This document shows, piece by piece, positions 1 to 64,000 of a stretch of 64,000 bases of DNA. Each line of letters starts with the position of its first letter. Positions within the stretch are counted from its first letter, which is position 1. The position numbers and the translations under genes were made by a program. Location of the stretch: sequence record LR756502.1; one strand, written 5' to 3'. A model generated the notes under the pieces. That model did not search any database, was not told where the DNA came from, and saw only the letters and a program-made list of their open reading frames with translations.

Positions 1-493
1 TAACTCTACCAGCGACATCATCTTGGTTTGTATATTTAACTGTAAATGTTTGACCACCTGTTCTACCCGCAACTGATATCGCCATTATCTGAACTCCTTT
101 ACCATCACTCCATCTTAGTAATGGAGTTGATGTTGTTAGTATTTGCTCATCAGTGGTTCCCTCATCTATAAATGGATAGTACATTAGATAGTCTAATAGT
201 AATATTCTCATTGGTAATGCGGTAGCTGTATTTGATATAACTGTTAATTCCTTAAGAAAGGTTTTGCTTGATGTCAACCCGGTGTTGTGATATAGTCCAA
301 CGTCAGAACTTTTAAAATTAACAGACACTAGTGGGGTTGATGCGTAATATTGTGGAATAGGATTGCCTGGAGTAACTGATAGATCATACCAAACCCTCGC
401 TGGAGTTACACCTGTTGGTGATTTTCTCCAGGACCCGATTGATGTTTTCCCATCTGTTTCAATTGCATCTACAAGTTCTTTTAAATTCCTCAC
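1..493 (-). CDS. Conserved phage hypothetical protein, probably virion-associated (truncated by window start; not in ORF track)
   Basis: Open frame from GTG at 493 to the window edge: VRNLKELVDAIETDGKTSIGSWRKSP...LLLDYLMYYPFIDEGTTDEQ; downstream of tail-fibre genes on the same strand. Confidence 0.7.
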   Translation of the reverse strand, partial: MRNLKELVDAIETDGKTSIGSWRKSPTGVTPARVWYDLSVTPGNPIPQYYASTPLVSVNFKSSDVGLYHNTGLTSSKTFLKELTVISNTATALPMRILLLDYLMYYPFIDEGTTDEQILTTSTPLLRWSDGKGVQIMAISVAGRTGGQTFTVKYTNQDDVAGRV

Positions 494-499
494 TAATTA

Positions 500-655
500 T
501 TACTTAACTTTATTTACTGAAGAAGATCCATAAGTTATTGCTGATATCTCGGCGATAATTGGAGCTTTACAGTTACAAGCTTTTATTGGCTCTGCTATTC
601 CTGGTAGAATAATAACAGCCAAATTACATTTACTACATCTATAAGTCTGTTGCAT
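500..655 (-). CDS. Small Cys-containing protein, 51 aa (CxxC...CxC); not in ORF track
   Basis: Manual translation MQQTYRCSKCNLAVIILPGIAEPIKACNCKAPII...; packs between neighbouring ORFs. Confidence 0.55.
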   Translation of the reverse strand: MQQTYRCSKCNLAVIILPGIAEPIKACNCKAPIIAEISAITYGSSSVNKVK

Positions 656-782
656 AAAATTTTATATTTGTTTTTCCTTCTTCTTCTAGTTGCTTAAAGT
701 AAGCAAATGCCTCTTTAATATCTAGAAATAAAACGACTGGTTTTACATCATCGTCTCTATCAATTATACAATGTACCACCAT
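639..782 (-). CDS. Small hypothetical protein, 47 aa; not in ORF track
   Basis: Manual translation MVVHCIIDRDDDVKPVVLFLDIKEAFAYFKQLEEEGKTNIKFYATDL; abuts the stop of 784..1194. Confidence 0.5.
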   Translation of the reverse strand: MVVHCIIDRDDDVKPVVLFLDIKEAFAYFKQLEEEGKTNIKFYATDL

Positions 783-783
783 A

Positions 784-1194
784 CTAGTCTTCTTGAATTT
801 GTAATGCTGCCGCAGAAAACTGTGGCTGAATTAGATTCGTCACTGTTAGTGATGAGTTTAGTTGACCAGAATATAATATCTGTGTTGCTCCCGAACTTGA
901 TAGACCGATTGCTACATAGGTTAATACATTTGTGCCTCCTGTTGATTGTGGGAACTGTATAAGAGCTGCGTTTTGAGCAGTATTACCAGATACTGACCAC
1001 CCTACGACACTTCTTACAACCTCTACTCTTGAGTAGGATCCATAATTTGCTTCAAATGAGCTTTGATCACCAGAGTCAGTTGGGTCCGCTGTGTGTAGCG
1101 AAACGTATAGGTTTGGTGAAGCATTCCAGGTGAAAGGAGTTGCCTTAAATGTATAATTAAGGAAATCGGTTTCAGTTGTGTTACTTTTTGACAT
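784..1194 (-). CDS. Tail/fibre-associated small beta-rich structural protein
   Basis: LYVSLHTADP...YSRVEVVR...NAALIQFP...GATQILYSGQL pattern typical of phage tail-associated proteins; follows the collagen fibre. Confidence 0.6.
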   Translation of the reverse strand: MSKSNTTETDFLNYTFKATPFTWNASPNLYVSLHTADPTDSGDQSSFEANYGSYSRVEVVRSVVGWSVSGNTAQNAALIQFPQSTGGTNVLTYVAIGLSSSGATQILYSGQLNSSLTVTNLIQPQFSAAALQIQED

Positions 1195-1214
1195 AAATTA
1201 ATCTTCTTTTTTAT

Positions 1215-1223
1215 TATATATTA
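1215..1223 (-). promoter_or_regulatory. Putative late promoter TAATATATA
   Basis: Exact motif 20 nt upstream of ATG 1194. Confidence 0.6.
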
Positions 1224-1250
1224 TATATGACTTATTCATTTTGTTTAGAT

Positions 1251-4200
1251 TTAGGTATATGCTATACTAGATAAAGTTGCCCCAGAGTATGTTAATGTTT
1301 TTGTTAATGATATTCCACCCGGAGTATTTCCAGACAGAACTATACTTGTAATGTTATCTCCTGTATAATTAAGTGTCTTTATTATTGAATATGTACCAAA
1401 TGTATATGTAATTGTTGTTAGATTACTTCCTGTGTAACTAAACGAATAATCATATGATTTCAAATTTTTCGAAACGGATTCATATGTTTCTACAAAAGAT
1501 CCTGATCCGGTTGCTCCCTGAATACCTTGAATACCTTGACTTCCTGTTGCTCCTGCTGATCCTGTTGATCCTTGAATACCTTGACTTCCTGTTGCTCCTG
1601 CTGGTCCTGTTGCTCCAGTTTCTCCCTGAATACCTTGACTCCCAGTAGCACCTACTGGTCCAGTTGATCCGGTTGCTCCTTGAACACCTTGACTTCCTGT
1701 TGCTCCTTGAACACCTTGACTTCCTGTTGCTCCTTGACTACCAGTAACACCAACTACCAAACCCATACTTGAATATATTGATGATGTTGCTGCATTTAAT
1801 TGACTAACATTTACCGCATCAAGATTGTTAGATCCGGTTGCCAAATTTATAATCTTATTATTACCATGATCAACCAATCCATCAAATCTACTTGCGCTAC
1901 CTTGTACCCATAAAGCATAGTTATTTGTTATAGTCATATTTGGTCCAGTTGTTGCTGCTCCTGTTATTGCTAGTGTTGCTGCATTTGTTATAACTGATGC
2001 GGTTGTGCTTGCTGAATATGTTGCTGCATTTATAACAAAACTCCTTTGATTTGATATAGCGGTTGCTGAACCAACAAACTGAGTTATCTGTTGAGTAACT
2101 AAAAAGTTAATCTGTTCGGTGCTGGATGTTTGTGTTGTCTTTGATGGTGATGTAAATATATAAGATGTTAGATTTCCAGTTGATGCACCACTTGATGCAA
2201 ACTGAATTAATCCATTTGTTACGGTTACTCTAGCCGAACCACCAGTCATTATAGCTACCGCATTTCCATTTAAAAATGTATTACCACTACCACCACTAGC
2301 AACCTTTAGTATATAATTTGTTGCGGATGGAACAAATCCAGACTGAGTATTGCCCATATATATCGCCGGGTCTGCGGGCGTACCAACAGATGATCTGATA
2401 ATTGTTCTACCAGATCCATCATCTACTGTTACTGCACCACTCTGTACCCATAGAGCATGTGAGTTTGTTATACCAGCAAATGCTCCCGCGTTTGGAGCCC
2501 CACTGATAGCTAAAGTAGCCGCATCTGTTATTGATGACGTAGCAACAAATGAATATGTTGGGGCTTCAATTAACGCAAACCTCTGTACAGAAACAGTTCC
2601 TGTTGCATGTTGTATTGTTGCTGAAGCGATGTTAAATGATAATGCCTCAATTGTTGCTGTAGTCGATGATGAGCTTGCTACTGCTATTTTAAATGCGGTT
2701 GTTGTTGCAAGAGCTGCTTGAGTTGGTGTGAATATAAATGAATTAGCATCCATTGTCATCTTATCAACGTTTCCTTGTTGTAATTTAAGAAATGCTGAGT
2801 TGATCTGCATTGTATTTGCAGAGGTGACTAAGATTGAGTGATTTGTTGCTGATGGTGTTTGGTTTATCCACATACCAAAAGATCCGGCTCCTATTTGTCC
2901 AAAGTCCATCCACGCTGACCCTTGAGCAACTCTAAGTACACCTAATCCTGAGTTATTAACCGCAGTTGCTCCAATTACACTCTGTGTTCCTGATACAAAT
3001 AAATTACTAGATGCTCTCAATGTTGGTACATATACTGTATTAGATTGAGTTGCGGATAATCCAACACCACCCAATATAACAGAGTTTGTTATACCGGCAC
3101 TAAAGCTTGCTTTTCTAGCACCGATGAAAATTGCATTTCTGTTTACATTACTTGATGTTGCACTAAATAGTCCATTTTCTCTTATGTTTATTTCTTGATA
3201 ATTGTCATATGCAGTTGAGTAGTTTCTTGATACTCCTATATTTACTACAGATGCGGTGCCAGTACTCCAAACATTTGTTATATTTTCCAAATTTAAATCA
3301 CCCGGAGAATCCATTAGACTTTCTATACCAGCATACCCATCTCTTGTATATAAAGCTGTCTGTGTTGTGTATACTTCCAAAACTCCACCAAGCCCATCAC
3401 CACCATCTGATGTTATTACCACATCACCAGGTGATGTCCAATCGAAATTAATTTGACCTCCACCATTTGAACTTTTAATATTAGTACCTGTTCCCATTAT
3501 TATGGAATATGTGCCTGAGTTATTGTTAATTGATAGTGATCGATCTAGTCCAAGTGTTGGTCCAGTTGCTCCAGTTACTCCTTGTGGTCCTTGGCTTCCA
3601 GTTGGTCCTGGTAGTCCTGGTAATGCTTGTAGTGTTGTGTGTAAGTGACTCACATGTAAGGCACCCTCATAATATGTTGTTACTATCTTAGAGGACCCTC
3701 CTGAAGTATAAGTATATAATTTAAGAACTAGTCTGTCTGTTATATTAACAACTGTCTGTGGAATAGTAAATGGTATATCATATAATCCTGTTGTTAGAGA
3801 TAGAATTTCAGAAGAGGAAGAAGTAGCAAGTATACTTTCTGTAACACCTGGATAATTTCTAACATATAACTCACCATAAATAAATGTTGGTTGTGATAGA
3901 TTATCAACATTCGCATATATATTTATATCCCATATACCGGTTGGTAGTATGGTTACTCCAGGTAAACCAATTGGGTTTGTAAATATTGTGATTAAAGCAG
4001 GTGTTGAATTTGTTGCAGTCGTAGCTATATTACTTTCTGTATATCCATCATATATACCATACATCTCTCTATAACCAGTTATATCTGATGCTATTGAGTT
4101 GTTAAAATATAATATCCTACCAGTTGTTTCTCCAGTATCTCCTTTGCTTCCTGTCGCACCTGTTGCTCCTTGTATACCTTGACTACCGGTTGCTCCGGTT

Positions 4201-5684
4201 GCTCCTTGTATACCTTGACTTCCAGTTGCTCCTGTTTCTCCTTGAATACCTTGACTTCCGGTTGCTCCGGTTGCTCCTTGAATACCTTGGCTTCCGGTTG
4301 CTCCTGTTTCTCCTTGTATACCTTGGCTTCCAGTTGCCCCGGTAGCACCAACTCCTTGTATACCTTGGCTTCCGGTTGCCCCAACACTATTAACTTGAAT
4401 CCAATAGGCTGCTCCAACTGTTGCGGTGTGACACCAATATAGTAGATTTGTATCCAAATCATACCACATATGACCAACATGATATCCCAATGAGAAGTCA
4501 TCTGTTGCTACTGGTACTCCATTTTTCATAACTGTTGAACTTGAAGGTTGCCAAACAGCACTTGCCGTTGATGCATCTGTACACACCCATATTGAACTTT
4601 GTCCATTTACATACCCATATACACTCCATAGACTACCAACTTGGTATCCTTGTGTCATGTCATTTGTTGTGGCTGGTGCTGATTGAGAAAGTGTTGTTAG
4701 TATTGGTGGTCCTTGTATACCTTGGCTTCCGGTTGCTCCGGTCGCTCCTGTTATACCTTGGCTTCCAGTTGCTCCTGTTTCCCCTTGGCTTCCGGTTGAT
4801 CCAGTTGCTCCGGTAGCACCAGTTATACCTTGAATACCTTGACTTCCAGTTGCTCCTATTGATCCGGTAGCACCTGTTGCTCCTTGAATACCTTGGCTTC
4901 CGGTTGCTCCTGTCTCACCTTGAATACCTTGGCTTCCGGTTGCTCCTATTGATCCGGTAGCACCTGTTGATCCTTGAATACCTTGGCTTCCGGTTGCTCC
5001 TATTGCTCCTTGGCTTCCGGTTGATCCTGTAGCACCTTGTATACCTTGACTTCCGGTTGCTCCGGCCGATCCTTGAATACCTTGACTTCCAGTTGCTCCT
5101 ATTGATCCGGTTGCTCCTTGTATACCTTGGCTTCCGGTTGCTCCTGTCGATCCTTGAATACCTTGGCTTCCAGTTGCTCCTATTGATCCGGTAGCACCTG
5201 TTGCTCCTTGAATACCTTGGCTTCCAGTTGATCCGGCCGATCCTTGAATACCTTGGCTTCCAGTTGATCCTGTTGATCCGGTAGCACCAGTTGCTCCTTG
5301 AATACCTTGACTTCCGGTCGCCCCTTGACTTCCGGTCAATCCAATACTCATTACTGACCAGTGTGTAGTATCTACATTTGGTGGTGAATATGGTGATCCA
5401 CCATAAGTTAATCCTAATATATTTATATAGCTATTTCCTTGATAGTAAACTGAATCATAGTAGAAGTAAATCATCATAGGATCCCAATCACCCATCCATG
5501 ATAAAGATGTTCCTTGAGACCCGGTTGCTCCTTGAGGACCAGTTGGTCCTTGAGGTCCAATTGAATATGTCCCTCCTCCTAGACTCAATAGGTTCCCAAA
5601 CCCATCATAGTATAGTCCTCCAATAACTTGAACTAATCTACCATATGTGCTTGATACCGTTAAACCGGTTAAATTATTACCCAT
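1251..5684 (-). CDS. Collagen-like tail fibre, ~1477 aa (true start probably ATG 5684)
   Basis: Several Gly-X-Y blocks (GATGSQGIQ units), a CBM5/12-like W..Y..D.V.Y.G.SY...P...W module and S/T/G-rich beta regions; late-promoter motif just upstream of ATG 5684. Confidence 0.85.
4715..5330 (-). repeat. Tandem 9/18/27-nt collagen-coding repeats
   Basis: Repeated ccttggcttccggttgctcc / ccttgaatacc units; shorter blocks at ~1490-1740 and ~4130-4380. Confidence 0.9.
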
Positions 5685-5689
5685 AATCC

Positions 5690-5698
5690 TATATATTA
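5690..5698 (-). promoter_or_regulatory. Putative late promoter TAATATATA
   Basis: Exact motif 5 nt upstream of ATG 5684. Confidence 0.65.
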
Positions 5699-5731
5699 AT
5701 TGTAGAAAATCCCTCCAAGGATAGCTTAGAT

Positions 5732-5740
5732 TAATATATA
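5732..5740 (+). promoter_or_regulatory. Putative late promoter TAATATATA
   Basis: Exact motif upstream of ATG 5747. Confidence 0.65.
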
Positions 5741-5746
5741 GGATAT

Positions 5747-6082
5747 ATGGACACAAGGCACTATTTGAATTGGGAGGAAGTTAACTTCACTTGGGAAAGT
5801 GTTGATATGTTATGGGAAGAGGTTTTTATAGAGATCGAACAGGCTGTAAGAAGGGGTGGTAATGGTGGATATGCTGAATATGTTAAGGGAAATCCTTGGG
5901 ATAAGTTAAGAAGAGATATAGGTGAAGAAAAAACTAAGAAAGTAATAAAGCTTTACTGTAAAGTAAATGGAATAGACTATGAAAAGGTTTTAGAAAGTGG
6001 TACCGATATTAAAGTATCGGTTAATAGTTTCGAGAGATTTGTTAAAGAGGGAATTAGTGTGAAAGTTAATTTAAAAAATTAA
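5747..6082 (+). CDS. Hypothetical protein with Trp-spaced N-terminus
   Basis: 111-aa ORF with W-x6-W-x6-W pattern; late motif upstream. Confidence 0.7.
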
Positions 6083-6088
6083 TATATA
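6080..6088 (+). promoter_or_regulatory. Putative late promoter TAATATATA
   Basis: Exact motif upstream of ATG 6093. Confidence 0.65.
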
Positions 6089-6092
6089 AATT

Positions 6093-6656
6093 ATGAAAGA
6101 TGATGTTTTTACCTTTGATGATTTTTTTAAAAATCCAAAGAAATCCGAATTAGTTAAAGAGAGTATTCAAGAAGAGCAATCTAATGAGAATCCCGATGAG
6201 CAAACTTCTGATGTTATAGAAAATGTTCAGGAGGAAGTAAAGGATGTTCAAGAGGAGGTTTTAGAAACTAATGAAGACATCGATAATAATAATTACTATA
6301 ATGTGTTTATGGATAAGAACGAAGAGTTTTCTTGTGACATATCTATTGAAGGTGCTAAGAAAGATGAAACCTATGTTAGATTAGTAATTGAATCTGATGA
6401 TTGGACTCTTATGTTTAATGGTGAGATAAGAAATGGTAAATGTTACATTCCTATAAGAAAGTTAAATATCTTAACTGAAGGTCAAGTTGGTAATATAAGA
6501 CTTGAAGTAATAGCTGAGGGCAATCTCTTTACTCCTTGGGAAGATAAATTTAAAGTTAAATTATCAAAAAAGGTTACTGTTAAAGTAAATGAACAAAAAG
6601 ACTCTACAAAGTTTGACAAGAATAGAGTTGGTGTTAAAGTAAATGTTAATAAGTAA
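6093..6656 (+). CDS. Hypothetical acidic protein
   Basis: 187-aa ORF; acidic low-complexity N-half and beta-rich C-half; weak CTS-like start (VFTFDDF). Confidence 0.75.
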   Translation: MKDDVFTFDDFFKNPKKSELVKESIQEEQSNENPDEQTSDVIENVQEEVKDVQEEVLETNEDIDNNNYYNVFMDKNEEFSCDISIEGAKKDETYVRLVIESDDWTLMFNGEIRNGKCYIPIRKLNILTEGQVGNIRLEVIAEGNLFTPWEDKFKVKLSKKVTVKVNEQKDSTKFDKNRVGVKVNVNK

Positions 6657-7121
6657 CTAAAATCCAGGTAGTCCACTTGGTAGATAACTATCTAAGTATG
6701 ATATATCAGTCACCCATTCAAACCTACTACGATCTGACCATAATTTGAAGGAGTTATCAATATAATCATATGATTCCTTTAGTTTTAAAGAGTTTACCTT
6801 TGCTAAGTGTTTAGCTACCCTATCAAGTTGACCATTTATTTGAGCCAACCCAACATGTTTTGTTTTATGACACATTGGACAAAGTGATATAAGTCCTTCT
6901 AACTTTTGAATGAAATTTATATCATCATATGACCATATCTCATGACACTCAACTGCATGTTTTATACCTTGATTGAATCCAGTATCTTTACAAATTTCGC
7001 ATTTATTTCCAGCTAACTCATAACAATGTTTCCTTATCTTATCCCATTCAGACTTGGTTACATTACTTCTAACATTTGTATACCAACAAGTCCTTGGTAC
7101 TAATTCTATTGTCAGCTTCAT
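6657..7121 (-). CDS. HNH endonuclease family protein
   Basis: CEICKD...ECHEIW...LCPMCHKTKH zinc-binding HNH signature; ATG 7121 preferred over TTG 7127. Confidence 0.8.
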   Translation of the reverse strand: MKLTIELVPRTCWYTNVRSNVTKSEWDKIRKHCYELAGNKCEICKDTGFNQGIKHAVECHEIWSYDDINFIQKLEGLISLCPMCHKTKHVGLAQINGQLDRVAKHLAKVNSLKLKESYDYIDNSFKLWSDRSRFEWVTDISYLDSYLPSGLPGF

Positions 7122-7123
7122 TT

Positions 7124-7357
7124 TCAAATAAATATTCTTTTCCTAACTATTGTATCATATTCATTACTTGAGTTAAAATAATATAATATCCTATTGGTCT
7201 TTTGACCCCTTTTTAATTTTATACCTTTAACCTTCTCATTCTCACAAACTGTCGCAACATAATAACCAAAATACCTTAATATTGGATTTATCATAACCTT
7301 GAGCAGTGATCGATGGTTTACTATTCTACCATCTTTGTATAGAATACCTAATCTCAT
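7124..7357 (-). CDS. Hypothetical basic protein
   Basis: 77-aa ORF coupled to the upstream gene by a 1-nt stop/start overlap. Confidence 0.6.
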   Translation of the reverse strand: MRLGILYKDGRIVNHRSLLKVMINPILRYFGYYVATVCENEKVKGIKLKRGQKTNRILYYFNSSNEYDTIVRKRIFI

Positions 7358-8133
7358 TAGTCATCTGAGAAGTTTTGTTCAAATGATAACATAAGATTTG
7401 AATTGGATCCTTTTATTAACATAAAGTTGTCAAATATATTAAACTCCACGTCCTGACTCTCATCTATACATGATAGGAACTTCTTATTTAGAATTAGATT
7501 AGAGTTTCTATCTTTATCTAATTGGTCTACTTCTAGTTCCCATGCTGCTGTTTCTGATAAGATTACTTTACCTGACATTATATTAATTGATATTAATCTA
7601 TCTGCGTTTATACTTGATAACTTCTTAACATCACCAAAGTCTGCTTTGGATATGGTGAATGCCCACTTCCTGTTCTTAAGGTCTAATCTCTGGTCTAGTT
7701 GGGGTTTTGTTATGTCTTTTAATTCATATTGTTCACCACCTACCCAGTTTATCTTTAACTTTCCACCAACAATTTGTACTGACCTTGCGTTCATAACTGT
7801 CTCATCATCTGTTGATGCTTTATACGATACTTCCATTGTCACTTTATCAGATGTCTTTAGAAAGGTTAAGTTCTTTACAAACTTACCAGAATTTGCAATT
7901 ACTATATCGAGTGAATATTCCATATCATCTTCATATTCAAGATACTCTCTAGTTTTTATAACATAGTTTTTGAATGCTAGTATAACATTACTACCAATCA
8001 TTGAATACATTAGTATGTTATCGTTATCTATTTTTAGTTTAACAGTATCACTTATTTTTGTAAGGTCGCTTATTTTATCTATAAAGTCTGAAATTTTATC
8101 AGGATTTACTTTGAACTTAATTTTATTTGCCAT
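7357..8133 (-). CDS. Probable sliding clamp (gp45/PCNA-like)
   Basis: 258 aa with a two-domain alternating alpha/beta pattern and clamp-like size; fold inferred, no diagnostic motif. Confidence 0.5.
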   Translation of the reverse strand: MANKIKFKVNPDKISDFIDKISDLTKISDTVKLKIDNDNILMYSMIGSNVILAFKNYVIKTREYLEYEDDMEYSLDIVIANSGKFVKNLTFLKTSDKVTMEVSYKASTDDETVMNARSVQIVGGKLKINWVGGEQYELKDITKPQLDQRLDLKNRKWAFTISKADFGDVKKLSSINADRLISINIMSGKVILSETAAWELEVDQLDKDRNSNLILNKKFLSCIDESQDVEFNIFDNFMLIKGSNSNLMLSFEQNFSDD

Positions 8134-8193
8134 TTTAGATATAGTTTTTGATACTTAATATATCAATTGATTCTTATTTTGTTTATTTGTATT

Positions 8194-8202
8194 TAATATA
8201 TA
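8194..8202 (+). promoter_or_regulatory. Putative late promoter TAATATATA
   Basis: Exact motif upstream of ATG 8222. Confidence 0.65.
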
Positions 8203-8221
8203 AGAAAATTGTAAAAGTTCT

Positions 8222-9076
8222 ATGATTAAAAAATGGGGTGATTTCATAAGAGAGTTTGTAGATGAGCCTATAAATGTAGATTATATAAACTCTCGTATGC
8301 ATGAGTTAAAAGACACCGTCATGCAAACACAAAATGATCAATATAATGATGATGACTTTTATTTAGGACTTGAATGGTCTATTGAAGGAAAATCACATGA
8401 TAATAATAGTCAAGGTCAGTTAAATATCAACTTCTCAACTGTTGATGGTGATATTAGATTTGAATTTGATTTAGATAGATTAGAAATTAATAAAATTGAA
8501 AATGAATCTTCTATATCCAATAATATAAAGTCTATGAAAATTTCCTCAGTTGAAGAGGGTCTTGATATTATTGAAAAGTATATTTATAACTACCTTGGTG
8601 TATCTGAGTCCGTAGTAAATGAGTGGATCGATATCCAAACCAATACACCAATTGCCGACGCCTTGTTGGTTACATACCTTTTGCTTTTTATGAAATGGAG
8701 AGATTTGACAATTGAAAATCTTGTTAATAATACAAAGAAGATTGTAATTGACTTTGCTAAGTTTTTGAATGGATATGGTTATCCAATTGATGTTGATGTG
8801 TTGGAGAATAGGTTTGATAAAATAGTAAAGATGGTAACTATTAAAGCGAAGAGTGATCGTTTGCGTGAATCGTTTGTAGGTAAATTTGATTATAAAGATC
8901 TAATTGGTAAAAAGGTTAGGATTGTTAGATTAGAAGATCCATACACACATCTAAAACCAGGTGATGAGGGCACTGTTAGAGGTGTTGATGATGCTGGTCA
9001 TATTATGATGAAGTGGGATAGTGGGTCTACTCTAAATATAATTCCTGAAATAGATGAATTTGACGTAATAGATTAA
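8222..9076 (+). CDS. Protein with C-terminal DUF4314-like domain
   Basis: C-terminus GKKVRIVRLEDPYTHLKPGDEGTVRGVDDAGHIMMKWDSGSTLNIIPEIDEF matches the DUF4314 pattern. Confidence 0.7.
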   Translation: MIKKWGDFIREFVDEPINVDYINSRMHELKDTVMQTQNDQYNDDDFYLGLEWSIEGKSHDNNSQGQLNINFSTVDGDIRFEFDLDRLEINKIENESSISNNIKSMKISSVEEGLDIIEKYIYNYLGVSESVVNEWIDIQTNTPIADALLVTYLLLFMKWRDLTIENLVNNTKKIVIDFAKFLNGYGYPIDVDVLENRFDKIVKMVTIKAKSDRLRESFVGKFDYKDLIGKKVRIVRLEDPYTHLKPGDEGTVRGVDDAGHIMMKWDSGSTLNIIPEIDEFDVID

Positions 9077-9083
9077 TAGGCAT

Positions 9084-9114
9084 AAAAACCCCTTAGAGAA
9101 ATCTAAGGGTTTTT
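9084..9114. terminator. Bidirectional intrinsic terminator
   Basis: aaaaaccccttag-agaaat-ctaagggttttt hairpin between convergent genes. Confidence 0.8.
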
Positions 9115-9118
9115 GTTT

Positions 9119-10534
9119 TTATAAAAAGTCTACTTGAGCTCTTTCTCTAATCTCCTCAAATGTCCATTCTTGTTTAATATATCCATCTAAGAATACCTCA
9201 ACCAACTCATCACCAACCTCATCATGAGAGTGTTCAATAGTTAACCCATTAACCAATTTCAAACGACCAGCCTTTGACTTCTTGAACGATTGTACTCGTT
9301 CACCATTCTCATTAATTTCAATTGGATTCTTACGAATATCAACTTCTTCCCCATTGATTGTTATAGAAGAACATTTGAAAGCGAACTTCTGTGTATCTCT
9401 ATCTACTTTTTGAAGTAACGCCCCACCCATACCAAATGCTATATTTTCTACTGAAAATCCTTCCTCAACCATCATGTCTAGAACATCAATTATAGATTCA
9501 TAATTAACACCATCACCTTGGATTACTCTAACGTGTGGGTCAATAACTTTGAAACCTTTATCATTGATAACTCCACCAAATTTATCCCAAAGAATATGGA
9601 AAACTTGTCTAAGTGTTTGTACTGGGTCACCACTATCAGGGCGAATTACAAGACGTCCATCACGACTTAGAATTTTATCTCTAAGTTCTGTACCCCAATA
9701 ATCTTTACACGCTCTAATGATATCAAATGAGTCTGATACACAAGCTACAAGTCCTGTTGGATATTGGTCTAACATATTCTCCATAGCCTTTACTTCAAAT
9801 GGTTCTGTCCAAGAAGTAATAGTTGAGTGCTCTGATGCTGGTATGGAGAACGCCAACATATTATCTGTGTTATAAAAGTCTTGTGCTAATAAGATACCTG
9901 ATACTGTATCTGTTCCTAAGAAGTTTACAATATGAGCTGAACAACCAATTGCTGATGATTCAACTGAACTAACTCCACGGAATCCGAAATCATGTAACAT
10001 GAAAGATACGATGTTTTTAATTCCATCACCATCATATGACGTAGTTTTCTTTAAGTAAGAAACAAGTAATTTCTTAATCTCTCTTGATAGAGTACCAACT
10101 GTTGTTGGATACCATACTTGTAATAAGATACTTTCTAGGTAGTTTGTTAACCAAGGAACTTCTGGGTCAGTATTCTCAACTGTAATAAGAACATTGCTTG
10201 TTTTTACGGAAGTCCCTTCTGGAACTGCTTTGATTCTAACTGGTAATCGACCATCGTGTTTTTCAAGGATGTGCATCCATCCCTCTAAATTGAAATGTCC
10301 TGGTCCTAAGTGAGCGTCATAGAATTTATGAGCTTTTGCAATTTTTTCAAGTGTTACAACCTTACCTACTAAATACTGCTTGATGAAGTATTGAAGACCA
10401 TAGAACATGGTGTTGTCAAATTTACCCCCTCTTGATTCTAGGTAAGAGTAAACCTTCGATGTACCTTTTGGGTATTGCTTCCAGTGTGTTGGCTTGTAAC
10501 TGTCTGTTAGCATTAAAATGTTGTCGTTAAACAT
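9119..10534 (-). CDS. nadV: Nicotinamide phosphoribosyltransferase (Nampt/NadV)
   Basis: LTDSYKPTHWKQYP, LHDFGFRG, SIPASEHS, VSDSFD, VIRPDSGDP, IQGDG, FGMGGALLQ and RDTQKFAFK motifs. Confidence 0.95.
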   Translation of the reverse strand: MFNDNILMLTDSYKPTHWKQYPKGTSKVYSYLESRGGKFDNTMFYGLQYFIKQYLVGKVVTLEKIAKAHKFYDAHLGPGHFNLEGWMHILEKHDGRLPVRIKAVPEGTSVKTSNVLITVENTDPEVPWLTNYLESILLQVWYPTTVGTLSREIKKLLVSYLKKTTSYDGDGIKNIVSFMLHDFGFRGVSSVESSAIGCSAHIVNFLGTDTVSGILLAQDFYNTDNMLAFSIPASEHSTITSWTEPFEVKAMENMLDQYPTGLVACVSDSFDIIRACKDYWGTELRDKILSRDGRLVIRPDSGDPVQTLRQVFHILWDKFGGVINDKGFKVIDPHVRVIQGDGVNYESIIDVLDMMVEEGFSVENIAFGMGGALLQKVDRDTQKFAFKCSSITINGEEVDIRKNPIEINENGERVQSFKKSKAGRLKLVNGLTIEHSHDEVGDELVEVFLDGYIKQEWTFEEIRERAQVDFL

Positions 10535-10608
10535 ATATTTTAGTTTTAGTTATTGAAAAATCTTTCTTAAATGTGATTCCTTATGTAATCATAGGTTGTT
10601 CCCATATA

Positions 10609-10639
10609 CAAATATACGAATTATTTCGTAATTAACAAA
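10609..10639 (-). promoter_or_regulatory. Bacteroidota sigma-A type promoter for nadV
   Basis: TTTG-N19-TATATTTG (consensus TTTG-N19/21-TAnnTTTG). Confidence 0.7.
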
Positions 10640-11581
10640 TTATTTTAACTCACTTTTAATGAGTAATTTCATTAGTTCTTGGTGTTCTTGTACCATACCA
10701 ACTTCTGTTGTGTGGTTATCATTCATGTCATACCAAGTGTCTCTAATCCACTTTAGGTCAAACCATCTAAGTTCTGAAATCTCTTGTGATGGTTCAATTC
10801 TACCAAACATAAACTTACACTTGAATAATATAGTCGTAATCTTATCTTCTTCTGATCGGTATCTCCAATCATCTACCCTAAGTGATGTTATATACTTAAT
10901 ATCACCTATTTCAGCTTGGCCAGCTTCATCCATGAACTTTCTTTTTGCAGTATCTTCATATGAAGCGTCTTTTGGGTGAGCAAACCCACCAATAAACCTC
11001 CATCCATCTTCATTCGGTTTTTTTGCTAATAGTACCTTTGTACCATCTTCATTAAATGGTGCTATATCTATACTTGGGTGCACCTTTGGATATTGGTTAT
11101 ATGATTGGTAAATAACACCTGCTCTAAAATCAGATGACTCTTTTACCTGTTCAGACACTATCTTTCTAACCTCTGTTCCTGAAACAAAGGTGTATTGGTC
11201 AAGCTCTTTGCAATCAAATAAACCTCCACCTTTTTTATAGTATGGTATGAAAGAGTCTCTCCCACCATACATCAATACATCACCAATTGGATATATCTCT
11301 CTTATTCTCTTATCCATCTCTAGTGACCATCTTTTATCATCACCGAAATCAGGTAATGCAATAATGGTAATGTCTGGATAGTGCTTTTGAATCATTCTCT
11401 TTCTTGTTTCAAAGTCAAGAGGATTCTTTTTTGTACTTGATGTTCTTGTGACACCAAGAAATAAAATAACTTTTTTGTGGTTATCGACTACCTGTTTAAT
11501 AACGTAGTGATGTGCGTCATGTAGTTCGTGAACTTGAAATCTGCCAACGAGTGCTCCGATTGAATAACTTTTAGTTTCCAT
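10640..11581 (-). CDS. nadM: Bifunctional NMN adenylyltransferase / Nudix (NadM-Nudix, NatV-like) with a degenerate Nudix box
   Basis: VGRFQ..HDAH, KKNPLDFETRK and SGTEVR NMNAT motifs; C-terminal Nudix-like GGFAHPKDASYEDTAKRKFMDEAG; adjacent to nadV. Confidence 0.88.
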   Translation of the reverse strand: METKSYSIGALVGRFQVHELHDAHHYVIKQVVDNHKKVILFLGVTRTSSTKKNPLDFETRKRMIQKHYPDITIIALPDFGDDKRWSLEMDKRIREIYPIGDVLMYGGRDSFIPYYKKGGGLFDCKELDQYTFVSGTEVRKIVSEQVKESSDFRAGVIYQSYNQYPKVHPSIDIAPFNEDGTKVLLAKKPNEDGWRFIGGFAHPKDASYEDTAKRKFMDEAGQAEIGDIKYITSLRVDDWRYRSEEDKITTILFKCKFMFGRIEPSQEISELRWFDLKWIRDTWYDMNDNHTTEVGMVQEHQELMKLLIKSELK

Positions 11582-11582
11582 A

Positions 11583-12005
11583 TTATTTAAGTATTTTACT
11601 TAGTTTATGATCTCTAATTTCTTTTCTTATGCTTGGGATATGACTTGAGAATAATTTATATATCTCACTTCTTAGTTCGGGTATTGTTTGTACTTGGTAA
11701 TCTAACCTACTCTTCTTGTCCTCCTTGGTTAGGATGGATATACAGTGTTCATAATATTTTCTTTTTATTGACTCGTCTGTTATTTCCTCACCCCACTTCA
11801 ATATTTCCTTGTTGAATTTAGACCAATTACATAAATAATTGGTACTTTTCCTATTACTCTTAATTGAAGAAATTAGATTAAATATTGATGCTCCTATAAG
11901 GACAACAGGTATTAATATGAGTGTTATTGTTAATATTACATGTACCATAACTGAAACAAATATACGGATAAATTTCGAATCACAAAAGCTTTTTAATGTT
12001 CTCAT
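11583..12005 (-). CDS. Membrane protein with C-terminal IRDHKLSKIL motif
   Basis: Long hydrophobic N-terminal segment; 140 aa. Confidence 0.7.
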   Translation of the reverse strand: MRTLKSFCDSKFIRIFVSVMVHVILTITLILIPVVLIGASIFNLISSIKSNRKSTNYLCNWSKFNKEILKWGEEITDESIKRKYYEHCISILTKEDKKSRLDYQVQTIPELRSEIYKLFSSHIPSIRKEIRDHKLSKILK

Positions 12006-12384
12006 TTATAAACCTCTCTATTTCTTTCAACTTTTTTCTTGTTGTGGTCACATCAAGCTGAATCCTCCATCTTTTTGAGTGTTCATCATCATCATCTGGT
12101 ATCTCCTCAATAACTATCTCAACCTCTTGTTGATTTTCAGCTTCCTTTTCCTCCTCAATAACATCAAATAAAAGTTTACTGTTTGATATATCTTTCAAGA
12201 CTCTCATACCATCTTCTCTAAGAATTGTTTTCCCCGCAATAGTCTCTATTATATATTCACCATTTTCGTTAGCCTCAAAAGTGGTTCCCATATCTAATAA
12301 TTTAATTTCTTTTTTAGAATTAGCTATCTCTAGCTTAATTATCATATCTTCCTTCAGGATAAATTTAGGGCCCATTTCAAACAA
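11980..12384 (-). CDS. Hypothetical protein
   Basis: 134-aa acidic ORF; start may be ATG 12375. Confidence 0.7.
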   Translation of the reverse strand: MFEMGPKFILKEDMIIKLEIANSKKEIKLLDMGTTFEANENGEYIIETIAGKTILREDGMRVLKDISNSKLLFDVIEEEKEAENQQEVEIVIEEIPDDDDEHSKRWRIQLDVTTTRKKLKEIERFINENIKKLL

Positions 12385-12407
12385 TTTTTCTTTTTATATA
12401 ATTAATT

Positions 12408-12416
12408 TAATATATA
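12408..12416 (+). promoter_or_regulatory. Putative late promoter TAATATATA
   Basis: Exact motif upstream of ATG 12423. Confidence 0.65.
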
Positions 12417-12422
12417 GTTTAT

Positions 12423-14378
12423 ATGTGTAAAAATCATAATCATAATCATAGTAAAAAAATCTTCAAATTTGAAGATTTTGTTAATGAGAGCAAGGTAATA
12501 GAATTACTGATAGAGGGAAACCTTACAGCTTCTGATAAATTTCTTAAAAAACTATCCTTGATAAGAAGTAATCCTATCGCGGATACACTGTATAATGCCT
12601 TCCTAAATAAGACACATATTGATAAAGACTTATCTCAAAATTGGGTAGATGTTAGTGATAAAGAAGATGTTGTGACTTTTATGGCGGATAGAGGTGCTAG
12701 TAGGTTAGATAATAAACCAGAGTCTATTTTTTCTGCAAATAGGAATGAAATAAAGGTTGGTAGATTTGCTAGAGCTATACTAACTGAACTTGGACAAACT
12801 GTTGCTGATAAAGACATTGAAGTATTTGTTAATACATATAAAGCATCAAACGTGGATACAACTAAAAAGTTTGAGATGGTTAGTGGTAAAGATATTAAAA
12901 AATATTACCACGAGGATAGCTATTCTTCCGATAAAGGCACACTCGGTGATTCCTGTATGAGATATGATAACTGTGAAAAATACTTTAAGATATATACTAA
13001 AAATCCAAAATATTGTCAATTATTGGTGTATTTGGATGACAATGGTAAGGTATTGGGAAGAGCCCTTGTTTGGAAACTTAAAAAGAAAAAGCTTTTTAAT
13101 ATAAAGGACCAGAGTAAGTATGATTGTCCAGCTATTTATTTTATGGATAGGGTTTATACAACATCTGATTCTGATGTTGTTAAATTTACTAACCTGGCTA
13201 AAGAAAAAGGATGGTTATATAAATGGAAGATGACCGCTGATACAGAGCAAGGTCTTATATTTAGATATAATGATCAAATACTTTTCGGTCAAATAACTGT
13301 CGAATTGGACAAAGTGGAGTTTAGAAACTATCCATTTTTTGATACATTATCATTTTGTGATGGTGATTCTTATATAAGTAACGTTGGTTTAATTGGTGAT
13401 GATGCATTCACTATGTGTAGTACAGAGGGTGAGAGTGAACCATGTTGTGATTGTGATGGAGATGGGTATGATAAGGATAATGATGGAGATTGTAGAGCTT
13501 GTAGTGGTAGTGGTAATATGGATGATCCAAAATGTGGTGGAATGGGTCAGGAAATTTGTATTAAGTGTGATGGGGATGGAAGTATAGTTTGTAAAAAATG
13601 TAATGGAGATGGATCTTATGATTGTCCAAGCTGTAGCGAGGGTGATATTAATTGCGTGAAGTGTGGTGGTAACGGATATAAAGAATGCTCGGTTTGTAAA
13701 GGGACTGGGGATGGAGATCATTGTACAAAATGCAAAGATGGTACTTTGTCTTGTTCAGAATGTGGTGGAAAGCCTGTCACATGTAAGACTTGTAAGGGAT
13801 CTTGTAGTATAGTGAAAAAATGGGGAGTTGGTAAAAGAACAGTGAGTTGTCCAGATTGTGGTGGATTGGGTGTTGGTTTAAGTGGACCTGACTCACAAAC
13901 TGGTTGTAGATGTGACAAATGTTCATGTACTACATTTTCTGATGGTAGTTGGGACTTTTGGAGAAACACAGGAGTTGTTGATTGTGAAGAATGTGATGGT
14001 CTTGGTACTTTACCATGTATAGAATGTAAAGATAAAGAGGGTGGATTTCACATTGGTTGTATAGAATGTGAGGTTTGTGATGGTAATGGTAGTAAGCCTT
14101 GTGAGGTTTGTAAAGGAAATAGATCATATACACATGGTTCAATTGAATGTGAGGTTTGTAAAGGAAATGGTAGTATTGGAGAATGTGATAAATGTAAAGG
14201 ATCCGGATCTCTTGGTAAATGTAAGAACCCATCATGTGATAATGGTAAGGTAACTTGTCTACTGTGTAATGGTAAAGGGGAAGACCTAAGAACGGGTAAA
14301 ATTTTATGCCCATCGTGTACTGGACTACTCGATATATTTAAGGAAGACCTAAAATGTGGTATTTTTACGCTAAAATGA
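12423..14378 (+). CDS. Large protein with ~20 DnaJ-type CxxCxGxG zinc-finger repeats
   Basis: N-half has SCMR..GRALVW..FMDRVY; C-half has about 20 CxxC(xGxG) units; no J domain (no HPD). Confidence 0.85.
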   Translation: MCKNHNHNHSKKIFKFEDFVNESKVIELLIEGNLTASDKFLKKLSLIRSNPIADTLYNAFLNKTHIDKDLSQNWVDVSDKEDVVTFMADRGASRLDNKPESIFSANRNEIKVGRFARAILTELGQTVADKDIEVFVNTYKASNVDTTKKFEMVSGKDIKKYYHEDSYSSDKGTLGDSCMRYDNCEKYFKIYTKNPKYCQLLVYLDDNGKVLGRALVWKLKKKKLFNIKDQSKYDCPAIYFMDRVYTTSDSDVVKFTNLAKEKGWLYKWKMTADTEQGLIFRYNDQILFGQITVELDKVEFRNYPFFDTLSFCDGDSYISNVGLIGDDAFTMCSTEGESEPCCDCDGDGYDKDNDGDCRACSGSGNMDDPKCGGMGQEICIKCDGDGSIVCKKCNGDGSYDCPSCSEGDINCVKCGGNGYKECSVCKGTGDGDHCTKCKDGTLSCSECGGKPVTCKTCKGSCSIVKKWGVGKRTVSCPDCGGLGVGLSGPDSQTGCRCDKCSCTTFSDGSWDFWRNTGVVDCEECDGLGTLPCIECKDKEGGFHIGCIECEVCDGNGSKPCEVCKGNRSYTHGSIECEVCKGNGSIGECDKCKGSGSLGKCKNPSCDNGKVTCLLCNGKGEDLRTGKILCPSCTGLLDIFKEDLKCGIFTLK

Positions 14379-14905
14379 AGTATATTAAAAACATAAATGA
14401 ATTCTTTGATACTGAGGACCTAAAGTCCAAGATGGAAATTCCATATTTAAAAGGGGAAATTCCTTTCAAGGAAATTGTAAAAGATAAGAATATGTTATCA
14501 TATGGTGATGGACTACTTGCTAAGTTATTAATAGATTGTCCCTATATTGGTCAGTTAAACTATAATAGGCTAAGCAATACTATATTAAACCTTGGGTTCC
14601 ATAAAAATATAAATTTTGATGGTAAGGATGTATTAATATATTTTGTTATAGAGATAATGGAGAGCTCAGTAAACAATAGATTTATATCCAATACCTATGC
14701 TAGGTGTGTTAGTGGAGACTACCTATTTGATAAGGCAATAAAGAAGGGAACCTTTGGTTATCAAGGATTGGTGACCTCTCTAAATAATGAAACACTTGAT
14801 CTATTGGTTGAATTTAATAATTTTACTAATAATAAATTTGGAATAAAGTGTGTGCCATTTATAACCAGAGAGTACATGAAGGAATTTAATGTTGGTAGAA
14901 ACTAA
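14375..14905 (+). CDS. Hypothetical protein with CTS-like N-terminus
   Basis: ATG 14375 overlaps the upstream TGA (ATGA); begins MKYIKNINEFF. Confidence 0.75.
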   Translation: MKYIKNINEFFDTEDLKSKMEIPYLKGEIPFKEIVKDKNMLSYGDGLLAKLLIDCPYIGQLNYNRLSNTILNLGFHKNINFDGKDVLIYFVIEIMESSVNNRFISNTYARCVSGDYLFDKAIKKGTFGYQGLVTSLNNETLDLLVEFNNFTNNKFGIKCVPFITREYMKEFNVGRN

Positions 14906-15400
14906 CTACTTACCAAGATAATTCATTAACTCAATCATATTCTTTATTGAGTATGATAACGACTCTAAATTTTTAACACTAGCTCTTAAAAACTCCACAT
15001 AAGATTCTATAAGCTCTATACATCTATCATTTTCTCCAATATGAGCATCAATTAGTATTGACTTTTCTCCCATATTTGTCTTTATTCCAAATCCTGTTGC
15101 GTAGAAAATAAATTTGTCCTGACGTAATTTTTTTATTTTTGTAACTTCTCTACTTCTTCTATTTAGGAAATAATTTATTTGTTCATTTATACCCTGTCTA
15201 TATGATAATGCTAAAGATTGTGAATTTAATATTTCTTTTGCATTTGATGGATTGGAAAGATCAACATTCAGTGCCTTGAACAGTGGTTCGATATTTTTAT
15301 TCCAATCTTGTCTTTTCTCATTGAAGAATTCCTCCAATTTATCATTGGTCTCCCTTGTCTTACTTATTCTATCTAACTCTTCTTGATTATATACGTTCAT
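14906..15400 (-). CDS. uvsY: UvsY-like recombination mediator
   Basis: Coiled-coil protein ending YVEFLRASVKNLESLSYSIKNMIELMNYLG, the UvsY C-terminal pattern. Confidence 0.7.
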   Translation of the reverse strand: MNVYNQEELDRISKTRETNDKLEEFFNEKRQDWNKNIEPLFKALNVDLSNPSNAKEILNSQSLALSYRQGINEQINYFLNRRSREVTKIKKLRQDKFIFYATGFGIKTNMGEKSILIDAHIGENDRCIELIESYVEFLRASVKNLESLSYSIKNMIELMNYLGK

Positions 15401-15450
15401 ATGCTTTGTATTTTTCTATGTCTATTTTATAGTTTGAATGTTTGTTTGTT

Positions 15451-15459
15451 TAATATATA
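15451..15459 (+). promoter_or_regulatory. Putative late promoter TAATATATA
   Basis: Exact motif upstream of ATG 15481. Confidence 0.65.
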
Positions 15460-15480
15460 TCAAAAAATATATAAAGTATT

Positions 15481-16215
15481 ATGAATATTACAATCGATAT
15501 ATTAAAAAGTACAGTATCCAAACTAGGATATAAATGGTATACGGATCGTCCGAATCTTATAGGAATTAGAACTACATTGCAAATACCCGATGTCTTTAAT
15601 GATGTTTTCTGTCTTGTTTGGAAGCAAGATGTTATACCAACTGGTTTAACTGATATTAAAAGGCAGGAATGGTTGAATAAAAATCTTTTCTATGGAAAAA
15701 CTGGATTACCTTTATCTGTTGATGGTGATTTTGGATCAAATTCTCAATTTGCAATGGATCAATATAATCAAGTTGTTGGTGAGGAAAGATTGAAATTTTG
15801 GGTTATAACAACTGACCCTGGTACATTTTGGCTAAATAATCCATATAGCTCACTTGGAACTGCTGTTTTGAAACCTGGTCAATGGGTAGATTGTTGGTCA
15901 TTAGGATTACACCAAGGAAAAGCTGACCATCCAGCTTTTGTGCAAGTGGGTAAAGTTACTGTCTTTAGAGATAATGATAAGGATTCTATTTCAGAAGAGC
16001 AAGGAAAAGAAGAATCTGGGCTATTTGGAATAAACATTCACAGATCAAATGCAACTAGCAAATCAATGGTCATAGGGAAATGGTCGGCTGGATGTATGGT
16101 TTTTCAGACAAAGTCTGATCATGATCAATTAAGATCCATATGTGATCAGTATAAATCTAAAGTAAATAATAGATTTACATATACCCTTTTAAGAGAAAAA
16201 GAGTTATCAATATAA
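15481..16215 (+). CDS. Putative cell-wall peptidase (YkuD/L,D-transpeptidase-like) with inserted peptidoglycan-binding motif
   Basis: GINIH...WSAGC catalytic His/Cys motif; internal VDGDFGSNSQFAMDQYNQ resembles PG_binding_1. Confidence 0.65.
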   Translation: MNITIDILKSTVSKLGYKWYTDRPNLIGIRTTLQIPDVFNDVFCLVWKQDVIPTGLTDIKRQEWLNKNLFYGKTGLPLSVDGDFGSNSQFAMDQYNQVVGEERLKFWVITTDPGTFWLNNPYSSLGTAVLKPGQWVDCWSLGLHQGKADHPAFVQVGKVTVFRDNDKDSISEEQGKEESGLFGINIHRSNATSKSMVIGKWSAGCMVFQTKSDHDQLRSICDQYKSKVNNRFTYTLLREKELSI

Positions 16216-16668
16216 TGGTTGGGTATATTTATTTACTAAAATGTCCTCTAACAGAGGAAGTTAAATATATTGGGTTAACAAGAAATTATAAGAAAAGAAA
16301 AAGTCAACATAGATGCTATAGCGAATCTATGTCTAAGAACCATCAATATAATAAGTGGAAAGATACTCTAAAACTATCTGGAAAGAGACCTATTTTTGAA
16401 ATTATTGAAGAGAACTAGTGAATCTCTAAAGGGTGAGAATAACCCAAATTACAAAGGGGTAAATTGTACTAGGGAATGGAAAGAAAGTCAGTCCAAGTCA
16501 CAAAGCAAAACTCCACTATTAATATATGATGGTGATATCTTAATCAAAGAGTTTTCTAATTCTAAAGAGGCTGCTCAATTTTTAAATTGTTCTGAATCTA
16601 ACATAAGGGAATGTAAGAGAAATGGATGGCTTATAAAAAGGAAATATAAAATAGTTAAAAAATATTAA
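16215..16668 (+). pseudogene. Split GIY-YIG homing endonuclease (catalytic fragment plus NUMOD DNA-binding fragment)
   Basis: 16215..16418 has GYIYLL...KYIGLT...R; 16396..16668 in the +1 frame has KGENNPNY and FSNSKEAAQFL..SESNI. Confidence 0.7.
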
Positions 16669-16674
16669 TATATA
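16666..16674 (+). promoter_or_regulatory. Putative late promoter TAATATATA
   Basis: Exact motif 4 nt upstream of ATG 16679. Confidence 0.65.
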
Positions 16675-16678
16675 GTGT

Positions 16679-17845
16679 ATGATTAACAATTTTATAAAGT
16701 TCATAAATGAAGAGATAACTATAGGAAAAATGGATCCTAAAACACTCTCTACTATTAAGGATAACTTAGTTGAGAGATTAGATGAGTATAAGGATTATAT
16801 ACTTGGTTCTATATCTTATGATATTAAGACCAATAAGGTAGTATATAATGATGACTTTGATAATATTGACCTAAGTATTATAATGAGAGAGCTTATAAAT
16901 GAGTTTTCTCAGGACATTATCGATGATCTAAATGTGGATACATTTCTAAGAAAAATACATCAAATAATTGATTTGAGGAAAAGAAATACCAAAAAGCAGA
17001 TTCGTGATGAGTTTGTTGAGTATTACATTTCATTAAATAATAGGATTGAAAGAATGTATAAGAGAATAAACCAGCCTGAACAATATAAGGATTTTGGTGA
17101 GGAAGAAGATGAAACATCTATTCTTGGAAGAAAAGAATATGAATCAGAAAAATATGACATCCAAGTTGAGTTAATGAAACTTCAAGAGTGGGTAATGAAA
17201 AATAATAAAAGAATAGCTATTGTTTTTGAAGGTAGAGATGCTGCTGGAAAAGGATCTACAATAAAGAGATTTACAGAATATTTGAATCCTAAGGGGTTTA
17301 AGGTTGTTGCTCTTGGTGTTCCAACTGATGAAGAAAGAAAAGACTGGTTTGGTAGATATGAAAAGCACTTACCTAAAGATGGTGAGATAGTTTTCTTTGA
17401 TAGATCTTGGTATAATAGATCAGTTGTTGAACCAGCTATGGGTTATTGCACAGAGGATCAATATATGGAATTCATGGAAAACGTTGTTGATTGGGAAGAA
17501 GAAATGATGGATGATGGATTGATATTAATTAAGTTGTGGTTCTCTATTACAAAGGAGAAGCAATTACTTAGATTTGAAGCTAGAAAGAAAAGCCCACTAA
17601 AATATTGGAAATTTTCACCAAATGATGCTAAGGTAATTGATAAATGGGATATAATAACTAAATATAAAAATCAAATGTTTAATAATGCATCTAGTTCTAA
17701 ATCTCCTTGGATTATAATAAATTCAAATGATAAGAGAATAGGCATGTTGAATGCTATGAGGTATGTTCTTTGGGACATTGACTATGATAACAAGGATGAG
17801 TCTGTTAGTGAGTGGTACCCAGAGGTTGTGCATGTGATAAAATAG
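16679..17845 (+). CDS. ppk2: Polyphosphate kinase 2 with ~150-aa N-terminal extension
   Basis: FEGRDAAGKGSTIKR Walker A, FFDRSWYNR Walker B, LIKLWFSITKEKQLLRF and WKFSPND motifs. Confidence 0.93.
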   Translation: MINNFIKFINEEITIGKMDPKTLSTIKDNLVERLDEYKDYILGSISYDIKTNKVVYNDDFDNIDLSIIMRELINEFSQDIIDDLNVDTFLRKIHQIIDLRKRNTKKQIRDEFVEYYISLNNRIERMYKRINQPEQYKDFGEEEDETSILGRKEYESEKYDIQVELMKLQEWVMKNNKRIAIVFEGRDAAGKGSTIKRFTEYLNPKGFKVVALGVPTDEERKDWFGRYEKHLPKDGEIVFFDRSWYNRSVVEPAMGYCTEDQYMEFMENVVDWEEEMMDDGLILIKLWFSITKEKQLLRFEARKKSPLKYWKFSPNDAKVIDKWDIITKYKNQMFNNASSSKSPWIIINSNDKRIGMLNAMRYVLWDIDYDNKDESVSEWYPEVVHVIK

Positions 17846-17854
17846 AATAAAATT

Positions 17855-18322
17855 ATGGAAAATATAAAATCATTTGATAGTTTTAATGAGAAAAAGTGGA
17901 TTAAAGATGCTATTGAGCATCCAGGATCACTTAGAAGATCATTAAAAAAGAAGAAAGGTGAGAAGATCACTAAGTCTGAAATAGGGTCAGAGATATCTAA
18001 ACTAAAAAAGAAAGATAAGGATAAAGACAAACCAGGACTTCAACTTGGTAATAGAGATAAGACTAAGTATAAGAAACTTGTTCTTGCCAAAACTCTTAAA
18101 TCTATGAAAGAAAGTAATGAAGGAGACACACAAAACTATATGTTTTTCAGTAATCTACAAACTATTAAGAGGTTGGTTGATGATATGTTAGAAATGGATG
18201 AAAAAGAGGTAGATGATATGTTATCAGATGGTCATGGTTGGGCCACAGATCATATAGCTACATCGAAAGATGACGTTGAAGAGGTTTATAACTTCCTCAG
18301 AGGAACTAGTGATTCTAAATAG
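17855..18322 (+). CDS. Hypothetical basic/acidic protein with CTS-like N-terminus
   Basis: MENIKSFDSFNE; KWIKDAIEHPGSLR basic module; NYMFFSNL...GHGWATDHI module. Confidence 0.75.
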   Translation: MENIKSFDSFNEKKWIKDAIEHPGSLRRSLKKKKGEKITKSEIGSEISKLKKKDKDKDKPGLQLGNRDKTKYKKLVLAKTLKSMKESNEGDTQNYMFFSNLQTIKRLVDDMLEMDEKEVDDMLSDGHGWATDHIATSKDDVEEVYNFLRGTSDSK

Positions 18323-18360
18323 AATGAGTGAAGAAATAAATCTAAAAAAAATTAAAAAAA

Positions 18361-18948
18361 ATGAAATACCTAAAACGATTTAATGAAGAACTTGATCCAA
18401 AGACTTATATGTCTGCTGGTAAATCCTTACAAAGTAAGGGTCATGTGGCCAGGGGTCAGAAGTTAATTGATTATTCAAATTCAAATTCAAAAATGTCGGG
18501 TATTGCCGATGAGTTTGAATTCACTTCAAGTGGTAAAAAATATTTAGCAAAATGGGACTATACAAAGGGTGTATTTGAGACAGCTGATGGGAAAAGAATA
18601 TACTTAAAGGGTACTAATCTATTTTGTAATTCATACCCAATAAGACGAGGGGAGTCTCATCCACACGCATATGTTACTAATCGTAAGGATGCTGTTAATC
18701 TACTTAAATTTTTGAAAACAGTTATTACTACTCAACATCCTCGCGCCTTACCTGTTATGCCAACTATAAATGATTTATATCAAGAGGATGCTCCTAAAAG
18801 TTTGGCAATACCGAAAGATACTAACACAGTGGATAATTACTATGATAGTGGATCACTTAATAATAAAAAGGTATCAAAATCAAACTGGTTTAAGAGAAAT
18901 ATTTATCCAGGAAGTACAAAATCTGGGGATGATGGTGCTGATTTTTAA
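18361..18948 (+). CDS. Hypothetical protein with CTS-like N-terminus
   Basis: Begins MKYLKRFNEE; 195 aa. Confidence 0.75.
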   Translation: MKYLKRFNEELDPKTYMSAGKSLQSKGHVARGQKLIDYSNSNSKMSGIADEFEFTSSGKKYLAKWDYTKGVFETADGKRIYLKGTNLFCNSYPIRRGESHPHAYVTNRKDAVNLLKFLKTVITTQHPRALPVMPTINDLYQEDAPKSLAIPKDTNTVDNYYDSGSLNNKKVSKSNWFKRNIYPGSTKSGDDGADF

Positions 18949-18952
18949 TAGA

Positions 18953-19918
18953 CTATGCCTTTTTATCAAATAGATAAAGGTCATATATCGCATTACCTTT
19001 TACTCTTTTAATGTTTTTTAGTGTTTGTCCGGTTGTTGAGTCAAGTACCTTATATACACCAAGGTTAATGCCTTTTTCATTTAAGACCTTTACTGTATTT
19101 CCTGGTTGACCAAGTGCTCCTAATATAGCAATATATTTATTTCCATAAATGCTCTTCAAAAAAGATACCCTAAGGTTAGCAATATCTTTTGAGTTATTTA
19201 TATATGCATTTTCCATTGGTTTTGTAAGATCTAATTGGGTATCTGTTGTCTTTACTCTAACAGTAACGAACTTTCTCTCCTGATCATCCAATGTTACTTC
19301 TTCTCTATCTTGAATTTTATTTGCCTTAACTAAATTTTGTTGATTCTTCCTTATTTCATTGAAGTCAGCACGCGCGATAATACCACCTCTCATACCTTTA
19401 TCATTCATATTATAACCAGATGGTGGTAATCTATAAAAAGAACCTGTAAATGTAATTGATAGTATTCTATCTGCTCTAAAAAGTCTCCATATCTTATTTA
19501 TGTGTCTTTTTTGAGATACTGACCAACCATTTAAGTGCCATCCTCTAATTAAAACTTTACCTTGTGTTGATCTACCAAGTACCATAGGGTAAATTACCCT
19601 TTCATGACCCGCAAAGTGCTTATCTTTTTCGCCTTTATAGTTTAGTAGGAATATCATTCCATATTTTATGGCTTTTATTAGAATATCGTCTGTGTATTTA
19701 ACTGGTTCATTGATTGGAATATTTGCAATCTCTTTAGCGTCCTTTATATTAAACCTAGGTATGTACTCATTATCTTCAATTAAATTGAAATTCTCGTTTT
19801 TAATAACATACTCAACGACCTTCTTATTAAAAGAACTTGGCCAGATTGGATCTGATTTTCTTGCATCCTCTAGTTCAGCTCTAATAGCATTCCTTTTTAT
19901 AAAACTTGGTTTATCCAT
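18953..19918 (-). CDS. WYL-domain-like protein (no obvious HTH)
   Basis: LNYKG...ERVIYPMVLG...RGWH...WRLFRADRILSI matches the WYL core Y..R...P....W...R.FR.DRI. Confidence 0.65.
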   Translation of the reverse strand: MDKPSFIKRNAIRAELEDARKSDPIWPSSFNKKVVEYVIKNENFNLIEDNEYIPRFNIKDAKEIANIPINEPVKYTDDILIKAIKYGMIFLLNYKGEKDKHFAGHERVIYPMVLGRSTQGKVLIRGWHLNGWSVSQKRHINKIWRLFRADRILSITFTGSFYRLPPSGYNMNDKGMRGGIIARADFNEIRKNQQNLVKANKIQDREEVTLDDQERKFVTVRVKTTDTQLDLTKPMENAYINNSKDIANLRVSFLKSIYGNKYIAILGALGQPGNTVKVLNEKGINLGVYKVLDSTTGQTLKNIKRVKGNAIYDLYLFDKKA

Positions 19919-19923
19919 CTAAT

Positions 19924-19932
19924 TATATATTA
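19924..19932 (-). promoter_or_regulatory. Putative late promoter TAATATATA
   Basis: Exact motif upstream of ATG 19918. Confidence 0.65.
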
Positions 19933-19952
19933 ATAATCAATGGTTCATTTTA

Positions 19953-20678
19953 TTATTTACTGATCCTTATGTTTGTTAAATCAATAGCTCTTTGATTTAT
20001 ATCACATCCGATAAATTTCCTATTAAGTTCTTTACAACAAAGAGCGGTAGTTCCTGATCCAAGGTAAAAATCAGCTATTGTGTCTCCTTCATCAGATGAT
20101 GATTTAATTATTCTTTCTACTAAAGCTTTTGGTTTTTGAGTATCATATCCAACTCTTTCTTTCTTATCATTCTGACCAAGAATATTCATTTGCCAAACAT
20201 CACCAATTACCTTACCGTCTTTATGATAGTATTTCTCTTTCTCATATCCTCTTGGTGCACTTAATGAGTATGGTTCTCTTTGTGGATTAAATTTATATTT
20301 ATCTGTTTTAGTGTATCGATATATTATATCATGTCTTTTGCCAAAGTCATTCTTCTTTCTTGGTGCTGTATTATATGACCATATAATTTCATTTCTCATA
20401 TTCTCATATCCAAATATATCATCTAGTATTAATCTTACCCAGTGGTTTATCTTGGTGTCCATTTGAAGATATATTGTTCCTGTATCTTTTAATACACGAT
20501 GCATTTCCTTTATTCTTGGAATGTAATGATCTTCTATATCGGACTTAATTGGTTTAAGGTCTTGATAGTCTTTAAATTTTCTACCAGTCCCAAATAATAT
20601 ATCACAGTATATCAAATCAATTGACTTATCCTCGATTGATTTTAGGAATTCTAAATTATCTTTACATTCAATTCTCAT
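19953..20678 (-). CDS. DNA N6-adenine/N4-cytosine methyltransferase (beta class)
   Basis: IDLIYCDILF (motif IV variant), LKDTGTIY, TQKPKALVERII and DFYLGSGTT (motif I). Confidence 0.85.
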   Translation of the reverse strand: MRIECKDNLEFLKSIEDKSIDLIYCDILFGTGRKFKDYQDLKPIKSDIEDHYIPRIKEMHRVLKDTGTIYLQMDTKINHWVRLILDDIFGYENMRNEIIWSYNTAPRKKNDFGKRHDIIYRYTKTDKYKFNPQREPYSLSAPRGYEKEKYYHKDGKVIGDVWQMNILGQNDKKERVGYDTQKPKALVERIIKSSSDEGDTIADFYLGSGTTALCCKELNRKFIGCDINQRAIDLTNIRISK

Positions 20679-20700
20679 TATAGTTTATATTATTTAAAAT

Positions 20701-20730
20701 AAAAAAGAGACCATTGAGGTCTCTTTTATT
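20701..20730. terminator. Intrinsic terminator
   Basis: aaaagagacc-attga-ggtctctttt hairpin downstream of the lipoprotein gene. Confidence 0.75.
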
Positions 20731-20746
20731 ATAAGTTTTCCTGTAA

Positions 20747-20920
20747 TTACTTTACAGATGCAGAATCTGTTTTAACAGAGTCACATTTAGCAGCACAAGT
20801 AGTATCAACAGATACTGCTACCTTAGTAGAGTCAGTGCTCTCAACTTTTTCAGATCCGCCACCGCAAGATGCTAAAGTTAAAGAGATAGATGCTAATAAT
20901 ACAATTGCAATTTTTTTCAT
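20747..20920 (-). CDS. Small lipoprotein, 57 aa; not in ORF track
   Basis: MKKIAIVLLASISLTLASC|GGGSEKVESTDSTKVAVSVDTTCAAKCDSVKTDSASVK has a signal peptide II with lipobox LASC; own promoter motif and terminator. Confidence 0.85.
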   Translation of the reverse strand: MKKIAIVLLASISLTLASCGGGSEKVESTDSTKVAVSVDTTCAAKCDSVKTDSASVK

Positions 20921-20955
20921 AATTTTGTTTGTTTTTATTTTGTTAATTTGAACTA

Positions 20956-20964
20956 TATATATTA
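20956..20964 (-). promoter_or_regulatory. Putative late promoter TAATATATA
   Basis: Exact motif upstream of lipoprotein ATG 20920. Confidence 0.6.
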
Positions 20965-21003
20965 AAACTAATTAGATTTGTTTTAAAAGGATGTAAATTT
21001 TTT

Positions 21004-21012
21004 TAATATATA
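21004..21012 (+). promoter_or_regulatory. Putative late promoter TAATATATA
   Basis: Exact motif upstream of ATG 21034. Confidence 0.65.
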
Positions 21013-21033
21013 CTCAAACATATTACCATAACT

Positions 21034-21345
21034 ATGCAATATATTAAAAAGTTTGAAGATTTGGATTTTTCACAAACACTTCCAGTTACAAGTGTTAATG
21101 TTCTAACGAACTATTATCATTGTGATTCTTGTAATGCTCTTTGGAAAGAACTTAATAAACAGTGTAATAGATGTAAGTTTTGTAATGGTTCTGATGTAGA
21201 GGAGTTATCAGAAGATGAATGGTATGAATCTGTTAAGGGTAGGTTAGATGATGAAGATGGTGATATAGACGAAGATAGATTGAGAGATGAAAACCACTTT
21301 CTGGATTTCTCAGAATGTGATGACCTATATGATGATGAAAATTAA
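21034..21345 (+). CDS. Zinc-ribbon protein with CTS-like N-terminus
   Basis: MQYIKKFED; CDSC...CNRCKFC; acidic tail. Confidence 0.75.
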   Translation: MQYIKKFEDLDFSQTLPVTSVNVLTNYYHCDSCNALWKELNKQCNRCKFCNGSDVEELSEDEWYESVKGRLDDEDGDIDEDRLRDENHFLDFSECDDLYDDEN

Positions 21346-21353
21346 TAATAATA

Positions 21354-22064
21354 ATGTCAATTAATAGTAGAGAAGATGCTAATAAGTATTACCAAACAAT
21401 AAATACACTTGTTGATGATTATATCGATAGGTGGAAGGTTAGGCCATCCAATTTGAGAAGATACTTACAACCTGGTAGTGAGAGATTTAATAAATTTCTT
21501 GAGAGAAATGGACTTAAGGATATTAAAGGAGCTGATAGAGTTCTTAGAGATATAATCGAGGATAGAGATCATATGGAAAAGGATGGTGTAATTACATTTG
21601 AGAGTTTCAAAATATTTGAATCGGATGAGTTCAAAATAGCATCGCTAAGGCAGTGTTTATATAAGGGTATTAATAAGGCAACAAATGTACATGAAAAGAT
21701 ATTAGCTGATGTTTTTGATACGAGTCTAGGTCACATTGATATTATAGATAGTGATAGACATATATTTAAGATAGATGTTTGGGGCAAAATAAATGATGTT
21801 GTAATATATAGTAAGGAAGAGTTAGATCTAATAACTGAGAATATGTTAGAATATCTATATGATGAGGTTAAAACTAAGAAGGTTGATTTATCTGGTGGTA
21901 TTAAAATTGGTTTAGGTAACTTAATTACAGAAGAATCGTTTAAGAAAGAGGTAAAGGAGAATATATTCTCTATTAGCAAACCTGTTAACTTAGTAACTCA
22001 ATGCCTTGGATATGAATTCAAATCTGAATTTGAGAACTACTTTATCTGGATAAAAAATGAGTAG
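21354..22064 (+). CDS. Hypothetical protein
   Basis: 236-aa ORF; internal ITFESFKIFE resembles the N-terminal tag of its neighbours. Confidence 0.75.
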   Translation: MSINSREDANKYYQTINTLVDDYIDRWKVRPSNLRRYLQPGSERFNKFLERNGLKDIKGADRVLRDIIEDRDHMEKDGVITFESFKIFESDEFKIASLRQCLYKGINKATNVHEKILADVFDTSLGHIDIIDSDRHIFKIDVWGKINDVVIYSKEELDLITENMLEYLYDEVKTKKVDLSGGIKIGLGNLITEESFKKEVKENIFSISKPVNLVTQCLGYEFKSEFENYFIWIKNE

Positions 22065-22070
22065 TATCTT

Positions 22071-22805
22071 ATGGTGTCATCATTTTTTTACTTACTGGTT
22101 GCATTCATACCAGTACTTCTATACATATTTGTAATATGGGCAACATCCCCTTGGAAATCAATTAGTCTTGGTACTGCATTTCAATACTTATTTACTGGTT
22201 TAGTTAGTATTGGTATAATTCTTACTGTATTTAGAATATTCCCTAGTTGTCAGAGTCCAGTATTTGGATATAGTCCTTCACTTTCTCTTTTCTTTTTATG
22301 TTATATACAAATTGCTATGCTTGAAGAGCTTTGTAAATTGACTGCTTTCTCAATTGGTGATAGAATAAGGAAGGATGAGAGGCATTATGACTCCGCAATT
22401 GGGACAATGTTCTATTGTGGTATATCTGCTTTAGGGTTTGCATTTCTTGAGAATGTGAGTTATGCTATGCAGTATGGTGGTGATGTTATTATCTTCAGAA
22501 GTGTTGTTTCGATGATGGTTCACTTTCTATGTGGTTTAATAATGGGGTACTGGATATCAGCTAGTAGACTACCATTCAAATTAGAAAATAGATCTATGTT
22601 TGAGGTTATGTGTGGTCGTAGACCTTTATTTAAAAAGGCTTCTTATTATACAATCGGTATATTTTGTGCTGTTAGTTTGCACGGCTTATATGACTTTAAT
22701 ATTTTTATTCGTGGTAGTGAGTCGGTTAGTTACATAATAATATTTGGAGGAATTATATCTGCTTACTTAGCAGCAAAAAGTCTAATAGAAAGGTCAAAGT
22801 TTTAA
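22071..22805 (+). CDS. prsW: PrsW-family intramembrane metalloprotease
   Basis: Multi-pass; EELCK, GFAFLEN, VHF and HGLYDF equal the EExxK / FxxxE / H / HxxxD PrsW motifs. Confidence 0.88.
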   Translation: MVSSFFYLLVAFIPVLLYIFVIWATSPWKSISLGTAFQYLFTGLVSIGIILTVFRIFPSCQSPVFGYSPSLSLFFLCYIQIAMLEELCKLTAFSIGDRIRKDERHYDSAIGTMFYCGISALGFAFLENVSYAMQYGGDVIIFRSVVSMMVHFLCGLIMGYWISASRLPFKLENRSMFEVMCGRRPLFKKASYYTIGIFCAVSLHGLYDFNIFIRGSESVSYIIIFGGIISAYLAAKSLIERSKF

Positions 22806-22861
22806 ACATCATGTAACACCATGATATAACTTTACACTATATAATAATAAATACACATATA

Positions 22862-23695
22862 ATGATGAAATTAAGAATCAAGGAGTCTTTAAATGATCAA
22901 ATACATAATATCTACTTATATCTTAGTGGGTATCTTAGAAAGATACTTAAAGTGAAGAGAATGGGTACATCTGAACCTTTTACTGGTACTATGAAATTGC
23001 AATTTGAAGATAATTTTGAATTCTTTGATTATAATAGATGGAGAATAGGACAACCTTGGGGCAAATTTCACCCGGAATATCCTAATCAATGGTATGGAGA
23101 AGACTCTGTTTATATAGAAAACAAACATCTTGTATTGGATAATAGATATCAACCAGTTCAATTATCTACGTGGGATAGTCCAAAAAAATATGATATTTCC
23201 TACTCTGTTGGATTGATTACTTCATATGAATCTTATGGATATGGGTACTACGAGTTTGAGGCTAAATTACCTGATGGTGTTGGATTATGGCCAGCTATTT
23301 GGTTAAGTTGTGTAGACTCATGGCCTCCTGAAATAGATATAACCGAATCATATTCTGATAAAAATGGAGAATATAAGGATAAATTAGAATCAAATTTTCA
23401 CTTTAATTTAGGGGAAAGTAAAACATCGTCCGGAGCAAGAAGTCACCCAATTTACAGGTCTAAAGAGTTAATCAAATTTTCACTCTGGTGGACAAAGGAC
23501 TTTATTAAGGTTTATTATAATGGATATTTGGTTAGAGTAATAACTTCCAAGGACAGTCTTCAATGGTTTAGAGATAAGAAGATGACTATTATACTAAATA
23601 ATGGCATGAGAAGTGATTTTGATAACATACAACCAAAGGAGGAAAAAGTAAGCATTTCAAAGTTTGAAATCTATAGTGTTAAATATTGGATATAA
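22862..23695 (+). CDS. Glycoside hydrolase family 16 (beta-glucanase-like)
   Basis: GYYEFEAKLP, WPAIWL and EIDITE (ExDxxE catalytic motif). Confidence 0.88.
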   Translation: MMKLRIKESLNDQIHNIYLYLSGYLRKILKVKRMGTSEPFTGTMKLQFEDNFEFFDYNRWRIGQPWGKFHPEYPNQWYGEDSVYIENKHLVLDNRYQPVQLSTWDSPKKYDISYSVGLITSYESYGYGYYEFEAKLPDGVGLWPAIWLSCVDSWPPEIDITESYSDKNGEYKDKLESNFHFNLGESKTSSGARSHPIYRSKELIKFSLWWTKDFIKVYYNGYLVRVITSKDSLQWFRDKKMTIILNNGMRSDFDNIQPKEEKVSISKFEIYSVKYWI

Positions 23696-23709
23696 ACATT
23701 TTATTAAAA

Positions 23710-23718
23710 TAATATATA
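23710..23718 (+). promoter_or_regulatory. Putative late promoter TAATATATA
   Basis: Exact motif upstream of ATG 23742. Confidence 0.65.
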
Positions 23719-23741
23719 CATAAATATATATAGTTATAGAT

Positions 23742-24131
23742 ATGAAGAAATTTAACGAATTTAATAGAGTAAATGAAGGTTCTGATCCAGAACAAACTTT
23801 AATGGAAAATTTATTTTCATTTTTCTATAAAAAATACAGTGTAGTATCTATAGCAAAGGTTGAATCTAACTTCATCGAATCCGCTTCTAAGTTAGTTTCT
23901 GATGGTGAGATTAGTGAAATTGCTTATAAAAAGTTTTTAGACTCAAAGGGAATAGATGTTAAAAAACATAAAACACCAATTTCTGTTGGACGTTCCTTAA
24001 GCTTTACTCCTGATGATGAATGTGGATCATCATCCAGAAGATCTTCATCATCAAGATCATCATCTTGTGGTGATTCAAAACCATCTTCCGATTGTGGAAT
24101 GGGTGGTGGGTATAGTACAAGTCGTTGTTAA
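23742..24131 (+). CDS. CTS-like protein with Ser/Gly/Cys-rich C-terminal tail
   Basis: MKKFNEFNRVNE...DECGSSSRRSSSSRSSSCGDSKPSSDCGMGGGYSTSRC. Confidence 0.8.
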   Translation: MKKFNEFNRVNEGSDPEQTLMENLFSFFYKKYSVVSIAKVESNFIESASKLVSDGEISEIAYKKFLDSKGIDVKKHKTPISVGRSLSFTPDDECGSSSRRSSSSRSSSCGDSKPSSDCGMGGGYSTSRC

Positions 24132-24140
24132 ATATTAAAT

Positions 24141-25028
24141 ATGAATAAAATAGATTTATTTGGTAGAGAAATACCACTAAGAACACACTTCTGTCAATTC
24201 TTTGAACAAGATCCTGAACCAGTAAACGAACCGACTGTTAGTTTATATGTTAGGTCTAAATTTTGCAACTCAAAATGTAAATTCTGTATATGGTCTGAAG
24301 ATGCTCAATTTTTTAATGAGAAAAAATATAGAGAAGTATTAGAAGGAATTTCTAGTAAAATAAAAATTAAAAAAATATCTTTTACTGGTGGAGAACCAAC
24401 TATGAATTTCAAAAAATTCAAAAAGATGGTTCAGATAGCAAAGGAAATAACACCAAATACTAAGATGTCTGTTAATACAGATGGGTTAAGACTAAAGCAG
24501 TTATTTGAGGATGATATAATTGAGAACTTCTATAGTGTGGCTTTGAGTAGACATCATTTTAATGATGACCTTAATAATGAAATATTTGATTTTAAGTGCC
24601 CATCAACAAATGAGATAAGAGATATACAAAGTAACTTTAAAAATAAAGAAATACTACATTTTAGTTGTAATTTAATAAAAGGATATCTTGATGATAAAGA
24701 TAAGATATATGAATTTTTAGAGTGGTCATCATCAGTTGATGTAAGAAGTGTTGGGTTTGTATCATTAATGCCTGTGAATGATTATAGTAAAGAAAAATTT
24801 ATAGATTTTAAGATTAAAGACTTAATAAATGATAGATTTAATTTAACAAAGGAGTGGCAATATAAGAATATGTGTAAATGTAACAATTATATTTACATAC
24901 CCGAAAGCCTTAATAACACGATTAAGGTATATCAAAAGAATACATTCAAACCATTTGATATTCAAGAGAACTTAACATTTGATGGTGAGAACCTTAAGGT
25001 TGGATTTGGTGATGATATAATTTACTAA
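24141..25028 (+). CDS. Radical SAM enzyme
   Basis: CNSKCKFC (CxxxCxxC), FTGGEPT, VNTDG and VALSRHH; C-terminal CKC. Confidence 0.92.
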   Translation: MNKIDLFGREIPLRTHFCQFFEQDPEPVNEPTVSLYVRSKFCNSKCKFCIWSEDAQFFNEKKYREVLEGISSKIKIKKISFTGGEPTMNFKKFKKMVQIAKEITPNTKMSVNTDGLRLKQLFEDDIIENFYSVALSRHHFNDDLNNEIFDFKCPSTNEIRDIQSNFKNKEILHFSCNLIKGYLDDKDKIYEFLEWSSSVDVRSVGFVSLMPVNDYSKEKFIDFKIKDLINDRFNLTKEWQYKNMCKCNNYIYIPESLNNTIKVYQKNTFKPFDIQENLTFDGENLKVGFGDDIIY

Positions 25029-25037
25029 TCTGTGAAT

Positions 25038-25046
25038 TAATATATA
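25038..25046 (+). promoter_or_regulatory. Putative late promoter TAATATATA
   Basis: Exact motif upstream of ATG 25067. Confidence 0.65.
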
Positions 25047-25066
25047 CTAAAAAATAATATCATATT

Positions 25067-25396
25067 ATGCAAATTACAAAATTTACAGACTACGTTAAAG
25101 TTAACGAATCAGCTGGATTGACTTTATATAGAGTTGTTCCAATTAAAAAAGGATAAAAACTAAATGTTAATGATCCTGGTACATACTATGTGGACTCTAA
25201 ATCTAAGATTAAAGACCTTACATTAAAAAGTGAGGCTGGTGATATGTATATTATTAGTGTTAATGCTAAAGCATCTGATATTAACGATAAGGCATCTGAG
25301 AAAGAATCAGAAGTACAAGGTGTTAAAGTTATTGCTTTGAATAAAGATGCTGGTAAAGAAATTGTTAATATTCAACCTTATAAAAAGGCTGCTTAA
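25067..25396 (+). pseudogene. CTS-like ORF interrupted by one in-frame TAA at 25154
   Basis: MQITKFTDYVKVNESAGLTLYRVVPIKKG*KLNVNDPGTYYVDSKSK... continues in frame into track ORF 25190..25396. Confidence 0.7.
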
Positions 25397-25424
25397 TTAT
25401 CTAAATTGGATAAATGATATCAAT

Positions 25425-26432
25425 CTATACATTGAAATTAGTACTAACTACATCAATGCATGATTGATATCTTTCGTTCCAATCAACTCCACCAATTTCA
25501 ATGAATTCACATCCTCTATCAATTAGTTCCTTCTTAATTACTTCATAATGTTCCAATCTGGAATCTAAGAAACTTCTAGTACCATCTTGAACCGATTTAC
25601 AATCAGGCATTAGTAATAAATATAGATCATATTTCTTTTTAGTATTTAAAATATTTAGGAACCAATCCTCTACTTGTAGATATTCGTCTGGACAATACAT
25701 CTTTGTGAATATGTATGTAGTAATATCCTCTGTGTCACAAAATATAAGTTTATTTGATTGTAGAAGTAACCAATCTTCAAGAGATTGTCTACCCCTTGAT
25801 ATAGGCATAAAGTCATCAATCGTTACCTTATTACCATTCGCCTCATATATTAGTCTACCATATTCAACCACAAAATTTGTATTGAAGTAAGTTGCGAGCT
25901 TTTTAGTCATTGTTGATTTACCAACAGACTCTGGTCCCATAATAGCAATTCTTTTTACAAAGTGAGGTCTAACCTGCTCGGGAATATATTCCCAATTACT
26001 AAATGTTTCGGTTCTTACTTTTGTCCCTGATGTGGGAAATGTCTTTCTGTCCAAATCCACAATATGATGTTTTATTCCAAGTTTCTCTGAATAAGGATCT
26101 CCGTAGTTTTCTGATGTGAATATTACATCGAGATCTGGTGGGCAATTATTCCTGGCTATTCCTACCCATATATCCCAAAAGTTCGGGTCCTCTTCTGGTA
26201 CTTGAGGTACCTCTTCTTTGAAGTTAATTATATTTAATCTCTTCTCACCCTTATAGATTTCTTTCAACCAATTAAATCTATCATCTCCTTCTATCGGTTC
26301 ATTTTTAAGAGAACATACCAATAGTGTAACTATCTCGGCGTTTTCTAACGCAGTGTTTATTAGAAATAAATGACCTTTGTGTGGTGGTAAAAACTTACCT
26401 ACAATTAATCCACTTTTATACTTTTTCTCCAT
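25425..26432 (-). CDS. nadR: NadR-type bifunctional NMN adenylyltransferase / ribosylnicotinamide kinase (no HTH)
   Basis: VGKFLPPHKGH (HxGH), SGTKVR, IAIMGPESVGKST (Walker A), EYGR and FCDT motifs. Confidence 0.93.
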   Translation of the reverse strand: MEKKYKSGLIVGKFLPPHKGHLFLINTALENAEIVTLLVCSLKNEPIEGDDRFNWLKEIYKGEKRLNIINFKEEVPQVPEEDPNFWDIWVGIARNNCPPDLDVIFTSENYGDPYSEKLGIKHHIVDLDRKTFPTSGTKVRTETFSNWEYIPEQVRPHFVKRIAIMGPESVGKSTMTKKLATYFNTNFVVEYGRLIYEANGNKVTIDDFMPISRGRQSLEDWLLLQSNKLIFCDTEDITTYIFTKMYCPDEYLQVEDWFLNILNTKKKYDLYLLLMPDCKSVQDGTRSFLDSRLEHYEVIKKELIDRGCEFIEIGGVDWNERYQSCIDVVSTNFNV

Positions 26433-26950
26433 TTTAAAATACCTGATATTGATAACAAAAGGAATATAAAGTATATTCCAGATGAAAGGTATAGTTCATT
26501 AACATAAAAGAACCATACAAATATTATATCCGCAATTATCCAATATATCCAATTTTCTATTTTCCTGTAAGCTAGAAGAATCATCGCCATTATACTCAAC
26601 GATGTTGTTAATCCATCGAAGTATGGCATTCTACCACCAATTTTCATCATTGATAGTGATATAATCATTGTTAATATTACTGTTGATCCGAATATAGCTA
26701 CTCTATTATGAGTATCTATGTACTTTATTGGATATTTGGATGGCTTTTTCCAGTTATACCAACCAAGAATAGATTGAGCAATGAATATAAATTGTAAATA
26801 CATATTACCCCATATTTGGTTTTTGCCAAATAGTATCATGTAGAATATGATTCCAATAATACCAAATGGCCAACACCAAATATTGTTTTTTACTGTTAAT
26901 ATTACAGATAGTAAACTAAATATAACAGCGATTATCTCGATAGTATCCAT
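26405..26950 (-). CDS. pnuC: PnuC-family nicotinamide riboside/vitamin transporter
   Basis: Multi-pass; KNNIWCWPFGII, DGLTTSLS and ENWIYWIIADI (WxxWxxxD) motifs. Confidence 0.92.
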   Translation of the reverse strand: MDTIEIIAVIFSLLSVILTVKNNIWCWPFGIIGIIFYMILFGKNQIWGNMYLQFIFIAQSILGWYNWKKPSKYPIKYIDTHNRVAIFGSTVILTMIISLSMMKIGGRMPYFDGLTTSLSIMAMILLAYRKIENWIYWIIADIIFVWFFYVNELYLSSGIYFIFLLLSISGILKWRKSIKVD

Positions 26951-29001
26951 TAGAATTTATATGATAAACTTACATAATAGTTTCTTGGAGATCCAACATA
27001 ATATGATGATGTTGGTCCATTTCCATTAAATCCAACATATCCGGATGTGTAATATTTTTGACTTGTTAGGTTATTTACTGTTAATTTGAAACACACATTT
27101 TTAATATTTACTTGTGTGAAGATATCTAAAAGATAAAACTCCGGAGTAACAAACTTATCATTCTGTGTATTATCTAAGTATGACTTAGATACATATCTTC
27201 CATTTACTCCAATAGTAATATATTTGTAACTATAGGACATTGATGTATTGCTTATAATATTTGGTGTTAGTAAAGGAGATACGTTTTTGTATGTTATACT
27301 ATCAAAGTCCGTTGTGTATTCCTTTATTTTATTATATGAGTAGTTTACGTTCTGTGAGAACACAAACCCTTTTATTGGAGTCCAAAGTAGGTCAAACTCC
27401 ACACCACTTCTGAAAGAGCTTTTGACATTTTTTCTTAGAGGTAGTCCTATATAAGACATTTGTCCTATCTGAGCAATCTCATTCTTGAAGTCCATATAGT
27501 ATCCATTCAGATCAACTGATAACTTCTTTGATTTATATGAGACACCAATCTCAAAGTCAGCAACTTTCTCTGATTTAATATTTCGTATATCAATAGTGTC
27601 AACACCAAAACCAACATATTGATATTTGTTTATAGGTGAGACATCATCATATCCATTAAATAAGTCATTTCTTGTTGGTTCTCGATGATTTACACCAATT
27701 GATGTGTATATAGATAGGTTATCATTCTGATTGAATCTAAATCCGCCCTTTGGATTAAAGAAAGTGTAGTCTATATTATCTAATCTGTTTTTATTGGATG
27801 TATCTCCCGATGCGTATATAAATGTAACCGATCTATATTGTAAATCAATAAATGAAACCAACTTCTTTGTTAGATTGTAGTGTAGTTTCATAAATGATGA
27901 TATTTCGGTCTTATATCCTGTGTTATTATATAAATTGGTTCCGAAGTTTGGATAGTTGGACATCATGTGTGTTCTATCATAAGAGCTGGTATTTATTCCG
28001 AATTGGAACTTAACTCTATCCTTTGAATAATTAAATGTTGACATTATTCCGTAGAAGTTTGACTTCAATTTAAACTTATACATGTCATTTGTTGATGTAA
28101 TTGTATCTGGGAATAAAATATCATAATTACCATCAAGACTATTATAGAAAATAGAAGTGTTTAGGTATGAGTTTTTATCAATGTTAGATATCCACTGTAG
28201 TGATATTAAATGTTGATTAAATTTATCTTGCTCTTCCTTTGTTAGGTAGTTTGTTCTAGGGTCAACTTTAATATCTTCAATATTTGTGGCTAGATACGCC
28301 ATTCCATTATTAGACTGACCAGAGAATGCTGTTAGTTTAAGTATATTTTTATCACCATAGTATCCAGCTGACGCGAAGAATGTCCTTGAATCATTGAATG
28401 AGTTATATCTATACCCATCAGATCCAATCATTGAATATCGACCATATACAGCGAACTTATTTTTAATACCGGAGTTATATCCAACCGAGTTTCGGTATGT
28501 ATTATATGATCCATATCCTGTTTCAAGTGATGTGTAGTTTGAGTCTGTTAGATTTGGTCCCTCAAAATTAATAGAACCTCCATAAGACGATGACCCATAT
28601 GATGATGTTCCAATACCTCTTTGTATTTGTACTGAGTTTAGGTTCGATCCAAAGTCTGGATAGTTTGAGAAATATACTCCTTGGTCTTCAGGCTCATTTA
28701 ATGGAATTCCATTTAGAGTCATATTTATCCTTGTTTGGTCAATTCCTCTTATTCTAAAATATGTATACGAATTATATAAACCATTATCGGAGTTGGCTGT
28801 GATTGATGGTGTTTTTGATAGTATATAAGACATATCTTGTCCAGTATATTCCCTTTGAATATCAACCTTTTTTATGGTCTTTTGAGTAACTGGTGTCGAT
28901 TGATCAGCTCTTACTGATACAATCTGTACTTCCTTTAGAGTATCTTGTCCAAATGATAGAAGTGTTGTTATTACAAATAATATGGATAATAGTTTTTTCA
29001 T
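26950..29001 (-). CDS. TonB-dependent outer-membrane receptor
   Basis: Signal peptide; LKEVQIV TonB-box-like segment; plug motifs IRGIDQTRINMTLNGIPLN and QIQRG..S..YG...GGSINF; ends YVSLSYKF (beta signal). Confidence 0.93.
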   Translation of the reverse strand: MKKLLSILFVITTLLSFGQDTLKEVQIVSVRADQSTPVTQKTIKKVDIQREYTGQDMSYILSKTPSITANSDNGLYNSYTYFRIRGIDQTRINMTLNGIPLNEPEDQGVYFSNYPDFGSNLNSVQIQRGIGTSSYGSSSYGGSINFEGPNLTDSNYTSLETGYGSYNTYRNSVGYNSGIKNKFAVYGRYSMIGSDGYRYNSFNDSRTFFASAGYYGDKNILKLTAFSGQSNNGMAYLATNIEDIKVDPRTNYLTKEEQDKFNQHLISLQWISNIDKNSYLNTSIFYNSLDGNYDILFPDTITSTNDMYKFKLKSNFYGIMSTFNYSKDRVKFQFGINTSSYDRTHMMSNYPNFGTNLYNNTGYKTEISSFMKLHYNLTKKLVSFIDLQYRSVTFIYASGDTSNKNRLDNIDYTFFNPKGGFRFNQNDNLSIYTSIGVNHREPTRNDLFNGYDDVSPINKYQYVGFGVDTIDIRNIKSEKVADFEIGVSYKSKKLSVDLNGYYMDFKNEIAQIGQMSYIGLPLRKNVKSSFRSGVEFDLLWTPIKGFVFSQNVNYSYNKIKEYTTDFDSITYKNVSPLLTPNIISNTSMSYSYKYITIGVNGRYVSKSYLDNTQNDKFVTPEFYLLDIFTQVNIKNVCFKLTVNNLTSQKYYTSGYVGFNGNGPTSSYYVGSPRNYYVSLSYKF

Positions 29002-29012
29002 GTTTATTATTT

Positions 29013-29543
29013 TTAATTGTTTTTATCTTTGATATAATTTATAAATTTCATAATTCGTTTATCGTGGTTAAATGCGAAGTCATACTCACCTAAGTCTTTA
29101 ATGTTGACCCATCTAACATCATCAGTTTCGCCTTCTTCGCAGTATTTATTTGTTATGATTGGATCCTCCGCTGATGTGATTGATAGTCCAAAGTATAAGG
29201 CAACATCCTGATTATAATTTAGAGTTGGGTTTGTCACGATATCATATGGATATTTCATCATGTTAAACTCTATATTCTCTTCTGATATCTCCGTTATATC
29301 TAATCCAGTTTCCTCAAACACTTCCCTCATTGCACATTGTGTAGCACTTTCATTCCAATCTAAGTATCCACATGGATTGCACCATTTATTTGGTGATGAT
29401 ATCTTTGATCCTCTTTTCACAAGAAGAACTTTTTCATTATTCAATATAATGGTAGTTACTGTCGCAAGAGATCTAGAGATCCAATGAGCTTTACCACTAT
29501 CATCCTTTACTATATGATTTGGTTTATTTTCGAATTTTGACAT
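29013..29543 (-). CDS. Nudix hydrolase (ADP-ribose pyrophosphatase-like)
   Basis: Intact Nudix box GYLDWNESATQCAMREVFEETGL. Confidence 0.9.
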   Translation of the reverse strand: MSKFENKPNHIVKDDSGKAHWISRSLATVTTIILNNEKVLLVKRGSKISSPNKWCNPCGYLDWNESATQCAMREVFEETGLDITEISEENIEFNMMKYPYDIVTNPTLNYNQDVALYFGLSITSAEDPIITNKYCEEGETDDVRWVNIKDLGEYDFAFNHDKRIMKFINYIKDKNN

Positions 29544-29545
29544 AT

Positions 29546-29788
29546 TTATCTCTTTTGAAATCGGTTAGATATTTTACTATTTTTGGCAAAAATAGCACCA
29601 TCTATCTTCGAGAAAAACTTTTTAATCTTATCGAAAATGGATGGTGTGTATTTTTTTTCTTCTATTCCTAGAAGCTTATTTATGTGATTGTTTGCCTTAT
29701 CTGTCAGAATAGGTTCTTCTCCTTCTGAGAATATATTCTGTAATCTTTGATAGGGAGGTAATTTTTGAATTTCGTTTTCGTCGCTCAT
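29546..29788 (-). CDS. Hypothetical protein
   Basis: 80-aa ORF, first gene after a host-type promoter. Confidence 0.65.
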   Translation of the reverse strand: MSDENEIQKLPPYQRLQNIFSEGEEPILTDKANNHINKLLGIEEKKYTPSIFDKIKKFFSKIDGAIFAKNSKISNRFQKR

Positions 29789-29805
29789 AGTTTTACTTTG
29801 AATGA

Positions 29806-29836
29806 CAAATATAAGGATATTTTCTTTAAAACGAAA
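29806..29836 (-). promoter_or_regulatory. Bacteroidota sigma-A type promoter for the Nudix-TBDR-pnuC-nadR operon
   Basis: TTTC-N19-TATATTTG upstream of ATG 29788. Confidence 0.65.
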
Positions 29837-29838
29837 TT

Positions 29839-30300
29839 CTAAGACTTAAAATATAAATCAGATTCAGCTTGTCTCCTTTTTACTAATCCTGGTAATGTCT
29901 TTCCACCACCCTTAGTCCATTTACCAAACTCAACTTTAATAGACTCATCGATTGGATTGATATTTACCTTCTTTAGTAGGGTTGAACTTTTTAGATTCTG
30001 AGGTCCTAGGTTATAACAAAAGCTAACTAGAGCATCAAATTGATTTTGATTTATATCATCTCTACAAAATGAGTCAACATATTTTTCAAACGATGATAAC
30101 ATGTCTTTTAATAGTTCGGTTGCTCTTGCTTCTGTTATTTCTGGATCGGATAGTGTTACCTTTTTACCATTTCCGTAAAATGTTGCTCCATATCCAATTG
30201 TTGGTATATTTGCTGGACATAGATAAGGTTTCCCTTTGAATCCTTCAAATTGTTTTATTAGTGATATGCATCCTTCACTAGCTTTTACTATTTTTGCCAT
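29839..30300 (-). CDS. Lysozyme/endolysin (GH24 muramidase)
   Basis: IKQFEG...YLCPANIPTIGYG, NQNQFDALVSFCYNLG and LPGLVKRRQAE; CAATATATA late-like motif upstream. Confidence 0.93.
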   Translation of the reverse strand: MAKIVKASEGCISLIKQFEGFKGKPYLCPANIPTIGYGATFYGNGKKVTLSDPEITEARATELLKDMLSSFEKYVDSFCRDDINQNQFDALVSFCYNLGPQNLKSSTLLKKVNINPIDESIKVEFGKWTKGGGKTLPGLVKRRQAESDLYFKS

Positions 30301-30345
30301 AAAATAAACTTTTCTTTTATATATTGAAAAGTTTATCGTATCCTA

Positions 30346-30507
30346 TTAGTCAATAATCTTATTGATTATTCTGATTAATTTTTCTTGATCACTCTTATCT
30401 AAAGATGTATTGCAAAGAAATAGATCTATTTCCTTTATGAACTTATCGTTGAATCTTTCTGATAAATTTTTCTTTACTGAATCGTTTGTTGGTTTATATT
30501 TTTCCAT
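30346..30507 (-). CDS. Small hypothetical protein, 53 aa; not in ORF track
   Basis: MEKYKPTNDSVKKNLSERFNDKFIKEIDLFLCN...IINKIID; start overlaps the upstream stop (TAATG). Confidence 0.55.
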   Translation of the reverse strand: MEKYKPTNDSVKKNLSERFNDKFIKEIDLFLCNTSLDKSDQEKLIRIINKIID

Positions 30508-31172
30508 TATAATATACTTTCTATTTTTATGTCCCTAATAATTGATAAGAATATTGATGGTGAATCCTTGCTTATTGAATCTAATATCTTTTGCCTTGAA
30601 AAGAATCCATCAAATATGTTATTTGGTGTTCCTGTATGTGTAAATCCGGATTGAATTGATAAAAATAAATTTGGCTTTATTCTTATAATATAAGATCTCT
30701 GTGGTTCATCAAACATTAGTATATATGATTGGTCATAGTCTAGACCAAAATTGAACTCTCTGTTTGGTGAAAATCCTATCTTTTCGAGAAAGTCTGTTAC
30801 TATTTTATATTTTCTATACTTATTTGTCTCCTTCGTCTCTGTGTCGTAGTAAGAGAACCTTGATGGCATTTCGCGGAAATATAACTCTGTACCAATGTGG
30901 AATTTATCATCATCAGATACTAACTCATCTAGTAAAATTTCCCTTTTCTCCTGCTTGTTTAGTGTGTATCTACTTTTTATTAGGTTTGATATTGATCTAT
31001 CAAATATGAAATATGTCTCATTGTTTTCGATTGAAAGTTCTTCACATCTATCAATAAGATATTTTGGTATATCTGATTTTTCATATATCAAAACATCTAA
31101 CTCTTTTGACTCTGATTGATATCCTGTTGACTTAATTGATATGTTAGATTGTGTAGCCGCGTTCATGATCAA
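30507..31172 (-). CDS. Hypothetical protein with C-terminal IRDIKIESIL motif
   Basis: 221-aa ORF. Confidence 0.7.
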   Translation of the reverse strand: MIMNAATQSNISIKSTGYQSESKELDVLIYEKSDIPKYLIDRCEELSIENNETYFIFDRSISNLIKSRYTLNKQEKREILLDELVSDDDKFHIGTELYFREMPSRFSYYDTETKETNKYRKYKIVTDFLEKIGFSPNREFNFGLDYDQSYILMFDEPQRSYIIRIKPNLFLSIQSGFTHTGTPNNIFDGFFSRQKILDSISKDSPSIFLSIIRDIKIESIL

Positions 31173-31365
31173 ATCTTATACTTAAGAAGTCGTTCAAAGT
31201 TTTACACTTTTCATATTCTTCTTTCTCCTCAAAATGATCTATTACTTTTTTAATAAACTCCTTTGTATATGGTTTGAATGTATCATCAAATGGTTTATTA
31301 ATTTGACTTATCTGAGCAATTCTATTATAACAATCATTCATTATATTATCGATAATACTATCCAT
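31144..31365 (-). CDS. Small protein with UVR-like motif
   Basis: DHFEEKEEYEKCKTL; 73 aa. Confidence 0.65.
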   Translation of the reverse strand: MDSIIDNIMNDCYNRIAQISQINKPFDDTFKPYTKEFIKKVIDHFEEKEEYEKCKTLNDFLSIRFDHERGYTI

Positions 31366-31978
31366 TGTTATGATTTTTAAGAAATTCCTTTTCTTTCTTT
31401 GTTAAATTATCATATCCAACTTGGCCTATCCTATCAAGTACGTTATCTAGTGATAGTTTGCTATTATTATCATCAATTATCTTATCAATGTCGGACTTTT
31501 GATCATCCATTTTTTTTATTGGTAAGTGTTGGATAGATATTTGAGAATTTATACTCAACATCCTTTCAAACTCATTTTTGGAGAATGTGATTCCTAAAAC
31601 ATCCACTGTGTCATTAATTTCCTTTCCAAACTTTATTTTTATTGATTTAATTATATCATTAATTGTTTCATTTGGTGAAGTTGATGTGTATATGCATTTA
31701 TTTTCCTTAAATATGGCGATATCCTTCTTATCCATCATGTACACTACATCTACATTACCATGATCCTCTATCGATGTTAGTATATAGACCGTTTTGTTTA
31801 TTCTGCTCTTAAAATTACACTTACCTGATCTAATATTACTCAATACCTCTGAGTACTGCTTAGATGCGTCCGCTAGTATCTTTTTATTCTTTAAAAATTC
31901 ATTTTTCTTTACTGTTATGGATTTAGCCCACCATCCAGTAACTAACCCAAGACATAATGTAATAATTAATATTTCCAT
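31358..31978 (-). CDS. Membrane-anchored protein with C-terminal DUF6576-like motif
   Basis: N-terminal TM helix; LDNVLDRIGQVGYDNLTKKEKEFL. Confidence 0.7.
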   Translation of the reverse strand: MEILIITLCLGLVTGWWAKSITVKKNEFLKNKKILADASKQYSEVLSNIRSGKCNFKSRINKTVYILTSIEDHGNVDVVYMMDKKDIAIFKENKCIYTSTSPNETINDIIKSIKIKFGKEINDTVDVLGITFSKNEFERMLSINSQISIQHLPIKKMDDQKSDIDKIIDDNNSKLSLDNVLDRIGQVGYDNLTKKEKEFLKNHNNG

Positions 31979-31981
31979 AAT

Positions 31982-32230
31982 TTATTTTTTAATTTTCTGA
32001 ATAGATTTGAACTCCATTATTAGTTTATATGATAGTCTCCATAAGACAACAACCACTACCCACATCATAGAGGGTAGTGATGAGAATTTTGGTATAATTG
32101 AAAATGAGTCAACTATAAAAAATATACTAATGTATGGTATAATTATTATAGCTAGATAGAATAGGTCTCCTTTAATACCTGGTAGTTTTTCATACCACTG
32201 ATTTGTTTTTATAATAAATCTTGATATCAT
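31982..32230 (-). CDS. Small two-TM membrane protein
   Basis: 82 aa, two hydrophobic segments, basic C-terminus. Confidence 0.6.
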   Translation of the reverse strand: MISRFIIKTNQWYEKLPGIKGDLFYLAIIIIPYISIFFIVDSFSIIPKFSSLPSMMWVVVVVLWRLSYKLIMEFKSIQKIKK

Positions 32231-33366
32231 ACGTTGTATATTTTTTTTCTTATACTAACTAATAAAGTATTTATAAAATCCTCATCTACCGATTCTGGTA
32301 AATTTGATGACTTAAATAGATTGTCTATAACTACAATCTCCGACTCTACATCATTGATAAGAGTTTGTAGATCAACCTCGCCCTTCCTAATAGATATTAG
32401 CTCTTGTGCATTTGGTCTTTTTACGATAATACCTTTGCCTTCTGCTATCTCTCGAGCCATTTGCATAAGCCTTTTACAATGCATCATGTTCTTACCATCA
32501 ATTTTCTGACCATGAGATGAAACATCTACCCATCTAGACATATTTCTCTCATTTATCCAAGTTTCATATGACTTATAATCATTGCAGTGTTGAGTGTATC
32601 CATCTTTGTTATAACTAACTTGTCCAATTAACCATTCTTTTTCTTCTGATCCGAAATCTGGTACAGATGATAATCTAATATCATTAGAGTCTTCAAAGGA
32701 AATACCTTTAAATTTCATCTTAGGTATACCCATTTCTGTGAAATATTCGGGTTCATAGAGATCAGAGAAGTCATAGTAGAGAGCATATATATCTCTGGAA
32801 TGTGGAATTTTTACCAGACCACACTTTGACTGGTCCTTTTCTGATCTTTCTAGCCATTCAGATATCGGTGTTGTTTTAGATCCCTGAATCAGGTAGCAAA
32901 AGTCTAATGGGGTTTTGCGAGTTATCTTTTCTTTCTCCCAATTTTGTTTTTTGTTTTGACCCTTTGCTTTTTGAATTTGTGCCTTTGCATAACCACCAAA
33001 TGAATTAGCGCAGATTTTGGTGATGAACTTATCCCTGTTGGATAGAATTTCATCAAAGATTGGATCTTTATATAGGATACAATCTTCAGGTGTATTTAGT
33101 AGTTCTAATACAGTTGGGTTGTTTTTTTGTAGGAGTTCAAGAAATCTACGAACCTCATAAATGACCGTGTCATTTTTATCATCATTTATTTGCTCAATAT
33201 ATTTGTTACCGAGAATATCATCATGTGATTGTATAAATACCCCTGAATAATCAATATCGGATGTTGGTACCGATGTGCCATATGCATGTGACCCTCTTAT
33301 AACTAAGTATAGTGGTTTAGCGTTTGGTGATTTACTATTAATAAAATCTATTAGTTCTTGCTTCAT
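32227..33366 (-). CDS. Pol-beta superfamily nucleotidyltransferase (RlaP/YcgL-like)
   Basis: RGSHAYGTSVPTSDIDYSGVF (GS...DxD), NNPTVLELL and DGKNMMHCKRL motifs. Confidence 0.85.
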   Translation of the reverse strand: MKQELIDFINSKSPNAKPLYLVIRGSHAYGTSVPTSDIDYSGVFIQSHDDILGNKYIEQINDDKNDTVIYEVRRFLELLQKNNPTVLELLNTPEDCILYKDPIFDEILSNRDKFITKICANSFGGYAKAQIQKAKGQNKKQNWEKEKITRKTPLDFCYLIQGSKTTPISEWLERSEKDQSKCGLVKIPHSRDIYALYYDFSDLYEPEYFTEMGIPKMKFKGISFEDSNDIRLSSVPDFGSEEKEWLIGQVSYNKDGYTQHCNDYKSYETWINERNMSRWVDVSSHGQKIDGKNMMHCKRLMQMAREIAEGKGIIVKRPNAQELISIRKGEVDLQTLINDVESEIVVIDNLFKSSNLPESVDEDFINTLLVSIRKKIYNV

Positions 33367-33385
33367 ATTAAAATTAGATTATTCA

Positions 33386-33417
33386 CAAATATATAAAGAA
33401 ATGTTTATAATGCCAAA
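33386..33417 (-). promoter_or_regulatory. Bacteroidota sigma-A type promoter
   Basis: TTTG-N20-TATATTTG upstream of ATG 33366. Confidence 0.7.
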
Positions 33418-33434
33418 TCCGAAAAGTTCATTTT

Positions 33435-33443
33435 TAATATATA
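33435..33443 (+). promoter_or_regulatory. Putative late promoter TAATATATA heading the structural block
   Basis: Exact motif upstream of ATG 33466. Confidence 0.65.
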
Positions 33444-33465
33444 AGAAAATTATACTGTTCAATAA

Positions 33466-34497
33466 ATGTCATTAATTGGTACATATTCAATTACCGGTGT
33501 TACTCAATCACTATCCCATAGGTGGGATAATATTGATAACCTATTGGTTCAATTGCTTGATAATGCCGCTAATGAGATTGGTGCGAATGATATAAGAGAT
33601 TCGGTTTATACTCTATGGAAAAGGATAGATGATGTTCAGATAATGGCAAGTCAGTCCGCCTCAGCATCTACATATTATAGTAATTCTACTCCTGTTCCAG
33701 TAACAATTGGTGGGATATCAGCAGGAGTTACATTTAGTAATGCTTCAATGAGTGATATGTTTAATCAGCTTTTATATCCATATATTGCTCCATCCGCATC
33801 ACTTAGTATAACAACTACATCATATCAATATGGTGGTCCAACATCTTTCGTATTTAGTTGGTCTGTTACCGCCCATACAAATCCAGTTAGTCCAATTATT
33901 GTAAATGGTAATGTAAAGGCAGTGCCTGTTCCTCCAAATCCATCATCTGGTTCTCAAGCATTGACAGGAACACATTCGCTAACTCCTGGTATAAGCCAAA
34001 CAAATGTATTTGGTATGGTTTATGGTGACTCCGTTACAAGTGTAACATATAGTACAACCGCTACAATAACCTGGATGAATAAGAGATATTGGGGGTATAT
34101 TAATCTATCATCTCTTGGTAATCCAAACTTAACAACAAATCCAGGATCATCCTCACTGGTTGGTTCTTATATAACAGACGCTATGGTTAATAGTGGTGTT
34201 AATGGTGCAAGTGCTAATGGTGATTCAATATTAAATCCAAATAGTGGTAGGGAATTATCTATCACGAAAAATAAAACATATACTGGTATTAATGGAGCTG
34301 GAAACCACTTGTTATTTGCCTTTCCAACATCTTTCGGTACTCCTGCGTTTTCGGTTAATGGGTTACCAAATACTGCGTTTACAAAAGTAAGATCAAATTT
34401 GGCATTTACTAATGAAACTGGATTTAGTGGCACCAATTATGATGTTTGGGTAAGTAATACTTTACAAAATTCACCATTAAATATAATAATAAGTTAA
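33466..34497 (+). CDS. Virion structural (tail/baseplate-associated) protein
   Basis: S/T/G-rich beta composition; modules shared with 36966..38609. Confidence 0.65.
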   Translation: MSLIGTYSITGVTQSLSHRWDNIDNLLVQLLDNAANEIGANDIRDSVYTLWKRIDDVQIMASQSASASTYYSNSTPVPVTIGGISAGVTFSNASMSDMFNQLLYPYIAPSASLSITTTSYQYGGPTSFVFSWSVTAHTNPVSPIIVNGNVKAVPVPPNPSSGSQALTGTHSLTPGISQTNVFGMVYGDSVTSVTYSTTATITWMNKRYWGYINLSSLGNPNLTTNPGSSSLVGSYITDAMVNSGVNGASANGDSILNPNSGRELSITKNKTYTGINGAGNHLLFAFPTSFGTPAFSVNGLPNTAFTKVRSNLAFTNETGFSGTNYDVWVSNTLQNSPLNIIIS

Positions 34498-34525
34498 TTA
34501 TGATAGTTGAAAAAAATAATAAAGC

Positions 34526-36946
34526 ATGAGTCAAAATACGGGTACATTAGTTTCAAGTGCTATTAGACCAAACGATTCCTTAGATCCGATAGCATCAGCA
34601 TTCGCTAATGAGGTAAAAGGTGGTCACCATGCATATGCTTCGGTAACCGAGAGAAACGCTATTATAGTCGAAAGACGAGAATGGGGTATGCTTACAACTG
34701 TGTATGATGATAATGGTGATGGTTCCACATCATCAAATAATTTGACATATCAATTAAAGCATAATTATATAGATACTGTTATTACTAACAATTTAAATTG
34801 GGTTGAGTTTAGTGGTTCAGGTGGGACTGGGACAACTGATGTTATATCAATAACAGCAACAAGTAGTTTAGGTTTTGCTTATACTGCTTTACCAACTGTG
34901 GCAATTGTATCATACTCAACAGAGGTGATATACCTAACAACATTTGGTATTACAAACTCAGCAAGCGCATCACTTAATATAGATGGACTTGGTGATATTC
35001 CTATTAAAAAGATAACTAGTGTTGGTTTGGCTGATGTTGCTGGTGGTGATCTTATTCCTGATATTAATTACAGTCTTACGTATGATACAAGTAATTTCCA
35101 GGTTGCTATTCCTATTAGTGCTTCATTTAGTGGTAATATAGGACCTGCTGAGGATGGTACATATGATGATGGATTGTACACTGACTTCACACAATATACT
35201 CCAATAGGAACCCCAATAGATAGATTTAATGAAATATTAAAATCACTAGTTCCTCCATCTGCTCCTGACTTATCTGATTGGTCAGGGAGTAAGTCAGGAA
35301 GCGTAACTGGTAAGCTAAGCTTCGATGGTGTTTATGGTATTTCTGGTTCAAGTTATATAAGTGCTACTAATTCACCGACCTCTCCAATATCAGTTGATGG
35401 TACTTGGACTCAAGCTGGTAAGAGGATTGGTATATCTGGCTCAGCGTCATCTGATATTACTGGTATATTAAACTATCAAGTTGTTGCTAATACTAGCGTA
35501 CCAACACCAGCCTATATTGCACAATCATTTGGTGATGCTAATGTTGGTTCACTTAAAATGTATGTCAATGGTATTCTTAAGATATCCGCCTCTATGAGTT
35601 TGGGTAACTTATCTGCATTAGATACAACAACATCTGGTACAACAACCGGATTTAGCGTTTCTGCCGCAACATCTTCCAAATTTCCTGGTGGTGATCCATT
35701 TACTCTATTCTCATATAGAACAGGTACTTGGTTATTGACCGGTGATGATTCTGATATAGTATTGGGTTATAACTATGTTTATGTTGTTCATGATAATAGT
35801 CCTTCTTTTACAAGAACATTGTCAAGATATGAATTTATTATAGATGATAGTACAGCATCCACTATAATATCAGGAGCTACTGTTAGCTCTTATGTATTAA
35901 CTGGTAATAAGGCTCTATCTGGGGTTAGATATTTTACTGGTGGATCACTTAGATATGATGTTTCTGCTGATAATCTTTATAAGAATACATATTACTCTTC
36001 ATCTGATGCTATATCATTTAGTGATCAAAGTGGAGGAACATCACCCATACTAACAGTTAGTGCTACAATTGCACTTGCTAATTGTGTTGGTGATGAATAT
36101 AAGCAATTTAAGATAAGTAACTCTGATCAAAATGGATCATCACTTACATTTAGCATTATAAGTAGTGGTAAGAGAGTATTGAATGATATTATTGGTTTAA
36201 ATTGCACAGCTAAGAGAACAATACAAGGTAATATATCCGGTGGAACTGCTTCTATATATAATGTTTACCTAGATAATGTCTCTTCTTCATCTACCGCTTT
36301 AGTTGAGAACTTTGATGATGAAACATATAGATTATTGGACACCTATTCTGGTCTATCTTATAGTCTAATATCTGATGTTACCGGAAACACATGGAATTCA
36401 GCATACTCTTTAATAAGTGCTACAAGTGGATACTCTGATGGATTACAAGTTTACAATAGTAGACTATATTACCCATCAATATCTTTTAATAGTATAGGAT
36501 CAATAACGACTAATCTGAATTTTGGTGATAGTGGTGTTAATTATTCAACTGCGTCAGGTAGTAGAGTATATATAAGATACTTTAGGCAAGTAACTCCTAC
36601 AACTGGTAACTTTACAATGGTTATTAATGGTAGTACCGGTACATTTGTACCAGTCACTACTTCATTAACTGGTAATAATATACATGTTGAGGTAAAGGCT
36701 CCTGGTGCATCAGTTGGTGAGACTGGTTGGATGGATGCTTATAATGACTTTGCAACTAGTGCTTGGGCTGATGGTGCTGGTGCTAGAAATGCTTCGGGTG
36801 GTGTTGGTAGATCATTTGCAACTACTTGGGGATTAACAATAGGTACAAAAAATACGGCAAATACTTCAGGGTATATGGTTGTTAGAATAACAGTTGGTTC
36901 ATCATTTGCTGGATATTTTGATAGCATTACTTGGACGTTTGCATAA
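34526..36946 (+). CDS. Virion structural protein, 806 aa
   Basis: S/T/G-rich; N-terminal module shared with 38642..41323. Confidence 0.65.
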   Translation: MSQNTGTLVSSAIRPNDSLDPIASAFANEVKGGHHAYASVTERNAIIVERREWGMLTTVYDDNGDGSTSSNNLTYQLKHNYIDTVITNNLNWVEFSGSGGTGTTDVISITATSSLGFAYTALPTVAIVSYSTEVIYLTTFGITNSASASLNIDGLGDIPIKKITSVGLADVAGGDLIPDINYSLTYDTSNFQVAIPISASFSGNIGPAEDGTYDDGLYTDFTQYTPIGTPIDRFNEILKSLVPPSAPDLSDWSGSKSGSVTGKLSFDGVYGISGSSYISATNSPTSPISVDGTWTQAGKRIGISGSASSDITGILNYQVVANTSVPTPAYIAQSFGDANVGSLKMYVNGILKISASMSLGNLSALDTTTSGTTTGFSVSAATSSKFPGGDPFTLFSYRTGTWLLTGDDSDIVLGYNYVYVVHDNSPSFTRTLSRYEFIIDDSTASTIISGATVSSYVLTGNKALSGVRYFTGGSLRYDVSADNLYKNTYYSSSDAISFSDQSGGTSPILTVSATIALANCVGDEYKQFKISNSDQNGSSLTFSIISSGKRVLNDIIGLNCTAKRTIQGNISGGTASIYNVYLDNVSSSSTALVENFDDETYRLLDTYSGLSYSLISDVTGNTWNSAYSLISATSGYSDGLQVYNSRLYYPSISFNSIGSITTNLNFGDSGVNYSTASGSRVYIRYFRQVTPTTGNFTMVINGSTGTFVPVTTSLTGNNIHVEVKAPGASVGETGWMDAYNDFATSAWADGAGARNASGGVGRSFATTWGLTIGTKNTANTSGYMVVRITVGSSFAGYFDSITWTFA

Positions 36947-36965
36947 AATAAAGATATAATAAAAA

Positions 36966-38609
36966 ATGGCATTGACATTTTCAACACAAGCAGTTATAGC
37001 ATTTAAGAACTTATCTGGTAAATCAAATACTGATGTTACTAGTAAGGGAGTTAATAATGAGGCGGAGGGTATATTCTTTAATATAGACTCAAATAATATT
37101 TGGACTAGTCAGATATCATTGACTCCTAGTGTTGCTGTTTCCATTGGTTCTGCTATTTTTGTTACAGCTAGTTTGGTTGTAGATAGTACTTCAAATGGAC
37201 ATGCATACTTTGCTCAGTGGCCTACAACACCACCAAGTGGAACTGATCCTGTGACTTTAGCTATCTATACATATGGAACTGGACTTTTATCCGGTATATC
37301 ATCTGGTGATAGAGTTAGAGATGCTATTCCTCCATCATATGGATATTTATACGAAGCTAAACCTTACATATCAGGTCCTACTCTTATACCTCCTGGTGAT
37401 CCAAGAAATTGGATATATCAATATAATTCGGGTGTGTTTTTTCAACAAGATATTGTTGGCTCTTCACCATCGACAATAAACATATATGCTTATACCGGTA
37501 ATAATTTAAGTGATCAACAATCGGTATCATCTACTAATATAAGAGTTTCCGCTACTGGTATTGATACCTATTATGGAGTTGCTACACCATCCATCGCTAC
37601 CTATTCAATAACTGACCTTTATTTAGTTGACTTTAATAACACAAATACTGGTGTTACTGTATCTTTAAATATTGATGGCCTTGGATATTATGATGTTATT
37701 AAATTTGATGAGAGTGGTCCAATTGGTTTAACTGGTGGTGGTGAGATAAATATTGGTCAAATCTATTATGTTACTTGGGATGGTGCTAATTTTCAACTAT
37801 TTGATAATAATCCTTCTTCATCTTCTCCTGTTACTTATACCAATCCAGCTCCAGTACCAACAACAATTGGTGGTATTGTTGCTGGTATGACATTTAGTGA
37901 TACTACAATGAAGCAGATGTGGGATTTATTATTATATCCATATCAACAACCAAACTTTACTGCTTTTACATTTAATCCTCTTGGTGGATTTACAAGGGAA
38001 GTTGGTAACTCAATAACCGCTGGTACATATTCATTTATCTGGACAATTAGTTATCCGGCAAATGTTGCTGTTAATAGTGTATCTATAAAGGACATAACAA
38101 CACCATATACACTTATATCAGGAACTGCTAATGATGGCATTGCTGGGTTGACATTGAGTACAATAAATAAAACAACTGCTGCTTCACATCAATGGAAGGC
38201 AAGTGCTGTAAGAACAAATGGTACACTTATAACAAGCACATTAACATCTACTTGGTATTGGAGAAGATTTAATGGAACCCAATCAGCAACTTCGTTAACT
38301 GCTTCTCAAATACAGTCACTATCTGTTACTGCTTTGGCTGCGAATAGAACAGGAACATATGTTTTTGGTGTTGTTGGGTATAAGTATTTCGCATGGCCTA
38401 CTGCTTTTGGTACTCCGCTACTATTTAGAGATAATAGTACTAACTTAGCGGTTGCTATGGCTGGTGTTGCTGAGGGATATACAACCGCTGTTGGTACATA
38501 TTATGCTCAGATAGTTTCTGTGACGAATACATATGGAATAACAACCAATTACTATGTTTTTAGAAGTAAGAATATATTAGGTGGGTCAATAAATATTGTA
38601 GTAACATAA
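36966..38609 (+). CDS. Virion structural protein, 547 aa
   Basis: Mosaic of modules also found in the two upstream genes. Confidence 0.65.
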   Translation: MALTFSTQAVIAFKNLSGKSNTDVTSKGVNNEAEGIFFNIDSNNIWTSQISLTPSVAVSIGSAIFVTASLVVDSTSNGHAYFAQWPTTPPSGTDPVTLAIYTYGTGLLSGISSGDRVRDAIPPSYGYLYEAKPYISGPTLIPPGDPRNWIYQYNSGVFFQQDIVGSSPSTINIYAYTGNNLSDQQSVSSTNIRVSATGIDTYYGVATPSIATYSITDLYLVDFNNTNTGVTVSLNIDGLGYYDVIKFDESGPIGLTGGGEINIGQIYYVTWDGANFQLFDNNPSSSSPVTYTNPAPVPTTIGGIVAGMTFSDTTMKQMWDLLLYPYQQPNFTAFTFNPLGGFTREVGNSITAGTYSFIWTISYPANVAVNSVSIKDITTPYTLISGTANDGIAGLTLSTINKTTAASHQWKASAVRTNGTLITSTLTSTWYWRRFNGTQSATSLTASQIQSLSVTALAANRTGTYVFGVVGYKYFAWPTAFGTPLLFRDNSTNLAVAMAGVAEGYTTAVGTYYAQIVSVTNTYGITTNYYVFRSKNILGGSINIVVT

Positions 38610-38615
38610 TATATA
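38607..38615 (+). promoter_or_regulatory. Putative late promoter TAATATATA
   Basis: Exact motif upstream of ATG 38642. Confidence 0.6.
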
Positions 38616-38641
38616 GAAAGTATGAAAAATAATAATAATAA

Positions 38642-41323
38642 ATGTCTTTAATACCTGGTTCGATTCCTGTTACTGGTTTTATCGCCCCAACAGACACAAC
38701 GGATACATATCCGGTTACTGATGCTATCTATGGTATAGATGGGATGAGGAACGTTGCTGATTATACTGAAAGGGATAATATTTCTCTGGAGAGAAGAAGA
38801 GCGGGTATGGTTGTTGGTACTATAAATGATGGTAAATATTGGAGGCTAAAAAACCAAGCATGGACACTTGGTAGTCCTTCTGATTGGGAGTTATTTCTAC
38901 AAGTAGGTCCAAGTGGATCAGTTATAAGCACTGGTCTTAAATATTATATTGAAGCGAGTGATGATATATCAGTTCCTTCAAACACACAATATTGGATATA
39001 TGGAGATCTAACAGTTGCTGGTCAACTAACAAATAATGGCCAAGTTGTAATAGCAAATGGTACTATGAGTATAGTGGGTGGTACATTTTCAAACTTTGGA
39101 TCACTTATATATGTTAGTTTGACATCATCAAGTATTCCTTCATCAAGTAACATATTTACCAATACAACAACTATTGGATTTACTTATAGTGGGTCAACTG
39201 TATCCGCAAATGTTTTACCTGGTTCCTTAACAGCATCTCTTCTTAATACTGCTGGTGGATATGCAACGGCTGGATATTATTTATCTGTTGATGTTCTTGG
39301 TAGATTTAAGTGGGTTGGTCCAACATCAATTGCTGTTTCTGGTGGTACTCAAGGTTTATCTAGTGTGTTGACTGAAAGTAATGTTACTGGTCCCTTTGAT
39401 ATTATAATATCAGAAACACAGAGCATTAAATCAGCTACCGGTGGTGGTCAAATAAATTTCGATTGGAATAGCAACCCTAGTTATGTTGCTATATCATCTG
39501 ACTCCGGTAATGGATTGGAGGGCTTATTGGAGGTAAGTGCTGGATATTCCGCATTGACTACACTTGAATACTTTATGGGAGTTGAGTTATTTCAAGATAT
39601 TGGAGTTGGTGAAAATATAACAAATCTTTGGAGTACTGGTACAAATAGTGTTATTAATATTGGTGTTTCTAGAACATATTCTCCATTCTATGATGAGTAT
39701 CAGGATATAACAATCAGAGAGAGTTCGGCTACCGCCTCGGTCACCAATAACAACAGAAATTCAATATTTATTGGTACTAGAAACTCAACAATAAATGCTG
39801 GATTGACAAATTCTGTAATAATATCAGGTAGTGATATTTTAGCTACTCAATCAAACACTTTATATACTGCTAATTTTAAATTATATGGTAGTGTGCTTGG
39901 TAAATATACAATTCAACCAAACCTTACTGTTGGTTTTGATGACCTTACTTTAGTAACTAAAGGTTGGGTTGATGGTAGAATATCATCCAGTGCGAGTATT
40001 TCCGGTGTTTCCGGTGTTACCGCAGGTGATGGTTTGTCTGGTGGAGGAACTGGATATATTACACTAAATGTAAACACTGGTAATGGATTATCAATTTTGA
40101 GTGATAGTGTTGTATTAGGTGGCACTCTATCACAACAAACAACAATTCATGGTAATAATAATGGATTATTAATAGATAATTTAAGTACTTCTGGTGGTGC
40201 TGTTATATCACTCACTGGTGGTAATACTTTTCTAAACTTACAAAAAGGTTGGGCATCATTATCGGATTTAACATTTGGTGGAGCTGCTGAGTTGGTTGCT
40301 GGTGTTGGTCAAGCTGTTGGTTCATTTGCATCTGATCTTAATGGTCATGTTGATATGTCTGTTGGTCTTGGTATTAATAGGGCAAGAATTCAAATGTGGA
40401 CAGCAAGTGGTGTTCACGGCGCTGGTGACGGTTCTGTTAACAATAATATGGTTGTTTCTGATGGAATTGGTAGTAAAGGATTGGTTTATGGTGGCAGCTA
40501 TTCTGCTAATTTTACTACATATTCACTTGTTACAAAGGAATATGTTGATCTGGGAATATCTAGTGGTAGTAACGTAGTATATTCTGGATCAGGATTGACA
40601 TCAAGTGGAACAACCGCTTCTAGAACAATCCATCTAGGTGGTGTGTTGACTCAAAATGCTATATTTGATGGATATTATGACGTTACCTTCGGTAATATTG
40701 TGCCTTTATCCTGGTTCTTCACTAAGGTTGGTGTTGGTGTAACCGCCTCACAAATAGAAATAATACAAAGTGAGATAGACATTGTTACTTTCACTGGATC
40801 AAGTGCGTCAAGAATACATTTCTATTCTAGTGGATCTTCAATAAGTGATTCATCTGTAAATAATTCAATGGTAGTTACTGATGATATCTATAATAAAGGT
40901 CTTGTTTATAACAATGATTATTCTGGTAGTTTTACAAACAACTCACTTGTTACAAAGCTATGGGTTGATAATAGAGTTACTGCTAGTTTTAGTAGTAATA
41001 AAATGTCGGTTAATGATAAATTCCTTCTAGCTGTTGATGCTGTTGGTGATGGTCAATTTTCCGGTGGTGTAATAACAAGTACTCCAGTTGATGGTTGTTA
41101 TGTAGCTGTTTATATAAATGGTCAGGAATTTGAAGTTGGTAATGGAGTGACTAATAGTGTCTCAAGTTACTTTAGTGGGAATGGTGGTGCTAGTGCTAGA
41201 GGTTTTTACTCATCACACCCAAATGGTCGAGTTCAGGCGGGAGATAGTTTATATTGGAATGAAAATTTTGCTGGCACTGACCTAAAGAGTGGTTGGAGAA
41301 TATCTCTACATTATTTAATCTAA
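38642..41323 (+). CDS. Tail fibre-like protein, 893 aa
   Basis: LVTKxxVD fibre knots and AGDGLSGGG repeats; shares a ~150-aa module with the collagen fibre. Confidence 0.7.
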   Translation: MSLIPGSIPVTGFIAPTDTTDTYPVTDAIYGIDGMRNVADYTERDNISLERRRAGMVVGTINDGKYWRLKNQAWTLGSPSDWELFLQVGPSGSVISTGLKYYIEASDDISVPSNTQYWIYGDLTVAGQLTNNGQVVIANGTMSIVGGTFSNFGSLIYVSLTSSSIPSSSNIFTNTTTIGFTYSGSTVSANVLPGSLTASLLNTAGGYATAGYYLSVDVLGRFKWVGPTSIAVSGGTQGLSSVLTESNVTGPFDIIISETQSIKSATGGGQINFDWNSNPSYVAISSDSGNGLEGLLEVSAGYSALTTLEYFMGVELFQDIGVGENITNLWSTGTNSVINIGVSRTYSPFYDEYQDITIRESSATASVTNNNRNSIFIGTRNSTINAGLTNSVIISGSDILATQSNTLYTANFKLYGSVLGKYTIQPNLTVGFDDLTLVTKGWVDGRISSSASISGVSGVTAGDGLSGGGTGYITLNVNTGNGLSILSDSVVLGGTLSQQTTIHGNNNGLLIDNLSTSGGAVISLTGGNTFLNLQKGWASLSDLTFGGAAELVAGVGQAVGSFASDLNGHVDMSVGLGINRARIQMWTASGVHGAGDGSVNNNMVVSDGIGSKGLVYGGSYSANFTTYSLVTKEYVDLGISSGSNVVYSGSGLTSSGTTASRTIHLGGVLTQNAIFDGYYDVTFGNIVPLSWFFTKVGVGVTASQIEIIQSEIDIVTFTGSSASRIHFYSSGSSISDSSVNNSMVVTDDIYNKGLVYNNDYSGSFTNNSLVTKLWVDNRVTASFSSNKMSVNDKFLLAVDAVGDGQFSGGVITSTPVDGCYVAVYINGQEFEVGNGVTNSVSSYFSGNGGASARGFYSSHPNGRVQAGDSLYWNENFAGTDLKSGWRISLHYLI

Positions 41324-41386
41324 ATAGATAAAAACGGAATATGTAATTGAATATATAGAATAAGTTAAAAAAATAATAATATAAAT

Positions 41387-44146
41387 ATGCCATTATTGAA
41401 CGGTAAACAGCTACAGAATACATCAGTAACTCTTAATAAAATGTATGGTACAGGGTCATTGGTACTGCAAACCGGAGCTGTTCTACAGTTACCAACGGTT
41501 AATATTGTTAACCCAACCGATGTTGTTAATAAGGCATATGTTGATGGTGTTGCAATTGGTATGAATGTGCACTTGGCTTGTAAAGTCGCAACAACTGGTA
41601 CTATTTCGCTTACAACTGGTACTGTTTCTCCTGTCATTGATGGTGTTACAATGTCTTATAATGATAGAATTCTTGTTTGGCAGCAAAGTTCAAACCCACA
41701 AAATGGTATTTATGTTTTTACTGGTCTTACTGCTGGTTCTTCTGGTACTTTTTCTAGATCAAGTGATATGGATGGTAGTACATCCTTTGATACTCCAACA
41801 ATTGGCGATTATACATTTATAACTAATGGTAATACATTAGCTGGTAATGGATATGTTATTGTTCCAAGTGGAACATACTCAAGTGGTCTATTAACTCCTC
41901 TTAACGTTGCTCCGGTTGTTTGGTCTTTATTTACAGGTCCTGGTATATTTACATGGGGTAATGGACTAAATAATACTGGTAATATTATAAACGTTGAGCT
42001 AGCTGGTGGTGGTGGTTTAACATTCTCTGCTACTAACCTGACAATAGATTCATCAATTGCTGGAAATGGTTTAGCATGGACAACAGGTGTTTTAAGTGTT
42101 AACGTATCGAATGGTCTTTCTATTATAACTGATACTGTTCAAGTTGATAACTCAATAGCTGGTACTGGATTAACATTCTCTGCTGGTATCTTAAGTATTA
42201 AAAATACAGCTGTCACTCCATCTACATATGGTTCAACAAATTCAGTTGGTTCAGTAACATTTAATCAACAGGGTCAAGCAATAGCAGCAACCGCTGTTTC
42301 AATTGTTCTAAACGCACTTGCTAACATAAACAACTTTACTGCATCAGCTATTACATCAGTATTAGCGGCTGCTAACTTTACAGATACCGCAACGATAGAT
42401 TTAACTGCAAACAGTTCAACTGTAAATGCTAACATTATTGTTGGGTCAATAACCGCATCTTTACTTAATGCAACAGCATTTACATCATCAATGTCTGGAT
42501 ATCTTGTTAGTGTTACCGCTACTGGTTCATTCGCGTATGTACCAACCGGTGGTGGTGTTACTTCTGTTATTGGTGGTACTGGAATATCTGTAAATGGTAC
42601 AACAGTAGCAACTGTATCAATTGCTAACACTGGTGTTGTCGCTGCACAATATGGTTCAACAAACTCTGTTTCTCAAGTAACTTTTAACTTACAAGGTCAG
42701 GCTACTTCAGCTACTTCAGTTTCAATTGTTCTAAACGCATTATCAAATATAAACAACTTTACTGCATCAGCTATTACTTCTGTATTAGCATCGGCTAACT
42801 TTACTGATACAGCAACAATCGATTTAACCGCAAATGGTTCAACTGTAAATGCTGCAATTATTGTCGGTTCTATAACCGCTTCACTTTTAATGGCTAATGG
42901 TGGAGCAACCGCTGGATTGGTACTAAGTGCTGGTCCAACTGGTTCATTTAACTGGATCTCAAGTACTACTGGTGCTATAGTTAGTGTGAACAGTGGTACT
43001 GGTATATCAGTTAATACATCTGCTGGTAGTGGTAACGCAACCGTTTCAATAAACAATACTGGTGTTGTTGCCGCTCAATATGGTTCAACAAACTCAGTAT
43101 CTCAAGTAACCTTCAACTTACAAGGTCAAGCGACATCAGCAACATCCGTTTCAATTGTTCTAAACGCACTTGCTAACATAAACAACTTTACTGCATCAGC
43201 TATTACATCAGTATTAGCGGCTGCTAACTTTACAGATACCGCAACGATAGATTTAACTGCAAACAGTTCAACTGTAAATGCTAATATTATTGTAAACTCA
43301 ATAACTGCATCATTGCTTAATACAAACAGTGGTGGAGCAACTGCTGGTTATGTTTTAAGTGTTGGTTCAACTGGATCATTCTTATGGGTACCGAATACAG
43401 TCGGAAGTATAACCGCTGTGAATGGTGGTACTGGTATATCTGTCTTAACATCAGCTGGTAGTGGAAATGCAACTGTCTCAATTGCTAATACTGGTGTTGT
43501 CGCTGCACAATATGGTTCAACAAACTCTGTTTCTCAAGTAACCTTCAACTTACAAGGTCAAGCGACATCAGCAACATCCGTTTCAATTGTTCTAAACGCA
43601 CTTGCTAACATAAACAACTTTACTGCATCAGCTATTACTTCTGTATTAGCATCCGCAAACTTTGTAGATAGCGCAACTATCGACTTTACCGCAAACAGTT
43701 CAACCGTTACTGCAGTGATTGTTCCTGGATCTATAACAGCATCTCTATTAAGTGTTCAAAGTGGTGGAGCAACCGCTGGATACTTCTTAAGTGTTAGTGC
43801 TACTGGTTCATTTATTTGGTCTCCATCAAGTGCTGTTGTTGGTACTCCATTATATACACAAAGAAATGTTACACCAGCCGCAACTACTGGTAATGGATCG
43901 TCAACTGGTATTACTCTTACATTTACACCAGATCCTGATATAAATGTCTCTGTTTATCTAAACGGTCAGTTAATGTTCCTTGGTAATGGAGTTACAAACT
44001 CTGTAGACTGTTATTTCGGTACATCACCAATTGCCGCTGTTGCTATTGCATCATTAGTAGCAACCAATACACTATATTGGAATGGTACATACATTGGATA
44101 TGACTTAGATACCAATGATAGAATTGATATTCTTTATAATAAATAA
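41387..44146 (+). CDS. Tail fibre protein with four ~142-aa internal repeats
   Basis: DVVNKAYVD...ACKVATT...IDGV...DRILV..Q...QNGIYV fibre domain; GNGL repeats. Confidence 0.8.
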   Translation: MPLLNGKQLQNTSVTLNKMYGTGSLVLQTGAVLQLPTVNIVNPTDVVNKAYVDGVAIGMNVHLACKVATTGTISLTTGTVSPVIDGVTMSYNDRILVWQQSSNPQNGIYVFTGLTAGSSGTFSRSSDMDGSTSFDTPTIGDYTFITNGNTLAGNGYVIVPSGTYSSGLLTPLNVAPVVWSLFTGPGIFTWGNGLNNTGNIINVELAGGGGLTFSATNLTIDSSIAGNGLAWTTGVLSVNVSNGLSIITDTVQVDNSIAGTGLTFSAGILSIKNTAVTPSTYGSTNSVGSVTFNQQGQAIAATAVSIVLNALANINNFTASAITSVLAAANFTDTATIDLTANSSTVNANIIVGSITASLLNATAFTSSMSGYLVSVTATGSFAYVPTGGGVTSVIGGTGISVNGTTVATVSIANTGVVAAQYGSTNSVSQVTFNLQGQATSATSVSIVLNALSNINNFTASAITSVLASANFTDTATIDLTANGSTVNAAIIVGSITASLLMANGGATAGLVLSAGPTGSFNWISSTTGAIVSVNSGTGISVNTSAGSGNATVSINNTGVVAAQYGSTNSVSQVTFNLQGQATSATSVSIVLNALANINNFTASAITSVLAAANFTDTATIDLTANSSTVNANIIVNSITASLLNTNSGGATAGYVLSVGSTGSFLWVPNTVGSITAVNGGTGISVLTSAGSGNATVSIANTGVVAAQYGSTNSVSQVTFNLQGQATSATSVSIVLNALANINNFTASAITSVLASANFVDSATIDFTANSSTVTAVIVPGSITASLLSVQSGGATAGYFLSVSATGSFIWSPSSAVVGTPLYTQRNVTPAATTGNGSSTGITLTFTPDPDINVSVYLNGQLMFLGNGVTNSVDCYFGTSPIAAVAIASLVATNTLYWNGTYIGYDLDTNDRIDILYNK
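42203..43800 (+). repeat. Four ~423-432-nt tandem repeats
   Basis: Copies start at ~42203, 42626, 43055 and 43487; further copies at ~44928 and ~46104 in the next gene. Confidence 0.9.
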
Positions 44147-44167
44147 TTAAATATCTTATAGATATAT

Positions 44168-44196
44168 AAAAAGGTGAGATTTAATCTCACCTTTTT
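44168..44196 (+). terminator. Intrinsic terminator
   Basis: aaaaaggtgagatt-t-aatctcaccttttt hairpin after 44146. Confidence 0.8.
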
Positions 44197-44228
44197 TGCT
44201 TTTAATAAAAATTACAGAAGTAGCGAAT

Positions 44229-44237
44229 TAATATATA
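44229..44237 (+). promoter_or_regulatory. Putative late promoter TAATATATA
   Basis: Exact motif upstream of ATG 44265. Confidence 0.65.
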
Positions 44238-44264
44238 GACATATATAATAAAAATAAAATCTAA

Positions 44265-47200
44265 ATGCCGCAGTATAATATTAAGCAAGTAAAGGGAGCT
44301 AGTCAGGGGTCTGTTTTATTTTTGGGTAGTAATGGTAAGGTTGTTGAGAATAATACCAAACTATTTTGGGAAAATACATCAGGGGCTTTATTGATTGGTA
44401 CTAACTCTTTATTTGGATCAGAGAAGTTTAGGGTATTTGGTTCACAAAGGATAGATGGTGATTTAGTTATTACTGGTAGTTTTTCTGTTCTTGGATCAGC
44501 TTCATTTATAAACACTCAGAATTTATTAGTTCAAGATCCAATAATACTATTAGCTGCTACTCAGTCTGGTGCTCCTGTATTAGATTCTGGTTTTTTTATA
44601 AATAGAGGAACTGGAGCTACACAGGGTGTTATATGGGATGAATCTGCTTCAGAGTTTTCTTTTATTCAAACAGATGATGGTGCTTCTGTTATGGGTAATG
44701 TTAATATTACATCATATGCGAAGGTTAGAGCTGGTGGATTAACAGTATCACAATTAAAGATAAGTAGTGGGGCTTCTCCTGGATATGTATTAATGTCAAC
44801 GGATGTTAATGGTCTTGGTGCCTGGGTCACATCATCATCTTTTATAGGACCTAGTATAAACACAGTTATTGCTGGTACTGGAATGTCAGTTGTTAGTGGA
44901 CTAACAGTTGCGACTGTTTCAATAAACAATACGGGCGTTGTTGCTGCACAATATGGTTCAACAAACTCTGTATCACAGGTGACTTTTAACTTACAAGGTC
45001 AAGCGACATCTGCTACTTCAGTTTCAATTGTTCTAAACGCATTATCAAATATAAACAACTTTACAGCATCGGCTATTACATCTGTATTAGCATCTGCTAA
45101 CTTTACAGATACCGCAACGATAGATTTAACTGCAAACAGTTCAACTGTAAATGCTAATATTATTTTTGGATCTATAACTGCTTCACTACTAAATTCAAAT
45201 GGTGGTGTCGGTGGAGCAACGGCTGGATATATGTTAACAGTTGGTTCAACTGGATCATTTTATTGGAAATCACCACTTGCTGTTGTATTAGCGGCTGCTA
45301 ACTTTACAGATACATCAACAATCGATTTAACTGCAAATGGTTCAACTGTAAATGCCGCAATTATTGTTGCTTCTATAACTTCATCATTACTAATGTCAAA
45401 TGGTGGGGCAACCGCTGGTTATGTTTTGAGTGTTGGTTCGACAGGATCCTTCTATTGGATTCCTTCTGGTGGTGGATCTATTACATCGATAGTTGCTGGT
45501 ACTGGTTTAACTGGTGGTGGTTCATCTGGTGTGGTTACAATTGGTGCTAGTGCAACAAATGGATTAAATGTTGATGTTGTTAGTGACTCTGTTGAATTGG
45601 GAGGACCGTTAACTAAAAATACATTAATATCTGCCGGTCTTAGTAATGCATTTACTATGTCTAGTAATGGTGCTACTTTAAATATAGAGGTGGTTACTCA
45701 GGGTAGTTTCCACACATTTTCTCATCAATCTACCAGTACTGGTGCCTTCACTAGAGCAATAACTGGTGGTGGTCCTGGACACGTTCAACAGTTTTTGGTT
45801 GATAATGCCAAGGCATCATTTCAGGTTACAATAGGTACTCAGTCTGGACTTGCTTCGGGATCTGTTTCAAATATAATAATTTATAATACGGATAATGCCG
45901 TTAGTGGATCAGACGCATCTATTAACAATAGAATGTTGGTAACTGATGATGTCTATAAGAAAGGATTGGTATATTCTAATGACTATACTGCGAATTTTAC
46001 AAATAACTCTTTAATAACAAAAGGATGGGTTATAAGTAATGCTATTACAAGTATAATAGCTGGTACTGGTATTGCTGTTAGTGGTGCTACAGTATCAATA
46101 AACAATACTGGTGTTGTTGCATCCACATATGGATCAACAAATTCGGTTCCTTCTGTGACGTTTAACTTACGTGGTCAAGCAATAGCAGCAACTGCTGTAT
46201 CAATTGTCTTAAATGCATTATCAAATATAAACAACTTTACAGCATCTGCCTTAACATCAATATTTCAATCGACAAATTTTATTGATTCTAGTACTGTTGA
46301 TTTTAGTTTATTTGGAGCAACTGCAGTAACTGCTTTTATTGCTCCTTCATCAATAACCGCATCACTTTTAAATAGTGCCGGTGGTATTGGTGGTGCGACC
46401 GCTGGATATGTTTTAAGTGTTGGGTCAACCGGATCATTCTATTGGATACCATCTGGTGGTGGATCTATAACTGGTACAGGTACCGCATCATATTTAACTA
46501 GATGGATAACTTCAACACAAATTGGATCATCTAATATAACTCATGGTGGTACTGGACCAGTTGGTTTTGGTACTGCCTCACCTACTCACATGTTGTCTAT
46601 TGACTTTGACTCAAACTTTCAGGATGGAATCGAGGTTAGAAATAACTCTAATGGGGCTGGCGCAATAACAAATGGTGTGTTTAAGAATAATACTCCCGCA
46701 AGTGCTGGGGTATCAGGAACCTTTATTGATATTGGTATTCTTGGTGGTGGTAATACTGTAAATAGTACAACAGGTGGTCCTAATGATGTTTTTCTTAGAA
46801 CACATAATATTAATAACTTTAATATTATAAATTTCAAACCAACTGCTGCTGAAGCAGCCACTGCCTCATATATATTTAAAGTAGCTACCGGTGCTTCTAT
46901 TGCTGCACCAACCTCTAGTTCTATGATGATGTTGCATAAAGGAACACAATCGGCTACACAATTCTCATTTGCTTTTGGTATTGGTGCTGCAAACTTTGGA
47001 CAAACTGGATACATTGCAAATGGTACAGCATCAGGCGCTGCTAGATTTAGATATGGTGAGTTTTCTGTTAGTAGTGCTAAAGTTAACCAAAGTGCTATTA
47101 ACTCATATGGATCCGCAATATCTTCTATATTGACTGCCGCTGCTGAAACATCTGGTGCGGCCACAAGTACAATGTATCTTGATAGTATCGGTACAACCGG

Positions 47201-47507
47201 ATCTCAGGTTGTTTATGTTCCTCTAGGATCTGGTGTTGGTTATAGAGTTAGTGTGGTTGCTGTTGATGGTACTGCTAGTAGATCATCGTTTCATATTCTT
47301 CAGGGTGTTGTTAGAAGGCCAGCAAATGGTGTTATAGCTTTAGATGGTTCGACAAATACTGCAGTATATAATGGATTTACAAATAGTAGTGTTGCCATAA
47401 CAGCAGACTCTACTGATAATTCTATGAAAATAGCGGTTACTGGTATAGCTGGTTATAATATAAGATGGGTGGCTAGGATAGATTTGGTACAGGTAATTGC
47501 TATATAA
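44265..47507 (+). CDS. Tail fibre protein, 1080 aa
   Basis: GDLVITGSF...TQNLLVQDPII.L fibre motif; repeats shared with 41387..44146. Confidence 0.8.
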   Translation: MPQYNIKQVKGASQGSVLFLGSNGKVVENNTKLFWENTSGALLIGTNSLFGSEKFRVFGSQRIDGDLVITGSFSVLGSASFINTQNLLVQDPIILLAATQSGAPVLDSGFFINRGTGATQGVIWDESASEFSFIQTDDGASVMGNVNITSYAKVRAGGLTVSQLKISSGASPGYVLMSTDVNGLGAWVTSSSFIGPSINTVIAGTGMSVVSGLTVATVSINNTGVVAAQYGSTNSVSQVTFNLQGQATSATSVSIVLNALSNINNFTASAITSVLASANFTDTATIDLTANSSTVNANIIFGSITASLLNSNGGVGGATAGYMLTVGSTGSFYWKSPLAVVLAAANFTDTSTIDLTANGSTVNAAIIVASITSSLLMSNGGATAGYVLSVGSTGSFYWIPSGGGSITSIVAGTGLTGGGSSGVVTIGASATNGLNVDVVSDSVELGGPLTKNTLISAGLSNAFTMSSNGATLNIEVVTQGSFHTFSHQSTSTGAFTRAITGGGPGHVQQFLVDNAKASFQVTIGTQSGLASGSVSNIIIYNTDNAVSGSDASINNRMLVTDDVYKKGLVYSNDYTANFTNNSLITKGWVISNAITSIIAGTGIAVSGATVSINNTGVVASTYGSTNSVPSVTFNLRGQAIAATAVSIVLNALSNINNFTASALTSIFQSTNFIDSSTVDFSLFGATAVTAFIAPSSITASLLNSAGGIGGATAGYVLSVGSTGSFYWIPSGGGSITGTGTASYLTRWITSTQIGSSNITHGGTGPVGFGTASPTHMLSIDFDSNFQDGIEVRNNSNGAGAITNGVFKNNTPASAGVSGTFIDIGILGGGNTVNSTTGGPNDVFLRTHNINNFNIINFKPTAAEAATASYIFKVATGASIAAPTSSSMMMLHKGTQSATQFSFAFGIGAANFGQTGYIANGTASGAARFRYGEFSVSSAKVNQSAINSYGSAISSILTAAAETSGAATSTMYLDSIGTTGSQVVYVPLGSGVGYRVSVVAVDGTASRSSFHILQGVVRRPANGVIALDGSTNTAVYNGFTNSSVAITADSTDNSMKIAVTGIAGYNIRWVARIDLVQVIAI

Positions 47508-47533
47508 ATATATAAAAAAATTAATAAAAAGAA

Positions 47534-49069
47534 ATGCCGGTTGTATTTGGAATTGGATCAACAAGTAGTGAATCACCAAATTTATTGGGTGGTTTATCTA
47601 CTATATTGGGTGGTATTGATGTATCTTTTACTAATGGATATATTGGTAGATGGACAGTTGATGCGTATAGTGGTAGTAATACCGGTATAGCTAGATATAT
47701 TGACCTAAATCCTGATGAATTTACTGGAGCTAATAAAAGCTATCTAAAGCTTTCCAATACTAATGGGAATAGCTTAATAACTATTAGTCCTAATATACTA
47801 ACAGTTACTGCTAGTTATATAGATATGTACTCATCTGGTAGTATGTCTATATCATCTAATTTATATTTCCATCCATCTACTGGTAAGAGTGGTGGTAGCT
47901 ACTTTGGTAGTGATGGGTTTGGTACTGTATTTGCTGGGTCACAATATATGTTTTTTAATCAATCAGCTTCTACATATTTCACAGGAGGTATTGTCGCTCG
48001 AGGTGGTATTAGTCAGGACCAGGCTGCTTATCTTACCTTGACTGGTGGGTCCTTATCCGATACCTATGTAGTAGGTAACTTAGGTATTGGTGTTGTTCCA
48101 TCTGCTTCGTTTAGATTAAATATATTGGGTGGTGGTATAAATTTACAACACTCTGGTACATTTACAAATGAATTTAAATCTAGCTCTGGTGGTACTAATA
48201 TAGTTACTTTTGATTTATCAAACGTTTCATCCGAGGATTATCAATTAAGAATGGCTGTAAATGGTTCCGAGGGATATTTAGAAGCAAGTACTGGAGCTAC
48301 ACAAACCTATGGATTGGCACTTACATCACCTAGGTATGTTAGGATTGGACCATCTGATAATATATACATAAATAGCTCCGGTAACGTGGCTATGGGTAGT
48401 AGTTTTACTAATAGTAATGCCAAGCTACATATAAGAGGTACCTCGATAGTACAGAACGACTTTGCTCTTAAGGTAGCTGACTCTGGTCAAGGTCCATTAC
48501 TATCAGTTAGAAATGATGGGGTTGTTCTATTCGCAACAAGTTCCGCTGGATCTGGTCTTCAAATAACACCTGTTGTTGATTCAGCTACTAATACAATGAA
48601 GGCAACTTCATATCAGGCTGCTGTACATGGTACATTTAGTGATAATGCTGGTGGTAGATTTTTTCAAATAACTGGTATTAACTTACTTCCATCATCCATC
48701 TCATGCACTGTTGATTGTATGGTGTCTGCTTTGGCTGGAGCGACCGCTGGTGGTCTTACTGCATCTACAAGGTTTATACATTTTAATGTTGTTAGAAATA
48801 GAGGAACTGTTTTAGCTGGATCCGCTAGTGTTACCGTTTTGTCAACAGGAGGTACTAATAGCACATCTCCCGCATCTTTAGATATAAATACAATAACAGT
48901 TCAGGCTGTTAGTGCATCAACATCACTCACTGTCAATCTGGTTATTGATATAGTTGGTACCCTAGCCGTTCCAGCGGCTGGTACAATATTAACAGCGACC
49001 GGTGTTGTTAGGATACATGGTAAAGGTATTGGTGTTTCTAATAACCTTGCTATAGTTTCTGGATTATAA
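47534..49069 (+). CDS. Tail fibre / receptor-binding protein, paralogue A
   Basis: GNLGIG and GNVAMG..P/N..KLHI fibre motifs; high similarity to the next gene. Confidence 0.7.
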   Translation: MPVVFGIGSTSSESPNLLGGLSTILGGIDVSFTNGYIGRWTVDAYSGSNTGIARYIDLNPDEFTGANKSYLKLSNTNGNSLITISPNILTVTASYIDMYSSGSMSISSNLYFHPSTGKSGGSYFGSDGFGTVFAGSQYMFFNQSASTYFTGGIVARGGISQDQAAYLTLTGGSLSDTYVVGNLGIGVVPSASFRLNILGGGINLQHSGTFTNEFKSSSGGTNIVTFDLSNVSSEDYQLRMAVNGSEGYLEASTGATQTYGLALTSPRYVRIGPSDNIYINSSGNVAMGSSFTNSNAKLHIRGTSIVQNDFALKVADSGQGPLLSVRNDGVVLFATSSAGSGLQITPVVDSATNTMKATSYQAAVHGTFSDNAGGRFFQITGINLLPSSISCTVDCMVSALAGATAGGLTASTRFIHFNVVRNRGTVLAGSASVTVLSTGGTNSTSPASLDINTITVQAVSASTSLTVNLVIDIVGTLAVPAAGTILTATGVVRIHGKGIGVSNNLAIVSGL

Positions 49070-49086
49070 AAAAATAATAAAATAGA

Positions 49087-50712
49087 ATGCCACTTGTATT
49101 TACCGAAGGGTCAACAAGCAGTTATTACCCGAACCTACTTGGTGGATTTTCCACTGTATTAGGAGCTACGCTTAGTGATAATACTACCGGGTATTTTGGT
49201 AATTGGTCTGTTGATGCTCACGGTCGTACCGACGGAACATTAAGGAGATTTTTACAGTTAAATGGTGATAATACTGGTGGGTCAAATTCACCCACCTCTA
49301 GTTATATTAAATTTCTTAATGAAAATGGTACTAGTTTTCTGAGATTAAATCCTAATGTAATAACAGCTTCCTCTAGCTATACTGATATTTATGGATCTAG
49401 TATGTCTATTACTGTCCCATCAGGAACTAGTGTAGGAGGACTTTATTTTGGTAGATTTATTGGGTCTTCTTTTAAGGCTGATTCAGTTGCTGGTGTTATG
49501 TATTATGGTGCCGCTTATATGTTTTTTAATAATGATGCATTAGGTGACCCTGCGGTATCTACATATTTTACTAATGCAATTGTCGCCCGAGGTGGTATTC
49601 TTCAGGACGGGGCTACCTATCTTACCTTGACCGGTGGTACTAATCAAGATACTTATGTAGTTGGTAACTTAGGAATTGGTATAACTCCAAGTTCATTATG
49701 GCGCTTAAATATATTGGGTGGTGGTATAAATTTAGAAAGCACTGGCACATTTACAAATGAATTTAAATCTAGCTCTGGTGGTACTAATATAGTCACCATC
49801 GACCTATCAAACGTTACGAGTGAGGATAACCAATTAAGACTTTCTGTTGGTGCTCCTTCTGGTGTTGGATTTGGAACTGAAGCAGGATTGGCAGCTGCAA
49901 CTGGGGCTACACAAACCTATGGATTGGCACTTACATCACCTAGGCATGTTAGGATTGGTACAAGTACTGATAATATATACATAAATAGCTCCGGTAACGT
50001 GGCTATGGGTAGTGGTTTTACTAATAGTGAGTCCAAGTTGCATATAAGAGGTACCTCGATAGCTAATACAGACTTTGCTCTTAGGGTGGATAACTTCGGA
50101 TCCGGTGGTGGTCCAATATTATCGGTTAGAAATGATGGGGCTGTTTTATTCGCAACAAGCTCTAATACAAATATATTTAGTGCAATAACACCAGTTGTTG
50201 ATGCCGCCGCTGGTAGTGGTACTCATATAGTAACTACATATCAAGGATGTATTCATGGAACATTTAGTGATAATATTGGTGGTAAGCTTTGTATTATAAC
50301 TCTTCCTAGTAATACAAGTCCTGCATCATTATCTGCTAAGTTTGATTGTATGGTATCCGCAATTGCTGGATTTACCGCTGGTGGTCAAACATGTTCCACG
50401 AGGTTTATATCCTTTGTTGTCTCTAGATCTAGAGCTACTAGTGTTAATGGTACTTGTTCGGTTACTACATTGACAACCGGTGGTACTAATAGTGTGGCTC
50501 CAGCTTACTTAGATATAAGTACGATAGTTCCTTCGGCTAAAAGCTTACAAGCATCTCTTACAGTTAATTTGGTAGTTGATATAACCGGAACAGGTGCTCC
50601 AGCAAATATGGGTACAATATTATCAGTGACATCCAATGTTACTGTCTTGGCTAAAGGATATGGACTTTCCGATAATATAACTATTCAAGGTGGTGAGTGG
50701 TGGACGCCTTAA
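49087..50712 (+). CDS. Tail fibre / receptor-binding protein, paralogue B
   Basis: Tandem duplicate of 47534..49069 with diverged ends. Confidence 0.7.
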   Translation: MPLVFTEGSTSSYYPNLLGGFSTVLGATLSDNTTGYFGNWSVDAHGRTDGTLRRFLQLNGDNTGGSNSPTSSYIKFLNENGTSFLRLNPNVITASSSYTDIYGSSMSITVPSGTSVGGLYFGRFIGSSFKADSVAGVMYYGAAYMFFNNDALGDPAVSTYFTNAIVARGGILQDGATYLTLTGGTNQDTYVVGNLGIGITPSSLWRLNILGGGINLESTGTFTNEFKSSSGGTNIVTIDLSNVTSEDNQLRLSVGAPSGVGFGTEAGLAAATGATQTYGLALTSPRHVRIGTSTDNIYINSSGNVAMGSGFTNSESKLHIRGTSIANTDFALRVDNFGSGGGPILSVRNDGAVLFATSSNTNIFSAITPVVDAAAGSGTHIVTTYQGCIHGTFSDNIGGKLCIITLPSNTSPASLSAKFDCMVSAIAGFTAGGQTCSTRFISFVVSRSRATSVNGTCSVTTLTTGGTNSVAPAYLDISTIVPSAKSLQASLTVNLVVDITGTGAPANMGTILSVTSNVTVLAKGYGLSDNITIQGGEWWTP

Positions 50713-50976
50713 CTACTTTGATAAAATAGTATCTATGTTTTCTTTTGAAAATCCTTCTAATGGAGAACCTCCCGATTTAAGATAGTTTTGGTATAAATCT
50801 TGATACATATCAACCGTATAGAATTTATCATCCAAATCAGAGTATATTATATTTGTATGTCTATCAGAAATAGTTTTATTTTGAGTTCTAGTTTCTCCAT
50901 AAGCCGGTCCAACTGGTCCAACCAATTCGGTTCCTGAAACTTCCTCATTAAATGATTTGAATGATTTAATTGCCAT
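50713..50976 (-). CDS. Small protein with CTS-like N-terminus
   Basis: ATG 50976: MAIKSFKSFNEE. Confidence 0.75.
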   Translation of the reverse strand: MAIKSFKSFNEEVSGTELVGPVGPAYGETRTQNKTISDRHTNIIYSDLDDKFYTVDMYQDLYQNYLKSGGSPLEGFSKENIDTILSK

Positions 50977-51433
50977 TTTTAATTGGGATCTTTTCATAAT
51001 ATTCGTCCTGAGCCTCCAAAGAGTACTCATCCTTTTTGCTATTGTAGATTATATTATATAAGAACTTATCATGTAACTCATGAGTTTCTCCATTTTTAAG
51101 AGTCATTACACAAGTTTCATTCTCGAAGTCATTTTCAATTCCACTTATCTTTGTTGAAATTTTACCATCCTTATCATATAGGTCACATATAACACTTTTA
51201 CCCTTTTCTAATAGGTTTTTAATTTTGTTAAATGTTGTGTTTTTTGATAAATACATATAGTCATTCATATCTTCCTCAGAAGTTGAATTATATAAGTCCA
51301 AGAAATTTTTCTCCTTATCCTCTAAGTTTTTCTTTTTAGAAACCTTATCAAGAATCCTATTTAGTTCCATCTCTTTAACAGACTCACCTAGTAGGTAGTG
51401 CTTTATGAATTTTTTGAATCCCATAATTTCCAT
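50966..51433 (-). CDS. Hypothetical protein with DUF6576-like motif
   Basis: MGFKKFIKHYLLGE; ELNRILDKVSKKKNLEDKEKNFL. Confidence 0.75.
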   Translation of the reverse strand: MEIMGFKKFIKHYLLGESVKEMELNRILDKVSKKKNLEDKEKNFLDLYNSTSEEDMNDYMYLSKNTTFNKIKNLLEKGKSVICDLYDKDGKISTKISGIENDFENETCVMTLKNGETHELHDKFLYNIIYNSKKDEYSLEAQDEYYEKIPIKNGN

Positions 51434-51456
51434 TTTTTTGTTCTTATTTCTTATAG

Positions 51457-51465
51457 TATATATTA
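51457..51465 (-). promoter_or_regulatory. Putative late promoter TAATATATA
   Basis: Exact motif upstream of ATG 51433. Confidence 0.65.
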
Positions 51466-51556
51466 AGAAGTTTAATCTATTTTATATATAGTATTGTTGT
51501 ATTTATATTTCTAAACAGATAATAAGTTTTAATGAGTAAAATTTACAGTAAAGTTA

Positions 51557-54544
51557 ATGGATAAGAAGCTTTTGGATAGTTTGAATAATTTATCAGTTGC
51601 TCTTGAGGCAATTGGACAAGCTCTTGCTTCAAAAAAAGAGCCAACTGCACCAAGTGCACAGGCATTAAAAAGTGGTAATTTTATAGAGCAAATAACACAA
51701 ATCAACAAAGGTGTTAAATCATTAAAGAAAGATACTGAGAAAATTTTGGCTAACCAACAAACAATTTTAGCTATGTCTAAAAAAGGTGATAAGAAAGCCG
51801 AGGCAGCAGAAGGTATAGGTAAAGATAAGGAGAAACAGAAATCAATTAAAGATGGGTTGGGTGTGATTATGTTAATGGCTGTTGCTATATTGGCGTTGGG
51901 GTTAGCATTTAAAATAGTTGGTAGTGTTAACTTTCTATCGGTTATAGCTATATCAACCGCTATATTACTATTATCAATTGCCTTTGCTAATGTTCAGAAG
52001 GTTTTGAAGAAGGTTGGATTTACTCCGAAGGATGGAATAAACTTTGTATTGGCTGTTGTGTCAATGTCAATTGGTGTTGCTGCTTCCTCTTGGATACTAT
52101 CAACTGTTAAGCCAATTGGATTGGCTCAATTATTTACAACAATATTTATATCTGCTGCATTTGCTGCTGTTGCTTTTGGTATGAATAAAATGTTGGAAGC
52201 TTTCAAAGGAAAGAATCCAAAAGATATAGCATTGGCAACATTAAGTCTACCAATAATATTACCAGCAATCGCTTTGGGTATCGCTTTATCATCATATGCT
52301 TTGCAACTTGTTAAACCAATTGGATTGGCTCAATTATTTACAACATTATTTATATCTGCTGCATTTGCTGTGGTTGCTTATGGTATGAATAAGATGTTAG
52401 CCGCTTTTAAAGGAAAGAATCCAAAAGAAATAGCACTAGCAACATTAAGTCTACCAATAATATTACCGGCAATCGCTTTGGGTATCGCTTTATCATCATA
52501 TGCTTTGCAACTTGTTAAACCAATCGGACTGGCTCAATTTTTCACAACATTATTTATAGCATTCGCATTTACTGTGATAGCATTCTCGTTAAGCACAATG
52601 ATGAAGGCCTTTGGTGGTAAAAGCATGAAGGAAATAGCCACACTTGCTCTTGGATTGGTAATTGTATTACCCGCAATTGCATTGGCTATAATGATATCAT
52701 CACATATATTAAGTCTATCAAAACCAATTGAGACCGCATTACTAGTAAAAATGTTAGCACTTGGTGTTGTTTTGGCTGGTATAGTTTTAGTTTTATCTCC
52801 AGCTTTGGTTATTCTTAAAAAAGTTGGAATAGGTACTTTATTGATGGGTGGTTTGGCATTGGTTATAGTCGCTGCAGCAATTGCCGCATCATCTTGGGTA
52901 TTATCTTTTGGTAATTATAGTAAATATCCACCACTTGCTTGGGTAACTAGTGTTTCTATAGCAATGGTTGTATTTGGATTGGGTATGGCTGCTCTCGGTG
53001 TGTTAGGTCCAATTGGTTTAGCTCAAATGTTATTTGGTGGTATCGCTGTTTTGATGGTAGCTGGTGCTATCGTTGGAGCTTCTTATATATTGGGTACTGG
53101 TAAGTATGATAAATACCCTTCATATGACTGGGCTGCTGGAGTTGGTCTTGTTATGACCGTTTTTGGATCATCAATGTTGGTCTTGGGTTCATTTATACTT
53201 GGTACTCTTGGTCTTGGTGGTTTGGCTTTAATAGCTGGTGCTGGTGCTGTACTTCTTATAGCTGATACTATTGTACAGTCTGCTGATATTTTCAGAAGAG
53301 GTAACTTTACAGGTGGTCCAAAGAAAGAATGGGCCGAAGGTGTTTCACTTGCTATTGGTGCATTTGCTCCTGTTTATGGAATGCTTATGAGTCAAAATAT
53401 TATGTCAACCTTATTTGGTGGTGGTGTTAGTCCAGATAAGTTTGCTCAAGCAATAAGAACGATATCAATGGGTATAGTTGATGCTGCTAACTTCTTTAAT
53501 GGTCCAGAGGCCAAAGTTGCATTTGAAGGTGGTCCATCTAAGAGATGGGCTGAGGGAGTAGGTTTAGCAATTGGTGCCTTTGCTCCTGTTTATCAAGTAC
53601 TTGCTGCAAGTAGTGGTTGGTTCAGTAGTGGTCCTTCTGTTGATGATATGAGAAAGGCTATAATGACTATATCTCAGGGTATAGTTGATGCTGCTAATTT
53701 CTTTGGAAAAAATACGGCATCTTTTGATGTGTCAAAAGTTCCTTCAAAAAAATGGGGTGAGAATGTGGGTGCTGCTATCTCAGCATTTTCTCCAGTTTTT
53801 AAACAAATGTCTGATGATTCTGGTTGGTTTACCTCTGGTGATAAAGTTGTTGCTAGTATGGGTAAGGCTATACTAATAACCGCTAATTCAATAGCTGGTG
53901 TTTCACTTCTATTAGCTAAAGGTGACTATACCAAAACAATACCAGTTGCTTGGATGAAAAATGCTACATTATCTTTGATGCAGTTTTCTTTATTATCAAA
54001 GATAATGAGTGGTCCTGATACCGGATTGGCTGGTATTGTAAATAGTTTAACTGGTAAGATGGATCCAATGTCAAAAGCAGCTGATGGTATAGCTAAACTA
54101 TCTATTGCTTATAGTAAGTTAGCTAACTCGCTTGGTAAATTCAGTGGTGTTATAAGTACAATTGATGTTGAGAAATTGTCAGCATTTAGATCCTTAACCG
54201 GAAACTTGGCTTTGTTATCATTGATGGATGCTGAGATGTTTAGTTCTATGTTGGATAAATTAGAGGAAAAGGCTGGCACATTTACTGATATAGTTAAAGA
54301 ATTTGAAAAACAACAAGCCGCTACTCCTGGTGCTGTTGTTGGTAAAAAACCTGGGGGTGGAGCTGTTGCTGCTGGTAAAAAGAGCGATTCTGATATACTT
54401 GGTGAGAAGCTTGATAGAATTGCAGCAAGTCTATCTGATATACAGACTGTTGTTGGATCAAATGGTACATTAAAATCTTATATGGATTCACTTGGTAAAG
54501 AAGCTAACATCGGTGGTAATTCACATGCTCCAGGATATCGTTAA
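51557..54544 (+). CDS. Tape-measure-like protein, 995 aa
   Basis: Long Ala/Gly/Leu-rich amphipathic and hydrophobic helical repeats with coiled-coil ends. Confidence 0.6.
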   Translation: MDKKLLDSLNNLSVALEAIGQALASKKEPTAPSAQALKSGNFIEQITQINKGVKSLKKDTEKILANQQTILAMSKKGDKKAEAAEGIGKDKEKQKSIKDGLGVIMLMAVAILALGLAFKIVGSVNFLSVIAISTAILLLSIAFANVQKVLKKVGFTPKDGINFVLAVVSMSIGVAASSWILSTVKPIGLAQLFTTIFISAAFAAVAFGMNKMLEAFKGKNPKDIALATLSLPIILPAIALGIALSSYALQLVKPIGLAQLFTTLFISAAFAVVAYGMNKMLAAFKGKNPKEIALATLSLPIILPAIALGIALSSYALQLVKPIGLAQFFTTLFIAFAFTVIAFSLSTMMKAFGGKSMKEIATLALGLVIVLPAIALAIMISSHILSLSKPIETALLVKMLALGVVLAGIVLVLSPALVILKKVGIGTLLMGGLALVIVAAAIAASSWVLSFGNYSKYPPLAWVTSVSIAMVVFGLGMAALGVLGPIGLAQMLFGGIAVLMVAGAIVGASYILGTGKYDKYPSYDWAAGVGLVMTVFGSSMLVLGSFILGTLGLGGLALIAGAGAVLLIADTIVQSADIFRRGNFTGGPKKEWAEGVSLAIGAFAPVYGMLMSQNIMSTLFGGGVSPDKFAQAIRTISMGIVDAANFFNGPEAKVAFEGGPSKRWAEGVGLAIGAFAPVYQVLAASSGWFSSGPSVDDMRKAIMTISQGIVDAANFFGKNTASFDVSKVPSKKWGENVGAAISAFSPVFKQMSDDSGWFTSGDKVVASMGKAILITANSIAGVSLLLAKGDYTKTIPVAWMKNATLSLMQFSLLSKIMSGPDTGLAGIVNSLTGKMDPMSKAADGIAKLSIAYSKLANSLGKFSGVISTIDVEKLSAFRSLTGNLALLSLMDAEMFSSMLDKLEEKAGTFTDIVKEFEKQQAATPGAVVGKKPGGGAVAAGKKSDSDILGEKLDRIAASLSDIQTVVGSNGTLKSYMDSLGKEANIGGNSHAPGYR
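52107..52720 (+). repeat. Three 204-nt (68-aa) tandem repeats
   Basis: VKPIGLAQ.FTT.FI units at ~52107, 52311 and 52515; the first two are nearly identical. Confidence 0.9.
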
Positions 54545-54581
54545 TTAAATAAACTTTATTATAATTTTAAATATAATTGAT

Positions 54582-55022
54582 ATGAAAAGGTTATCATTAT
54601 TTAAGCGACTTTCGTTATATAGACTATATAAGAGAGTAATAAGAGCTAACTCATCTGAGTTAGACCAAAGATTTGGTCTGAGAAAAGATAGAGCTAATCG
54701 CCTATATACAGTATTAAATATACCATCCGAAAATGTCGGAGAGGCTTATAATATTAAGAAATCTGATATAGATAAAATTGCTGAAGGATATATAAAGGAA
54801 TTTTCAGTAGAGGTCGCAAAGTATTTAGACTCTAAAGGATTGAAAGAGATATATGATCTGTATGAAGTTAAAAAAGTAGACAAATACTCATATCTAGTAG
54901 TTATAGGTCCACATAAAGATAGAGTATTAGATTCCTCATTATATAATAAAAGAATCTATTATAGAGCTATTCCAATTTCTATTATTGTGTTAATAGTTAT
55001 CTCTTTAATTTTATTTCTTTAA
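54582..55022 (+). CDS. Hypothetical protein with C-terminal TM anchor
   Basis: 146 aa; ends AIPISIIVLIVISLILFL. Confidence 0.75.
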   Translation: MKRLSLFKRLSLYRLYKRVIRANSSELDQRFGLRKDRANRLYTVLNIPSENVGEAYNIKKSDIDKIAEGYIKEFSVEVAKYLDSKGLKEIYDLYEVKKVDKYSYLVVIGPHKDRVLDSSLYNKRIYYRAIPISIIVLIVISLILFL

Positions 55023-55072
55023 ACTTTTTAACCTTTTTCCTTATAAATTAAAAACCAATAAATTAAATAAAT

Positions 55073-55504
55073 ATGAGCAATTTCTACAAAGTATCGGAAG
55101 ATACAGAAAGTACTTTCTTTGATGTCTTCAATAAGAAGTCATTTCCTGTTAGTGTTAAATTTCTATTCCAAGGAAGTGAAAAACAAAAAGAATTAATTAA
55201 ACTAAGTAAAATCCCAGATCAGTATGTCTTCGCTCTTGAAAAAGAATTGTTGATATCGTTTAATGAGGACCTACTACAAGTATTTGATGAAGAGTCTATA
55301 ACAATTCTAATTGAGCAAGAAATTGATAAAGTAAATATCAATATCGAAACTGGTAAAATTAAATTAATTAAGCCAGACTTGTCAACTTTCTCATCACTTA
55401 TTAATAAATATGGAGTAGAGAAAATAGCAAAGGCTAACAAAGTTGAGGAGTTATATCATCAACAAGTTAAAGATAAAAAAACTGATGAGGAATTCATCGT
55501 ATAA
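55073..55504 (+). CDS. Hypothetical protein
   Basis: 143-aa ORF. Confidence 0.75.
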   Translation: MSNFYKVSEDTESTFFDVFNKKSFPVSVKFLFQGSEKQKELIKLSKIPDQYVFALEKELLISFNEDLLQVFDEESITILIEQEIDKVNINIETGKIKLIKPDLSTFSSLINKYGVEKIAKANKVEELYHQQVKDKKTDEEFIV

Positions 55505-55523
55505 ATAAAAAATAAAAAGAGAT

Positions 55524-56201
55524 ATGAAAATTGAAACAAATGTAATAAAACCAGAAATTAAATTCCTTAATAAGGATGTTGAATATCTTTTGATAGATAA
55601 CTCAACTGAAAGTAACCTTGATTCAAAAATCAATAATATTGAGAACTATATGTCCTCAAATATTGGTAAAGGAAAAACTGAGGAAGAAAAAGACCTTTTA
55701 TATAAAGGGGCTCAAGAATTATGGAGTGAGTATGCAAATGCTCTAAAAGAATCTAAGTATAACTTCTACTTAAATAGACCACAACATAAATTTCTAACAT
55801 CATTGCTTTTAACAAAATTGGAATTTGATGTTAATACATTATTCTTCGCAATTGAGTTGACTGATATGTTGGTTAATATGAAAGATGTTAAATTCACAAA
55901 TGATGATGATATCATTCCTTTCTACGTAAATACTACAGAGATAACTTATATCTATCACTTGATATCAAAGCATAAAGTTAATGGATTGACTAGAGACGCT
56001 TATACTTTCGCTCAAGTTTTGAGAAAGATTGGTGATATTAGTAAAATATTCAATTACTATGATGCTGCTGGTAAAAGCTTATCAACTGAGGTTCAAGATT
56101 GGGTAGCTTCATTTGAAGATGGTGTTGTTAGAGAAACCGAGACAGTTGAATCAGAGGAAGTAGTTGATGCTAAAGTATCAAAACCTTCTAAAAAGAAATA
56201 A
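55524..56201 (+). CDS. Hypothetical helical protein
   Basis: 225-aa ORF. Confidence 0.75.
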   Translation: MKIETNVIKPEIKFLNKDVEYLLIDNSTESNLDSKINNIENYMSSNIGKGKTEEEKDLLYKGAQELWSEYANALKESKYNFYLNRPQHKFLTSLLLTKLEFDVNTLFFAIELTDMLVNMKDVKFTNDDDIIPFYVNTTEITYIYHLISKHKVNGLTRDAYTFAQVLRKIGDISKIFNYYDAAGKSLSTEVQDWVASFEDGVVRETETVESEEVVDAKVSKPSKKK

Positions 56202-56219
56202 CATAATATAATAATTAAT

Positions 56220-56249
56220 AAAAAACCCACTCATTGAGTGGGTTTTTTT
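56220..56249. terminator. Bidirectional intrinsic terminator
   Basis: aaaaaacccactca-t-tgagtgggtttttt between convergent genes. Confidence 0.85.
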
Positions 56250-56250
56250 A

Positions 56251-56868
56251 TTAGTATCCTGATATAAGTGGAGGCTCGATAGTAAAGTTATTATCGATAT
56301 ACTCATCAATCCAGTAGTCAGCAACAAAATCTGCTTTAGCAGTCCAGATGTCACCAGAACCTTCCCATTTCAATGAGATTCCACCAACACTCTTAATTTG
56401 TGTATTTTGGAAAGTTACCCTTCTTAAAACCACACCTTTTTTATCATGTTGATTAACAATAATTGTTCCGATAATATCACTCTTGTAGTGAAGAGAACCG
56501 TTTTGAGAGTTCCAAACAAGATCATACCAAGCTTTCAAAGCATTCCAAGATTCCATTGACCCTTGCTCATTAACATTTACTGTGAAGTCAATGCTAAATT
56601 CAACGTGGGTTTTTTCAGGAGTTCCTAGGAAAGCTCTAGTTGAATACTTGAATCTTTGTTCTTTGATAGCGATTGCTTCTGTTAAGTTAAGGTCGATATT
56701 AGTCGCACTTTGTAACATTAAAAGAGGATCTCTACCTTGTGCCTGTAAAATAACAGGTAGTACAAAGGTAACCTCAAAGAGGTTTAAATAAACCGGTTCT
56801 TGCGGCTTAGTTCCTGGGCCACCGGGACTACCAGTTACTAATAATTGGGTAAAGTGAGGTAAGGGCAT
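56251..56868 (-). CDS. gp19: T4 gp19-like tail tube protein
   Basis: NLFEVTF...QRFKY..R.F......F...F......WN.LKAW.DL.....G....YK......I.V.Q.DK.G..LR...F...W........L.W......FV.DYW tube pattern. Confidence 0.8.
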   Translation of the reverse strand: MPLPHFTQLLVTGSPGGPGTKPQEPVYLNLFEVTFVLPVILQAQGRDPLLMLQSATNIDLNLTEAIAIKEQRFKYSTRAFLGTPEKTHVEFSIDFTVNVNEQGSMESWNALKAWYDLVWNSQNGSLHYKSDIIGTIIVNQHDKKGVVLRRVTFQNTQIKSVGGISLKWEGSGDIWTAKADFVADYWIDEYIDNNFTIEPPLISGY

Positions 56869-56894
56869 AGACTTTTTTATTATTTTTTATAATT

Positions 56895-56903
56895 TATATA
56901 TTA
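56895..56903 (-). promoter_or_regulatory. Putative late promoter TAATATATA
   Basis: Exact motif upstream of tail tube ATG 56868. Confidence 0.7.
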
Positions 56904-56988
56904 TTTACACAACAACATCTATCTCTTCTTTGATAAAATATGTTGTAAAAGTTGCCGTTTCCACTTTCCACTTGTTATATATAACTAT

Positions 56989-57645
56989 ATGGTATGTCAG
57001 TATAGATATTGTAATAAGAGTATTAATTATGGTCGAACAGATAGAAAGTATTGTAATAAAAACTGCAAGATGAAGGAGGTAAGTATTATCAAGCAATTGA
57101 AGATGTTAGATAGAAAGTCTAAAAAGACAAGGGAGTTTATATTAAAATCACAGTCTGTGCATGGTGATAAATATATCTATGATTTGGTTGTTTATGATAA
57201 TTGTAGAACCAAGGTTAAGATAGTTTGTCCAACTCATGGTATATTTGGACAATCACCAGATGCTCATCTATATAAGTCAAGTGGGTGTGAGCAATGTTCC
57301 AGAGATGCTCATAGACTAACCGAGATACCACCTGATAGATTGAAAAATATTATGACTATTCATAATAACAAGTATTCATATGTTGACCTATCGGTTAATA
57401 GTGGTAAAATAAAGGTAACTTGTCCAACTCATGGTGAGTTTTCACAAAGTATATATCATCACGAAAATGGTCATGGTTGTTATGATTGTGAGAAGGAGTC
57501 AAGAATTAAAACTAGAACTAAAGTTTGTAAGTCTTGTAACATCGATAAGCCTAAATCTGATTTTCTTCCAAAATATAGAATATGTAAAGAGTGTTGTGAT
57601 AAACTCCTCATTTACTTTATCTATTTCAGAAAACTTTCTCATTAA
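56989..57645 (+). CDS. Homing-endonuclease-derived zinc-finger protein, apparently lacking the nuclease domain
   Basis: Two (H/N)..KY.Y..V......KV.I.CPTHG.F.Q....H...G.C..C repeats plus CKSC..K...F...CKEC, then a stop. Confidence 0.65.
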   Translation: MVCQYRYCNKSINYGRTDRKYCNKNCKMKEVSIIKQLKMLDRKSKKTREFILKSQSVHGDKYIYDLVVYDNCRTKVKIVCPTHGIFGQSPDAHLYKSSGCEQCSRDAHRLTEIPPDRLKNIMTIHNNKYSYVDLSVNSGKIKVTCPTHGEFSQSIYHHENGHGCYDCEKESRIKTRTKVCKSCNIDKPKSDFLPKYRICKECCDKLLIYFIYFRKLSH

Positions 57646-57674
57646 TAGACATATAAAAAATAAAACCATACGTA

Positions 57675-58793
57675 ATGAAAGCGTTCATCACAACAGATTG
57701 GCATTTTGGAGTTTATTTAAATAACTTGGATAAATGGTTAAATACAATGGAGGATTATTTCTATAACGATTTTATACCATATATAAAAGAGAATGTTAAG
57801 GAAGGTGATATACTTATTCATTGTGGTGACCTTTATGATAACAGAACCTCAATTCCAATTATCGCCTCATATAAAGCCGAAAAAATACTTCTTGAATTAT
57901 CAAAAATTCTACCATTACATATAATAGTTGGTAATCATGACCTATGGAATAAAGGATCTAATGATGTGAACTCTGTTAGGTTATTTAACTATGTTGATAA
58001 TGTTAATGTATATACTGAGACAAATAGTATAGTAATTGATGGTAAAAAACTCGTTCTAATGCCTTGGGTGGAGAAACGAGTTGATATGATCAGTGAGATT
58101 AAGAATAACCCAGGAGACTATTTATTCTGTCACTCCGACCTAAATGGATGTAGAATGCATCTTAGCTCAGTCGCTCATAGAAATGCTGATAAAATTGATG
58201 TGGATGAGTTTGGTGGATATAAGCATGTTTTTTCTGGACACATACACATAACACAGACAAATAATAACTTCTCATTTATTGGTAGTCCATATCAAATGGA
58301 TAGAAATGATATGGGTGATCAAAAAGGAATAACTATATTAGACCTTACTACTGGTAAAATAGACTTTTCACCAAATAAATACTCACCCGTATTTAGAAAA
58401 GTCTCAGTTTTGAAGGAGGAGGACGTTGATGGTCTTGATGAATTGACCGGTAGTAAAGATTATATTGACTTATCAATATCAAATAGTCTTTTAATAAGTA
58501 ATCGAAAACTTAGAAGAAAGTTAGAGACGCTTTTGGAGAAGGGTGGATTTTCATCAGTTGAATATATTGATGATATTGTTAAGAGTCAAGAGGAAATGGA
58601 TATTATCAAAGAATCAATTTCTGATGGTGATGATGATATAACTCCATCGGTTGATCTAGAATATGCTGATTATATAAGAGAGTATATTTTGAAGCAAAAT
58701 TATGATAATGAGGATTTTAAGTCTGGTATTTTGAGTGAATTTGATGATGTTGTTAAGATATATAATGAAAACTATAAGTCACTAAAGGATTAG
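57675..58793 (+). CDS. gp47: Recombination endonuclease subunit (T4 gp47 / SbcD / Mre11)
   Basis: TDWHFG, CGDLYDNR, VGNHD, CHSD and SGHIH metallophosphoesterase motifs; GSPYQMDRND. Confidence 0.92.
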   Translation: MKAFITTDWHFGVYLNNLDKWLNTMEDYFYNDFIPYIKENVKEGDILIHCGDLYDNRTSIPIIASYKAEKILLELSKILPLHIIVGNHDLWNKGSNDVNSVRLFNYVDNVNVYTETNSIVIDGKKLVLMPWVEKRVDMISEIKNNPGDYLFCHSDLNGCRMHLSSVAHRNADKIDVDEFGGYKHVFSGHIHITQTNNNFSFIGSPYQMDRNDMGDQKGITILDLTTGKIDFSPNKYSPVFRKVSVLKEEDVDGLDELTGSKDYIDLSISNSLLISNRKLRRKLETLLEKGGFSSVEYIDDIVKSQEEMDIIKESISDGDDDITPSVDLEYADYIREYILKQNYDNEDFKSGILSEFDDVVKIYNENYKSLKD

Positions 58794-59222
58794 TTCTCCA
58801 ATTTTAGAAATTGTAATAACAAACATATAGTTATATATTTGAGTGTGTACTCTATACCCTTCAGATTCAATGTGTTTAGATGAGTCTACTATTTCGGATA
58901 GTGTATTTTGTAATTTAATAATATCTTTGGTTGATATTGAATGAGAATCATGTCCATATTCCTCGTAGAATGGTACACTATCTTCATATGGTAATTCACC
59001 TGTGATCATAATAACTTTAATATCTTCTGTTTCTTCTGGGTGTTTATCTTCTGTTTCTTCTGGCTCAGCAGAGACATGATATTCTGTTGTTCCTGATAAC
59101 CATTGGTGTGATATTTCAATATTGTTTAGATGATCATCCAGATTTGCAAATACCTCCTTAACCTCTTGTATAGAGATAAAGTTATCACTTTTCATATTTT
59201 CGTTAAATCTTCTAATTCTCAT
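58782..59222 (-). CDS. Hypothetical acidic protein with CTS-like N-terminus
   Basis: ATG 59222: MRIRRFNE. Confidence 0.75.
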   Translation of the reverse strand: MRIRRFNENMKSDNFISIQEVKEVFANLDDHLNNIEISHQWLSGTTEYHVSAEPEETEDKHPEETEDIKVIMITGELPYEDSVPFYEEYGHDSHSISTKDIIKLQNTLSEIVDSSKHIESEGYRVHTQIYNYMFVITISKIGELIL

Positions 59223-59223
59223 A

Positions 59224-59553
59224 TTACTTCTTGGTCTTAGTCTTTTCTGATGGATCAAATCCAAAGTCATTAAATTTCTTAACGTGTGGTTCTACTAATT
59301 TTTTTACATCCTTAGAGTCAATATGATCATCCTCGTCCGTTAGGTATGTATATCCGGTACCCTCTGGTGATATTAGATCCTCTGGATTTAGACCCACTTT
59401 TTGAATATTTTTTGAAGGATCTGATGTCATATAATCAGGACTAGTTGTATAGAACTTTGGTAATCCAACACTACCAACTGATGCTACATTATCTTTTATG
59501 GTGTATCTTCCTTTACCCTCATTAAGTTCACTGAATCTTTTAAGATGTTTCAT
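59224..59553 (-). CDS. Hypothetical protein with CTS-like N-terminus
   Basis: MKHLKRFSELNEG. Confidence 0.75.
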   Translation of the reverse strand: MKHLKRFSELNEGKGRYTIKDNVASVGSVGLPKFYTTSPDYMTSDPSKNIQKVGLNPEDLISPEGTGYTYLTDEDDHIDSKDVKKLVEPHVKKFNDFGFDPSEKTKTKK

Positions 59554-59588
59554 ATTTTTATTATTTTTTAGTTTTTACTAGATATTTT

Positions 59589-60908
59589 TTAATTAATAAT
59601 TTCCAGACAAATTCTTCTTTGTCTCCAATTTTCATCATTTCCAGCTCTTAGGTTAATTGCATGGATAAGAGTTCTGATATTTAGGTCAAATTTAACAGGG
59701 AAATTATCCGTAACGAATGTTAAATACTCAAGAGCCTCTTCTTTAAGTTCCATACTCACATCCGGCATCATTTTACTCATAATCTCCTTCATTCTTCCTA
59801 TTATTTCCATCTTGTTAAGATGTACATCAACATGTAGAGATCTTGATATTAAAGCATCATCAAATTTTTCCTCTGGTAAATTTGATATGAAGATAACCTG
59901 TCCTCTAAATTCAAATCTATTTGGTAAAATTTTCTCACCAGTAGCTTCCCACTTTGCTTGTATTTCCTTATCCAACATCCCAGTTGAATCAAATGTATTT
60001 CCTTTAGTGTGTTTAGCTAATTCCCTTACATCATAAGTGTCTAAAGCCCCTTTAAGCATATTTATTGAGTCTGGGTCCTTAAATACCGCATCACAATCAT
60101 CAAATATAACAAGCTTATTTCTATTTTTAAATAGAATTTCATACAGAGCAGCTGTTGTTACCGTTCCAGTTGACTTATAATAATGTATATCTGGTATCAT
60201 TCCTATTGACTTTAGTGTATCTGTTACTGTTGCTGTTTTGCCAACTCCTGCCATTCCAGTTATTACTAATGCATTACTTTTACCTCTCGCCACTTGTATT
60301 GTATATAATTCAATGGCCTTAAAAACATCTATTTTAAGGTCATCTTGTGTCATACTATCACTATCCTTTTCCACGGTTTCTTCGTGAGCTATTGAAGCTC
60401 TTAGTCTCTCTATTCTCTGTGATATTTTTTCTTTCGATTCTGTGCTTCTAGCTCTTTTAAGTCTCTTTTCTTGATCTTTTATCTCTTCTAAAGGATCATA
60501 TCTCTCAACCATTACACCTTCTTCTTCACCAACTGTAACGTAAGAAATAGGATTTTTGAAAAAATCAACAATTTGTTGTATAAATTTTATAACAGATAAT
60601 CCTTCTAGGTGTAGTGTGTAGTCTGGCTTTGTATCAAATGAGAATGAGTTCCAAGTATCAATAGATTCTATCTCACTTCTTATATCATCTTTAATCCAAT
60701 TTATTCTAACCGCCCTACTAGATTTAAGTGATAGAAACAATTGACCTGTTAGAAATAAATCACCTTTTTGAATATGGAATAATTCATCATATGGATATAA
60801 ATCTATTCCTGTTTTGCTTGTTAAATTTGAAATTATAAGATCGATAGCCTTTTCTTTATCTCTATTTAGGAAAGCTTCGTAGAAAGCCTGATATTTTTTT
60901 ATTTTCAT
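59589..60908 (-). CDS. AAA+ ATPase with CTS-like N-terminus
   Basis: ITGMAGVGKT Walker A, LVIFDDCD Walker B, IFISN sensor and ALISRS; begins MKIKKYQAFYE. Confidence 0.85.
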   Translation of the reverse strand: MKIKKYQAFYEAFLNRDKEKAIDLIISNLTSKTGIDLYPYDELFHIQKGDLFLTGQLFLSLKSSRAVRINWIKDDIRSEIESIDTWNSFSFDTKPDYTLHLEGLSVIKFIQQIVDFFKNPISYVTVGEEEGVMVERYDPLEEIKDQEKRLKRARSTESKEKISQRIERLRASIAHEETVEKDSDSMTQDDLKIDVFKAIELYTIQVARGKSNALVITGMAGVGKTATVTDTLKSIGMIPDIHYYKSTGTVTTAALYEILFKNRNKLVIFDDCDAVFKDPDSINMLKGALDTYDVRELAKHTKGNTFDSTGMLDKEIQAKWEATGEKILPNRFEFRGQVIFISNLPEEKFDDALISRSLHVDVHLNKMEIIGRMKEIMSKMMPDVSMELKEEALEYLTFVTDNFPVKFDLNIRTLIHAINLRAGNDENWRQRRICLEIIN

Positions 60909-61276
60909 AAATTTTTAATTTTTTTAAGAATTTTCTCACATTTTTCATACTTTTCCAACCTCTCATATTCCTTTAGCATCTCCTGTAGTTGAGGTTTATC
61001 ACATAGTTTAAGCTTTATTTCAAATCTAACCTCTTTTAACTGAGACATATTATCAACTTCACTATCTATTAATTTATTAACAACTTCCCTATCAAATGTG
61101 GTCATTGCACAGAAATCGTTCCAGTCTTTAACATCATTTGATCTAAGAAATTCAAGAATATTAAAAACACACTTATCAATCTTATTGCTTTTATTCATAG
61201 ACTCTTTCTTTGACTTTGATCCTAATGAAAATATACTTTCTGTTATAAATTCTTTATATTTTCTAATTCTACTCAT
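60905..61276 (-). CDS. Hypothetical protein with CTS-like N-terminus and UVR-like C-terminus
   Basis: MSRIRKYKEFITES...EYERLEKYEKCEKIL. Confidence 0.75.
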   Translation of the reverse strand: MSRIRKYKEFITESIFSLGSKSKKESMNKSNKIDKCVFNILEFLRSNDVKDWNDFCAMTTFDREVVNKLIDSEVDNMSQLKEVRFEIKLKLCDKPQLQEMLKEYERLEKYEKCEKILKKIKNL

Positions 61277-61280
61277 ACTC

Positions 61281-61289
61281 TATATATTA
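61281..61289 (-). promoter_or_regulatory. Putative late promoter TAATATATA
   Basis: Exact motif 4 nt upstream of ATG 61276. Confidence 0.65.
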
Positions 61290-61315
61290 TTTTTAGTTAG
61301 TAAAGAATTATAAAT

Positions 61316-61324
61316 TAATATATA
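61316..61324 (+). promoter_or_regulatory. Putative late promoter TAATATATA
   Basis: Exact motif upstream of ATG 61346. Confidence 0.65.
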
Positions 61325-61345
61325 AGTAAAACATATACATAATAG

Positions 61346-64000
61346 ATGTCAAATCACAAAAACCTTGTATTTTTTAATAATCAAGGGGATTCATTGAATT
61401 ACGAGTACAAAGACAGTGTGGATAGATTTGAGGGTGATATTCTTTTTGATGAGAATTCATCAGATACTTTTAAAACCGCTGGAATTTATATGTTTGAAAA
61501 GATAGCATCATTTGAATATGAGCTACCTGGTTTATTAACATTAGATAAATTTCAATTATTTAATGAGTTTGGATTGCATTTCTATGGTGCTAAATACGCA
61601 AGTCAATCGGTTGATAGGGTAGAACCTGTTAATAATGATCCAAATTTTTATTCTAAATGGGTATATGGGACTAACTTTGAGTCAAGGTTTCCAATAGGCA
61701 CAATTATTGTTTTTAATAGTCCTTTAATGGAGTTTAATAATCCTAATCAAACGTATGTGGTTGTTTCTACAAAGAAGAATGCATTAATGATAATAAGTAC
61801 TATCGATAATGCTACATTTGATACAACATACTATACAACCTATAATGATCCAAATACTTATATTGGTAAAACAATAACCGGTATTAATGTTGTTAGTGTT
61901 TATAACTATATTGATGAATTATTTAATAATAATTTATCAAATTGGTCAGAACCTAATTTCTATGATAAGTACTATGTTGGTAAGAAACTGAATATAGTAA
62001 ATAGTATAAATAATGATGGCGCTTTTACTGTTACAAATGTAGATATTACTGACATTATAAATTTTGAATATGAGGTTTCTGGAGCACCAACAAACTCAAA
62101 TCTTATAATGGAGGTTATAACAAGAACAGATCTTCCTATTATATATGAGGGTCCTATCGATATATCTAGTAATAAAGTTAGTTTTTCTGGAGTCGCTCCA
62201 TCAATTCTTAAGCCAGGGTCAGAGTTTAAGATAGTTGGATCTTCATTAAACACAAATTTCTTAAATGTCTCGGCTCTACCAACATTTCTTGGTAACACAC
62301 AACTTACATACTACTCAACTCAATCACAAGTCCTTTGGAATAACAGAGTTTATGAGTGTTTGTCAGCATATACACAAAGTGCTACATCAAGTATTAACCC
62401 AGATAACACATCATATTGGACTTTATCGACATATGTTCCAGTTGATGAATCAACTGTCTCAGAAACATTACTAAATGTTCAAGTATATTTAACAACTGAC
62501 CATTTCTATTTTGAATATGGGTGGACTCAAAGTAATGCTGTTACACTAGCATCAACTGCTGAGAAATATGCTGAAGATTTAAAGATATTTAATATTGATT
62601 TGTATTATAAGTACAATAAATTAAAAGCGGATTTAATATACCCTAGTAATTATGCTGAAGTTAACTTCTATTACGATAATATATTAGCAACATCATCGAT
62701 TGGTAGTATGAGATCTGTTTATGAGAAGGCTGTTCAAGTTAGAGAAGATCTTATAACAGAACTTAGTTATGATTATTCCACAAATAAAAGGTATAATATA
62801 GTATTTACTGATATTGATGAATTTGGTATAAAGATAATTATTAATAAGATGGTTTATCAAGAGGAAATCTCTTGGGTATATTCTACTGGTATAACCGTTG
62901 ATATGGATAGAACAATTGATGCCACTCTTAGAAATTGGATGGAAAGACACTATGTTAAACTAATAACTCTTGGTATAATAGCTGAGTTAGAATACATTGG
63001 TAACTTCTCTTCTATCTATTATAACTCTATAATATTAAATACTCAATATCCAAATGTTCCAATGGACTTTAGTGTTGAAGTCGGAACAACAGCTGATTTT
63101 CATATTGAACATTCAACAGTTTTATTTACTGATATGGGTGGGTATCTATCTTTCATTATAAATGATAAGAGTTACGACCAAGCTACTGTATTTTTAACAG
63201 GCACAATGTCTCAATATCCTGATATACCAGCTACTCTATCAGCTTGGGTTGAGGCACATACAGAATATCTGACTGAGTTGGGTATAACTGTGGTTGAATA
63301 TAATAACCTTTTGAGCTTCAGTATTGAGGATCTTGAAAGAAGATTTACATATGAAATAAAAATAGGCAAGTCTTTATTACCTGGTCTGTCCGCATATACA
63401 ATTAATAATAAAATCAAGGGAAATGAGGGTGTTCTTATAGCATCAAATGAGGTTTTATTACCTTCTGGTGCCGCTTCTTTGGAAGAGGCTGGATTTGCTA
63501 CGGGAATGGTATTTTCTATTAATAATACTGTTTATCCTTTTGATAATCAAGAGTATAATATTCAATATTTGGATCCTGATAGACTTAATTTAAGTTATCA
63601 AGGACCTTTCTGGGGTCTTACTGATAGTTTATGTAACTCATCTGCTTTTGTTACAATTGCATTTAACACTGGGTTTGGACAAACTGGATGTTCGCCATCA
63701 TCTCCTATTACTGGATTTGCTGGTCCTTTTGAAGATGGTCCTTTCAATACATCTGAATTTAGTATATCATATAATCCAAATACATATACTGTAAATGAGT
63801 ATGCTCTTAGTTCACATGCAGGTACATCAAATCTTATAGATATACAGTATGTGCAATTGTCTAACTCTATATATGGGCTCGGTGATGATGTTACTGTTAT
63901 AGATGCCTATACCGGATACTATAATACTACAATATCTCTTTTGGGTAATACTCAAAGTGTTGATATGGAGTACAATCCAATAAATAGTTATTTATATTGT
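61346..64000 (+). CDS. Large structural protein (>885 aa, runs off window; not in ORF track)
   Basis: ATG 61346 MSNHKNLVFFNNQGDSLNY...; the start, one internal segment and the end were translated in the same frame; CBM5/12-like YSTQSQVLWNNRVYECLSAYTQ...NPDNTSYW at ~62310. Confidence 0.8.
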   Translation, partial: MSNHKNLVFFNNQGDSLNYEYKDSVDRFEGDILFDENSSDTFKTAGIYMFEKIASFEYELPGLLTLDKFQLFNEFGLHFYGAKYASQSVDRVEPVNNDPNFYSKWVYGTNFESRFPIGTIIVFNSPLMEFNNPNQTYVVVSTKKNALMIISTIDNATFDTTYYTTYNDPNTYIGKTITGINVVSVYNYIDELFNNNLSNWSEPNFYDKYYVGKKLNIVNSINNDGAFTVTNVDITDIINFEYEVSGAPTNSNLIMEVITRTDLPIIYEGPIDISSNKVSFSGVAPSILKPGSEFKIVGSSLNTNFLNVSALPTFLGNTQLTYYSTQSQVLWNNRVYECLSAYTQSATSSINPDNTSYWTLSTYVPVDESTVSETLLNVQVYLTTDHFYFEYGWTQSNAVTLASTAEKYAEDLKIFNIDLYYKYNKLKADLIYPSNYAEVNFYYDNILATSSIGSMRSVYEKAVQVREDLITELSYDYSTNKRYNIVFTDIDEFGIKIIINKMVYQEEISWVYSTGITVDMDRTIDATLRNWMERHYVKLITLGIIAELEYIGNFSSIYYNSIILNTQYPNVPMDFSVEVGTTADFHIEHSTVLFTDMGGYLSFIINDKSYDQATVFLTGTMSQYPDIPATLSAWVEAHTEYLTELGITVVEYNNLLSFSIEDLERRFTYEIKIGKSLLPGLSAYTINNKIKGNEGVLIASNEVLLPSGAASLEEAGFATGMVFSINNTVYPFDNQEYNIQYLDPDRLNLSYQGPFWGLTDSLCNSSAFVTIAFNTGFGQTGCSPSSPITGFAGPFEDGPFNTSEFSISYNPNTYTVNEYALSSHAGTSNLIDIQYVQLSNSIYGLGDDVTVIDAYTGYYNTTISLLGNTQSVDMEYNPINSYLYC

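What the first reader, a model, noticed from the sequence alone, without database searches (positions are those of the whole stretch)
6093..61276. A T4-like capsid-targeting tag on ~15 unrelated late proteins: candidate large virion-packaged enzyme cargo
Seen: unrelated ORFs start with M-x-[KR]-[ILHY]-[KRT]-[KRS]-[FY]-x-[ED]-F...[FILV]-x-E. Examples: 8222 MIKKWGDFIRE; 12423 ..KIFKFEDFVNE; 14375 MKYIKNINE; 16679 (PPK2) MINNFIKFINE; 17855 MENIKSFDSFNE; 18361 MKYLKRFNE; 21034 MQYIKKFED; 23742 MKKFNEFNRVNE; 25067 MQITKFTDYVKVNE; 50976 MAIKSFKSFNE; 51433 MGFKKFIKHYLLGE; 59222 MRIRRFNE; 59553 MKHLKRFSELNE; 60908 (AAA ATPase) MKIKKYQAFYE; 61276 MSRIRKYKEFITE; weakly 6093. All lie in units headed by TAATATATA. 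The motif is absent from the late tail/fibre/tube proteins and from the genes under the three host-type promoters. Known: T4 IPII/IPIII use MKTYQEFIAE to enter the prohead, the tag is clipped after Glu by protease gp21 (I/L-x-E), and the proteins are injected with the DNA. T4 has only three such internal proteins. Inference: this phage uses a modular tag to load many enzymes into the head for delivery at infection. One partial counterexample is 11583..12005 (MRTLKSFCDS), a membrane protein with no late motif.
Basis: partly seen in the sequence, partly recalled or inferred. Interest (0 to 1): 0.92.

Follow-up and report, generated by a model that had tools for sequence, protein, structure and literature searches.

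The report
Capsid-targeting-like tag on many megaphage proteins
About one in seven proteins of this 642-kb uncultured phage starts with the same 9-11-residue peptide, which looks like the tag that phage T4 uses to load proteins into its head and then cuts off. The phage may therefore ship a very large protein cargo with its DNA, but nobody has yet looked inside the particle.

Summary
The window is bases 124001-188000 of LR756502.1, an unannotated 642,428-bp uncultured phage.

**Observation.** All 16 quoted N-termini are present. By a profile trained genome-wide, 6 are strong, 3 moderate and 7 weak or unsupported.

**Scale.** The motif is far bigger than reported. 154 of 990 ORFs score at least 10 bits, against 0.2% of internal-Met controls. 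After trimming the N-terminus, the 150 ORFs picked by the first scoring matrix fall into 140 BLAST-unrelated families.

**Nature of the signal.**
- Selection is on the peptide, because synonymous codons vary.
- The motif ends in Glu rather than Asp (70:3).
- It is enriched behind the phage-specific TAATATATA box (65/165 genes). It is nearly absent behind host-type Bacteroidota promoters (3/69).

**Context.**
- The genome has a T4-type head module: Gp20 portal, Gp23 capsid protein, and a gp21-family protease fused to a repeat scaffold full of hydrophobic-x-Glu sites.
- The bodies of tagged proteins avoid hydrophobic-x-Glu.
- The cultured relative PAU carries an analogous tag on its scaffold and on proteins its depositors call internal capsid proteins.

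**Verdict.** The T4-like targeting and propeptide reading is the best explanation (about 0.6), but it is unproven. "Enzyme cargo" is overstated: most tagged proteins are small, acidic and of unknown function.

The parts
14375..14905 (+). 176-aa ORF with a strong tag (reads MKYIKNINE then F). The true start is the internal ATG of the longer ORF 14354-14905.
   Evidence: 19.1 bits. The public gene call uses this start. No Pfam or PHROG match.
18361..18948 (+). 195-aa ORF with the strongest tag in the window (MKYLKRFNE then E).
   Evidence: 20.0 bits. Only 3 distant homologues among 5.8 billion proteins.
59224..59553 (-). 109-aa ORF with a strong tag (MKHLKRFSELNE then G).
   Evidence: 18.7 bits. 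No family match.
21034..21345 (+). 103-aa ORF with a strong tag (MQYIKKFED). TAATATATA lies upstream at 21004.
   Evidence: 12.4 bits. The orthologue in LR745206 starts MEHIKKFETFDF.
23742..24131 (+). 129-aa ORF with a strong but shifted tag (MKKFNEFNRVNE then G).
   Evidence: 10.7 bits. TAATATATA at 23710.
60905..61276 (-). 123-aa ORF with a strong tag (MSRIRKYKEFITE then S). It heads a four-gene minus-strand unit.
   Evidence: 10.3 bits. The TAATATATA reverse complement is at 61281-61289, 4 nt from the ATG.
50713..50976 (-). 87-aa ORF with a moderate tag (MAIKSFKSFNE then E).
   Evidence: 9.4 bits. The public gene call is 87 aa.
17855..18322 (+). 155-aa ORF with a moderate tag (MENIKSFDSFNE then K).
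   Evidence: 7.3 bits. Matches phrog_15706, of unknown function.
59589..60908 (-). 439-aa ORF with a moderate tag (MKIKKYQAFYE then A). Possibly a P-loop NTPase.
   Evidence: 6.3 bits. phrog_1250 at 1e-38 (unknown function); faint helicase and clamp-loader hits; no Pfam hit on record.
12423..14378 (+). 651-aa ORF with a degenerate tag after a His/Asn-rich insertion (...KKIFKFEDFVNE then S). It belongs to an 8-paralogue family.
   Evidence: 5.4 bits. Several paralogues also start with basic-aromatic-x-x-aromatic-[IV]-[NS]-E. The orthologue starts MLTKYESFLLE.
16679..17845 (+). PPK2 polyphosphate kinase with a degenerate tag (MINNFIKFINE then E) on an N-terminal extension of about 145 aa.
   Evidence: PF03976. 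1.4 bits. Other phage PPK2s align only from about residue 145. The orthologue keeps NFxKFINEE.
8222..9076 (+). DUF4314 protein with a degenerate tag (MIKKWGDFIRE then F).
   Evidence: 1.3 bits. The orthologue is 38% identical overall and reads MIKKWNQFIREF at its start, 9 of 12 residues identical. PF14192.
58782..59222 (-). 146-aa reading from an internal ATG (MRIRRFNE then N). Weak tag; the start is uncertain.
   Evidence: 4.7 bits. The public call uses the upstream ATG at 59270.
50966..51424 (-). 152-aa ORF (MGFKKFIKHYLLGE then S). Weak tag.
   Evidence: 3.1 bits. The public call starts at 51424.
11583..12005 (-). 140-aa membrane protein. Its first seven residues fit the tag, but there is no Glu and a transmembrane segment follows.
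   Evidence: 9.6 bits. Hydrophobic segment from residue 22. No TAATATATA upstream.
6093..6656 (+). 187-aa ORF. The tag is not supported.
   Evidence: -1.7 bits.
25067..25156 (+). 29-aa ORF. The tag is not supported.
   Evidence: 0.3 bits. Length.
16666..16674 (+). TAATATATA box 4 nt before the PPK2 ATG. It is an example of the short-spacing class. Other plus-strand copies start at 5732, 6080, 8194, 12408, 15451, 21004, 21802, 23710, 25038, 33435, 38607, 44229, 48358, 49971 and 61316.
   Evidence: Positions. Spacing classes.
51457..51465 (-). TAATATATA box (reverse complement) upstream of the 51424 gene. Other minus-strand copies start at 1215, 5690, 19924, 20956, 56895 and 61281.

Best explanation
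The peptide is a T4-type prohead-core targeting sequence combined with a propeptide. Steps 1-3 and 6 below are inferred; none has been observed. Steps 4 and 5 are shown by sequence.

1. A short N-terminal segment docks the protein onto the scaffolding core while the prohead assembles. It has hydrophobic residues at positions 4 and 7 and basic residues at positions 2, 5 and 6.
2. The gp21-family (S77) head protease then cuts after the conserved Glu at position 8, 9 or 11.
3. The mature protein stays in the head and probably leaves with the DNA at infection.
4. The tag is portable. It sits on about 150-190 otherwise unrelated proteins, 13-17% of the coding capacity.
5. These genes are transcribed from the phage-specific TAATATATA promoters, as the virion genes are.
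6. The cargo is mostly small acidic proteins of unknown function, with a few enzymes. By analogy with the T-even internal proteins, it may be a pre-loaded arsenal for host takeover or anti-defence.
For: 1. **Real and specific to N-termini.** 154 of 990 ORFs score at least 10 bits, against 6 of 3130 internal-Met controls.
2. **Portable.** After removing 15 residues, the 150 ORFs picked by the first scoring matrix form 140 BLAST families, 127 of them singletons.
3. **Peptide-level.** Synonymous codons vary: His CAT 33 / CAC 38; Leu TTA 53, CTA 26, CTT 11, TTG 8; Lys at position 5 AAA 52 / AAG 37.
4. **Column shares in the 150.** Position 4 is Leu or Ile in 146. Position 7 is Tyr or Phe in 134. 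The first Glu is at position 8, 9 or 11 in 119. In T4 IPIII, positions 4 and 7 carry targeting and positions 8 and 10 carry processing (PMC9026906).
5. **Glu, not Asp, at the predicted cut.** 70 Glu to 3 Asp, p = 5.5e-20. The T4, phiKZ and SPN3US head proteases all cut after Glu (PMC5694885). Asp at position 10 blocks processing in T4.
6. **T4-type head module in the same genome.**
   - Portal: PF07230, 1.3e-57.
   - Capsid protein: PF07068, 3.7e-28.
   - Protease: phrog_207, 6e-28, with tblastn hits to genes annotated as prohead core scaffold and protease.
   - The protease is fused to about 10 copies of a 14-residue repeat. Each copy holds a Tyr-x-Glu and an [Ile/Leu]-Ala-Glu.
7. **Co-regulation.** 65 of 165 genes behind TAATATATA are tagged, against 3 of 69 behind host-type TAnnTTTG boxes (odds ratio 14, p = 5e-9).
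8. **Avoidance of the cut motif.** The bodies of tagged proteins avoid hydrophobic-x-Glu relative to hydrophobic-x-Asp. The fraction is 0.392 against 0.447 in shuffles (z = -5.1). It is z = -4.8 in a non-redundant set, and z = -0.7 in matched acidic untagged proteins.
9. **Cultured relative PAU.** The same capsid-protein lineage has an analogous N-terminal tag on 15 of 65 ORFs in a 41.7-kb stretch. Ten of these lie in the head module. They include the scaffold gp152, and gp142 and gp154, which are annotated 'internal capsid protein'.
10. **Virus-specific.** It occurs 9 times in 596 Gb of bacterial and archaeal genomes.
Against: - There is no proteomic or structural observation for this phage or for any tagged protein.
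- The number of tagged proteins (15-19% of ORFs) has no precedent. T4 has a handful, and SPN3US has 8 processed head proteins out of about 50 (PMC5694885).
- Tagged proteins are acidic (median pI 5.2), whereas the T4 internal proteins are basic.
- About a quarter of tags (Glu directly at position 8) lack a hydrophobic residue three places before the Glu.
- Six tagged proteins have a hydrophobic segment soon after the tag. An SPN3US ejection protein does too.
- The protease match to Pfam S77 is below the curated cut-off (20.2 against 27 bits). There was no sequence hit to a solved structure.
- The related Tenacibaculum phage PTm1 shows no tag cluster in its head module.
- My 'TAATATATA units' also hold replication and chaperone genes, so 'late' is inferred and not shown.
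Confidence: 0.6

Rival explanations
1. The peptide is a recognition or cleavage signal for a phage protease acting in the cytoplasm. It could be a removable pro-sequence or an N-terminal degron that times the activity or turnover of late proteins. Nothing would be packaged.
For: - The Glu requirement and the avoidance of hydrophobic-x-Glu show exposure to a Glu-specific protease. They do not show where that happens.
- The genome also encodes a ClpP homologue (PF00574, 1.6e-77).
- The very large number of tagged proteins is easier to accommodate outside a capsid.
Against: - Known gp21-family proteases act inside proheads.
- The protease here is fused to a scaffold-like repeat, so it is built into the core.
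- In PAU the tag sits on the scaffold protein itself and clusters in the head module.
- Positions 4 and 7 are conserved beyond what a cleavage site alone needs.
Confidence: 0.13
2. The conserved start is a translation signal. Many tagged genes sit 4-8 nt behind TAATATATA and would give leaderless or near-leaderless mRNAs. The first codons, or the nascent peptide, would then be selected for efficient initiation or early elongation.
For: - 54 of 101 short-spacing genes are tagged, against 11 of 64 long-spacing genes.
- Several synonymous biases exist in codons 2-9.
- Codons 3 and 4 co-vary so that T|TTA|AAA is avoided.
Against: - Synonymous sites vary freely at the most conserved residues.
- More than half of tagged genes have no promoter directly upstream and lie inside operons.
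- Host-type promoters also show a 3-7-nt spacing class, and none of those genes is tagged.
- Glu against Asp at 70:3 and the depletion of the motif in protein bodies have no translational explanation.
Confidence: 0.1
3. The peptide targets proteins to some other destination, such as a membrane, export, or a phage-made compartment.
For: A few tagged proteins have a hydrophobic or signal-like segment right after the tag, for example record ORFs 95990-96634 and 544849-545472.
Against: - Only 6 of 149 have such a segment, against 76 of 762 untagged proteins.
- The tag is charged and short, with no hydrophobic core.
- The exact pattern is at chance level in bacterial genomes, so it is not a host sorting signal.
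Confidence: 0.07
4. The motif is an artefact of AT-rich composition or the remnant of one expanded paralogue family.
For: - The genome is about 33% G+C, and Lys, Asn, Ile, Phe and Glu are common.
- A sub-family of 16 proteins shares a second acidic motif.
- Some matrix hits were native N-termini of EF-G, a tRNA synthetase and a Dam methylase.
Against: - Enrichment over internal-Met controls of the same proteins is about 80-fold at 10 bits or more.
- The tagged proteins fall into 140 BLAST families.
- Orthologues keep the N-terminus better than the rest of the protein.
Confidence: 0.02

Closest known systems
Capsid targeting sequence (CTS) of the phage T4 internal proteins IPI, IPII, IPIII and Alt
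   Same: - An N-terminal peptide of about 10 residues on otherwise unrelated proteins.
- Key hydrophobic positions 4 and 7.
- It ends in hydrophobic-x-Glu, cut by the gp21-family protease.
- The genome has a T4-type portal, capsid protein, protease and scaffold.
- T-even internal proteins are described as diverse proteins sharing only the CTS (PMC3012670).
   Different: - The scale differs: about 150-190 genes against a handful.
- The cargo is acidic, not basic.
- Glu sits at position 8, 9 or 11 rather than 10.
- The protease is fused to the scaffold.
- The host is Bacteroidota-type and the genome is 642 kb.
- I made no direct sequence comparison with the T4 peptide.
N-terminal tag of head-module proteins of Sphingomonas phage PAU (NC_019521)
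   Same: - The same capsid-protein lineage.
- A 9-residue start with Lys at position 2, Leu or Ile at position 4, hydrophobic residues at positions 7-8 and Glu at position 9, on many small proteins.
- It is present on the scaffold gp152, and on gp142 and gp154, annotated 'internal capsid protein'.
   Different: - Different residues at positions 3, 5 and 6 (Thr/Ser in PAU rather than His/Tyr and Lys).
- PAU has separate protease and scaffold genes.
- I saw only one 41.7-kb stretch of PAU.
- The basis of the depositors' annotation is not stated in the record.
Processed head and ejection proteins of giant phages phiKZ, 201phi2-1 and SPN3US
   Same: - Many proteins are packaged in a large head.
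- A homologous protease cuts after Glu (PMC5694885).
   Different: - Those propeptides are mostly 80-130 residues long with no shared N-terminal tag.
- The residue three places before the Glu is small (Ala/Ser/Gly) there, not aromatic or aliphatic.
- Only 8 of about 50 SPN3US head proteins are processed.

Membership tests
T4-type capsid targeting sequence | A short peptide (about 10 residues) at the extreme N-terminus | tested here: met
   The profile matches at Met1, or at a plausible alternative start. 154 N-termini match against 6 of 3130 internal-Met controls.
T4-type capsid targeting sequence | Targeting determinants at positions 4 and 7 (T4 IPIII mutagenesis, PMC9026906) | tested here: met
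   Position 4 is Leu or Ile in 146 of 150. Position 7 is Tyr or Phe in 134 of 150. Only the pattern is met; function is not tested.
T4-type capsid targeting sequence | Ends in a hydrophobic-x-Glu processing site, with Glu required | tested here: inconclusive
   - The first Glu is at position 8, 9 or 11 in 119 of 150.
- Glu to Asp is 70:3.
- The residue three places before the Glu is hydrophobic in the two larger classes (43 + 43). It is not in the class with Glu at position 8 (38).
T4-type capsid targeting sequence | Carried by otherwise unrelated proteins | tested here: met
   140 BLAST families among 150 tagged proteins.
T4-type capsid targeting sequence | Genome encodes a gp21-family protease, a scaffolding core, a Gp20 portal and a Gp23 capsid protein | tested here: met
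   These genes lie at record 222545-229167, outside the window.
T4-type capsid targeting sequence | Tagged proteins are found in proheads and virions, and the tag is removed | not testable with these tools
   No proteomic data exist for this phage. No paper on the motif was found.
T4-type capsid targeting sequence | Sequence similarity to the T4 peptide itself | not tested
   No T4 record was fetched, because no tool or paper showed me its accession. No letters from memory were used.
T4 internal proteins (IPI-III) | Small basic DNA-associated proteins | tested here: not met
   Tagged proteins have median pI 5.2 and are richer in acidic residues than untagged ones.
Peptidase S77 (T4 gp21 prohead protease) | Family profile match above the curated threshold | tested here: inconclusive
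   - PF03420 gives 20.2 bits against a cut-off of 27.
- phrog_207 'head maturation protease' gives 6e-28.
- tblastn hits genes annotated as prohead core scaffold and protease in GAP32, PA5oct, Lak, cyanophages and coliphages.
- There is no sequence hit in the PDB, and catalytic residues were not checked.
phiKZ-type long propeptides | Propeptides of about 80-130 residues cut at [Ser/Ala/Gly]-x-Glu | tested here: not met
   The conserved part is 9-11 residues. The residue three places before the Glu is Tyr, Phe, Ile or Leu.
Sec or lipoprotein signal peptide | Hydrophobic core after a basic N-region | tested here: not met
   6 of 149 tagged proteins have a hydrophobic segment in residues 8-65.

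The most novel reading that the evidence does not exclude
A clade of uncultured, AT-rich, Bacteroidota-type phages, from tens of kilobases up to 675-kb contigs, uses one sequence-defined 9-11-residue tag to load well over a hundred different proteins into the head. That is about one seventh of the proteome in this 642-kb phage. The virion would then deliver a pre-made and rapidly diversifying protein arsenal. The cargo of uncultivated phages could be read directly from their genomes.
Probability: 0.4. Interest if true: 0.85.

Novelty: new variant of a known kind. Interest (0 to 1): 0.72.

Why it matters
**If the reading is right.**
- The tag gives a purely sequence-based way to list the packaged, and probably injected, proteins of phages that cannot be grown.
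- It would show that head cargo can scale from a handful of proteins in T4 to more than a hundred. That changes how we think about what a megaphage brings into the cell before any gene is expressed.
- The tagged set is small, acidic, fast-turning-over proteins in tandem arrays. It is a natural place to look for anti-defence factors.
- The cultured relative PAU carries an analogous tag, so the question can be tested by descriptive proteomics.

**If the reading is wrong.** A peptide that marks one seventh of a proteome, and is found almost only in viral contigs, still needs an explanation.

Tried and rejected
- **Composition or chance.** Rejected with internal-Met and shadow-ORF controls.
- **One paralogue family.** Rejected by all-against-all BLAST after trimming the N-terminus. 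Only 16 tagged proteins share a second acidic motif.
- **RNA-level signal.** Mostly rejected by synonymous-codon variation and by the untagged host-type short-spacing genes.
- **First scoring matrix was too loose.** My 7-position matrix counted native N-termini of an EF-G, a class-I tRNA synthetase and a Dam methylase, and an HNH gene with a wrong start. I therefore dropped the idea that translation factors are tagged.
- **Literature.** Searches for the motif letters and for capsid-targeting work on jumbo phages found nothing on this tag.
- **Homologues of window ORF 18361.** Only 3 distant hits, none named.
- **Solved structures.** Sequence searches with the protease domain and the capsid protein gave no hit.
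- **T4 comparator.** I found no T4 accession, so I made no direct comparison with the T4 peptide.
- **Tenacibaculum phage PTm1.** Its head module shows the protease-scaffold fusion but no tag cluster. The Chryseobacterium phage paper has only an SDS gel and no mass spectrometry.
- **Head-module stretches of other relatives.** The 735-, 636- and 462-kb phages and Lak-A1 hold few tags by the LR756502-trained profile: 5, 4, 1 and 1.

Full report
**Identity of the window.** Two megablast searches place the window at positions 124001-188000 of LR756502.1. This is an unannotated 642,428-bp 'uncultured phage' assembly.
- The window is about 33% G+C and has no N runs.
- I fetched the record in 14 overlapping pieces. 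I analysed it piece by piece with a crude gene set: the longest ATG ORFs, chosen greedily without overlap. This gave 990 ORFs of at least 40 aa and 93% coding with the standard code.

**Checking the observation.** All 16 quoted N-termini are present.
- Genome-wide, residues 2-10 of predicted proteins are biased by position. Lys at position 2 is 3.5 times background, His at position 3 is 5.8 times, Leu/Ile at position 4 about 2 times, Lys at position 5 is 2.5 times, Tyr/Phe at position 7 about 2.5 times, and Phe at position 10 is 2.8 times.
- A 7-position matrix picked 150 ORFs, against 0.3% of internal-Met controls.
- A 13-position profile gave 154 ORFs at 10 bits or more, against 6 of 3130 controls. 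It gave 186 ORFs at 6 bits or more, where about 8 are expected.

Column shares in the 150 ORFs:

| Position | Residues (count) |
|---|---|
| 2 | Lys 121, Arg 19 |
| 3 | His 71, Tyr 50 |
| 4 | Leu 100, Ile 46 |
| 5 | Lys 90, Arg 17 |
| 6 | Lys 43, Thr 26, Ser 19, Arg 16 |
| 7 | Tyr 78, Phe 56 |

- The first Glu is at position 8 (36 ORFs), 9 (43) or 11 (40), and never at 10. The next residue is Ser in 54.

In the window:
- Six starts are strong: 14375, 18361, 21034, 23742, 59553 and 61276.
- Three are moderate: 17855, 50976 and 60908.
- Seven are weak or unsupported: 12423, 59222, 51424, 16679, 8222, 25067 and 6093.
- A degenerate form is nevertheless enriched among non-canonical N-termini. [FYILV]-Asn-Glu within residues 6-16 occurs in 4.2% against 1.3%.
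- The orthologues of 8222, 12423, 16679 and 21034 in the 634-kb relative LR745206 keep their N-termini.

**What kind of signal it is.**
- After removing the first 15 residues, the 150 tagged proteins fall into 140 BLAST families at E below 1e-5. Of these, 127 are singletons.
- Only 16 share a second, acidic motif.
- Synonymous codons vary at the conserved residues, so selection is on the peptide.
- The residual codon biases include a coupling between codons 3 and 4 that avoids T|TTA|AAA.
- Tagged proteins have a median length of 161 aa and are acidic (median pI 5.2). They rarely have a transmembrane segment.
- They make up 13.5% of coding residues at 10 bits or more.
- They are concentrated in the first 100 kb of the record; the window is a tag-poor region.
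- Few have a family match. The 150-ORF set, which still included the four false positives below, gave hits to RNA ligase 1, SET, GNAT, lysozyme and DUF6576; apart from RNA ligase 1 I did not map these to individual ORFs.
- The EF-G, tRNA-synthetase and Dam hits of the first matrix were native N-termini. One HNH hit rested on a wrong start. I discarded all four.

**Regulation.**
- TAATATATA lies within 80 nt upstream of 42% of tagged ORFs and 12% of untagged ORFs.
- The spacing from the box to the ATG is bimodal. In the 4-8 nt class, 54 of 101 genes are tagged. In the 18-28 nt class, 11 of 64 are tagged.
- A second promoter class carries the Bacteroidota-type TAnnTTTG box and heads 69 genes. 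Only 3 of these are tagged, against 65 of 165 behind TAATATATA (odds ratio 14, p = 5e-9). None of its short-spacing members is tagged.
- Fibre, portal and other virion genes sit behind TAATATATA. Tagged genes therefore share a promoter with virion genes and are largely absent from the presumably host-transcribed early class.
- 'Late' remains an inference. My loosely defined units also contain chaperone and replication genes.

**The head machinery.** Outside the window, at record 202-232 kb, the genome encodes the following.
- A T4-type large terminase.
- A Gp20 portal (1.3e-57).
- A Gp23 capsid protein (3.7e-28).
- A 699-aa protein whose first ~400 residues match phrog_207 'head maturation protease' (6e-28) and, within residues 22-138, Pfam S77 weakly.
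  - By tblastn this protein matches genes annotated as prohead core scaffold and protease in many T4-related phages.
  - Its middle is a 42-nt repeat with 9.7 copies.
  - Each 14-residue unit holds a Tyr-x-Glu and an [Ile/Leu]-Ala-Glu. These are the kinds of site a Glu-specific head protease cuts when it clears a scaffold.
- The capsid protein has Val-Leu-Glu at residues 18-20 and Ile-Asn-Glu at 41-43, ahead of the conserved fold.
- Two tagged genes sit directly upstream of the portal gene.

**Three further tests.**
1. At the predicted cut position the ratio of Glu to Asp is 70:3. Background is 46:54, giving p = 5.5e-20.
   - This matches the Glu specificity of the T4, phiKZ and SPN3US head proteases (PMC5694885).
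   - It also matches the finding that Asp at position 10 blocks processing of the T4 peptide (PMC9026906).
2. The bodies of tagged proteins under-use hydrophobic-x-Glu relative to hydrophobic-x-Asp.
   - The fraction is 0.392 against 0.447 in shuffles (z = -5.1).
   - It is z = -4.8 after removing redundancy and the acidic-motif family.
   - Matched acidic untagged proteins do not show it (z = -0.7).
   - This is what selection against internal cuts would give.
3. The closest cultured relative by capsid protein is Sphingomonas phage PAU. The lineage also holds Tenacibaculum, Chryseobacterium, Flavobacterium and Prevotella (Lak) phages.
   - In a 41.7-kb PAU stretch, 15 of 65 ORFs start with an analogous peptide.
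   - Ten of them lie in the head module. They include the scaffold gp152, and gp142 and gp154, which the depositors annotate 'internal capsid protein'.

**Distribution.**
Contig lengths run from 4.7 to 675 kb and G+C from 23 to 37%.
- In those stretches 322 of 1493 ORFs are tagged, and TAATATATA is again the commonest upstream word.
- In 596 Gb of bacterial and archaeal genomes the pattern occurs 9 times. I estimate that is near chance level.

**Mechanism.**
- Shown by sequence: a portable, peptide-level, Glu-terminated N-terminal tag, a T4-type head module with a scaffold-fused protease, and shared promoters with virion genes.
- Inferred: the tag docks on the scaffold core, perhaps by imitating part of the scaffold repeat. 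The protease then removes it after the Glu, and the mature protein stays in the head.
- More speculative: the cargo is injected and acts in host takeover or anti-defence, by analogy with the T-even internal proteins (PMC3012670).

**What speaks against it.**
- There is no direct observation.
- The number of tagged proteins is unprecedented.
- The cargo is acidic rather than basic.
- One tag class lacks a hydrophobic residue three places before the Glu.
- The Pfam match of the protease is sub-threshold, and there is no PDB hit.
- PTm1 shows no tag cluster, and other relatives show few tags near their head genes.

**Rivals.** The rivals are cytoplasmic processing or a degron, a translation signal, another destination, and an artefact. 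They are weighed in their own sections.

**Novelty.**
- The concept is known from T4: a short targeting peptide shared by diverse head-internal proteins.
- The lineage, the sequence of the tag, the fusion of protease and scaffold and, above all, the scale appear undescribed in the library I could search.

Noticed in passing
window 9119-11581 and 25425-29543: This is an NAD-salvage and uptake cluster carried by the phage. It holds NAMPT (PF04095), two NUDIX proteins, an AAA_28 NadR-like kinase, a PnuC-type NMN transporter, and a 683-aa TonB-dependent receptor with a signal peptide. An outer-membrane receptor gene in a phage is unusual, and it points to a Bacteroidota-type host.
   Followed up: no
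window 16666-16674 and genome-wide: The spacing from TAATATATA to the ATG is bimodal: 4-8 nt or 18-28 nt. The host-type TAnnTTTG boxes show the same two classes. The short class implies leaderless or near-leaderless mRNAs for about 100 genes.
   Followed up: partly
L005 29272-31368 (record 225272-227371): The head protease is fused to a scaffold-like region. That region is built from about 10 copies of a 14-residue repeat (42-nt period, 72-73% matches), followed by an acidic tail. The Tenacibaculum phage PTm1 homologue is also a fusion. PAU has separate genes.
   Followed up: partly
genome-wide, codons 3-4 of tagged genes: When codon 3 ends in T, Leu at position 4 is mostly CTN. When codon 3 ends in C, it is mostly TTA (odds ratio 0.16, p = 2e-4). 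The run T|TTA|AAA, a slippery-looking heptamer, is thereby avoided.
   Followed up: partly
window 12423-12470: The 651-aa ORF has a His/Asn-rich stretch between Met1 and the tag-like part. The stretch is missing from its orthologue in LR745206. The family has 8 paralogues across the genome.
   Followed up: no
window 16679-17845: The PPK2 domain begins at about residue 145. The N-terminal extension is shared only with the related megaphages.
   Followed up: no
window 14354/14375 and 59270/59222, and several record ORFs: The tag often sits at an internal ATG of the longest ORF. It could therefore be used to correct start-codon calls in this clade.
   Followed up: partly
window 1251-5684 and 33466-50712: There is a 1477-aa collagen-repeat protein (PF01391) and a run of eight large ORFs (343-1080 aa) without family matches. 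Several of the large ORFs are paralogous and are probably fibres. A 1891-aa ORF runs off the window end at 61346, and a sheath gene lies beyond it.
   Followed up: no
window 29546-29788 and 32227-33366 (minus strand): Two window genes sit behind host-type TAnnTTTG boxes and are untagged. They are examples of the presumed early class.
   Followed up: partly
L153 (PAU 94921-136639): 15 of 65 ORFs in this stretch of the cultured phage PAU carry their own version of the tag. Five of them lie outside the head module. PAU may have a large tagged set too.
   Followed up: partly
record 229975-231351 (L005 33975-35348): A 458-aa peptidase-like ORF (phrog_4191, 3e-64) lies just after the capsid gene. 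It is followed by a 172-aa Asp-rich ORF with a tag-like start.
   Followed up: no
I recorded this in the notebook and used the letters for nothing.
   Followed up: yes

What the first reader, a model, noticed from the sequence alone, without database searches (positions are those of the whole stretch)
16666..17845. Polyphosphate kinase 2 fused to a tagged N-terminal extension and expressed late
Seen: an intact PPK2 core preceded by ~150 extra aa that begin with the CTS-like MINNFIKFINEE, 4 nt after TAATATATA. Known: single-domain PPK2 enzymes make GTP/ATP from NDP using polyphosphate. Inference: late timing plus the tag suggests packaging and injection, so host polyP could be turned into NTPs (or the polyP stress signal removed) before phage genes are expressed. 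This could counter nucleotide-depleting defences.
Basis: partly seen in the sequence, partly recalled or inferred. Interest (0 to 1): 0.7.

Follow-up and report, generated by a model that had tools for sequence, protein, structure and literature searches.

The report
Late-expressed phage polyphosphate kinase fusion
One of the largest known phages carries an apparently intact polyphosphate-to-NTP kinase fused to a phage-specific front domain, and the gene has the same promoter box as the virion genes, so it is probably made late; whether it is packed into the particle remains untested.

Summary
Window 16679-17845 (+) encodes a 388-aa protein. Residues ~148-377 are a class I PPK2 with every catalytic residue in place. 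Before them lie about 147 residues with no known family or fold. TAATATATA sits at 16666-16674, 4 nt before the ATG.

The window is part of LR756502.1, a 642-kb uncultured 'Mahaphage' predicted to infect Bacteroidetes.

The box is a real, oriented, intergenic element. Its core precedes 10 of 14 identified morphogenesis and lysis genes but only 1 of 21 replication, recombination and metabolic genes. 'Late' is therefore supported by association, not measured.

The 'tag' is real but looser than stated. About 151 of 906 predicted genes start with a sharp peptide motif, MKHLKKYNEFES. The PPK2 start fails a fixed-register model of it. It does match an N-terminus-specific variant, [FY]xxF[IVLM]NE (10 genes against 0.2 expected).

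The front domain also exists as a stand-alone ~120-aa gene in related phages, always behind a conserved ~300-aa gene that carries the box or a variant of it, so the PPK2 core looks like an add-on.

The head genes are T4-like, but the motif does not resemble T4's capsid-targeting sequences.

Packaging and injection are plausible (about 0.3) but untested. The anti-depletion idea is weak.

The parts
16666..16674 (+). TAATATATA box, a late-type promoter element 4 nt before the ATG. It overlaps the TAA stop of the upstream homing-endonuclease ORF fragment.
   Evidence: The box is enriched, intergenic and oriented. Its core AATATATA precedes the MCP, portal, TerL, head protease, baseplate hub, tail fibre and lysozyme genes, and only 1 of 14 replication/recombination genes (gp41-like, 50 nt up) and none of 7 NAD-salvage/methylase genes.
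16679..17845 (+). CDS of 388 aa (46.6 kDa): an N-terminal module fused to a class I polyphosphate kinase 2. The stop codon is at 17843-17845.
16679..16714 (+). Residues 1-12, MINNFIKFINEE: a conserved, unpacked N-terminal peptide that is a variant of the phage's proteome-wide N-terminal motif.
   Evidence: pLDDT is below 50. F8 and E11 are invariant and F5 nearly so in 14 orthologues. The pattern [FY]xxF[IVLM]NE starts within the first 15 aa in 10 genes against 0.2 expected. It is not a hit to the canonical fixed-register model.
16715..17071 (+). Residues 13-131: a phage-specific helical domain with one beta-hairpin. No known family or fold.
   Evidence: AlphaFold2 on 54 homologues gave mean pLDDT 81. 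No Foldseek hit below E 0.3 in PDB or BFVD. There are 66 representative homologues. Two of the ~116-124-aa homologues were looked up and are complete stand-alone genes.
17072..17134 (+). Residues 132-152: an acidic, disordered linker (pI 4.25).
   Evidence: pLDDT is 34-37. Composition. Its length varies among orthologues.
17135..17842 (+). Residues 153-388: the PPK2 catalytic domain. Walker A GRDAAGKG is at 17231-17254, Walker B DRS at 17399-17407, the class I Asn246 at 17414-17416, and the lid residues are R298, R302 and K308.
   Evidence: The alignment to FtPPK2, read against PMC4748334 and PMC8776046. These residues are invariant or nearly so in the orthologues.
17855..18322 (+). Downstream gene of 155 aa, 9 nt after the PPK2 stop. 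It starts with the N-terminal motif (MENIKSFDSFNE) and is probably co-transcribed.
   Evidence: motif score 14.7; phrog_15706, function unknown. In another phage a homologue is fused directly behind the front domain (P0028).
18361..18948 (+). Second downstream gene of 195 aa with the canonical N-terminal motif (MKYLKRFNEELD). It is the last gene of the co-oriented run.
   Evidence: (score 22.6).
18953..19918 (-). Conserved gene of about 300 aa, function unknown. In related phages it sits immediately upstream of the front-domain gene. It has its own TAATATATA at 19924-19932 (-).
   Evidence: 67-74% identity to the gene preceding stand-alone front-domain genes in L016 and L018. In LR745206 it directly precedes the PPK2 fusion. 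The box or a variant of it precedes the gene in all four phages.

Best explanation
The gene encodes a catalytically competent class I polyphosphate kinase 2, which uses polyP to convert NDP to NTP, typically GDP and ADP. A subclade of Mahaphage-type huge phages grafted this core onto the C-terminus of a pre-existing phage protein.

The protein has four parts:
- a conserved, flexible 12-residue N-terminal peptide, which is a variant of a motif that opens about one gene in six in this phage;
- a helical domain of about 120 residues with no known fold;
- an acidic disordered linker;
- the PPK2 core.

It is transcribed from the phage's structural-gene-type promoter box. The box sits so close to the ATG that the mRNA should be leaderless or nearly so. 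Two small motif-bearing genes are probably co-transcribed with it.

The most likely function is to draw on the host's polyphosphate store to regenerate GTP and ATP during the late phase, when a 642-kb genome has to be packaged and virions assembled. The front module would tether the enzyme to a late phage partner or structure.

Shown: domain architecture, catalytic residues, conservation, the promoter-class association, and the fusion history.
Inferred: enzyme direction, timing, leaderless mRNA, and what the front module binds.
For: - PPK2 identity and class.
- Residue mapping to FtPPK2 (with PMC4748334 and PMC8776046): D62/K66 = D187/K191; D117/R118 = D241/R242; the class I Asn = N246; R174/R178/K184 = R298/R302/K308.
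- About 20 fusion orthologues at 80-97% identity over the PPK2 core come from independent metagenomes. One lies on a 617-kb contig.
- Two stand-alone 122-aa versions of the front domain were checked and are complete genes. They sit 9-10 nt behind a conserved ~300-aa gene, and LR745206 has that same gene followed by the fusion.
- Structure: floppy residues 1-12, a confident helical domain, and a disordered linker.
- Promoter box: enrichment, orientation and bimodal spacing of 4-8 and 18-28 nt. It precedes 10 of 14 morphogenesis/lysis genes against 1 of 21 others, p = 5e-5. The box or a close variant is present upstream of the orthologues.
- N-terminal motif: a variant class enriched about 50-fold at N-termini, and 9 of its 11 non-canonical carriers have the box.
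Against: - No expression, activity or localisation data exist, because the phage is uncultured.
- Two of the five residues proposed for FtPPK2's polyP-binding patch differ (H76 to Y201, R232 to M356; with PMC4748334). PolyP affinity could therefore differ.
- Some class I PPK2s run mainly towards polyP synthesis (PMC8776046), so the direction is not certain.
- No gp55-like late sigma factor was found, so the factor that reads the box is unknown.
- 'Late' rests on guilt by association.
- The partner of the front domain is unknown, and its fold matched nothing.
Confidence: 0.6

Rival explanations
1. The N-terminal peptide, and perhaps the whole front domain, acts as a capsid-targeting propeptide. 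The fusion is loaded into the prohead core, trimmed by the T4-like head protease, and injected with the DNA. Host polyP is then turned into NTPs, or polyP signalling is removed, before any phage gene is expressed.
For: - The head module is T4-like: the MCP is in the Gp23 family (3.7e-28), the portal in the Gp20 family (1.3e-57), and there is a head maturation protease (phrog_207, 6e-28, with a weak Peptidase_S77 match). A further 12 T4 core homologues were found.
- In T4, N-terminal propeptides of 10-19 aa load otherwise unrelated proteins into the head. Foreign proteins fused behind IPIII are packaged and injected (PMC9026906).
- Giant-phage ejection proteins carry N-terminal propeptides of 111-254 aa (PMC10052503).
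- Motif genes are strongly linked to the structural-gene promoter box: 64 of 151 against 90 of 755.
- The motif is selected as a peptide, not as RNA.
- Stand-alone front-domain proteins are small and basic (pI about 9), like internal head proteins.
- I9-N10-E11 fits an (L/I)-x-E cleavage site.
Against: - The motif model does not recognise T4 IPI, IPII or IPIII, so there is no homology to a proven CTS.
- The PPK2 start is only a variant of the motif.
- About 150 different cargo proteins would be unprecedented.
- Motif proteins are on average acidic, and a handful continue into hydrophobic, signal-like segments.
- (L/I)xE is too degenerate to count as evidence: it occurs 5 times in this protein.
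- The Peptidase_S77 match is below Pfam's cut-off.
Confidence: 0.3
2. The enzyme runs mainly in the synthetic direction, making polyP from ATP or GTP late in infection. Possible purposes are sequestering phosphate, acting as a chaperone or scaffold, or altering host stress signalling. NTP regeneration would not be its main role.
For: Some class I PPK2s (C. glutamicum, P. aeruginosa PA2428) favour or strongly support polyP synthesis, depending on the metal ion and on ATP regeneration (PMC8776046). Survey papers interpret viral ppk genes as aiding polyP accumulation (PMC13188868).
Against: - The closest characterised relatives (FtPPK2, SmPPK2, PA0141) favour NDP phosphorylation, by about 75-fold for PA0141 (PMC8776046).
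- A lytic phage late in infection needs NTPs, not stored phosphate.
- No PPX or PPK1 partner was seen near the gene.
Confidence: 0.07
3. The N-terminal resemblance and the box are incidental. The gene would be an ordinary cytoplasmic auxiliary metabolic gene whose front domain only serves oligomerisation or regulation of the kinase, with no targeting role.
For: - Cellular PPK2s also carry N-terminal extensions. In S. meliloti PPK2 the extension covers the lid module (PMC4748334).
- NAD-salvage genes lie within 10 kb.
- The canonical-motif model scores the PPK2 start at background.
Against: - The front domain is an independent gene in related phages that have no PPK2 next to it, so it did not evolve as a PPK2 regulator.
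- It is separated from the core by a disordered linker.
- The first 12 residues are conserved although they are unpacked.
- The FxxF[IV]NE variant is N-terminus-specific in this genome.
- The neighbouring NAD genes lack the box.
Confidence: 0.15

Closest known systems
Francisella tularensis PPK2 (FtPPK2; PDB 4YEG, 5LL0, 5LLB), a class I single-domain polyphosphate kinase 2
   Same: Alignment over 230 residues at E 2e-79. Walker A D62/K66, Walker B D117/R118, the class I Asn, the lid R174/R178 (R-x3-R) and K184 are all conserved. The hit also passes the TIGR03707 equivalog cut-off.
   Different: The phage protein has about 125 more N-terminal residues than FtPPK2, forming a separate domain plus a linker. 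Two polyP-patch residues differ (H76 to Y, R232 to M). It is encoded by a phage and sits behind a structural-gene-type promoter box.
Phage T4 internal proteins (IPI, IPII, IPIII, Alt) with N-terminal capsid targeting sequences, and engineered IPIII/CTS fusions that deliver foreign enzymes
   Same: Both involve a short N-terminal peptide on otherwise unrelated proteins, genes linked to the late/structural promoter class, and a T4-type head module (Gp20, Gp23 and protease homologues). An enzyme fused behind a small phage protein mirrors the IPIII-fusion design (PMC9026906).
   Different: There is no sequence similarity to T4's CTSs. About 150 carriers here compare with a handful in T4. The carriers are mostly acidic. 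Cleavage and packaging have not been shown.
Ejection proteins of giant phages (SPN3US, phiKZ, 201phi2-1) with long N-terminal propeptides removed by the prohead protease
   Same: These are large-genome phages in which enzymes are carried in the head. Their N-terminal propeptides of 111-254 residues are comparable in length to the 152-residue front part here (PMC10052503).
   Different: They have a different head-gene lineage and a different cleavage motif, and there is no homology to the front domain.
Virus-encoded ppk2 genes reported as auxiliary metabolic genes, and single-domain PPK2 genes in other phage records (for example Moraxella phage Mcat6 and gut phage contigs)
   Same: A PPK2 domain encoded on a viral genome (PMC13188868, which also cites Li et al. 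2025, Water Res).
   Different: Those hits align only to residues ~145-385, so they lack the front module. No promoter class or targeting motif has been described for them.
T4-type late promoters: a single AT-rich -10-like element read by gp55, with no -35 element
   Same: The box is a single short AT-rich element with no conserved upstream element. It lies upstream of morphogenesis and lysis genes and, with one exception, not of replication genes.
   Different: The sequence is TAATATATA rather than T4's late consensus. No gp55 or gp45 homologue was detected. Two spacing classes exist, and the main one implies leaderless mRNAs.

Membership tests
Polyphosphate kinase 2, class I (PF03976 / TIGR03707) | PPK2 domain detected above the curated thresholds | tested here: met
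   PF03976 scores 258.7 bits against a cut-off of 22.3. TIGR03707 scores 304.7 against 301.8.
Polyphosphate kinase 2, class I (PF03976 / TIGR03707) | Walker A loop with the catalytic Asp and Lys (FtPPK2 D62, K66) | tested here: met
   GRDAAGKG at residues 185-192, with D187 and K191 aligned to D62 and K66 (PMC4748334).
Polyphosphate kinase 2, class I (PF03976 / TIGR03707) | Walker B DRS tripeptide (FtPPK2 D117, R118) | tested here: met
   D241-R242-S243, invariant in 14 orthologues.
Polyphosphate kinase 2, class I (PF03976 / TIGR03707) | Class-specific residue after Walker B: Asn in class I, Gly in class II, Glu in class III | tested here: met
   N246 in DRSWYNR corresponds to SmPPK2 N153 and Ft position 122 (PMC8776046).
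Polyphosphate kinase 2, class I (PF03976 / TIGR03707) | Lid-loop basic residues R-x3-R plus Lys (FtPPK2 R174, R178, K184) | tested here: met
   R298, R302 and K308.
Polyphosphate kinase 2, class I (PF03976 / TIGR03707) | PolyP-dependent NDP phosphorylation activity | not testable with these tools
   This needs a recombinant enzyme assay.
T4-type capsid targeting sequence (CTS) cargo | Short propeptide (10-19 aa) at the extreme N-terminus, shared by unrelated proteins | tested here: met
   A 12-residue motif opens 151 of 906 genes. The PPK2 carries the FxxF[IV]NE variant.
T4-type capsid targeting sequence (CTS) cargo | Sequence resemblance to the proven T4 CTSs | tested here: not met
   The motif PSSM ranks T4 IPIII, IPII and IPI at 28, 37 and 39 of 154 T4 N-termini, all with negative scores.
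T4-type capsid targeting sequence (CTS) cargo | A gp21-type prohead protease and a T4-type head core in the same genome | tested here: inconclusive
   The Gp23-family MCP and Gp20-family portal are clear. The protease hits phrog_207 (6e-28), but Peptidase_S77 reaches only E 4.6e-4, below the cut-off. Scaffold and core proteins were not identified.
T4-type capsid targeting sequence (CTS) cargo | Processing site after Glu, (L/I)-x-E, at the end of the peptide | tested here: inconclusive
   I9-N10-E11 fits, but the pattern occurs 5 times in the protein and is too degenerate to count.
T4-type capsid targeting sequence (CTS) cargo | Protein present in the mature virion and delivered to the host | not testable with these tools
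   The phage is uncultured, so this needs particle proteomics.
Late (structural-class) phage promoter | A short, oriented, intergenic element enriched upstream of genes | tested here: met
   23 copies against 6.1 expected in the window. 182 of 211 copies lie in the 9% of the genome that is non-coding. 157 upstream regions carry it in sense orientation against 71 in antisense.
Late (structural-class) phage promoter | Precedes morphogenesis and lysis genes and not replication genes | tested here: met
   10 of 14 against 1 of 21, Fisher p = 5e-5.
Late (structural-class) phage promoter | A dedicated late sigma factor (gp55-like) in the genome | tested here: not met
   phmmer and jackhmmer with T4 gp55 found nothing in the 906 predicted proteins. 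gp55 diverges fast, so this is weak negative evidence.
Late (structural-class) phage promoter | Transcripts start at the box and accumulate late | not testable with these tools
   This needs 5'-end mapping and a time course.

The most novel reading that the evidence does not exclude
The largest known phages may run a mass cargo-loading system. A 12-residue N-terminal peptide (MKHLKKYNEFES and variants such as FxxFINEE) would mark about 150 proteins, one gene in six, for loading into a T4-like prohead. These genes are transcribed from leaderless structural-class promoters. The PPK2 fusion would then be a natural 'IPIII-style' construct that delivers a polyphosphate-powered NTP generator into the host together with the DNA.
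Probability: 0.3. Interest if true: 0.85.

Novelty: new variant of a known kind. Interest (0 to 1): 0.6.

Why it matters
PPK2 genes on viral contigs have so far only been counted in surveys. This case has a defined architecture, a promoter class and a fusion history, so it gives a concrete hypothesis to test: a huge phage taps the host's polyphosphate store for NTPs when demand peaks, or on entry.

The context matters more than the enzyme itself. Three features are linked:
- a peptide-level N-terminal motif on about 16% of the genes of a 642-kb phage;
- a promoter box placed 4-8 nt from the ATG, which implies leaderless late mRNAs;
- a T4-like head module.

If the motif is a loading signal, it would explain what much of the 'dark' coding capacity of huge phages is for. 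It would also provide a portable tag for packaging proteins into capsids. If it is something else, it is still an unexplained sorting or recognition signal of unusual scale.

Tried and rejected
- Fixed-register PSSM and gapped HMM of the canonical motif. The PPK2 start scores at background (-12.8; 2.0 bits, a score reached by 9% of internal Met 25-mers). I first read this as 'not tagged'. I revised that after the register-free test and after seeing canonical starts in homologues.
- RNA-level explanation of the motif (a downstream box or recombination cassette). Rejected, because synonymous codons vary freely at motif positions: His CAT 47% / CAC 53%, Lys5 AAA 58% / AAG 42%, Glu GAA about 60%.
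- Homology to T4's CTS. Rejected.
- Fold or family of the front domain. Foldseek against PDB and BFVD found nothing below E 0.3, and a PDB profile search hit only the PPK2 part. The genome holds no paralogue of the domain.
- Identity of the ~300-aa partner gene. No Pfam, PHROG or PDB hit.
- A Bacteroidetes host-type -7 box (TAnnTTTG) as the 'early' counterpart. It shows no orientation bias (111 sense against 101 antisense), so nothing is claimed.
- gp55 or gp45 late-transcription homologues. Not found.
- Argument against cargo from membrane segments. This is weak: only 1 of 151 motif proteins passes a TM threshold, and about 5 have Gly/Ala-rich hydrophobic stretches.
- Generic sigma-70 and terminator scan of 15300-20100. 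At shuffle level, so uninformative.
- Origin of the PPK2 core. The list was swamped by two-domain marine PPK2s, so no donor lineage could be named.
- Literature string search for the box and the motif. Nothing relevant.
Full report
**Source.** The window is identical to LR756502.1 positions 124001-188000. This is a 642,428-bp uncultured phage, one of the four largest curated genomes of Al-Shayeb et al. 2020. It belongs to the 'Mahaphage' clade and is predicted to infect Bacteroidetes (PMC7162821). G+C content is 33% and the window contains no N.

**The observation.** ORF 16679..17845 (+) encodes 388 aa beginning MINNFIKFINEE.
- Pfam PPK2 covers residues 151-374 (E 5.9e-77).
- The class I equivalog TIGR03707 is passed at 304.7 bits against 301.8.
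- The best solved relative is Francisella PPK2, aligned over residues 148-377 (E 2e-79).

I read that alignment against the published residue roles (PMC4748334; PMC8776046). All of the following are present, and all are invariant or nearly so in 14 orthologues:
- Walker A D187/K191 (FtPPK2 D62/K66);
- Walker B D241/R242 (D117/R118);
- the class I signature N246;
- lid residues R298/R302/K308 (R174/R178/K184).

Two residues of the proposed polyP patch differ (H76 to Y201, R232 to M356). TAATATATA lies at 16666-16674, 4 nt before the ATG.

**The extension.**
- Residues 1-147 match no Pfam family. A PDB profile search hit only the PPK2 part.
- A search of 1.8 billion representative proteins with residues 1-150 found 66 relatives.
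- A word-indexed search restricted to proteins of similar length found only PPK2 fusions of 384-388 aa.
- A core-region search added more fusions at 80-97% identity. One lies on a 617-kb contig.
- Many of the 66 are fragments, but a distinct group of 116-124 aa have natural-looking ends. Two of them (P0056 and P0040) were looked up and are complete genes.
- In contigs L016 and L018-L021 these stand-alone genes sit 9-10 nt behind a gene of about 300 aa. That gene is 67-74% identical to window gene 18953-19918 (-).
- In LR745206 the same 300-aa gene is followed directly by the PPK2 fusion.

The front part is therefore an older phage gene, and the PPK2 core was added behind it in one subclade. 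This genome holds no second copy of the domain.

AlphaFold2 with 54 homologues gave mean pLDDT 81:
- residues 1-12 are unpacked (pLDDT below 50);
- residues 20-131 form a helical domain with one hairpin;
- residues 132-152 are a disordered acidic linker.

Foldseek found nothing in PDB or BFVD below E 0.3. Stand-alone versions of the domain are basic (pI about 9), whereas the fused one has pI 5.5.

**The promoter box.**
- The window has 23 TAATATATA copies against 6.1 expected.
- I fetched the whole genome in 50-kb pieces and made a crude call of 906 genes.
- 182 of 211 copies lie in the 9% of the genome that is non-coding. 154 genes have a copy within 60 nt upstream.
- The distance to the ATG is bimodal: 4-8 nt for 97 genes (the commonest value is 4, as for PPK2) and 18-28 nt for about 50 genes.
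- No second conserved element lies upstream of the box.

I annotated 40 large genes with PHROGs, others with Pfam, and further genes by phmmer with T4 proteins. The core AATATATA lies within 60 nt upstream of 10 of 14 morphogenesis or lysis genes. These are the MCP, head protease, portal, TerL, baseplate hub, two tail fibres, the neck protein, an endolysin-like protein and a lysozyme. It does so for only 1 of 21 replication, recombination, NAD-salvage or methylase genes (Fisher p = 5e-5). The sheath gene has a TTTATATATA variant. The orthologous PPK2 genes have TTAATATATA 20 nt upstream in LR745206 and TTTTATATATAG in LR756501.

The box is thus the structural-class promoter element, and PPK2 belongs to that class. 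That it fires late is an inference by analogy with T4-type late promoters. No gp55 homologue was found. A box ending 4 nt before the ATG implies a leaderless or nearly leaderless mRNA, which is also an inference.

**The 'tag'.**
- Position-specific composition of the 906 N-termini shows a sharp motif: M-[KR]-[HY]-[LI]-[KR]-x-[YF]-[NEK]-[EI]-F-E-[SEN].
- An iterated PSSM finds it on 151 genes, with a bimodal score distribution. Only 7 of 2,996 internal Met positions reach the same threshold.
- Synonymous codons vary freely at the conserved positions, so selection acts on the peptide and not on the RNA.
- Motif genes are enriched for the box: 64 of 151 against 90 of 755. In 56 of those 64 the box is at the 4-10-nt spacing.
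- They are mostly small, acidic ORFans. Only about 9 of 146 hit Pfam (lysozyme, T4 RNA ligase 1, SET, HNH, PQ-loop, Toprim, CBM). They rarely have membrane segments.

The PPK2 start does not pass this model: PSSM -12.8, rank 416 of 906, HMM 2.0 bits. A register-free test changes the picture. The pattern [FY]xxF[IVLM]NE starts within the first 15 residues in 10 genes against 0.2 expected from its internal frequency. PPK2 (FIKFINE) is one of them. Nine of the 11 non-canonical carriers of the slightly looser form have the box, and six of those have it at 4-6 nt. In the front-domain family, 17 of 76 members start with the canonical motif and 43 with the variant.

The peptide is conserved although it is unpacked, which is the behaviour of a linear recognition motif. 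I therefore accept that PPK2 carries a variant of a genome-wide N-terminal signal.

**What the signal does.** This is not known.

The capsid-targeting reading has support:
- The head module is T4-like: a Gp23-family MCP, a Gp20-family portal and a head maturation protease. Twelve further T4 core homologues are present.
- T4 loads unrelated proteins through N-terminal propeptides of 10-19 aa, and packages foreign enzymes fused behind IPIII (PMC9026906).
- Giant phages use long propeptides on their ejection proteins (PMC10052503).

It also has weaknesses:
- The motif model does not recognise T4's internal proteins (ranks 28-39 of 154).
- The match to the protease family S77 is below threshold.
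- About 150 cargo species would be without precedent.
- No cleavage or virion data exist.

I put packaging of this PPK2 at about 0.3.

**Function.** The best-supported reading is an active class I PPK2 made with the structural genes. It would convert host polyP plus NDP into NTP when packaging and assembly demand is highest. The front module would tether it to a late partner, possibly the conserved 300-aa protein or the prohead.

This enzyme class re-phosphorylates NDPs and cannot restore nucleotides that have been deaminated, hydrolysed to nucleosides or cleaved. A supply of ATP and GTP that does not depend on membrane potential is a more defensible benefit, though this too is an inference. 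PolyP synthesis as the main direction is possible but less likely (PMC8776046).

**Novelty.** Viral ppk2 genes are already listed in AMG surveys (PMC13188868). Single-domain PPK2s occur in other phage records. The new elements are the fusion to a phage-specific, motif-bearing module, its promoter class, and its evolutionary history. This makes it a new variant of a known kind. The proteome-wide motif and the leaderless spacing class are the more surprising findings. I found no description of them.

Noticed in passing
Whole LR756502.1 (L003-L015). In the window: 14375, 17855, 18361, 21034 (+) and 60905-61276 (-): About 151 of 906 predicted genes begin with a sharply defined 12-residue peptide, MKHLKKYNEFES-like. 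The motif is almost absent at internal Met positions (7 of 2,996) and is conserved at the amino-acid level, not the codon level. Many carriers form tandem arrays of paralogues in the first 100 kb and share a second motif (..DILLEL.DDGF..).
   Followed up: partly
Genome-wide. Window examples: 5690-5698 (-), 5732-5740, 6080-6088, 12408-12416, 16666-16674: The TAATATATA box has two spacing classes to the ATG: 4-8 nt (97 genes) and 18-28 nt (about 50 genes). The first class implies leaderless mRNAs. It is the class used by most motif-bearing genes, whereas the MCP, portal, TerL and protease genes use the longer spacing.
   Followed up: partly
window 9119-11581 (-) and 25425-29543 (-): The phage encodes an NAD salvage and uptake set. 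It comprises NAMPT; a 313-aa protein with a Nudix domain; a NadR-like protein (cytidylyltransferase-like plus AAA_28); a PnuC-family NMN transporter; a TonB-dependent outer-membrane receptor with a plug domain; and a second Nudix protein. None of them has the late box. A phage-borne TonB receptor next to PnuC and NadR is unusual.
   Followed up: partly
window 16215-16668 (+): A GIY-YIG homing endonuclease is split into two overlapping ORFs in different frames: a GIY-YIG part at 16215-16418 and a NUMOD1 part at 16396-16668. It lies between the endolysin-like gene and PPK2. The gene order around PPK2 differs from LR745206, where the endolysin-like gene is inverted and the 300-aa gene lies directly upstream.
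   Followed up: partly
window 12423-14378 (+): A 651-aa protein has a His-rich start (MCKNHNHNHS) followed by KKIFKFEDFVNES, the variant N-terminal motif displaced by 10 residues. Its C-terminal half is very Cys-rich, with CxxCxGxG-type zinc-finger repeats and a weak match to the DnaJ central domain.
   Followed up: no
P0028 (275 aa), P0059 (505 aa), P0036 (280 aa): The front domain has other architectures. In P0028 it is fused directly to a homologue of window gene 17855-18322, with an internal copy of the N-terminal motif at the junction. P0059 carries an extra domain of about 150 aa in front, followed by the front domain and PPK2. P0036 has a long insertion before the PPK2 core.
   Followed up: no
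window 1251-5684 (-) and 33466-50712 (+): A collagen-like tail fibre gene of 1,477 aa lies on the minus strand. On the plus strand there is a run of eight large genes that look like fibre or baseplate genes by position and by their MP/MS N-termini. Several of these have the late box. Only the first gene was checked against PHROGs.
   Followed up: partly
LR756501.1 / LR756503.1 (735 kb); locus L002: The 735-kb phage has two separate PPK2 matches. The copy examined sits among metabolic-looking genes (judged from their sequences, not checked against family libraries), next to a 1,233-aa multi-domain protein whose modules are joined by repeated DPYGEEDW linkers.
   Followed up: no
LR756502.1, whole genome: Homologues of T4 gp17, gp41, gp43, gp44, gp46, gp47, gp61, UvsX, gp3, gp4, gp5 and gp13 are present, together with a Gp20-family portal and a Gp23-family MCP. 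The phage is therefore a distant T4-like myovirus in its core genes. gp55 and gp45 were not detected.
   Followed up: partly

Follow-up and report, generated by a model that had tools for sequence, protein, structure and literature searches.

A radical SAM enzyme and a small cysteine-tailed protein form a conserved gene pair in large phages and in bacteria

The 642-kb phage LR756502.1 carries a two-gene unit encoding a small Cys-tailed protein and a radical SAM enzyme (rSAM). The pairing of the two is widespread and goes far beyond chance, and searches of family databases and of the full-text literature found neither a curated family model nor a paper that describes it. The partner proteins have a tail that almost always has Cys as its very last residue, and we propose, with a probability of roughly one in two, that the enzyme acts on this terminal Cys and that its partner serves inside the cell as a protein substrate or carrier. 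New chemistry has come time and again from radical SAM enzymes that are paired with small gene products, among it thioether peptides, PQQ and mycofactocin.

A two-gene unit in a 642-kb phage

The stretch of LR756502.1 that was analyzed, here called the window, is 64,000 nucleotides long. The partner gene (23742..24131, plus strand) encodes a protein of 129 aa that ends ...DECGSSSRRSSSSRSSSCGDSKPSSDCGMGGGYSTSRC and has its Cys at residues 94, 109, 118, and 129, the last being the final residue; no other of the 69 window ORFs with 80 aa or more ends in Cys. A spacer of 9 nt (24132-24140) separates it from the rSAM gene (24141..25028, plus strand), whose 295-aa product matches Pfam PF04055 and PF13353. 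The features listed in a preliminary description of this DNA (129 aa, 9 nt, 295 aa, CxxxCxxC, and a C-K-C) all proved correct to the base.

In the AlphaFold2 model, partner residues 16-69 (23787..23948, plus strand) form a three-helix domain, with helices at 16-32, 37-53, and 59-69 (pLDDT ~80-88). The Ser/Gly/Arg-rich tail, residues 78-129 (23973..24128, plus strand), is predicted to be disordered (pLDDT <50) and closes with the terminal Cys codon at 24126-24128. Five close relatives of the partner were found; their N-terminal part is conserved, the three-helix domain being almost invariant, and their tail is hypervariable. The partner itself has no family match in Pfam, NCBIfam, PHROG, or PADLOC.

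Just 5′ of the partner gene lie two copies of the octamer AATATATA (23711-23718 and 23723-23730, plus strand), and there is no copy between the partner gene and the rSAM gene. The octamer is found upstream of 21 of 64 window ORFs, including a tail-fibre gene (1251-5684) and a head-decoration-like gene (41387-44146), and the two copies here may be a phage promoter motif from which both genes are transcribed as one unit. A sigma-70 promoter and terminator scan of 22700-25500 was uninformative, as promoter-like sites were fewer than in shuffled sequence. The partner opens with the N-terminal signature MKKFNEFNRVNE (23742..23777, plus strand), a sequence pattern previously read as a capsid-targeting-like tag on a product that might be virion-borne. 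The signature is real and recurs in the window, where K-[FY]-x-[ED]-F...E is found at the N terminus of 8 of 64 ORFs versus 1.1% of internal 18-residue windows, but only a minority of partner relatives have it. The idea of a virion-borne product, which rests on this signature, is not sustained, and the gene context points to an intracellular role.

Conservation of the gene pair

At least 282 rSAM homologues were found, each of ~295 aa. In 23 of 27 phage-type lineages, at rSAM identities down to ~30%, a terminal-Cys partner is encoded no more than one gene away from the enzyme gene, and in one further phage-type lineage the partner Cys lies five residues before the end. All Firmicutes-type bacterial copies (L083-L087) also have a terminal-Cys partner beside the enzyme gene. 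The pairing whose conservation the preliminary description proposed to check is strongly conserved. The gaps between the two genes, where read, range from an overlap to ~20 nt, and one phage (L002) carries two tandem partner genes with different tails. Large multidomain partners occur in Bacteroidales-assigned genomes and MAGs, where the partner is a protein of 313-790 aa and a terminal Cys is present in only 7 of ~24 loci. No terminal-Cys partner was found near the enzyme gene in the 735-kb phage or in two further lineages (L021 and L022); these cases, like the Bacteroidales partners that mostly lack the terminal Cys, count against the tail as substrate.

Among GenBank phages, the enzyme occurs in four records only, all uncultured and of 635-735 kb, and in no cultured phage; the module is present in three of the four largest GenBank phage genomes that carry the enzyme. 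In another phage clade, the pair is flanked by an RlmN-like gene on one side and by its 43-aa companion gene on the other. These two flanking genes adjoin each other directly, as a two-gene unit, in a crAss-like phage without the pair, which supports reading the pair as a self-contained, autonomous two-gene module. The 43-aa peptide (GYDYAVAIAT...GAACGQLS) was also considered as the lost C-terminal segment of a truncated RlmN-like neighbor. This idea found no support: PDB sequence searches with the peptide and with its profile were empty, and no full-length protein in the examined loci contains the peptide. In a search for an RlmN-like or HemN-like partner elsewhere in the genome of the window phage, LR756502 was not among the matches listed.

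The C-terminal tail of the partner

A search with the partner profile gave 73 matches among 1.84 billion cluster representatives. Terminal Cys was present in 68 of 69 short matches (one per 50%-identity cluster), and it was also present in matches whose alignment ended before the tail. The common ending is D-P-C-G-x(6-8)-R-S-x-C, which is unusually sharp for a substrate-like motif: across 63 representative tails, Cys is last in 62, Ser occupies position -2 in 52, and Arg occupies position -3 in 34. A second Cys lies 8-12 residues before the terminal one in 57 of the 63. Five tails have a single Cys, and a dithiol shuttle is therefore excluded as a general mechanism.

Across the family, the N-terminal part of the partner is a folded domain of 60-170 aa, at times with an inserted beta-domain. 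When phage and Firmicutes partners were compared, hhalign aligned the last 14 columns only. A helical domain common to both groups was thus rejected, as their N-terminal domains have no detectable homology and the tail alone is found. What is conserved in the partner is its Cys-bearing tail, in agreement with the weight that the preliminary description had placed on it.

These properties bear on the classical RiPP reading put forward in that description, in which the N-terminal part is a leader, the tail Cys residues acquire sactipeptide- or ranthipeptide-type thioethers, and the matured peptide is released, exported, or packed into the virion. As with the adjacent precursors of sactipeptide and ranthipeptide systems, a conserved gene 5′ of the rSAM gene encodes a constant N-terminal part and a variable, Cys-bearing C-terminal core; x-C-G units are repeated in the tails of the window and of L087, and the L002 tandem resembles two precursor genes, a frequent arrangement in RiPP clusters. 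However, the supposed leader is a folded domain, the terminal Cys is the sole invariant residue, with some tails having no other Cys, and the putative capsid tag is missing from most relatives.

The tail also speaks to whether the enzyme might equip its partner with a stable glycyl or thiyl radical, in the way of autonomous glycyl-radical cofactor proteins. The window tail contains G-G-G-Y, some databases label homologues of the enzyme "pyruvate formate-lyase activating enzyme," and there is a PHROG match to "anaerobic ribonucleotide reductase small subunit" at 1e-7. Glycyl-radical sites, however, sit in folded domains and not in disordered tails, and a Gly-aromatic element is not conserved here, as only 41 of the 63 tails have an aromatic residue anywhere from -3 to -9. 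Moreover, scores with the activase models fall well short of the cut-offs (PFL-AE, 26.5 vs. 231.75; NrdG, 26.2 vs. 126.1), and the full-length fold is MoaA-like and not activase-like. We rejected such a radical-protein and activase pair, which we regard as highly improbable.

The radical SAM enzyme

The enzyme is assigned to the radical SAM superfamily by its CxxxCxxC motif and by a PF04055 match of 41.1 bits against a gathering cut-off of 29.5. The motif (residues 42-49; 24264..24287, plus strand) is invariant in both family alignments, and from what is known of the superfamily we take Cys 42, 46, and 49 to ligate the radical SAM [4Fe-4S] cluster. Beyond these, four extra Cys are kept without exception in the 49 sequences that were aligned, 36 from phages and 13 from a mixed phage/bacterial set. 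These are Cys 18 (24192..24194); Cys 176 in S-C-N-L (24666..24668), on a core strand facing the barrel; and Cys 245 and 247 of C-K-C (24873..24881), at the start of a C-terminal beta-hairpin, all on the plus strand. Cys 176 aligns with the Lys of the viperin-like K-x-N strand. All seven enzyme Cys are invariant down to 27% identity, and, on the strength of this sequence pattern, Cys 18, 176, 245, and 247 are candidate ligands of a second Fe-S or metal site.

The AlphaFold2 model of the enzyme (pLDDT 94) shows two short hairpins preceding the barrel. In Foldseek it matches MoaA best, along its full length (TM 0.63, 293 aligned columns), and the best PDB sequence matches for the family profile are viperin-like enzymes (E 3e-12, core residues 36-194). 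The PADLOC pVip match is partial (2.5e-14, residues 39-177), and a viral fold library returned only a generic "radical SAM / Fe-S oxidoreductase." Membership in either family was rejected: the MoaA model TIGR02666 gives 47.6 bits against a cut-off of 284, with no moa genes in the window neighborhood and a resemblance limited to the fold, and the viperin/pVip models NF038283 and TIGR04278 give 47.1 versus 180 and 22.1 versus 450. A known defence system was likewise rejected, as PADLOC matched the enzymes only in part, to pVip, and gave no match to the partners or to second rSAM proteins. The closest relatives act on nucleotides, not peptides, which counts against the tail as substrate. The preliminary description had held that a lack of conserved pairing, together with clustering with QueE, MoaA, or viperin-type enzymes, would tell against its proposal; half of that picture is what we see, in that the nearest relatives are indeed viperin-like and MoaA, and the pairing is conserved.

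Pfam and NCBIfam searches detected no SPASM, twitch, or RRE signature in the enzyme, no RRE (PqqD-like) domain in enzyme or partner, and no other recognizable peptide-binding domain in the enzyme; the lack of an RRE or such a domain is a further observation against the tail as substrate. In addition, a recurrent peptidase or exporter is absent from the 150 neighbor proteins of 18 phage loci, and a PrsW protease gene two genes upstream is limited to the closest relatives. Both counterpoints that the preliminary description had raised against itself, the missing SPASM or RRE domain and the missing exporter or peptidase, thus hold. Models of sactipeptide and ranthipeptide maturases score 21-26 bits (PapB, 26.2 vs. 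340; SCIFF maturase, 23 vs. 425; StsB, 21.3 vs. 625). Because no SPASM or RRE was detected, and because the nearest relatives are MoaA and viperin, themselves both far below cut-off, the enzyme is probably not a maturase of this type, contrary to what had been suggested. SkfB and YydG/EpeE do appear among the fold and sequence matches, and the extra invariant Cys might bind an auxiliary cluster, as happens in twitch-domain enzymes. Taken with the tail data, we consider a released or exported RiPP improbable: its precursor-like pattern of conserved N-terminal part, hypervariable tail, and tandem partners stands, but the maturase family, the exporter, and the virion product find no support.

NAD+ gene context

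Beside the pair, on the minus strand, Pfam matches delineate a NARP3-type NAD+ salvage operon (25425..29543). It consists of a 335-aa NadR-like enzyme (25425-26432; AAA_28 at 2.6e-25 plus a cytidylyltransferase-like domain), PnuC (26405-26950; PF04973 at 1e-46), a TonB-dependent receptor (26950-29001), and a Nudix hydrolase (29013-29543). NARP3 has been defined as a two-gene phage pathway of NAD+ reconstitution composed of PnuC and a NadR-like enzyme (PMC13464706), and, as judged from domain matches, the PnuC and HTH-less NadR-like genes of the window have this composition.

In relatives of the window phage (L007-9, L119, L122, and L123), genes for the receptor, PnuC, NadR, the tail protein, and rSAM follow one another on one strand, and in L121 the one-strand order is NadR, two other genes, tail protein, and rSAM. 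On a Bacillota-assigned contig (L087), the pair lies among Prs-like, NadD-like, ARH-CinA, NrtR, and NAD kinase genes. In Bacteroidales, the partners carry fused ADP-ribosylglycohydrolase or DUF1810 domains, with Nudix genes close by. In the census of the 18 phage loci, NadR-type proteins occurred four times and PnuC three times; among phages, the link to NAD genes is seen only in the clade of the window, a restriction that also weighs against our explanation. NAD+ salvage genes are now recognized as phage counter-defence, and sharing an operon with them gives the pair a concrete biological setting.

The same setting would suit an enzyme directed at nucleotides or NAD/ADP-ribose in the manner of viperin or MoaA, with a small molecule of the NAD+/ADP-ribose pool as substrate and the small protein as an accessory. 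The terminal thiol of the latter might act as a ligand of the second cluster or in its repair, supply sulfur, a hydrogen atom, or an electron, or regulate the enzyme. The viperin-like and MoaA matches agree with such a role, as do the operons that join the pair to PnuC and NadR in many phages, the NAD genes around the L087 pair, and the Bacteroidales fusions, and the near-contiguous genes suggest about equal expression, as with subunits. Yet the MoaA and viperin models are all far below their cut-offs, and an accessory subunit should keep its folded domain, whereas phage and Firmicutes partners have just the disordered tail in common. Moreover, the differing tails of the L002 tandem and hypervariable tails in general look like those of substrates, and the single-Cys tails exclude a dithiol shuttle as the general mechanism of an accessory. 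We consider this explanation possible, though on balance rather unlikely.

Proposed role of the module

We favor action of the enzyme on the terminal Cys of its partner. The small protein, a predicted three-helix domain with a long disordered tail ending in the common motif, would present this tail to a compact MoaA/viperin-like barrel with a putative second metal or Fe-S site from Cys 18, 176, 245, and 247. The tail would thread into the barrel, and 5′-deoxyadenosyl radical chemistry would be aimed at the terminal Cys region. This would make the small protein a dedicated substrate within the cell, or a covalent carrier arm, and not a precursor from which a leader is cleaved and a peptide exported. 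Within the clade of the window, the module is the distal part of, or lies beside, the receptor-PnuC-NadR operon for nicotinamide-riboside salvage; given this location, we infer that its product most likely serves the phage NAD+/ADP-ribose economy during infection.

The conserved adjacency, the sharp tail motif, and a tail that alone is common to phage and Firmicutes partners speak for the tail as substrate. The precursor-like pattern (constant N-terminal part and variable tail, with the L002 tandem), the predicted disorder of the tail, the seven invariant Cys, the autonomy of the module, and the NAD context point the same way. If the tail is the substrate, the enzyme would be a peptide-modifying rSAM without SPASM or RRE; if the partner is a carrier or donor, the pair would represent a new coupling of a protein arm to radical chemistry.

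A more specific and speculative proposal, to which we attach low odds, is a new kind of protein-tethered radical chemistry for counter-defence, with the terminal Cys consumed or acting as covalent carrier and the NAD+ pool kept or protected. In that case the product would be either an altered protein tail or a molecule derived from pyridine nucleotides or ADP-ribose, sulfur-containing or otherwise modified, and the module would help the phage against NAD+-depleting bacterial immunity.

Comparison with known systems

MoaA, the best full-length fold match, resembles the enzyme in size and combines an rSAM barrel with a second Cys-ligated cluster near the C terminus. However, identity is 15-17%, the extra Cys of the present enzyme are placed otherwise, there is no moaC/moaB context, and MoaA is not known to have a Cys-tailed protein partner. 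Viperin and pVip give the best PDB sequence matches and are likewise compact rSAM enzymes, used in virus-host conflict. They differ from the present enzyme, with its four invariant extra Cys and conserved partner protein, and to our knowledge viperins have no second cluster.

In the sactipeptide and ranthipeptide systems (SkfB, PapB, CteB, and YydG/EpeE), as here, the rSAM gene adjoins a small gene whose product has a conserved, Cys-containing C terminus; SkfB and YydG/EpeE are among the weaker fold and sequence matches, and the window enzyme also has extra Cys. The present pair differs in having no SPASM, twitch, or RRE domain and no peptidase or exporter, in a partner that is a folded protein with a tail, and in an invariant residue that is the very last one.

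In mycofactocin biosynthesis, an rSAM targets the final residues of a small gene product; what results has a function in redox metabolism within the cell and is not an antibiotic. The module may be analogous to MftA/MftC in this action at the end of a small gene product and in its intracellular role. In contrast, MftC is a SPASM enzyme with the RRE partner MftB, its substrate ends in Val-Tyr, and Pfam and NCBIfam searches detected no homology to the mycofactocin system. HypE carries an intermediate on a Cys that ends a flexible tail, and LarE and THI4 donate Cys sulfur to products made from NAD-pathway compounds. A flexible, Cys-ended tail, sometimes with several Cys, near NAD genes suggests an analogy to these proteins, but no sequence or fold relationship was found, and we know of none of the three systems that uses such a radical SAM enzyme.

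The window genes at 25425-26950, PnuC and a NadR-like enzyme lacking an HTH domain, are those of NARP3 (PMC13464706). Published NARP3, in contrast, has two genes and no rSAM, and the window adds a TonB-dependent receptor and a Nudix gene. Were the counter-defence proposal true, the module would constitute a fourth, radical-SAM-dependent layer on NARP-type pathways.

Pairing of the Radical SAM Gene with a Cys-Tailed Partner

Positions 20000-28000 of the window correspond to 144000-152000 of record LR756502.1 at 100% identity, the record being an uncultured phage of 642,428 bp. Here a small ORF (23742-24131, + strand; 129 aa) is followed, 9 nt past its stop, by the ORF of a 295-aa enzyme (24141-25028, + strand) that exceeds the Pfam Radical_SAM cut-off. 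The small protein harbors cysteines at 94, 109, and 118, each followed by Gly, and at 129, its last residue, and the enzyme cysteines are located at 18, 42, 46, 49, 153, 176, 245, and 247. The preliminary description was accurate as to these ORFs, their spacing, the Cys positions, and the radical SAM (rSAM) assignment.

The octamer AATATATA, a candidate phage promoter element, occurs twice before the small gene (23711-23730) and not before the enzyme gene. It lies within 70 nt upstream of 21 of 64 window ORFs, an ∼12-fold enrichment, examples being 1251-5684 (− strand), 38642, 41387, 44265, and 47534, and these ORFs include structural genes (tail-fibre, head-decoration-like). The small protein also carries an N-terminal signature (a basic residue, an aromatic, an acidic, an aromatic or aliphatic, then Glu within ∼12 residues) that is found in 8 of 64 window ORFs (8222, 17855, 23742, 50966-51433, 59224-59553, 59589-60908, and 60905-61276, the last four on the − strand, and others) compared with 1.1% of internal windows. 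Similar N termini are present on unrelated small proteins of related huge phages (loci L005, L010, L016, L017, and L119), and they might act in sorting or processing. The pair is preceded at close range by a gene for an intramembrane protease of the PrsW family and one for a GH16 glycoside hydrolase (22071-23695, + strand), neighbors common only to the window and its nearest relative; in a 735-kb phage, an M50B-type peptidase gene lies two genes past the rSAM gene. Outside the window, this set of observations draws on L114 (7168-7821). A conserved gene of ∼105-120 aa at 25067-25396 (+ strand) is split in the window by one in-frame stop, so that it reads as two short ORFs, and is intact in L005, L113, and L119.

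At least 282 enzyme relatives of ∼295 aa are present in metagenomes, several on contigs of 455-735 kb, and the GenBank phages encoding the enzyme comprise only four records, all uncultured and 635-735 kb in size. Inspection of the neighborhoods in 27 phage-type lineages, with enzyme identities to the window from 100% to ∼30%, revealed a Cys-ending small ORF of 79-185 aa within one gene of the enzyme in 23, in most of these directly upstream of the enzyme start (from overlapping to ∼20 nt away). The proposed pairing is conserved in other phages. As background, among the 69 window ORFs that reach 80 aa or more, the partner itself is the only one to end in Cys. No Cys-ending small ORF lies near the enzyme in three lineages (the 735-kb phage, L021, and L022), and in L118 the Cys of the partner is five residues from the end. 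The arrangement also varies: the partner gene is downstream on the opposite strand in L005, directly downstream on the same strand in L020, and present as two tandem copies in L002, while in L006 a homing-endonuclease-like gene (NUMOD3/NUMOD1; 3295-3996) is inserted exactly between the two genes.

A Tail, Predicted Disordered, Common to Divergent Partners

A small-protein profile searched against 1.84 billion cluster representatives gave 73 matches, of which 69 are 200 aa or shorter; 68 of these 69 end in Cys, including matches whose profile alignment ended well before the tail. When 63 dereplicated sequences were counted from the C terminus, the last residue was Cys in 62, position −2 was Ser in 52, and position −3 was Arg in 34. 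A second tail Cys is located 8-12 residues upstream in 57/63, lying inside a D-[PG]-C motif in 45/63; an aromatic residue occurs at −3 to −9 in 41/63, and the terminal Cys is the sole tail Cys in 5/63. In the AlphaFold2 model, residues 16-69 form a three-helix domain, and the tail, residues 78-129, is predicted to be disordered. Among close relatives residues 1-75 are near-invariant, and the tail differs in length and sequence. Some clades contain a β-rich domain or coiled-coil linker inserted before the tail. In one clade (L010, 3437-3994; L016, 3484-3993; L017, 3439-3984) a β-rich insert of ∼60-80 aa lies between the first helix and the remaining helical domain, so that the N-terminal part is more than a leader.

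A bacterial scan using one genome per species yielded 30 loci at 25-36% identity and one truncated copy at 48%. The Firmicutes-type loci (L083-L087) cluster a small protein, a HemN-like rSAM that resembles the "STM4012 family" most but scores below its cut-off, and the enzyme. Their small proteins end in KNC, YRGC, SSRC, or RNC, and the L087 tail closely resembles that of the window, with C-G units in Ser-rich spacers. The N-domains of the phage and Firmicutes partners show no homology by hhalign, and only the last 14 columns align. In Bacteroidales the order is partner, then enzyme and HemN-like gene; the partner is 313-790 aa, contains DUF1810 or ADP-ribosylglycohydrolase together with "A1S_2505" domains, and ends in Cys in 7 of ∼24 loci. 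This three-gene cluster, seen in genomes and MAGs (L088-L110; for example, L093, 1669-6168), has no PADLOC match. Its multidomain protein has the A1S_2505 domain N-terminal and a conserved C-terminal region, its HemN-like rSAM is likewise nearest the STM4012 family, and Nudix genes are often close by. Judged by sequence, all partners with a terminal-Cys tail have the tail itself in common, and not a fold.

Linkage to NAD+ Salvage Genes

Immediately downstream of the pair, on the opposite strand, are four genes (25425-29543) assigned by Pfam: a NadR-like enzyme lacking the HTH (25425-26432), PnuC (26405-26950), a TonB-dependent outer-membrane receptor (26950-29001), and a Nudix hydrolase (29013-29543), all on the − strand. 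PnuC and a NadR-like enzyme make up the phage NAD+ reconstitution pathway NARP3 (PMC13464706). The window operon is of the NARP3 type but is extended by the receptor, a possible adaptation to an envelope of the Bacteroidota type, and the Nudix hydrolase. The window also encodes NAMPT (9119-10534, − strand) and, adjoining it, a protein of 313 aa whose C-terminal part is a Nudix domain (10640-11581, − strand); together they may form a second module for rebuilding NAD+, of a NARP2-like kind.

In L007-L009, L119 (a 635-kb phage), L122, and L123, the genes follow one another on one strand in the order receptor, PnuC, NadR, tail protein, and enzyme, with NadR-to-tail-gene gaps of 17-20 nt in L007, L119, L122, and L123. 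In L121 two other genes intervene between NadR and the tail protein, also on one strand. The pair constitutes the final two genes of a NAD+ salvage operon in many relatives. Operon linkage with NadR persists down to 42% enzyme identity. In L005 the NadR operon retains the tail gene, and the enzyme gene is convergent. The L087 pair is likewise flanked by such genes: a single-strand array (89-7856) runs Prs-like, short rSAM, NadD-like, tail protein, HemN-like rSAM, rSAM homologue, ARH-CinA fusion, NrtR-type Nudix regulator, and NAD kinase. This 358-kb contig is assigned to a Bacillota MAG, although it could represent a large phage or another mobile element. The NAD link is not universal among phage loci; a Pfam census of 150 neighboring proteins from 18 phage loci counted RlmN-like rSAMs seven times, NadR-type proteins four times, and PnuC three times.

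In a second phage clade the pair has a truncated RlmN/Cfr-like gene on one side and a 43-aa ORF of high conservation on the other. The truncated rSAM is ∼260 aa, shorter than RlmN by about 50 C-terminal residues, and is always accompanied by the 43-aa ORF, which contains an invariant G-A-A-C-G-Q-L (L002, 3520-6011; L011, L012, L014/15, L019, and L115; L120, 2501-3423; and, fused, L018). The 43-aa peptide might supply the missing catalytic segment; in L018 it is fused to the C terminus of the 295-aa-type enzyme. In the huge phages the pair separates the RlmN-like gene from the 43-aa ORF. In the crAss-like Kehishuvirus "tikkala," which lacks the pair, they are immediate neighbors. The pair thus behaves like a cassette of two genes that is autonomous.

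Enzyme Features and Proposed Site of Action

Seven cysteines, the SAM-cluster triad and Cys 18, 176, 245, and 247, are invariant both in an alignment of 36 phage sequences and in one of 13 mixed phage/bacterial sequences. The same holds for Ser 136 and His 138, and the 36 phage sequences also keep the motif S-R-H-H-[YF]-x-D. From this conservation alone we infer a second cluster, probably at a second metal site with an unusual ligand layout. The best Foldseek PDB match to the confident structure model (pLDDT 94) is MoaA over its full length (TM 0.63, 16% identity), followed by tetraether lipid synthase, viperins, BlsE, EpeE/YydG, SkfB, and NifB. Against PDB sequences the family profile matched viperin-like enzymes best (3e-12, over the core only), with MoaA and YydG next. 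All NCBIfam models score far below their own cut-offs, and neither a SPASM nor an RRE domain was detected with Pfam or NCBIfam. These comparisons place the enzyme in the MoaA/viperin/SPASM-twitch neighborhood as an unclassified member. The absence of both domains, together with that of a peptidase and exporter, folded, variable N-domains, and a gene context of intracellular metabolism, makes an exported sactipeptide- or ranthipeptide-type product improbable.

Since the partners share the tail alone, disorder is predicted for it, and four extra cysteines are kept in the enzyme, the simplest interpretation places the site of action of the enzyme in the tail, more precisely at its terminal Cys; to this we give an even chance (∼0.5). 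The enzyme would act on the terminal Cys of the partner, which would serve as substrate or covalent carrier. A nucleotide- or NAD-directed enzyme with the partner as accessory thiol, the main rival, agrees with the fold relatives and with the NAD gene context, but would leave unexplained both the sharing of a disordered tail alone and the presence of two different partners in one phage; we regard it as rather unlikely, though less so than the exported peptide. A glycyl-radical pair was rejected as highly improbable.

Comparison with Known Systems

No curated family (Pfam, NCBIfam, or PHROG), PADLOC defence model, or literature description was found for the pair. Systems that couple an rSAM enzyme to a small gene product of its own are already known as a kind. 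What is new in this pair is a MoaA-like enzyme lacking both SPASM and RRE, the terminal-Cys motif, and the linkage to NAD salvage.
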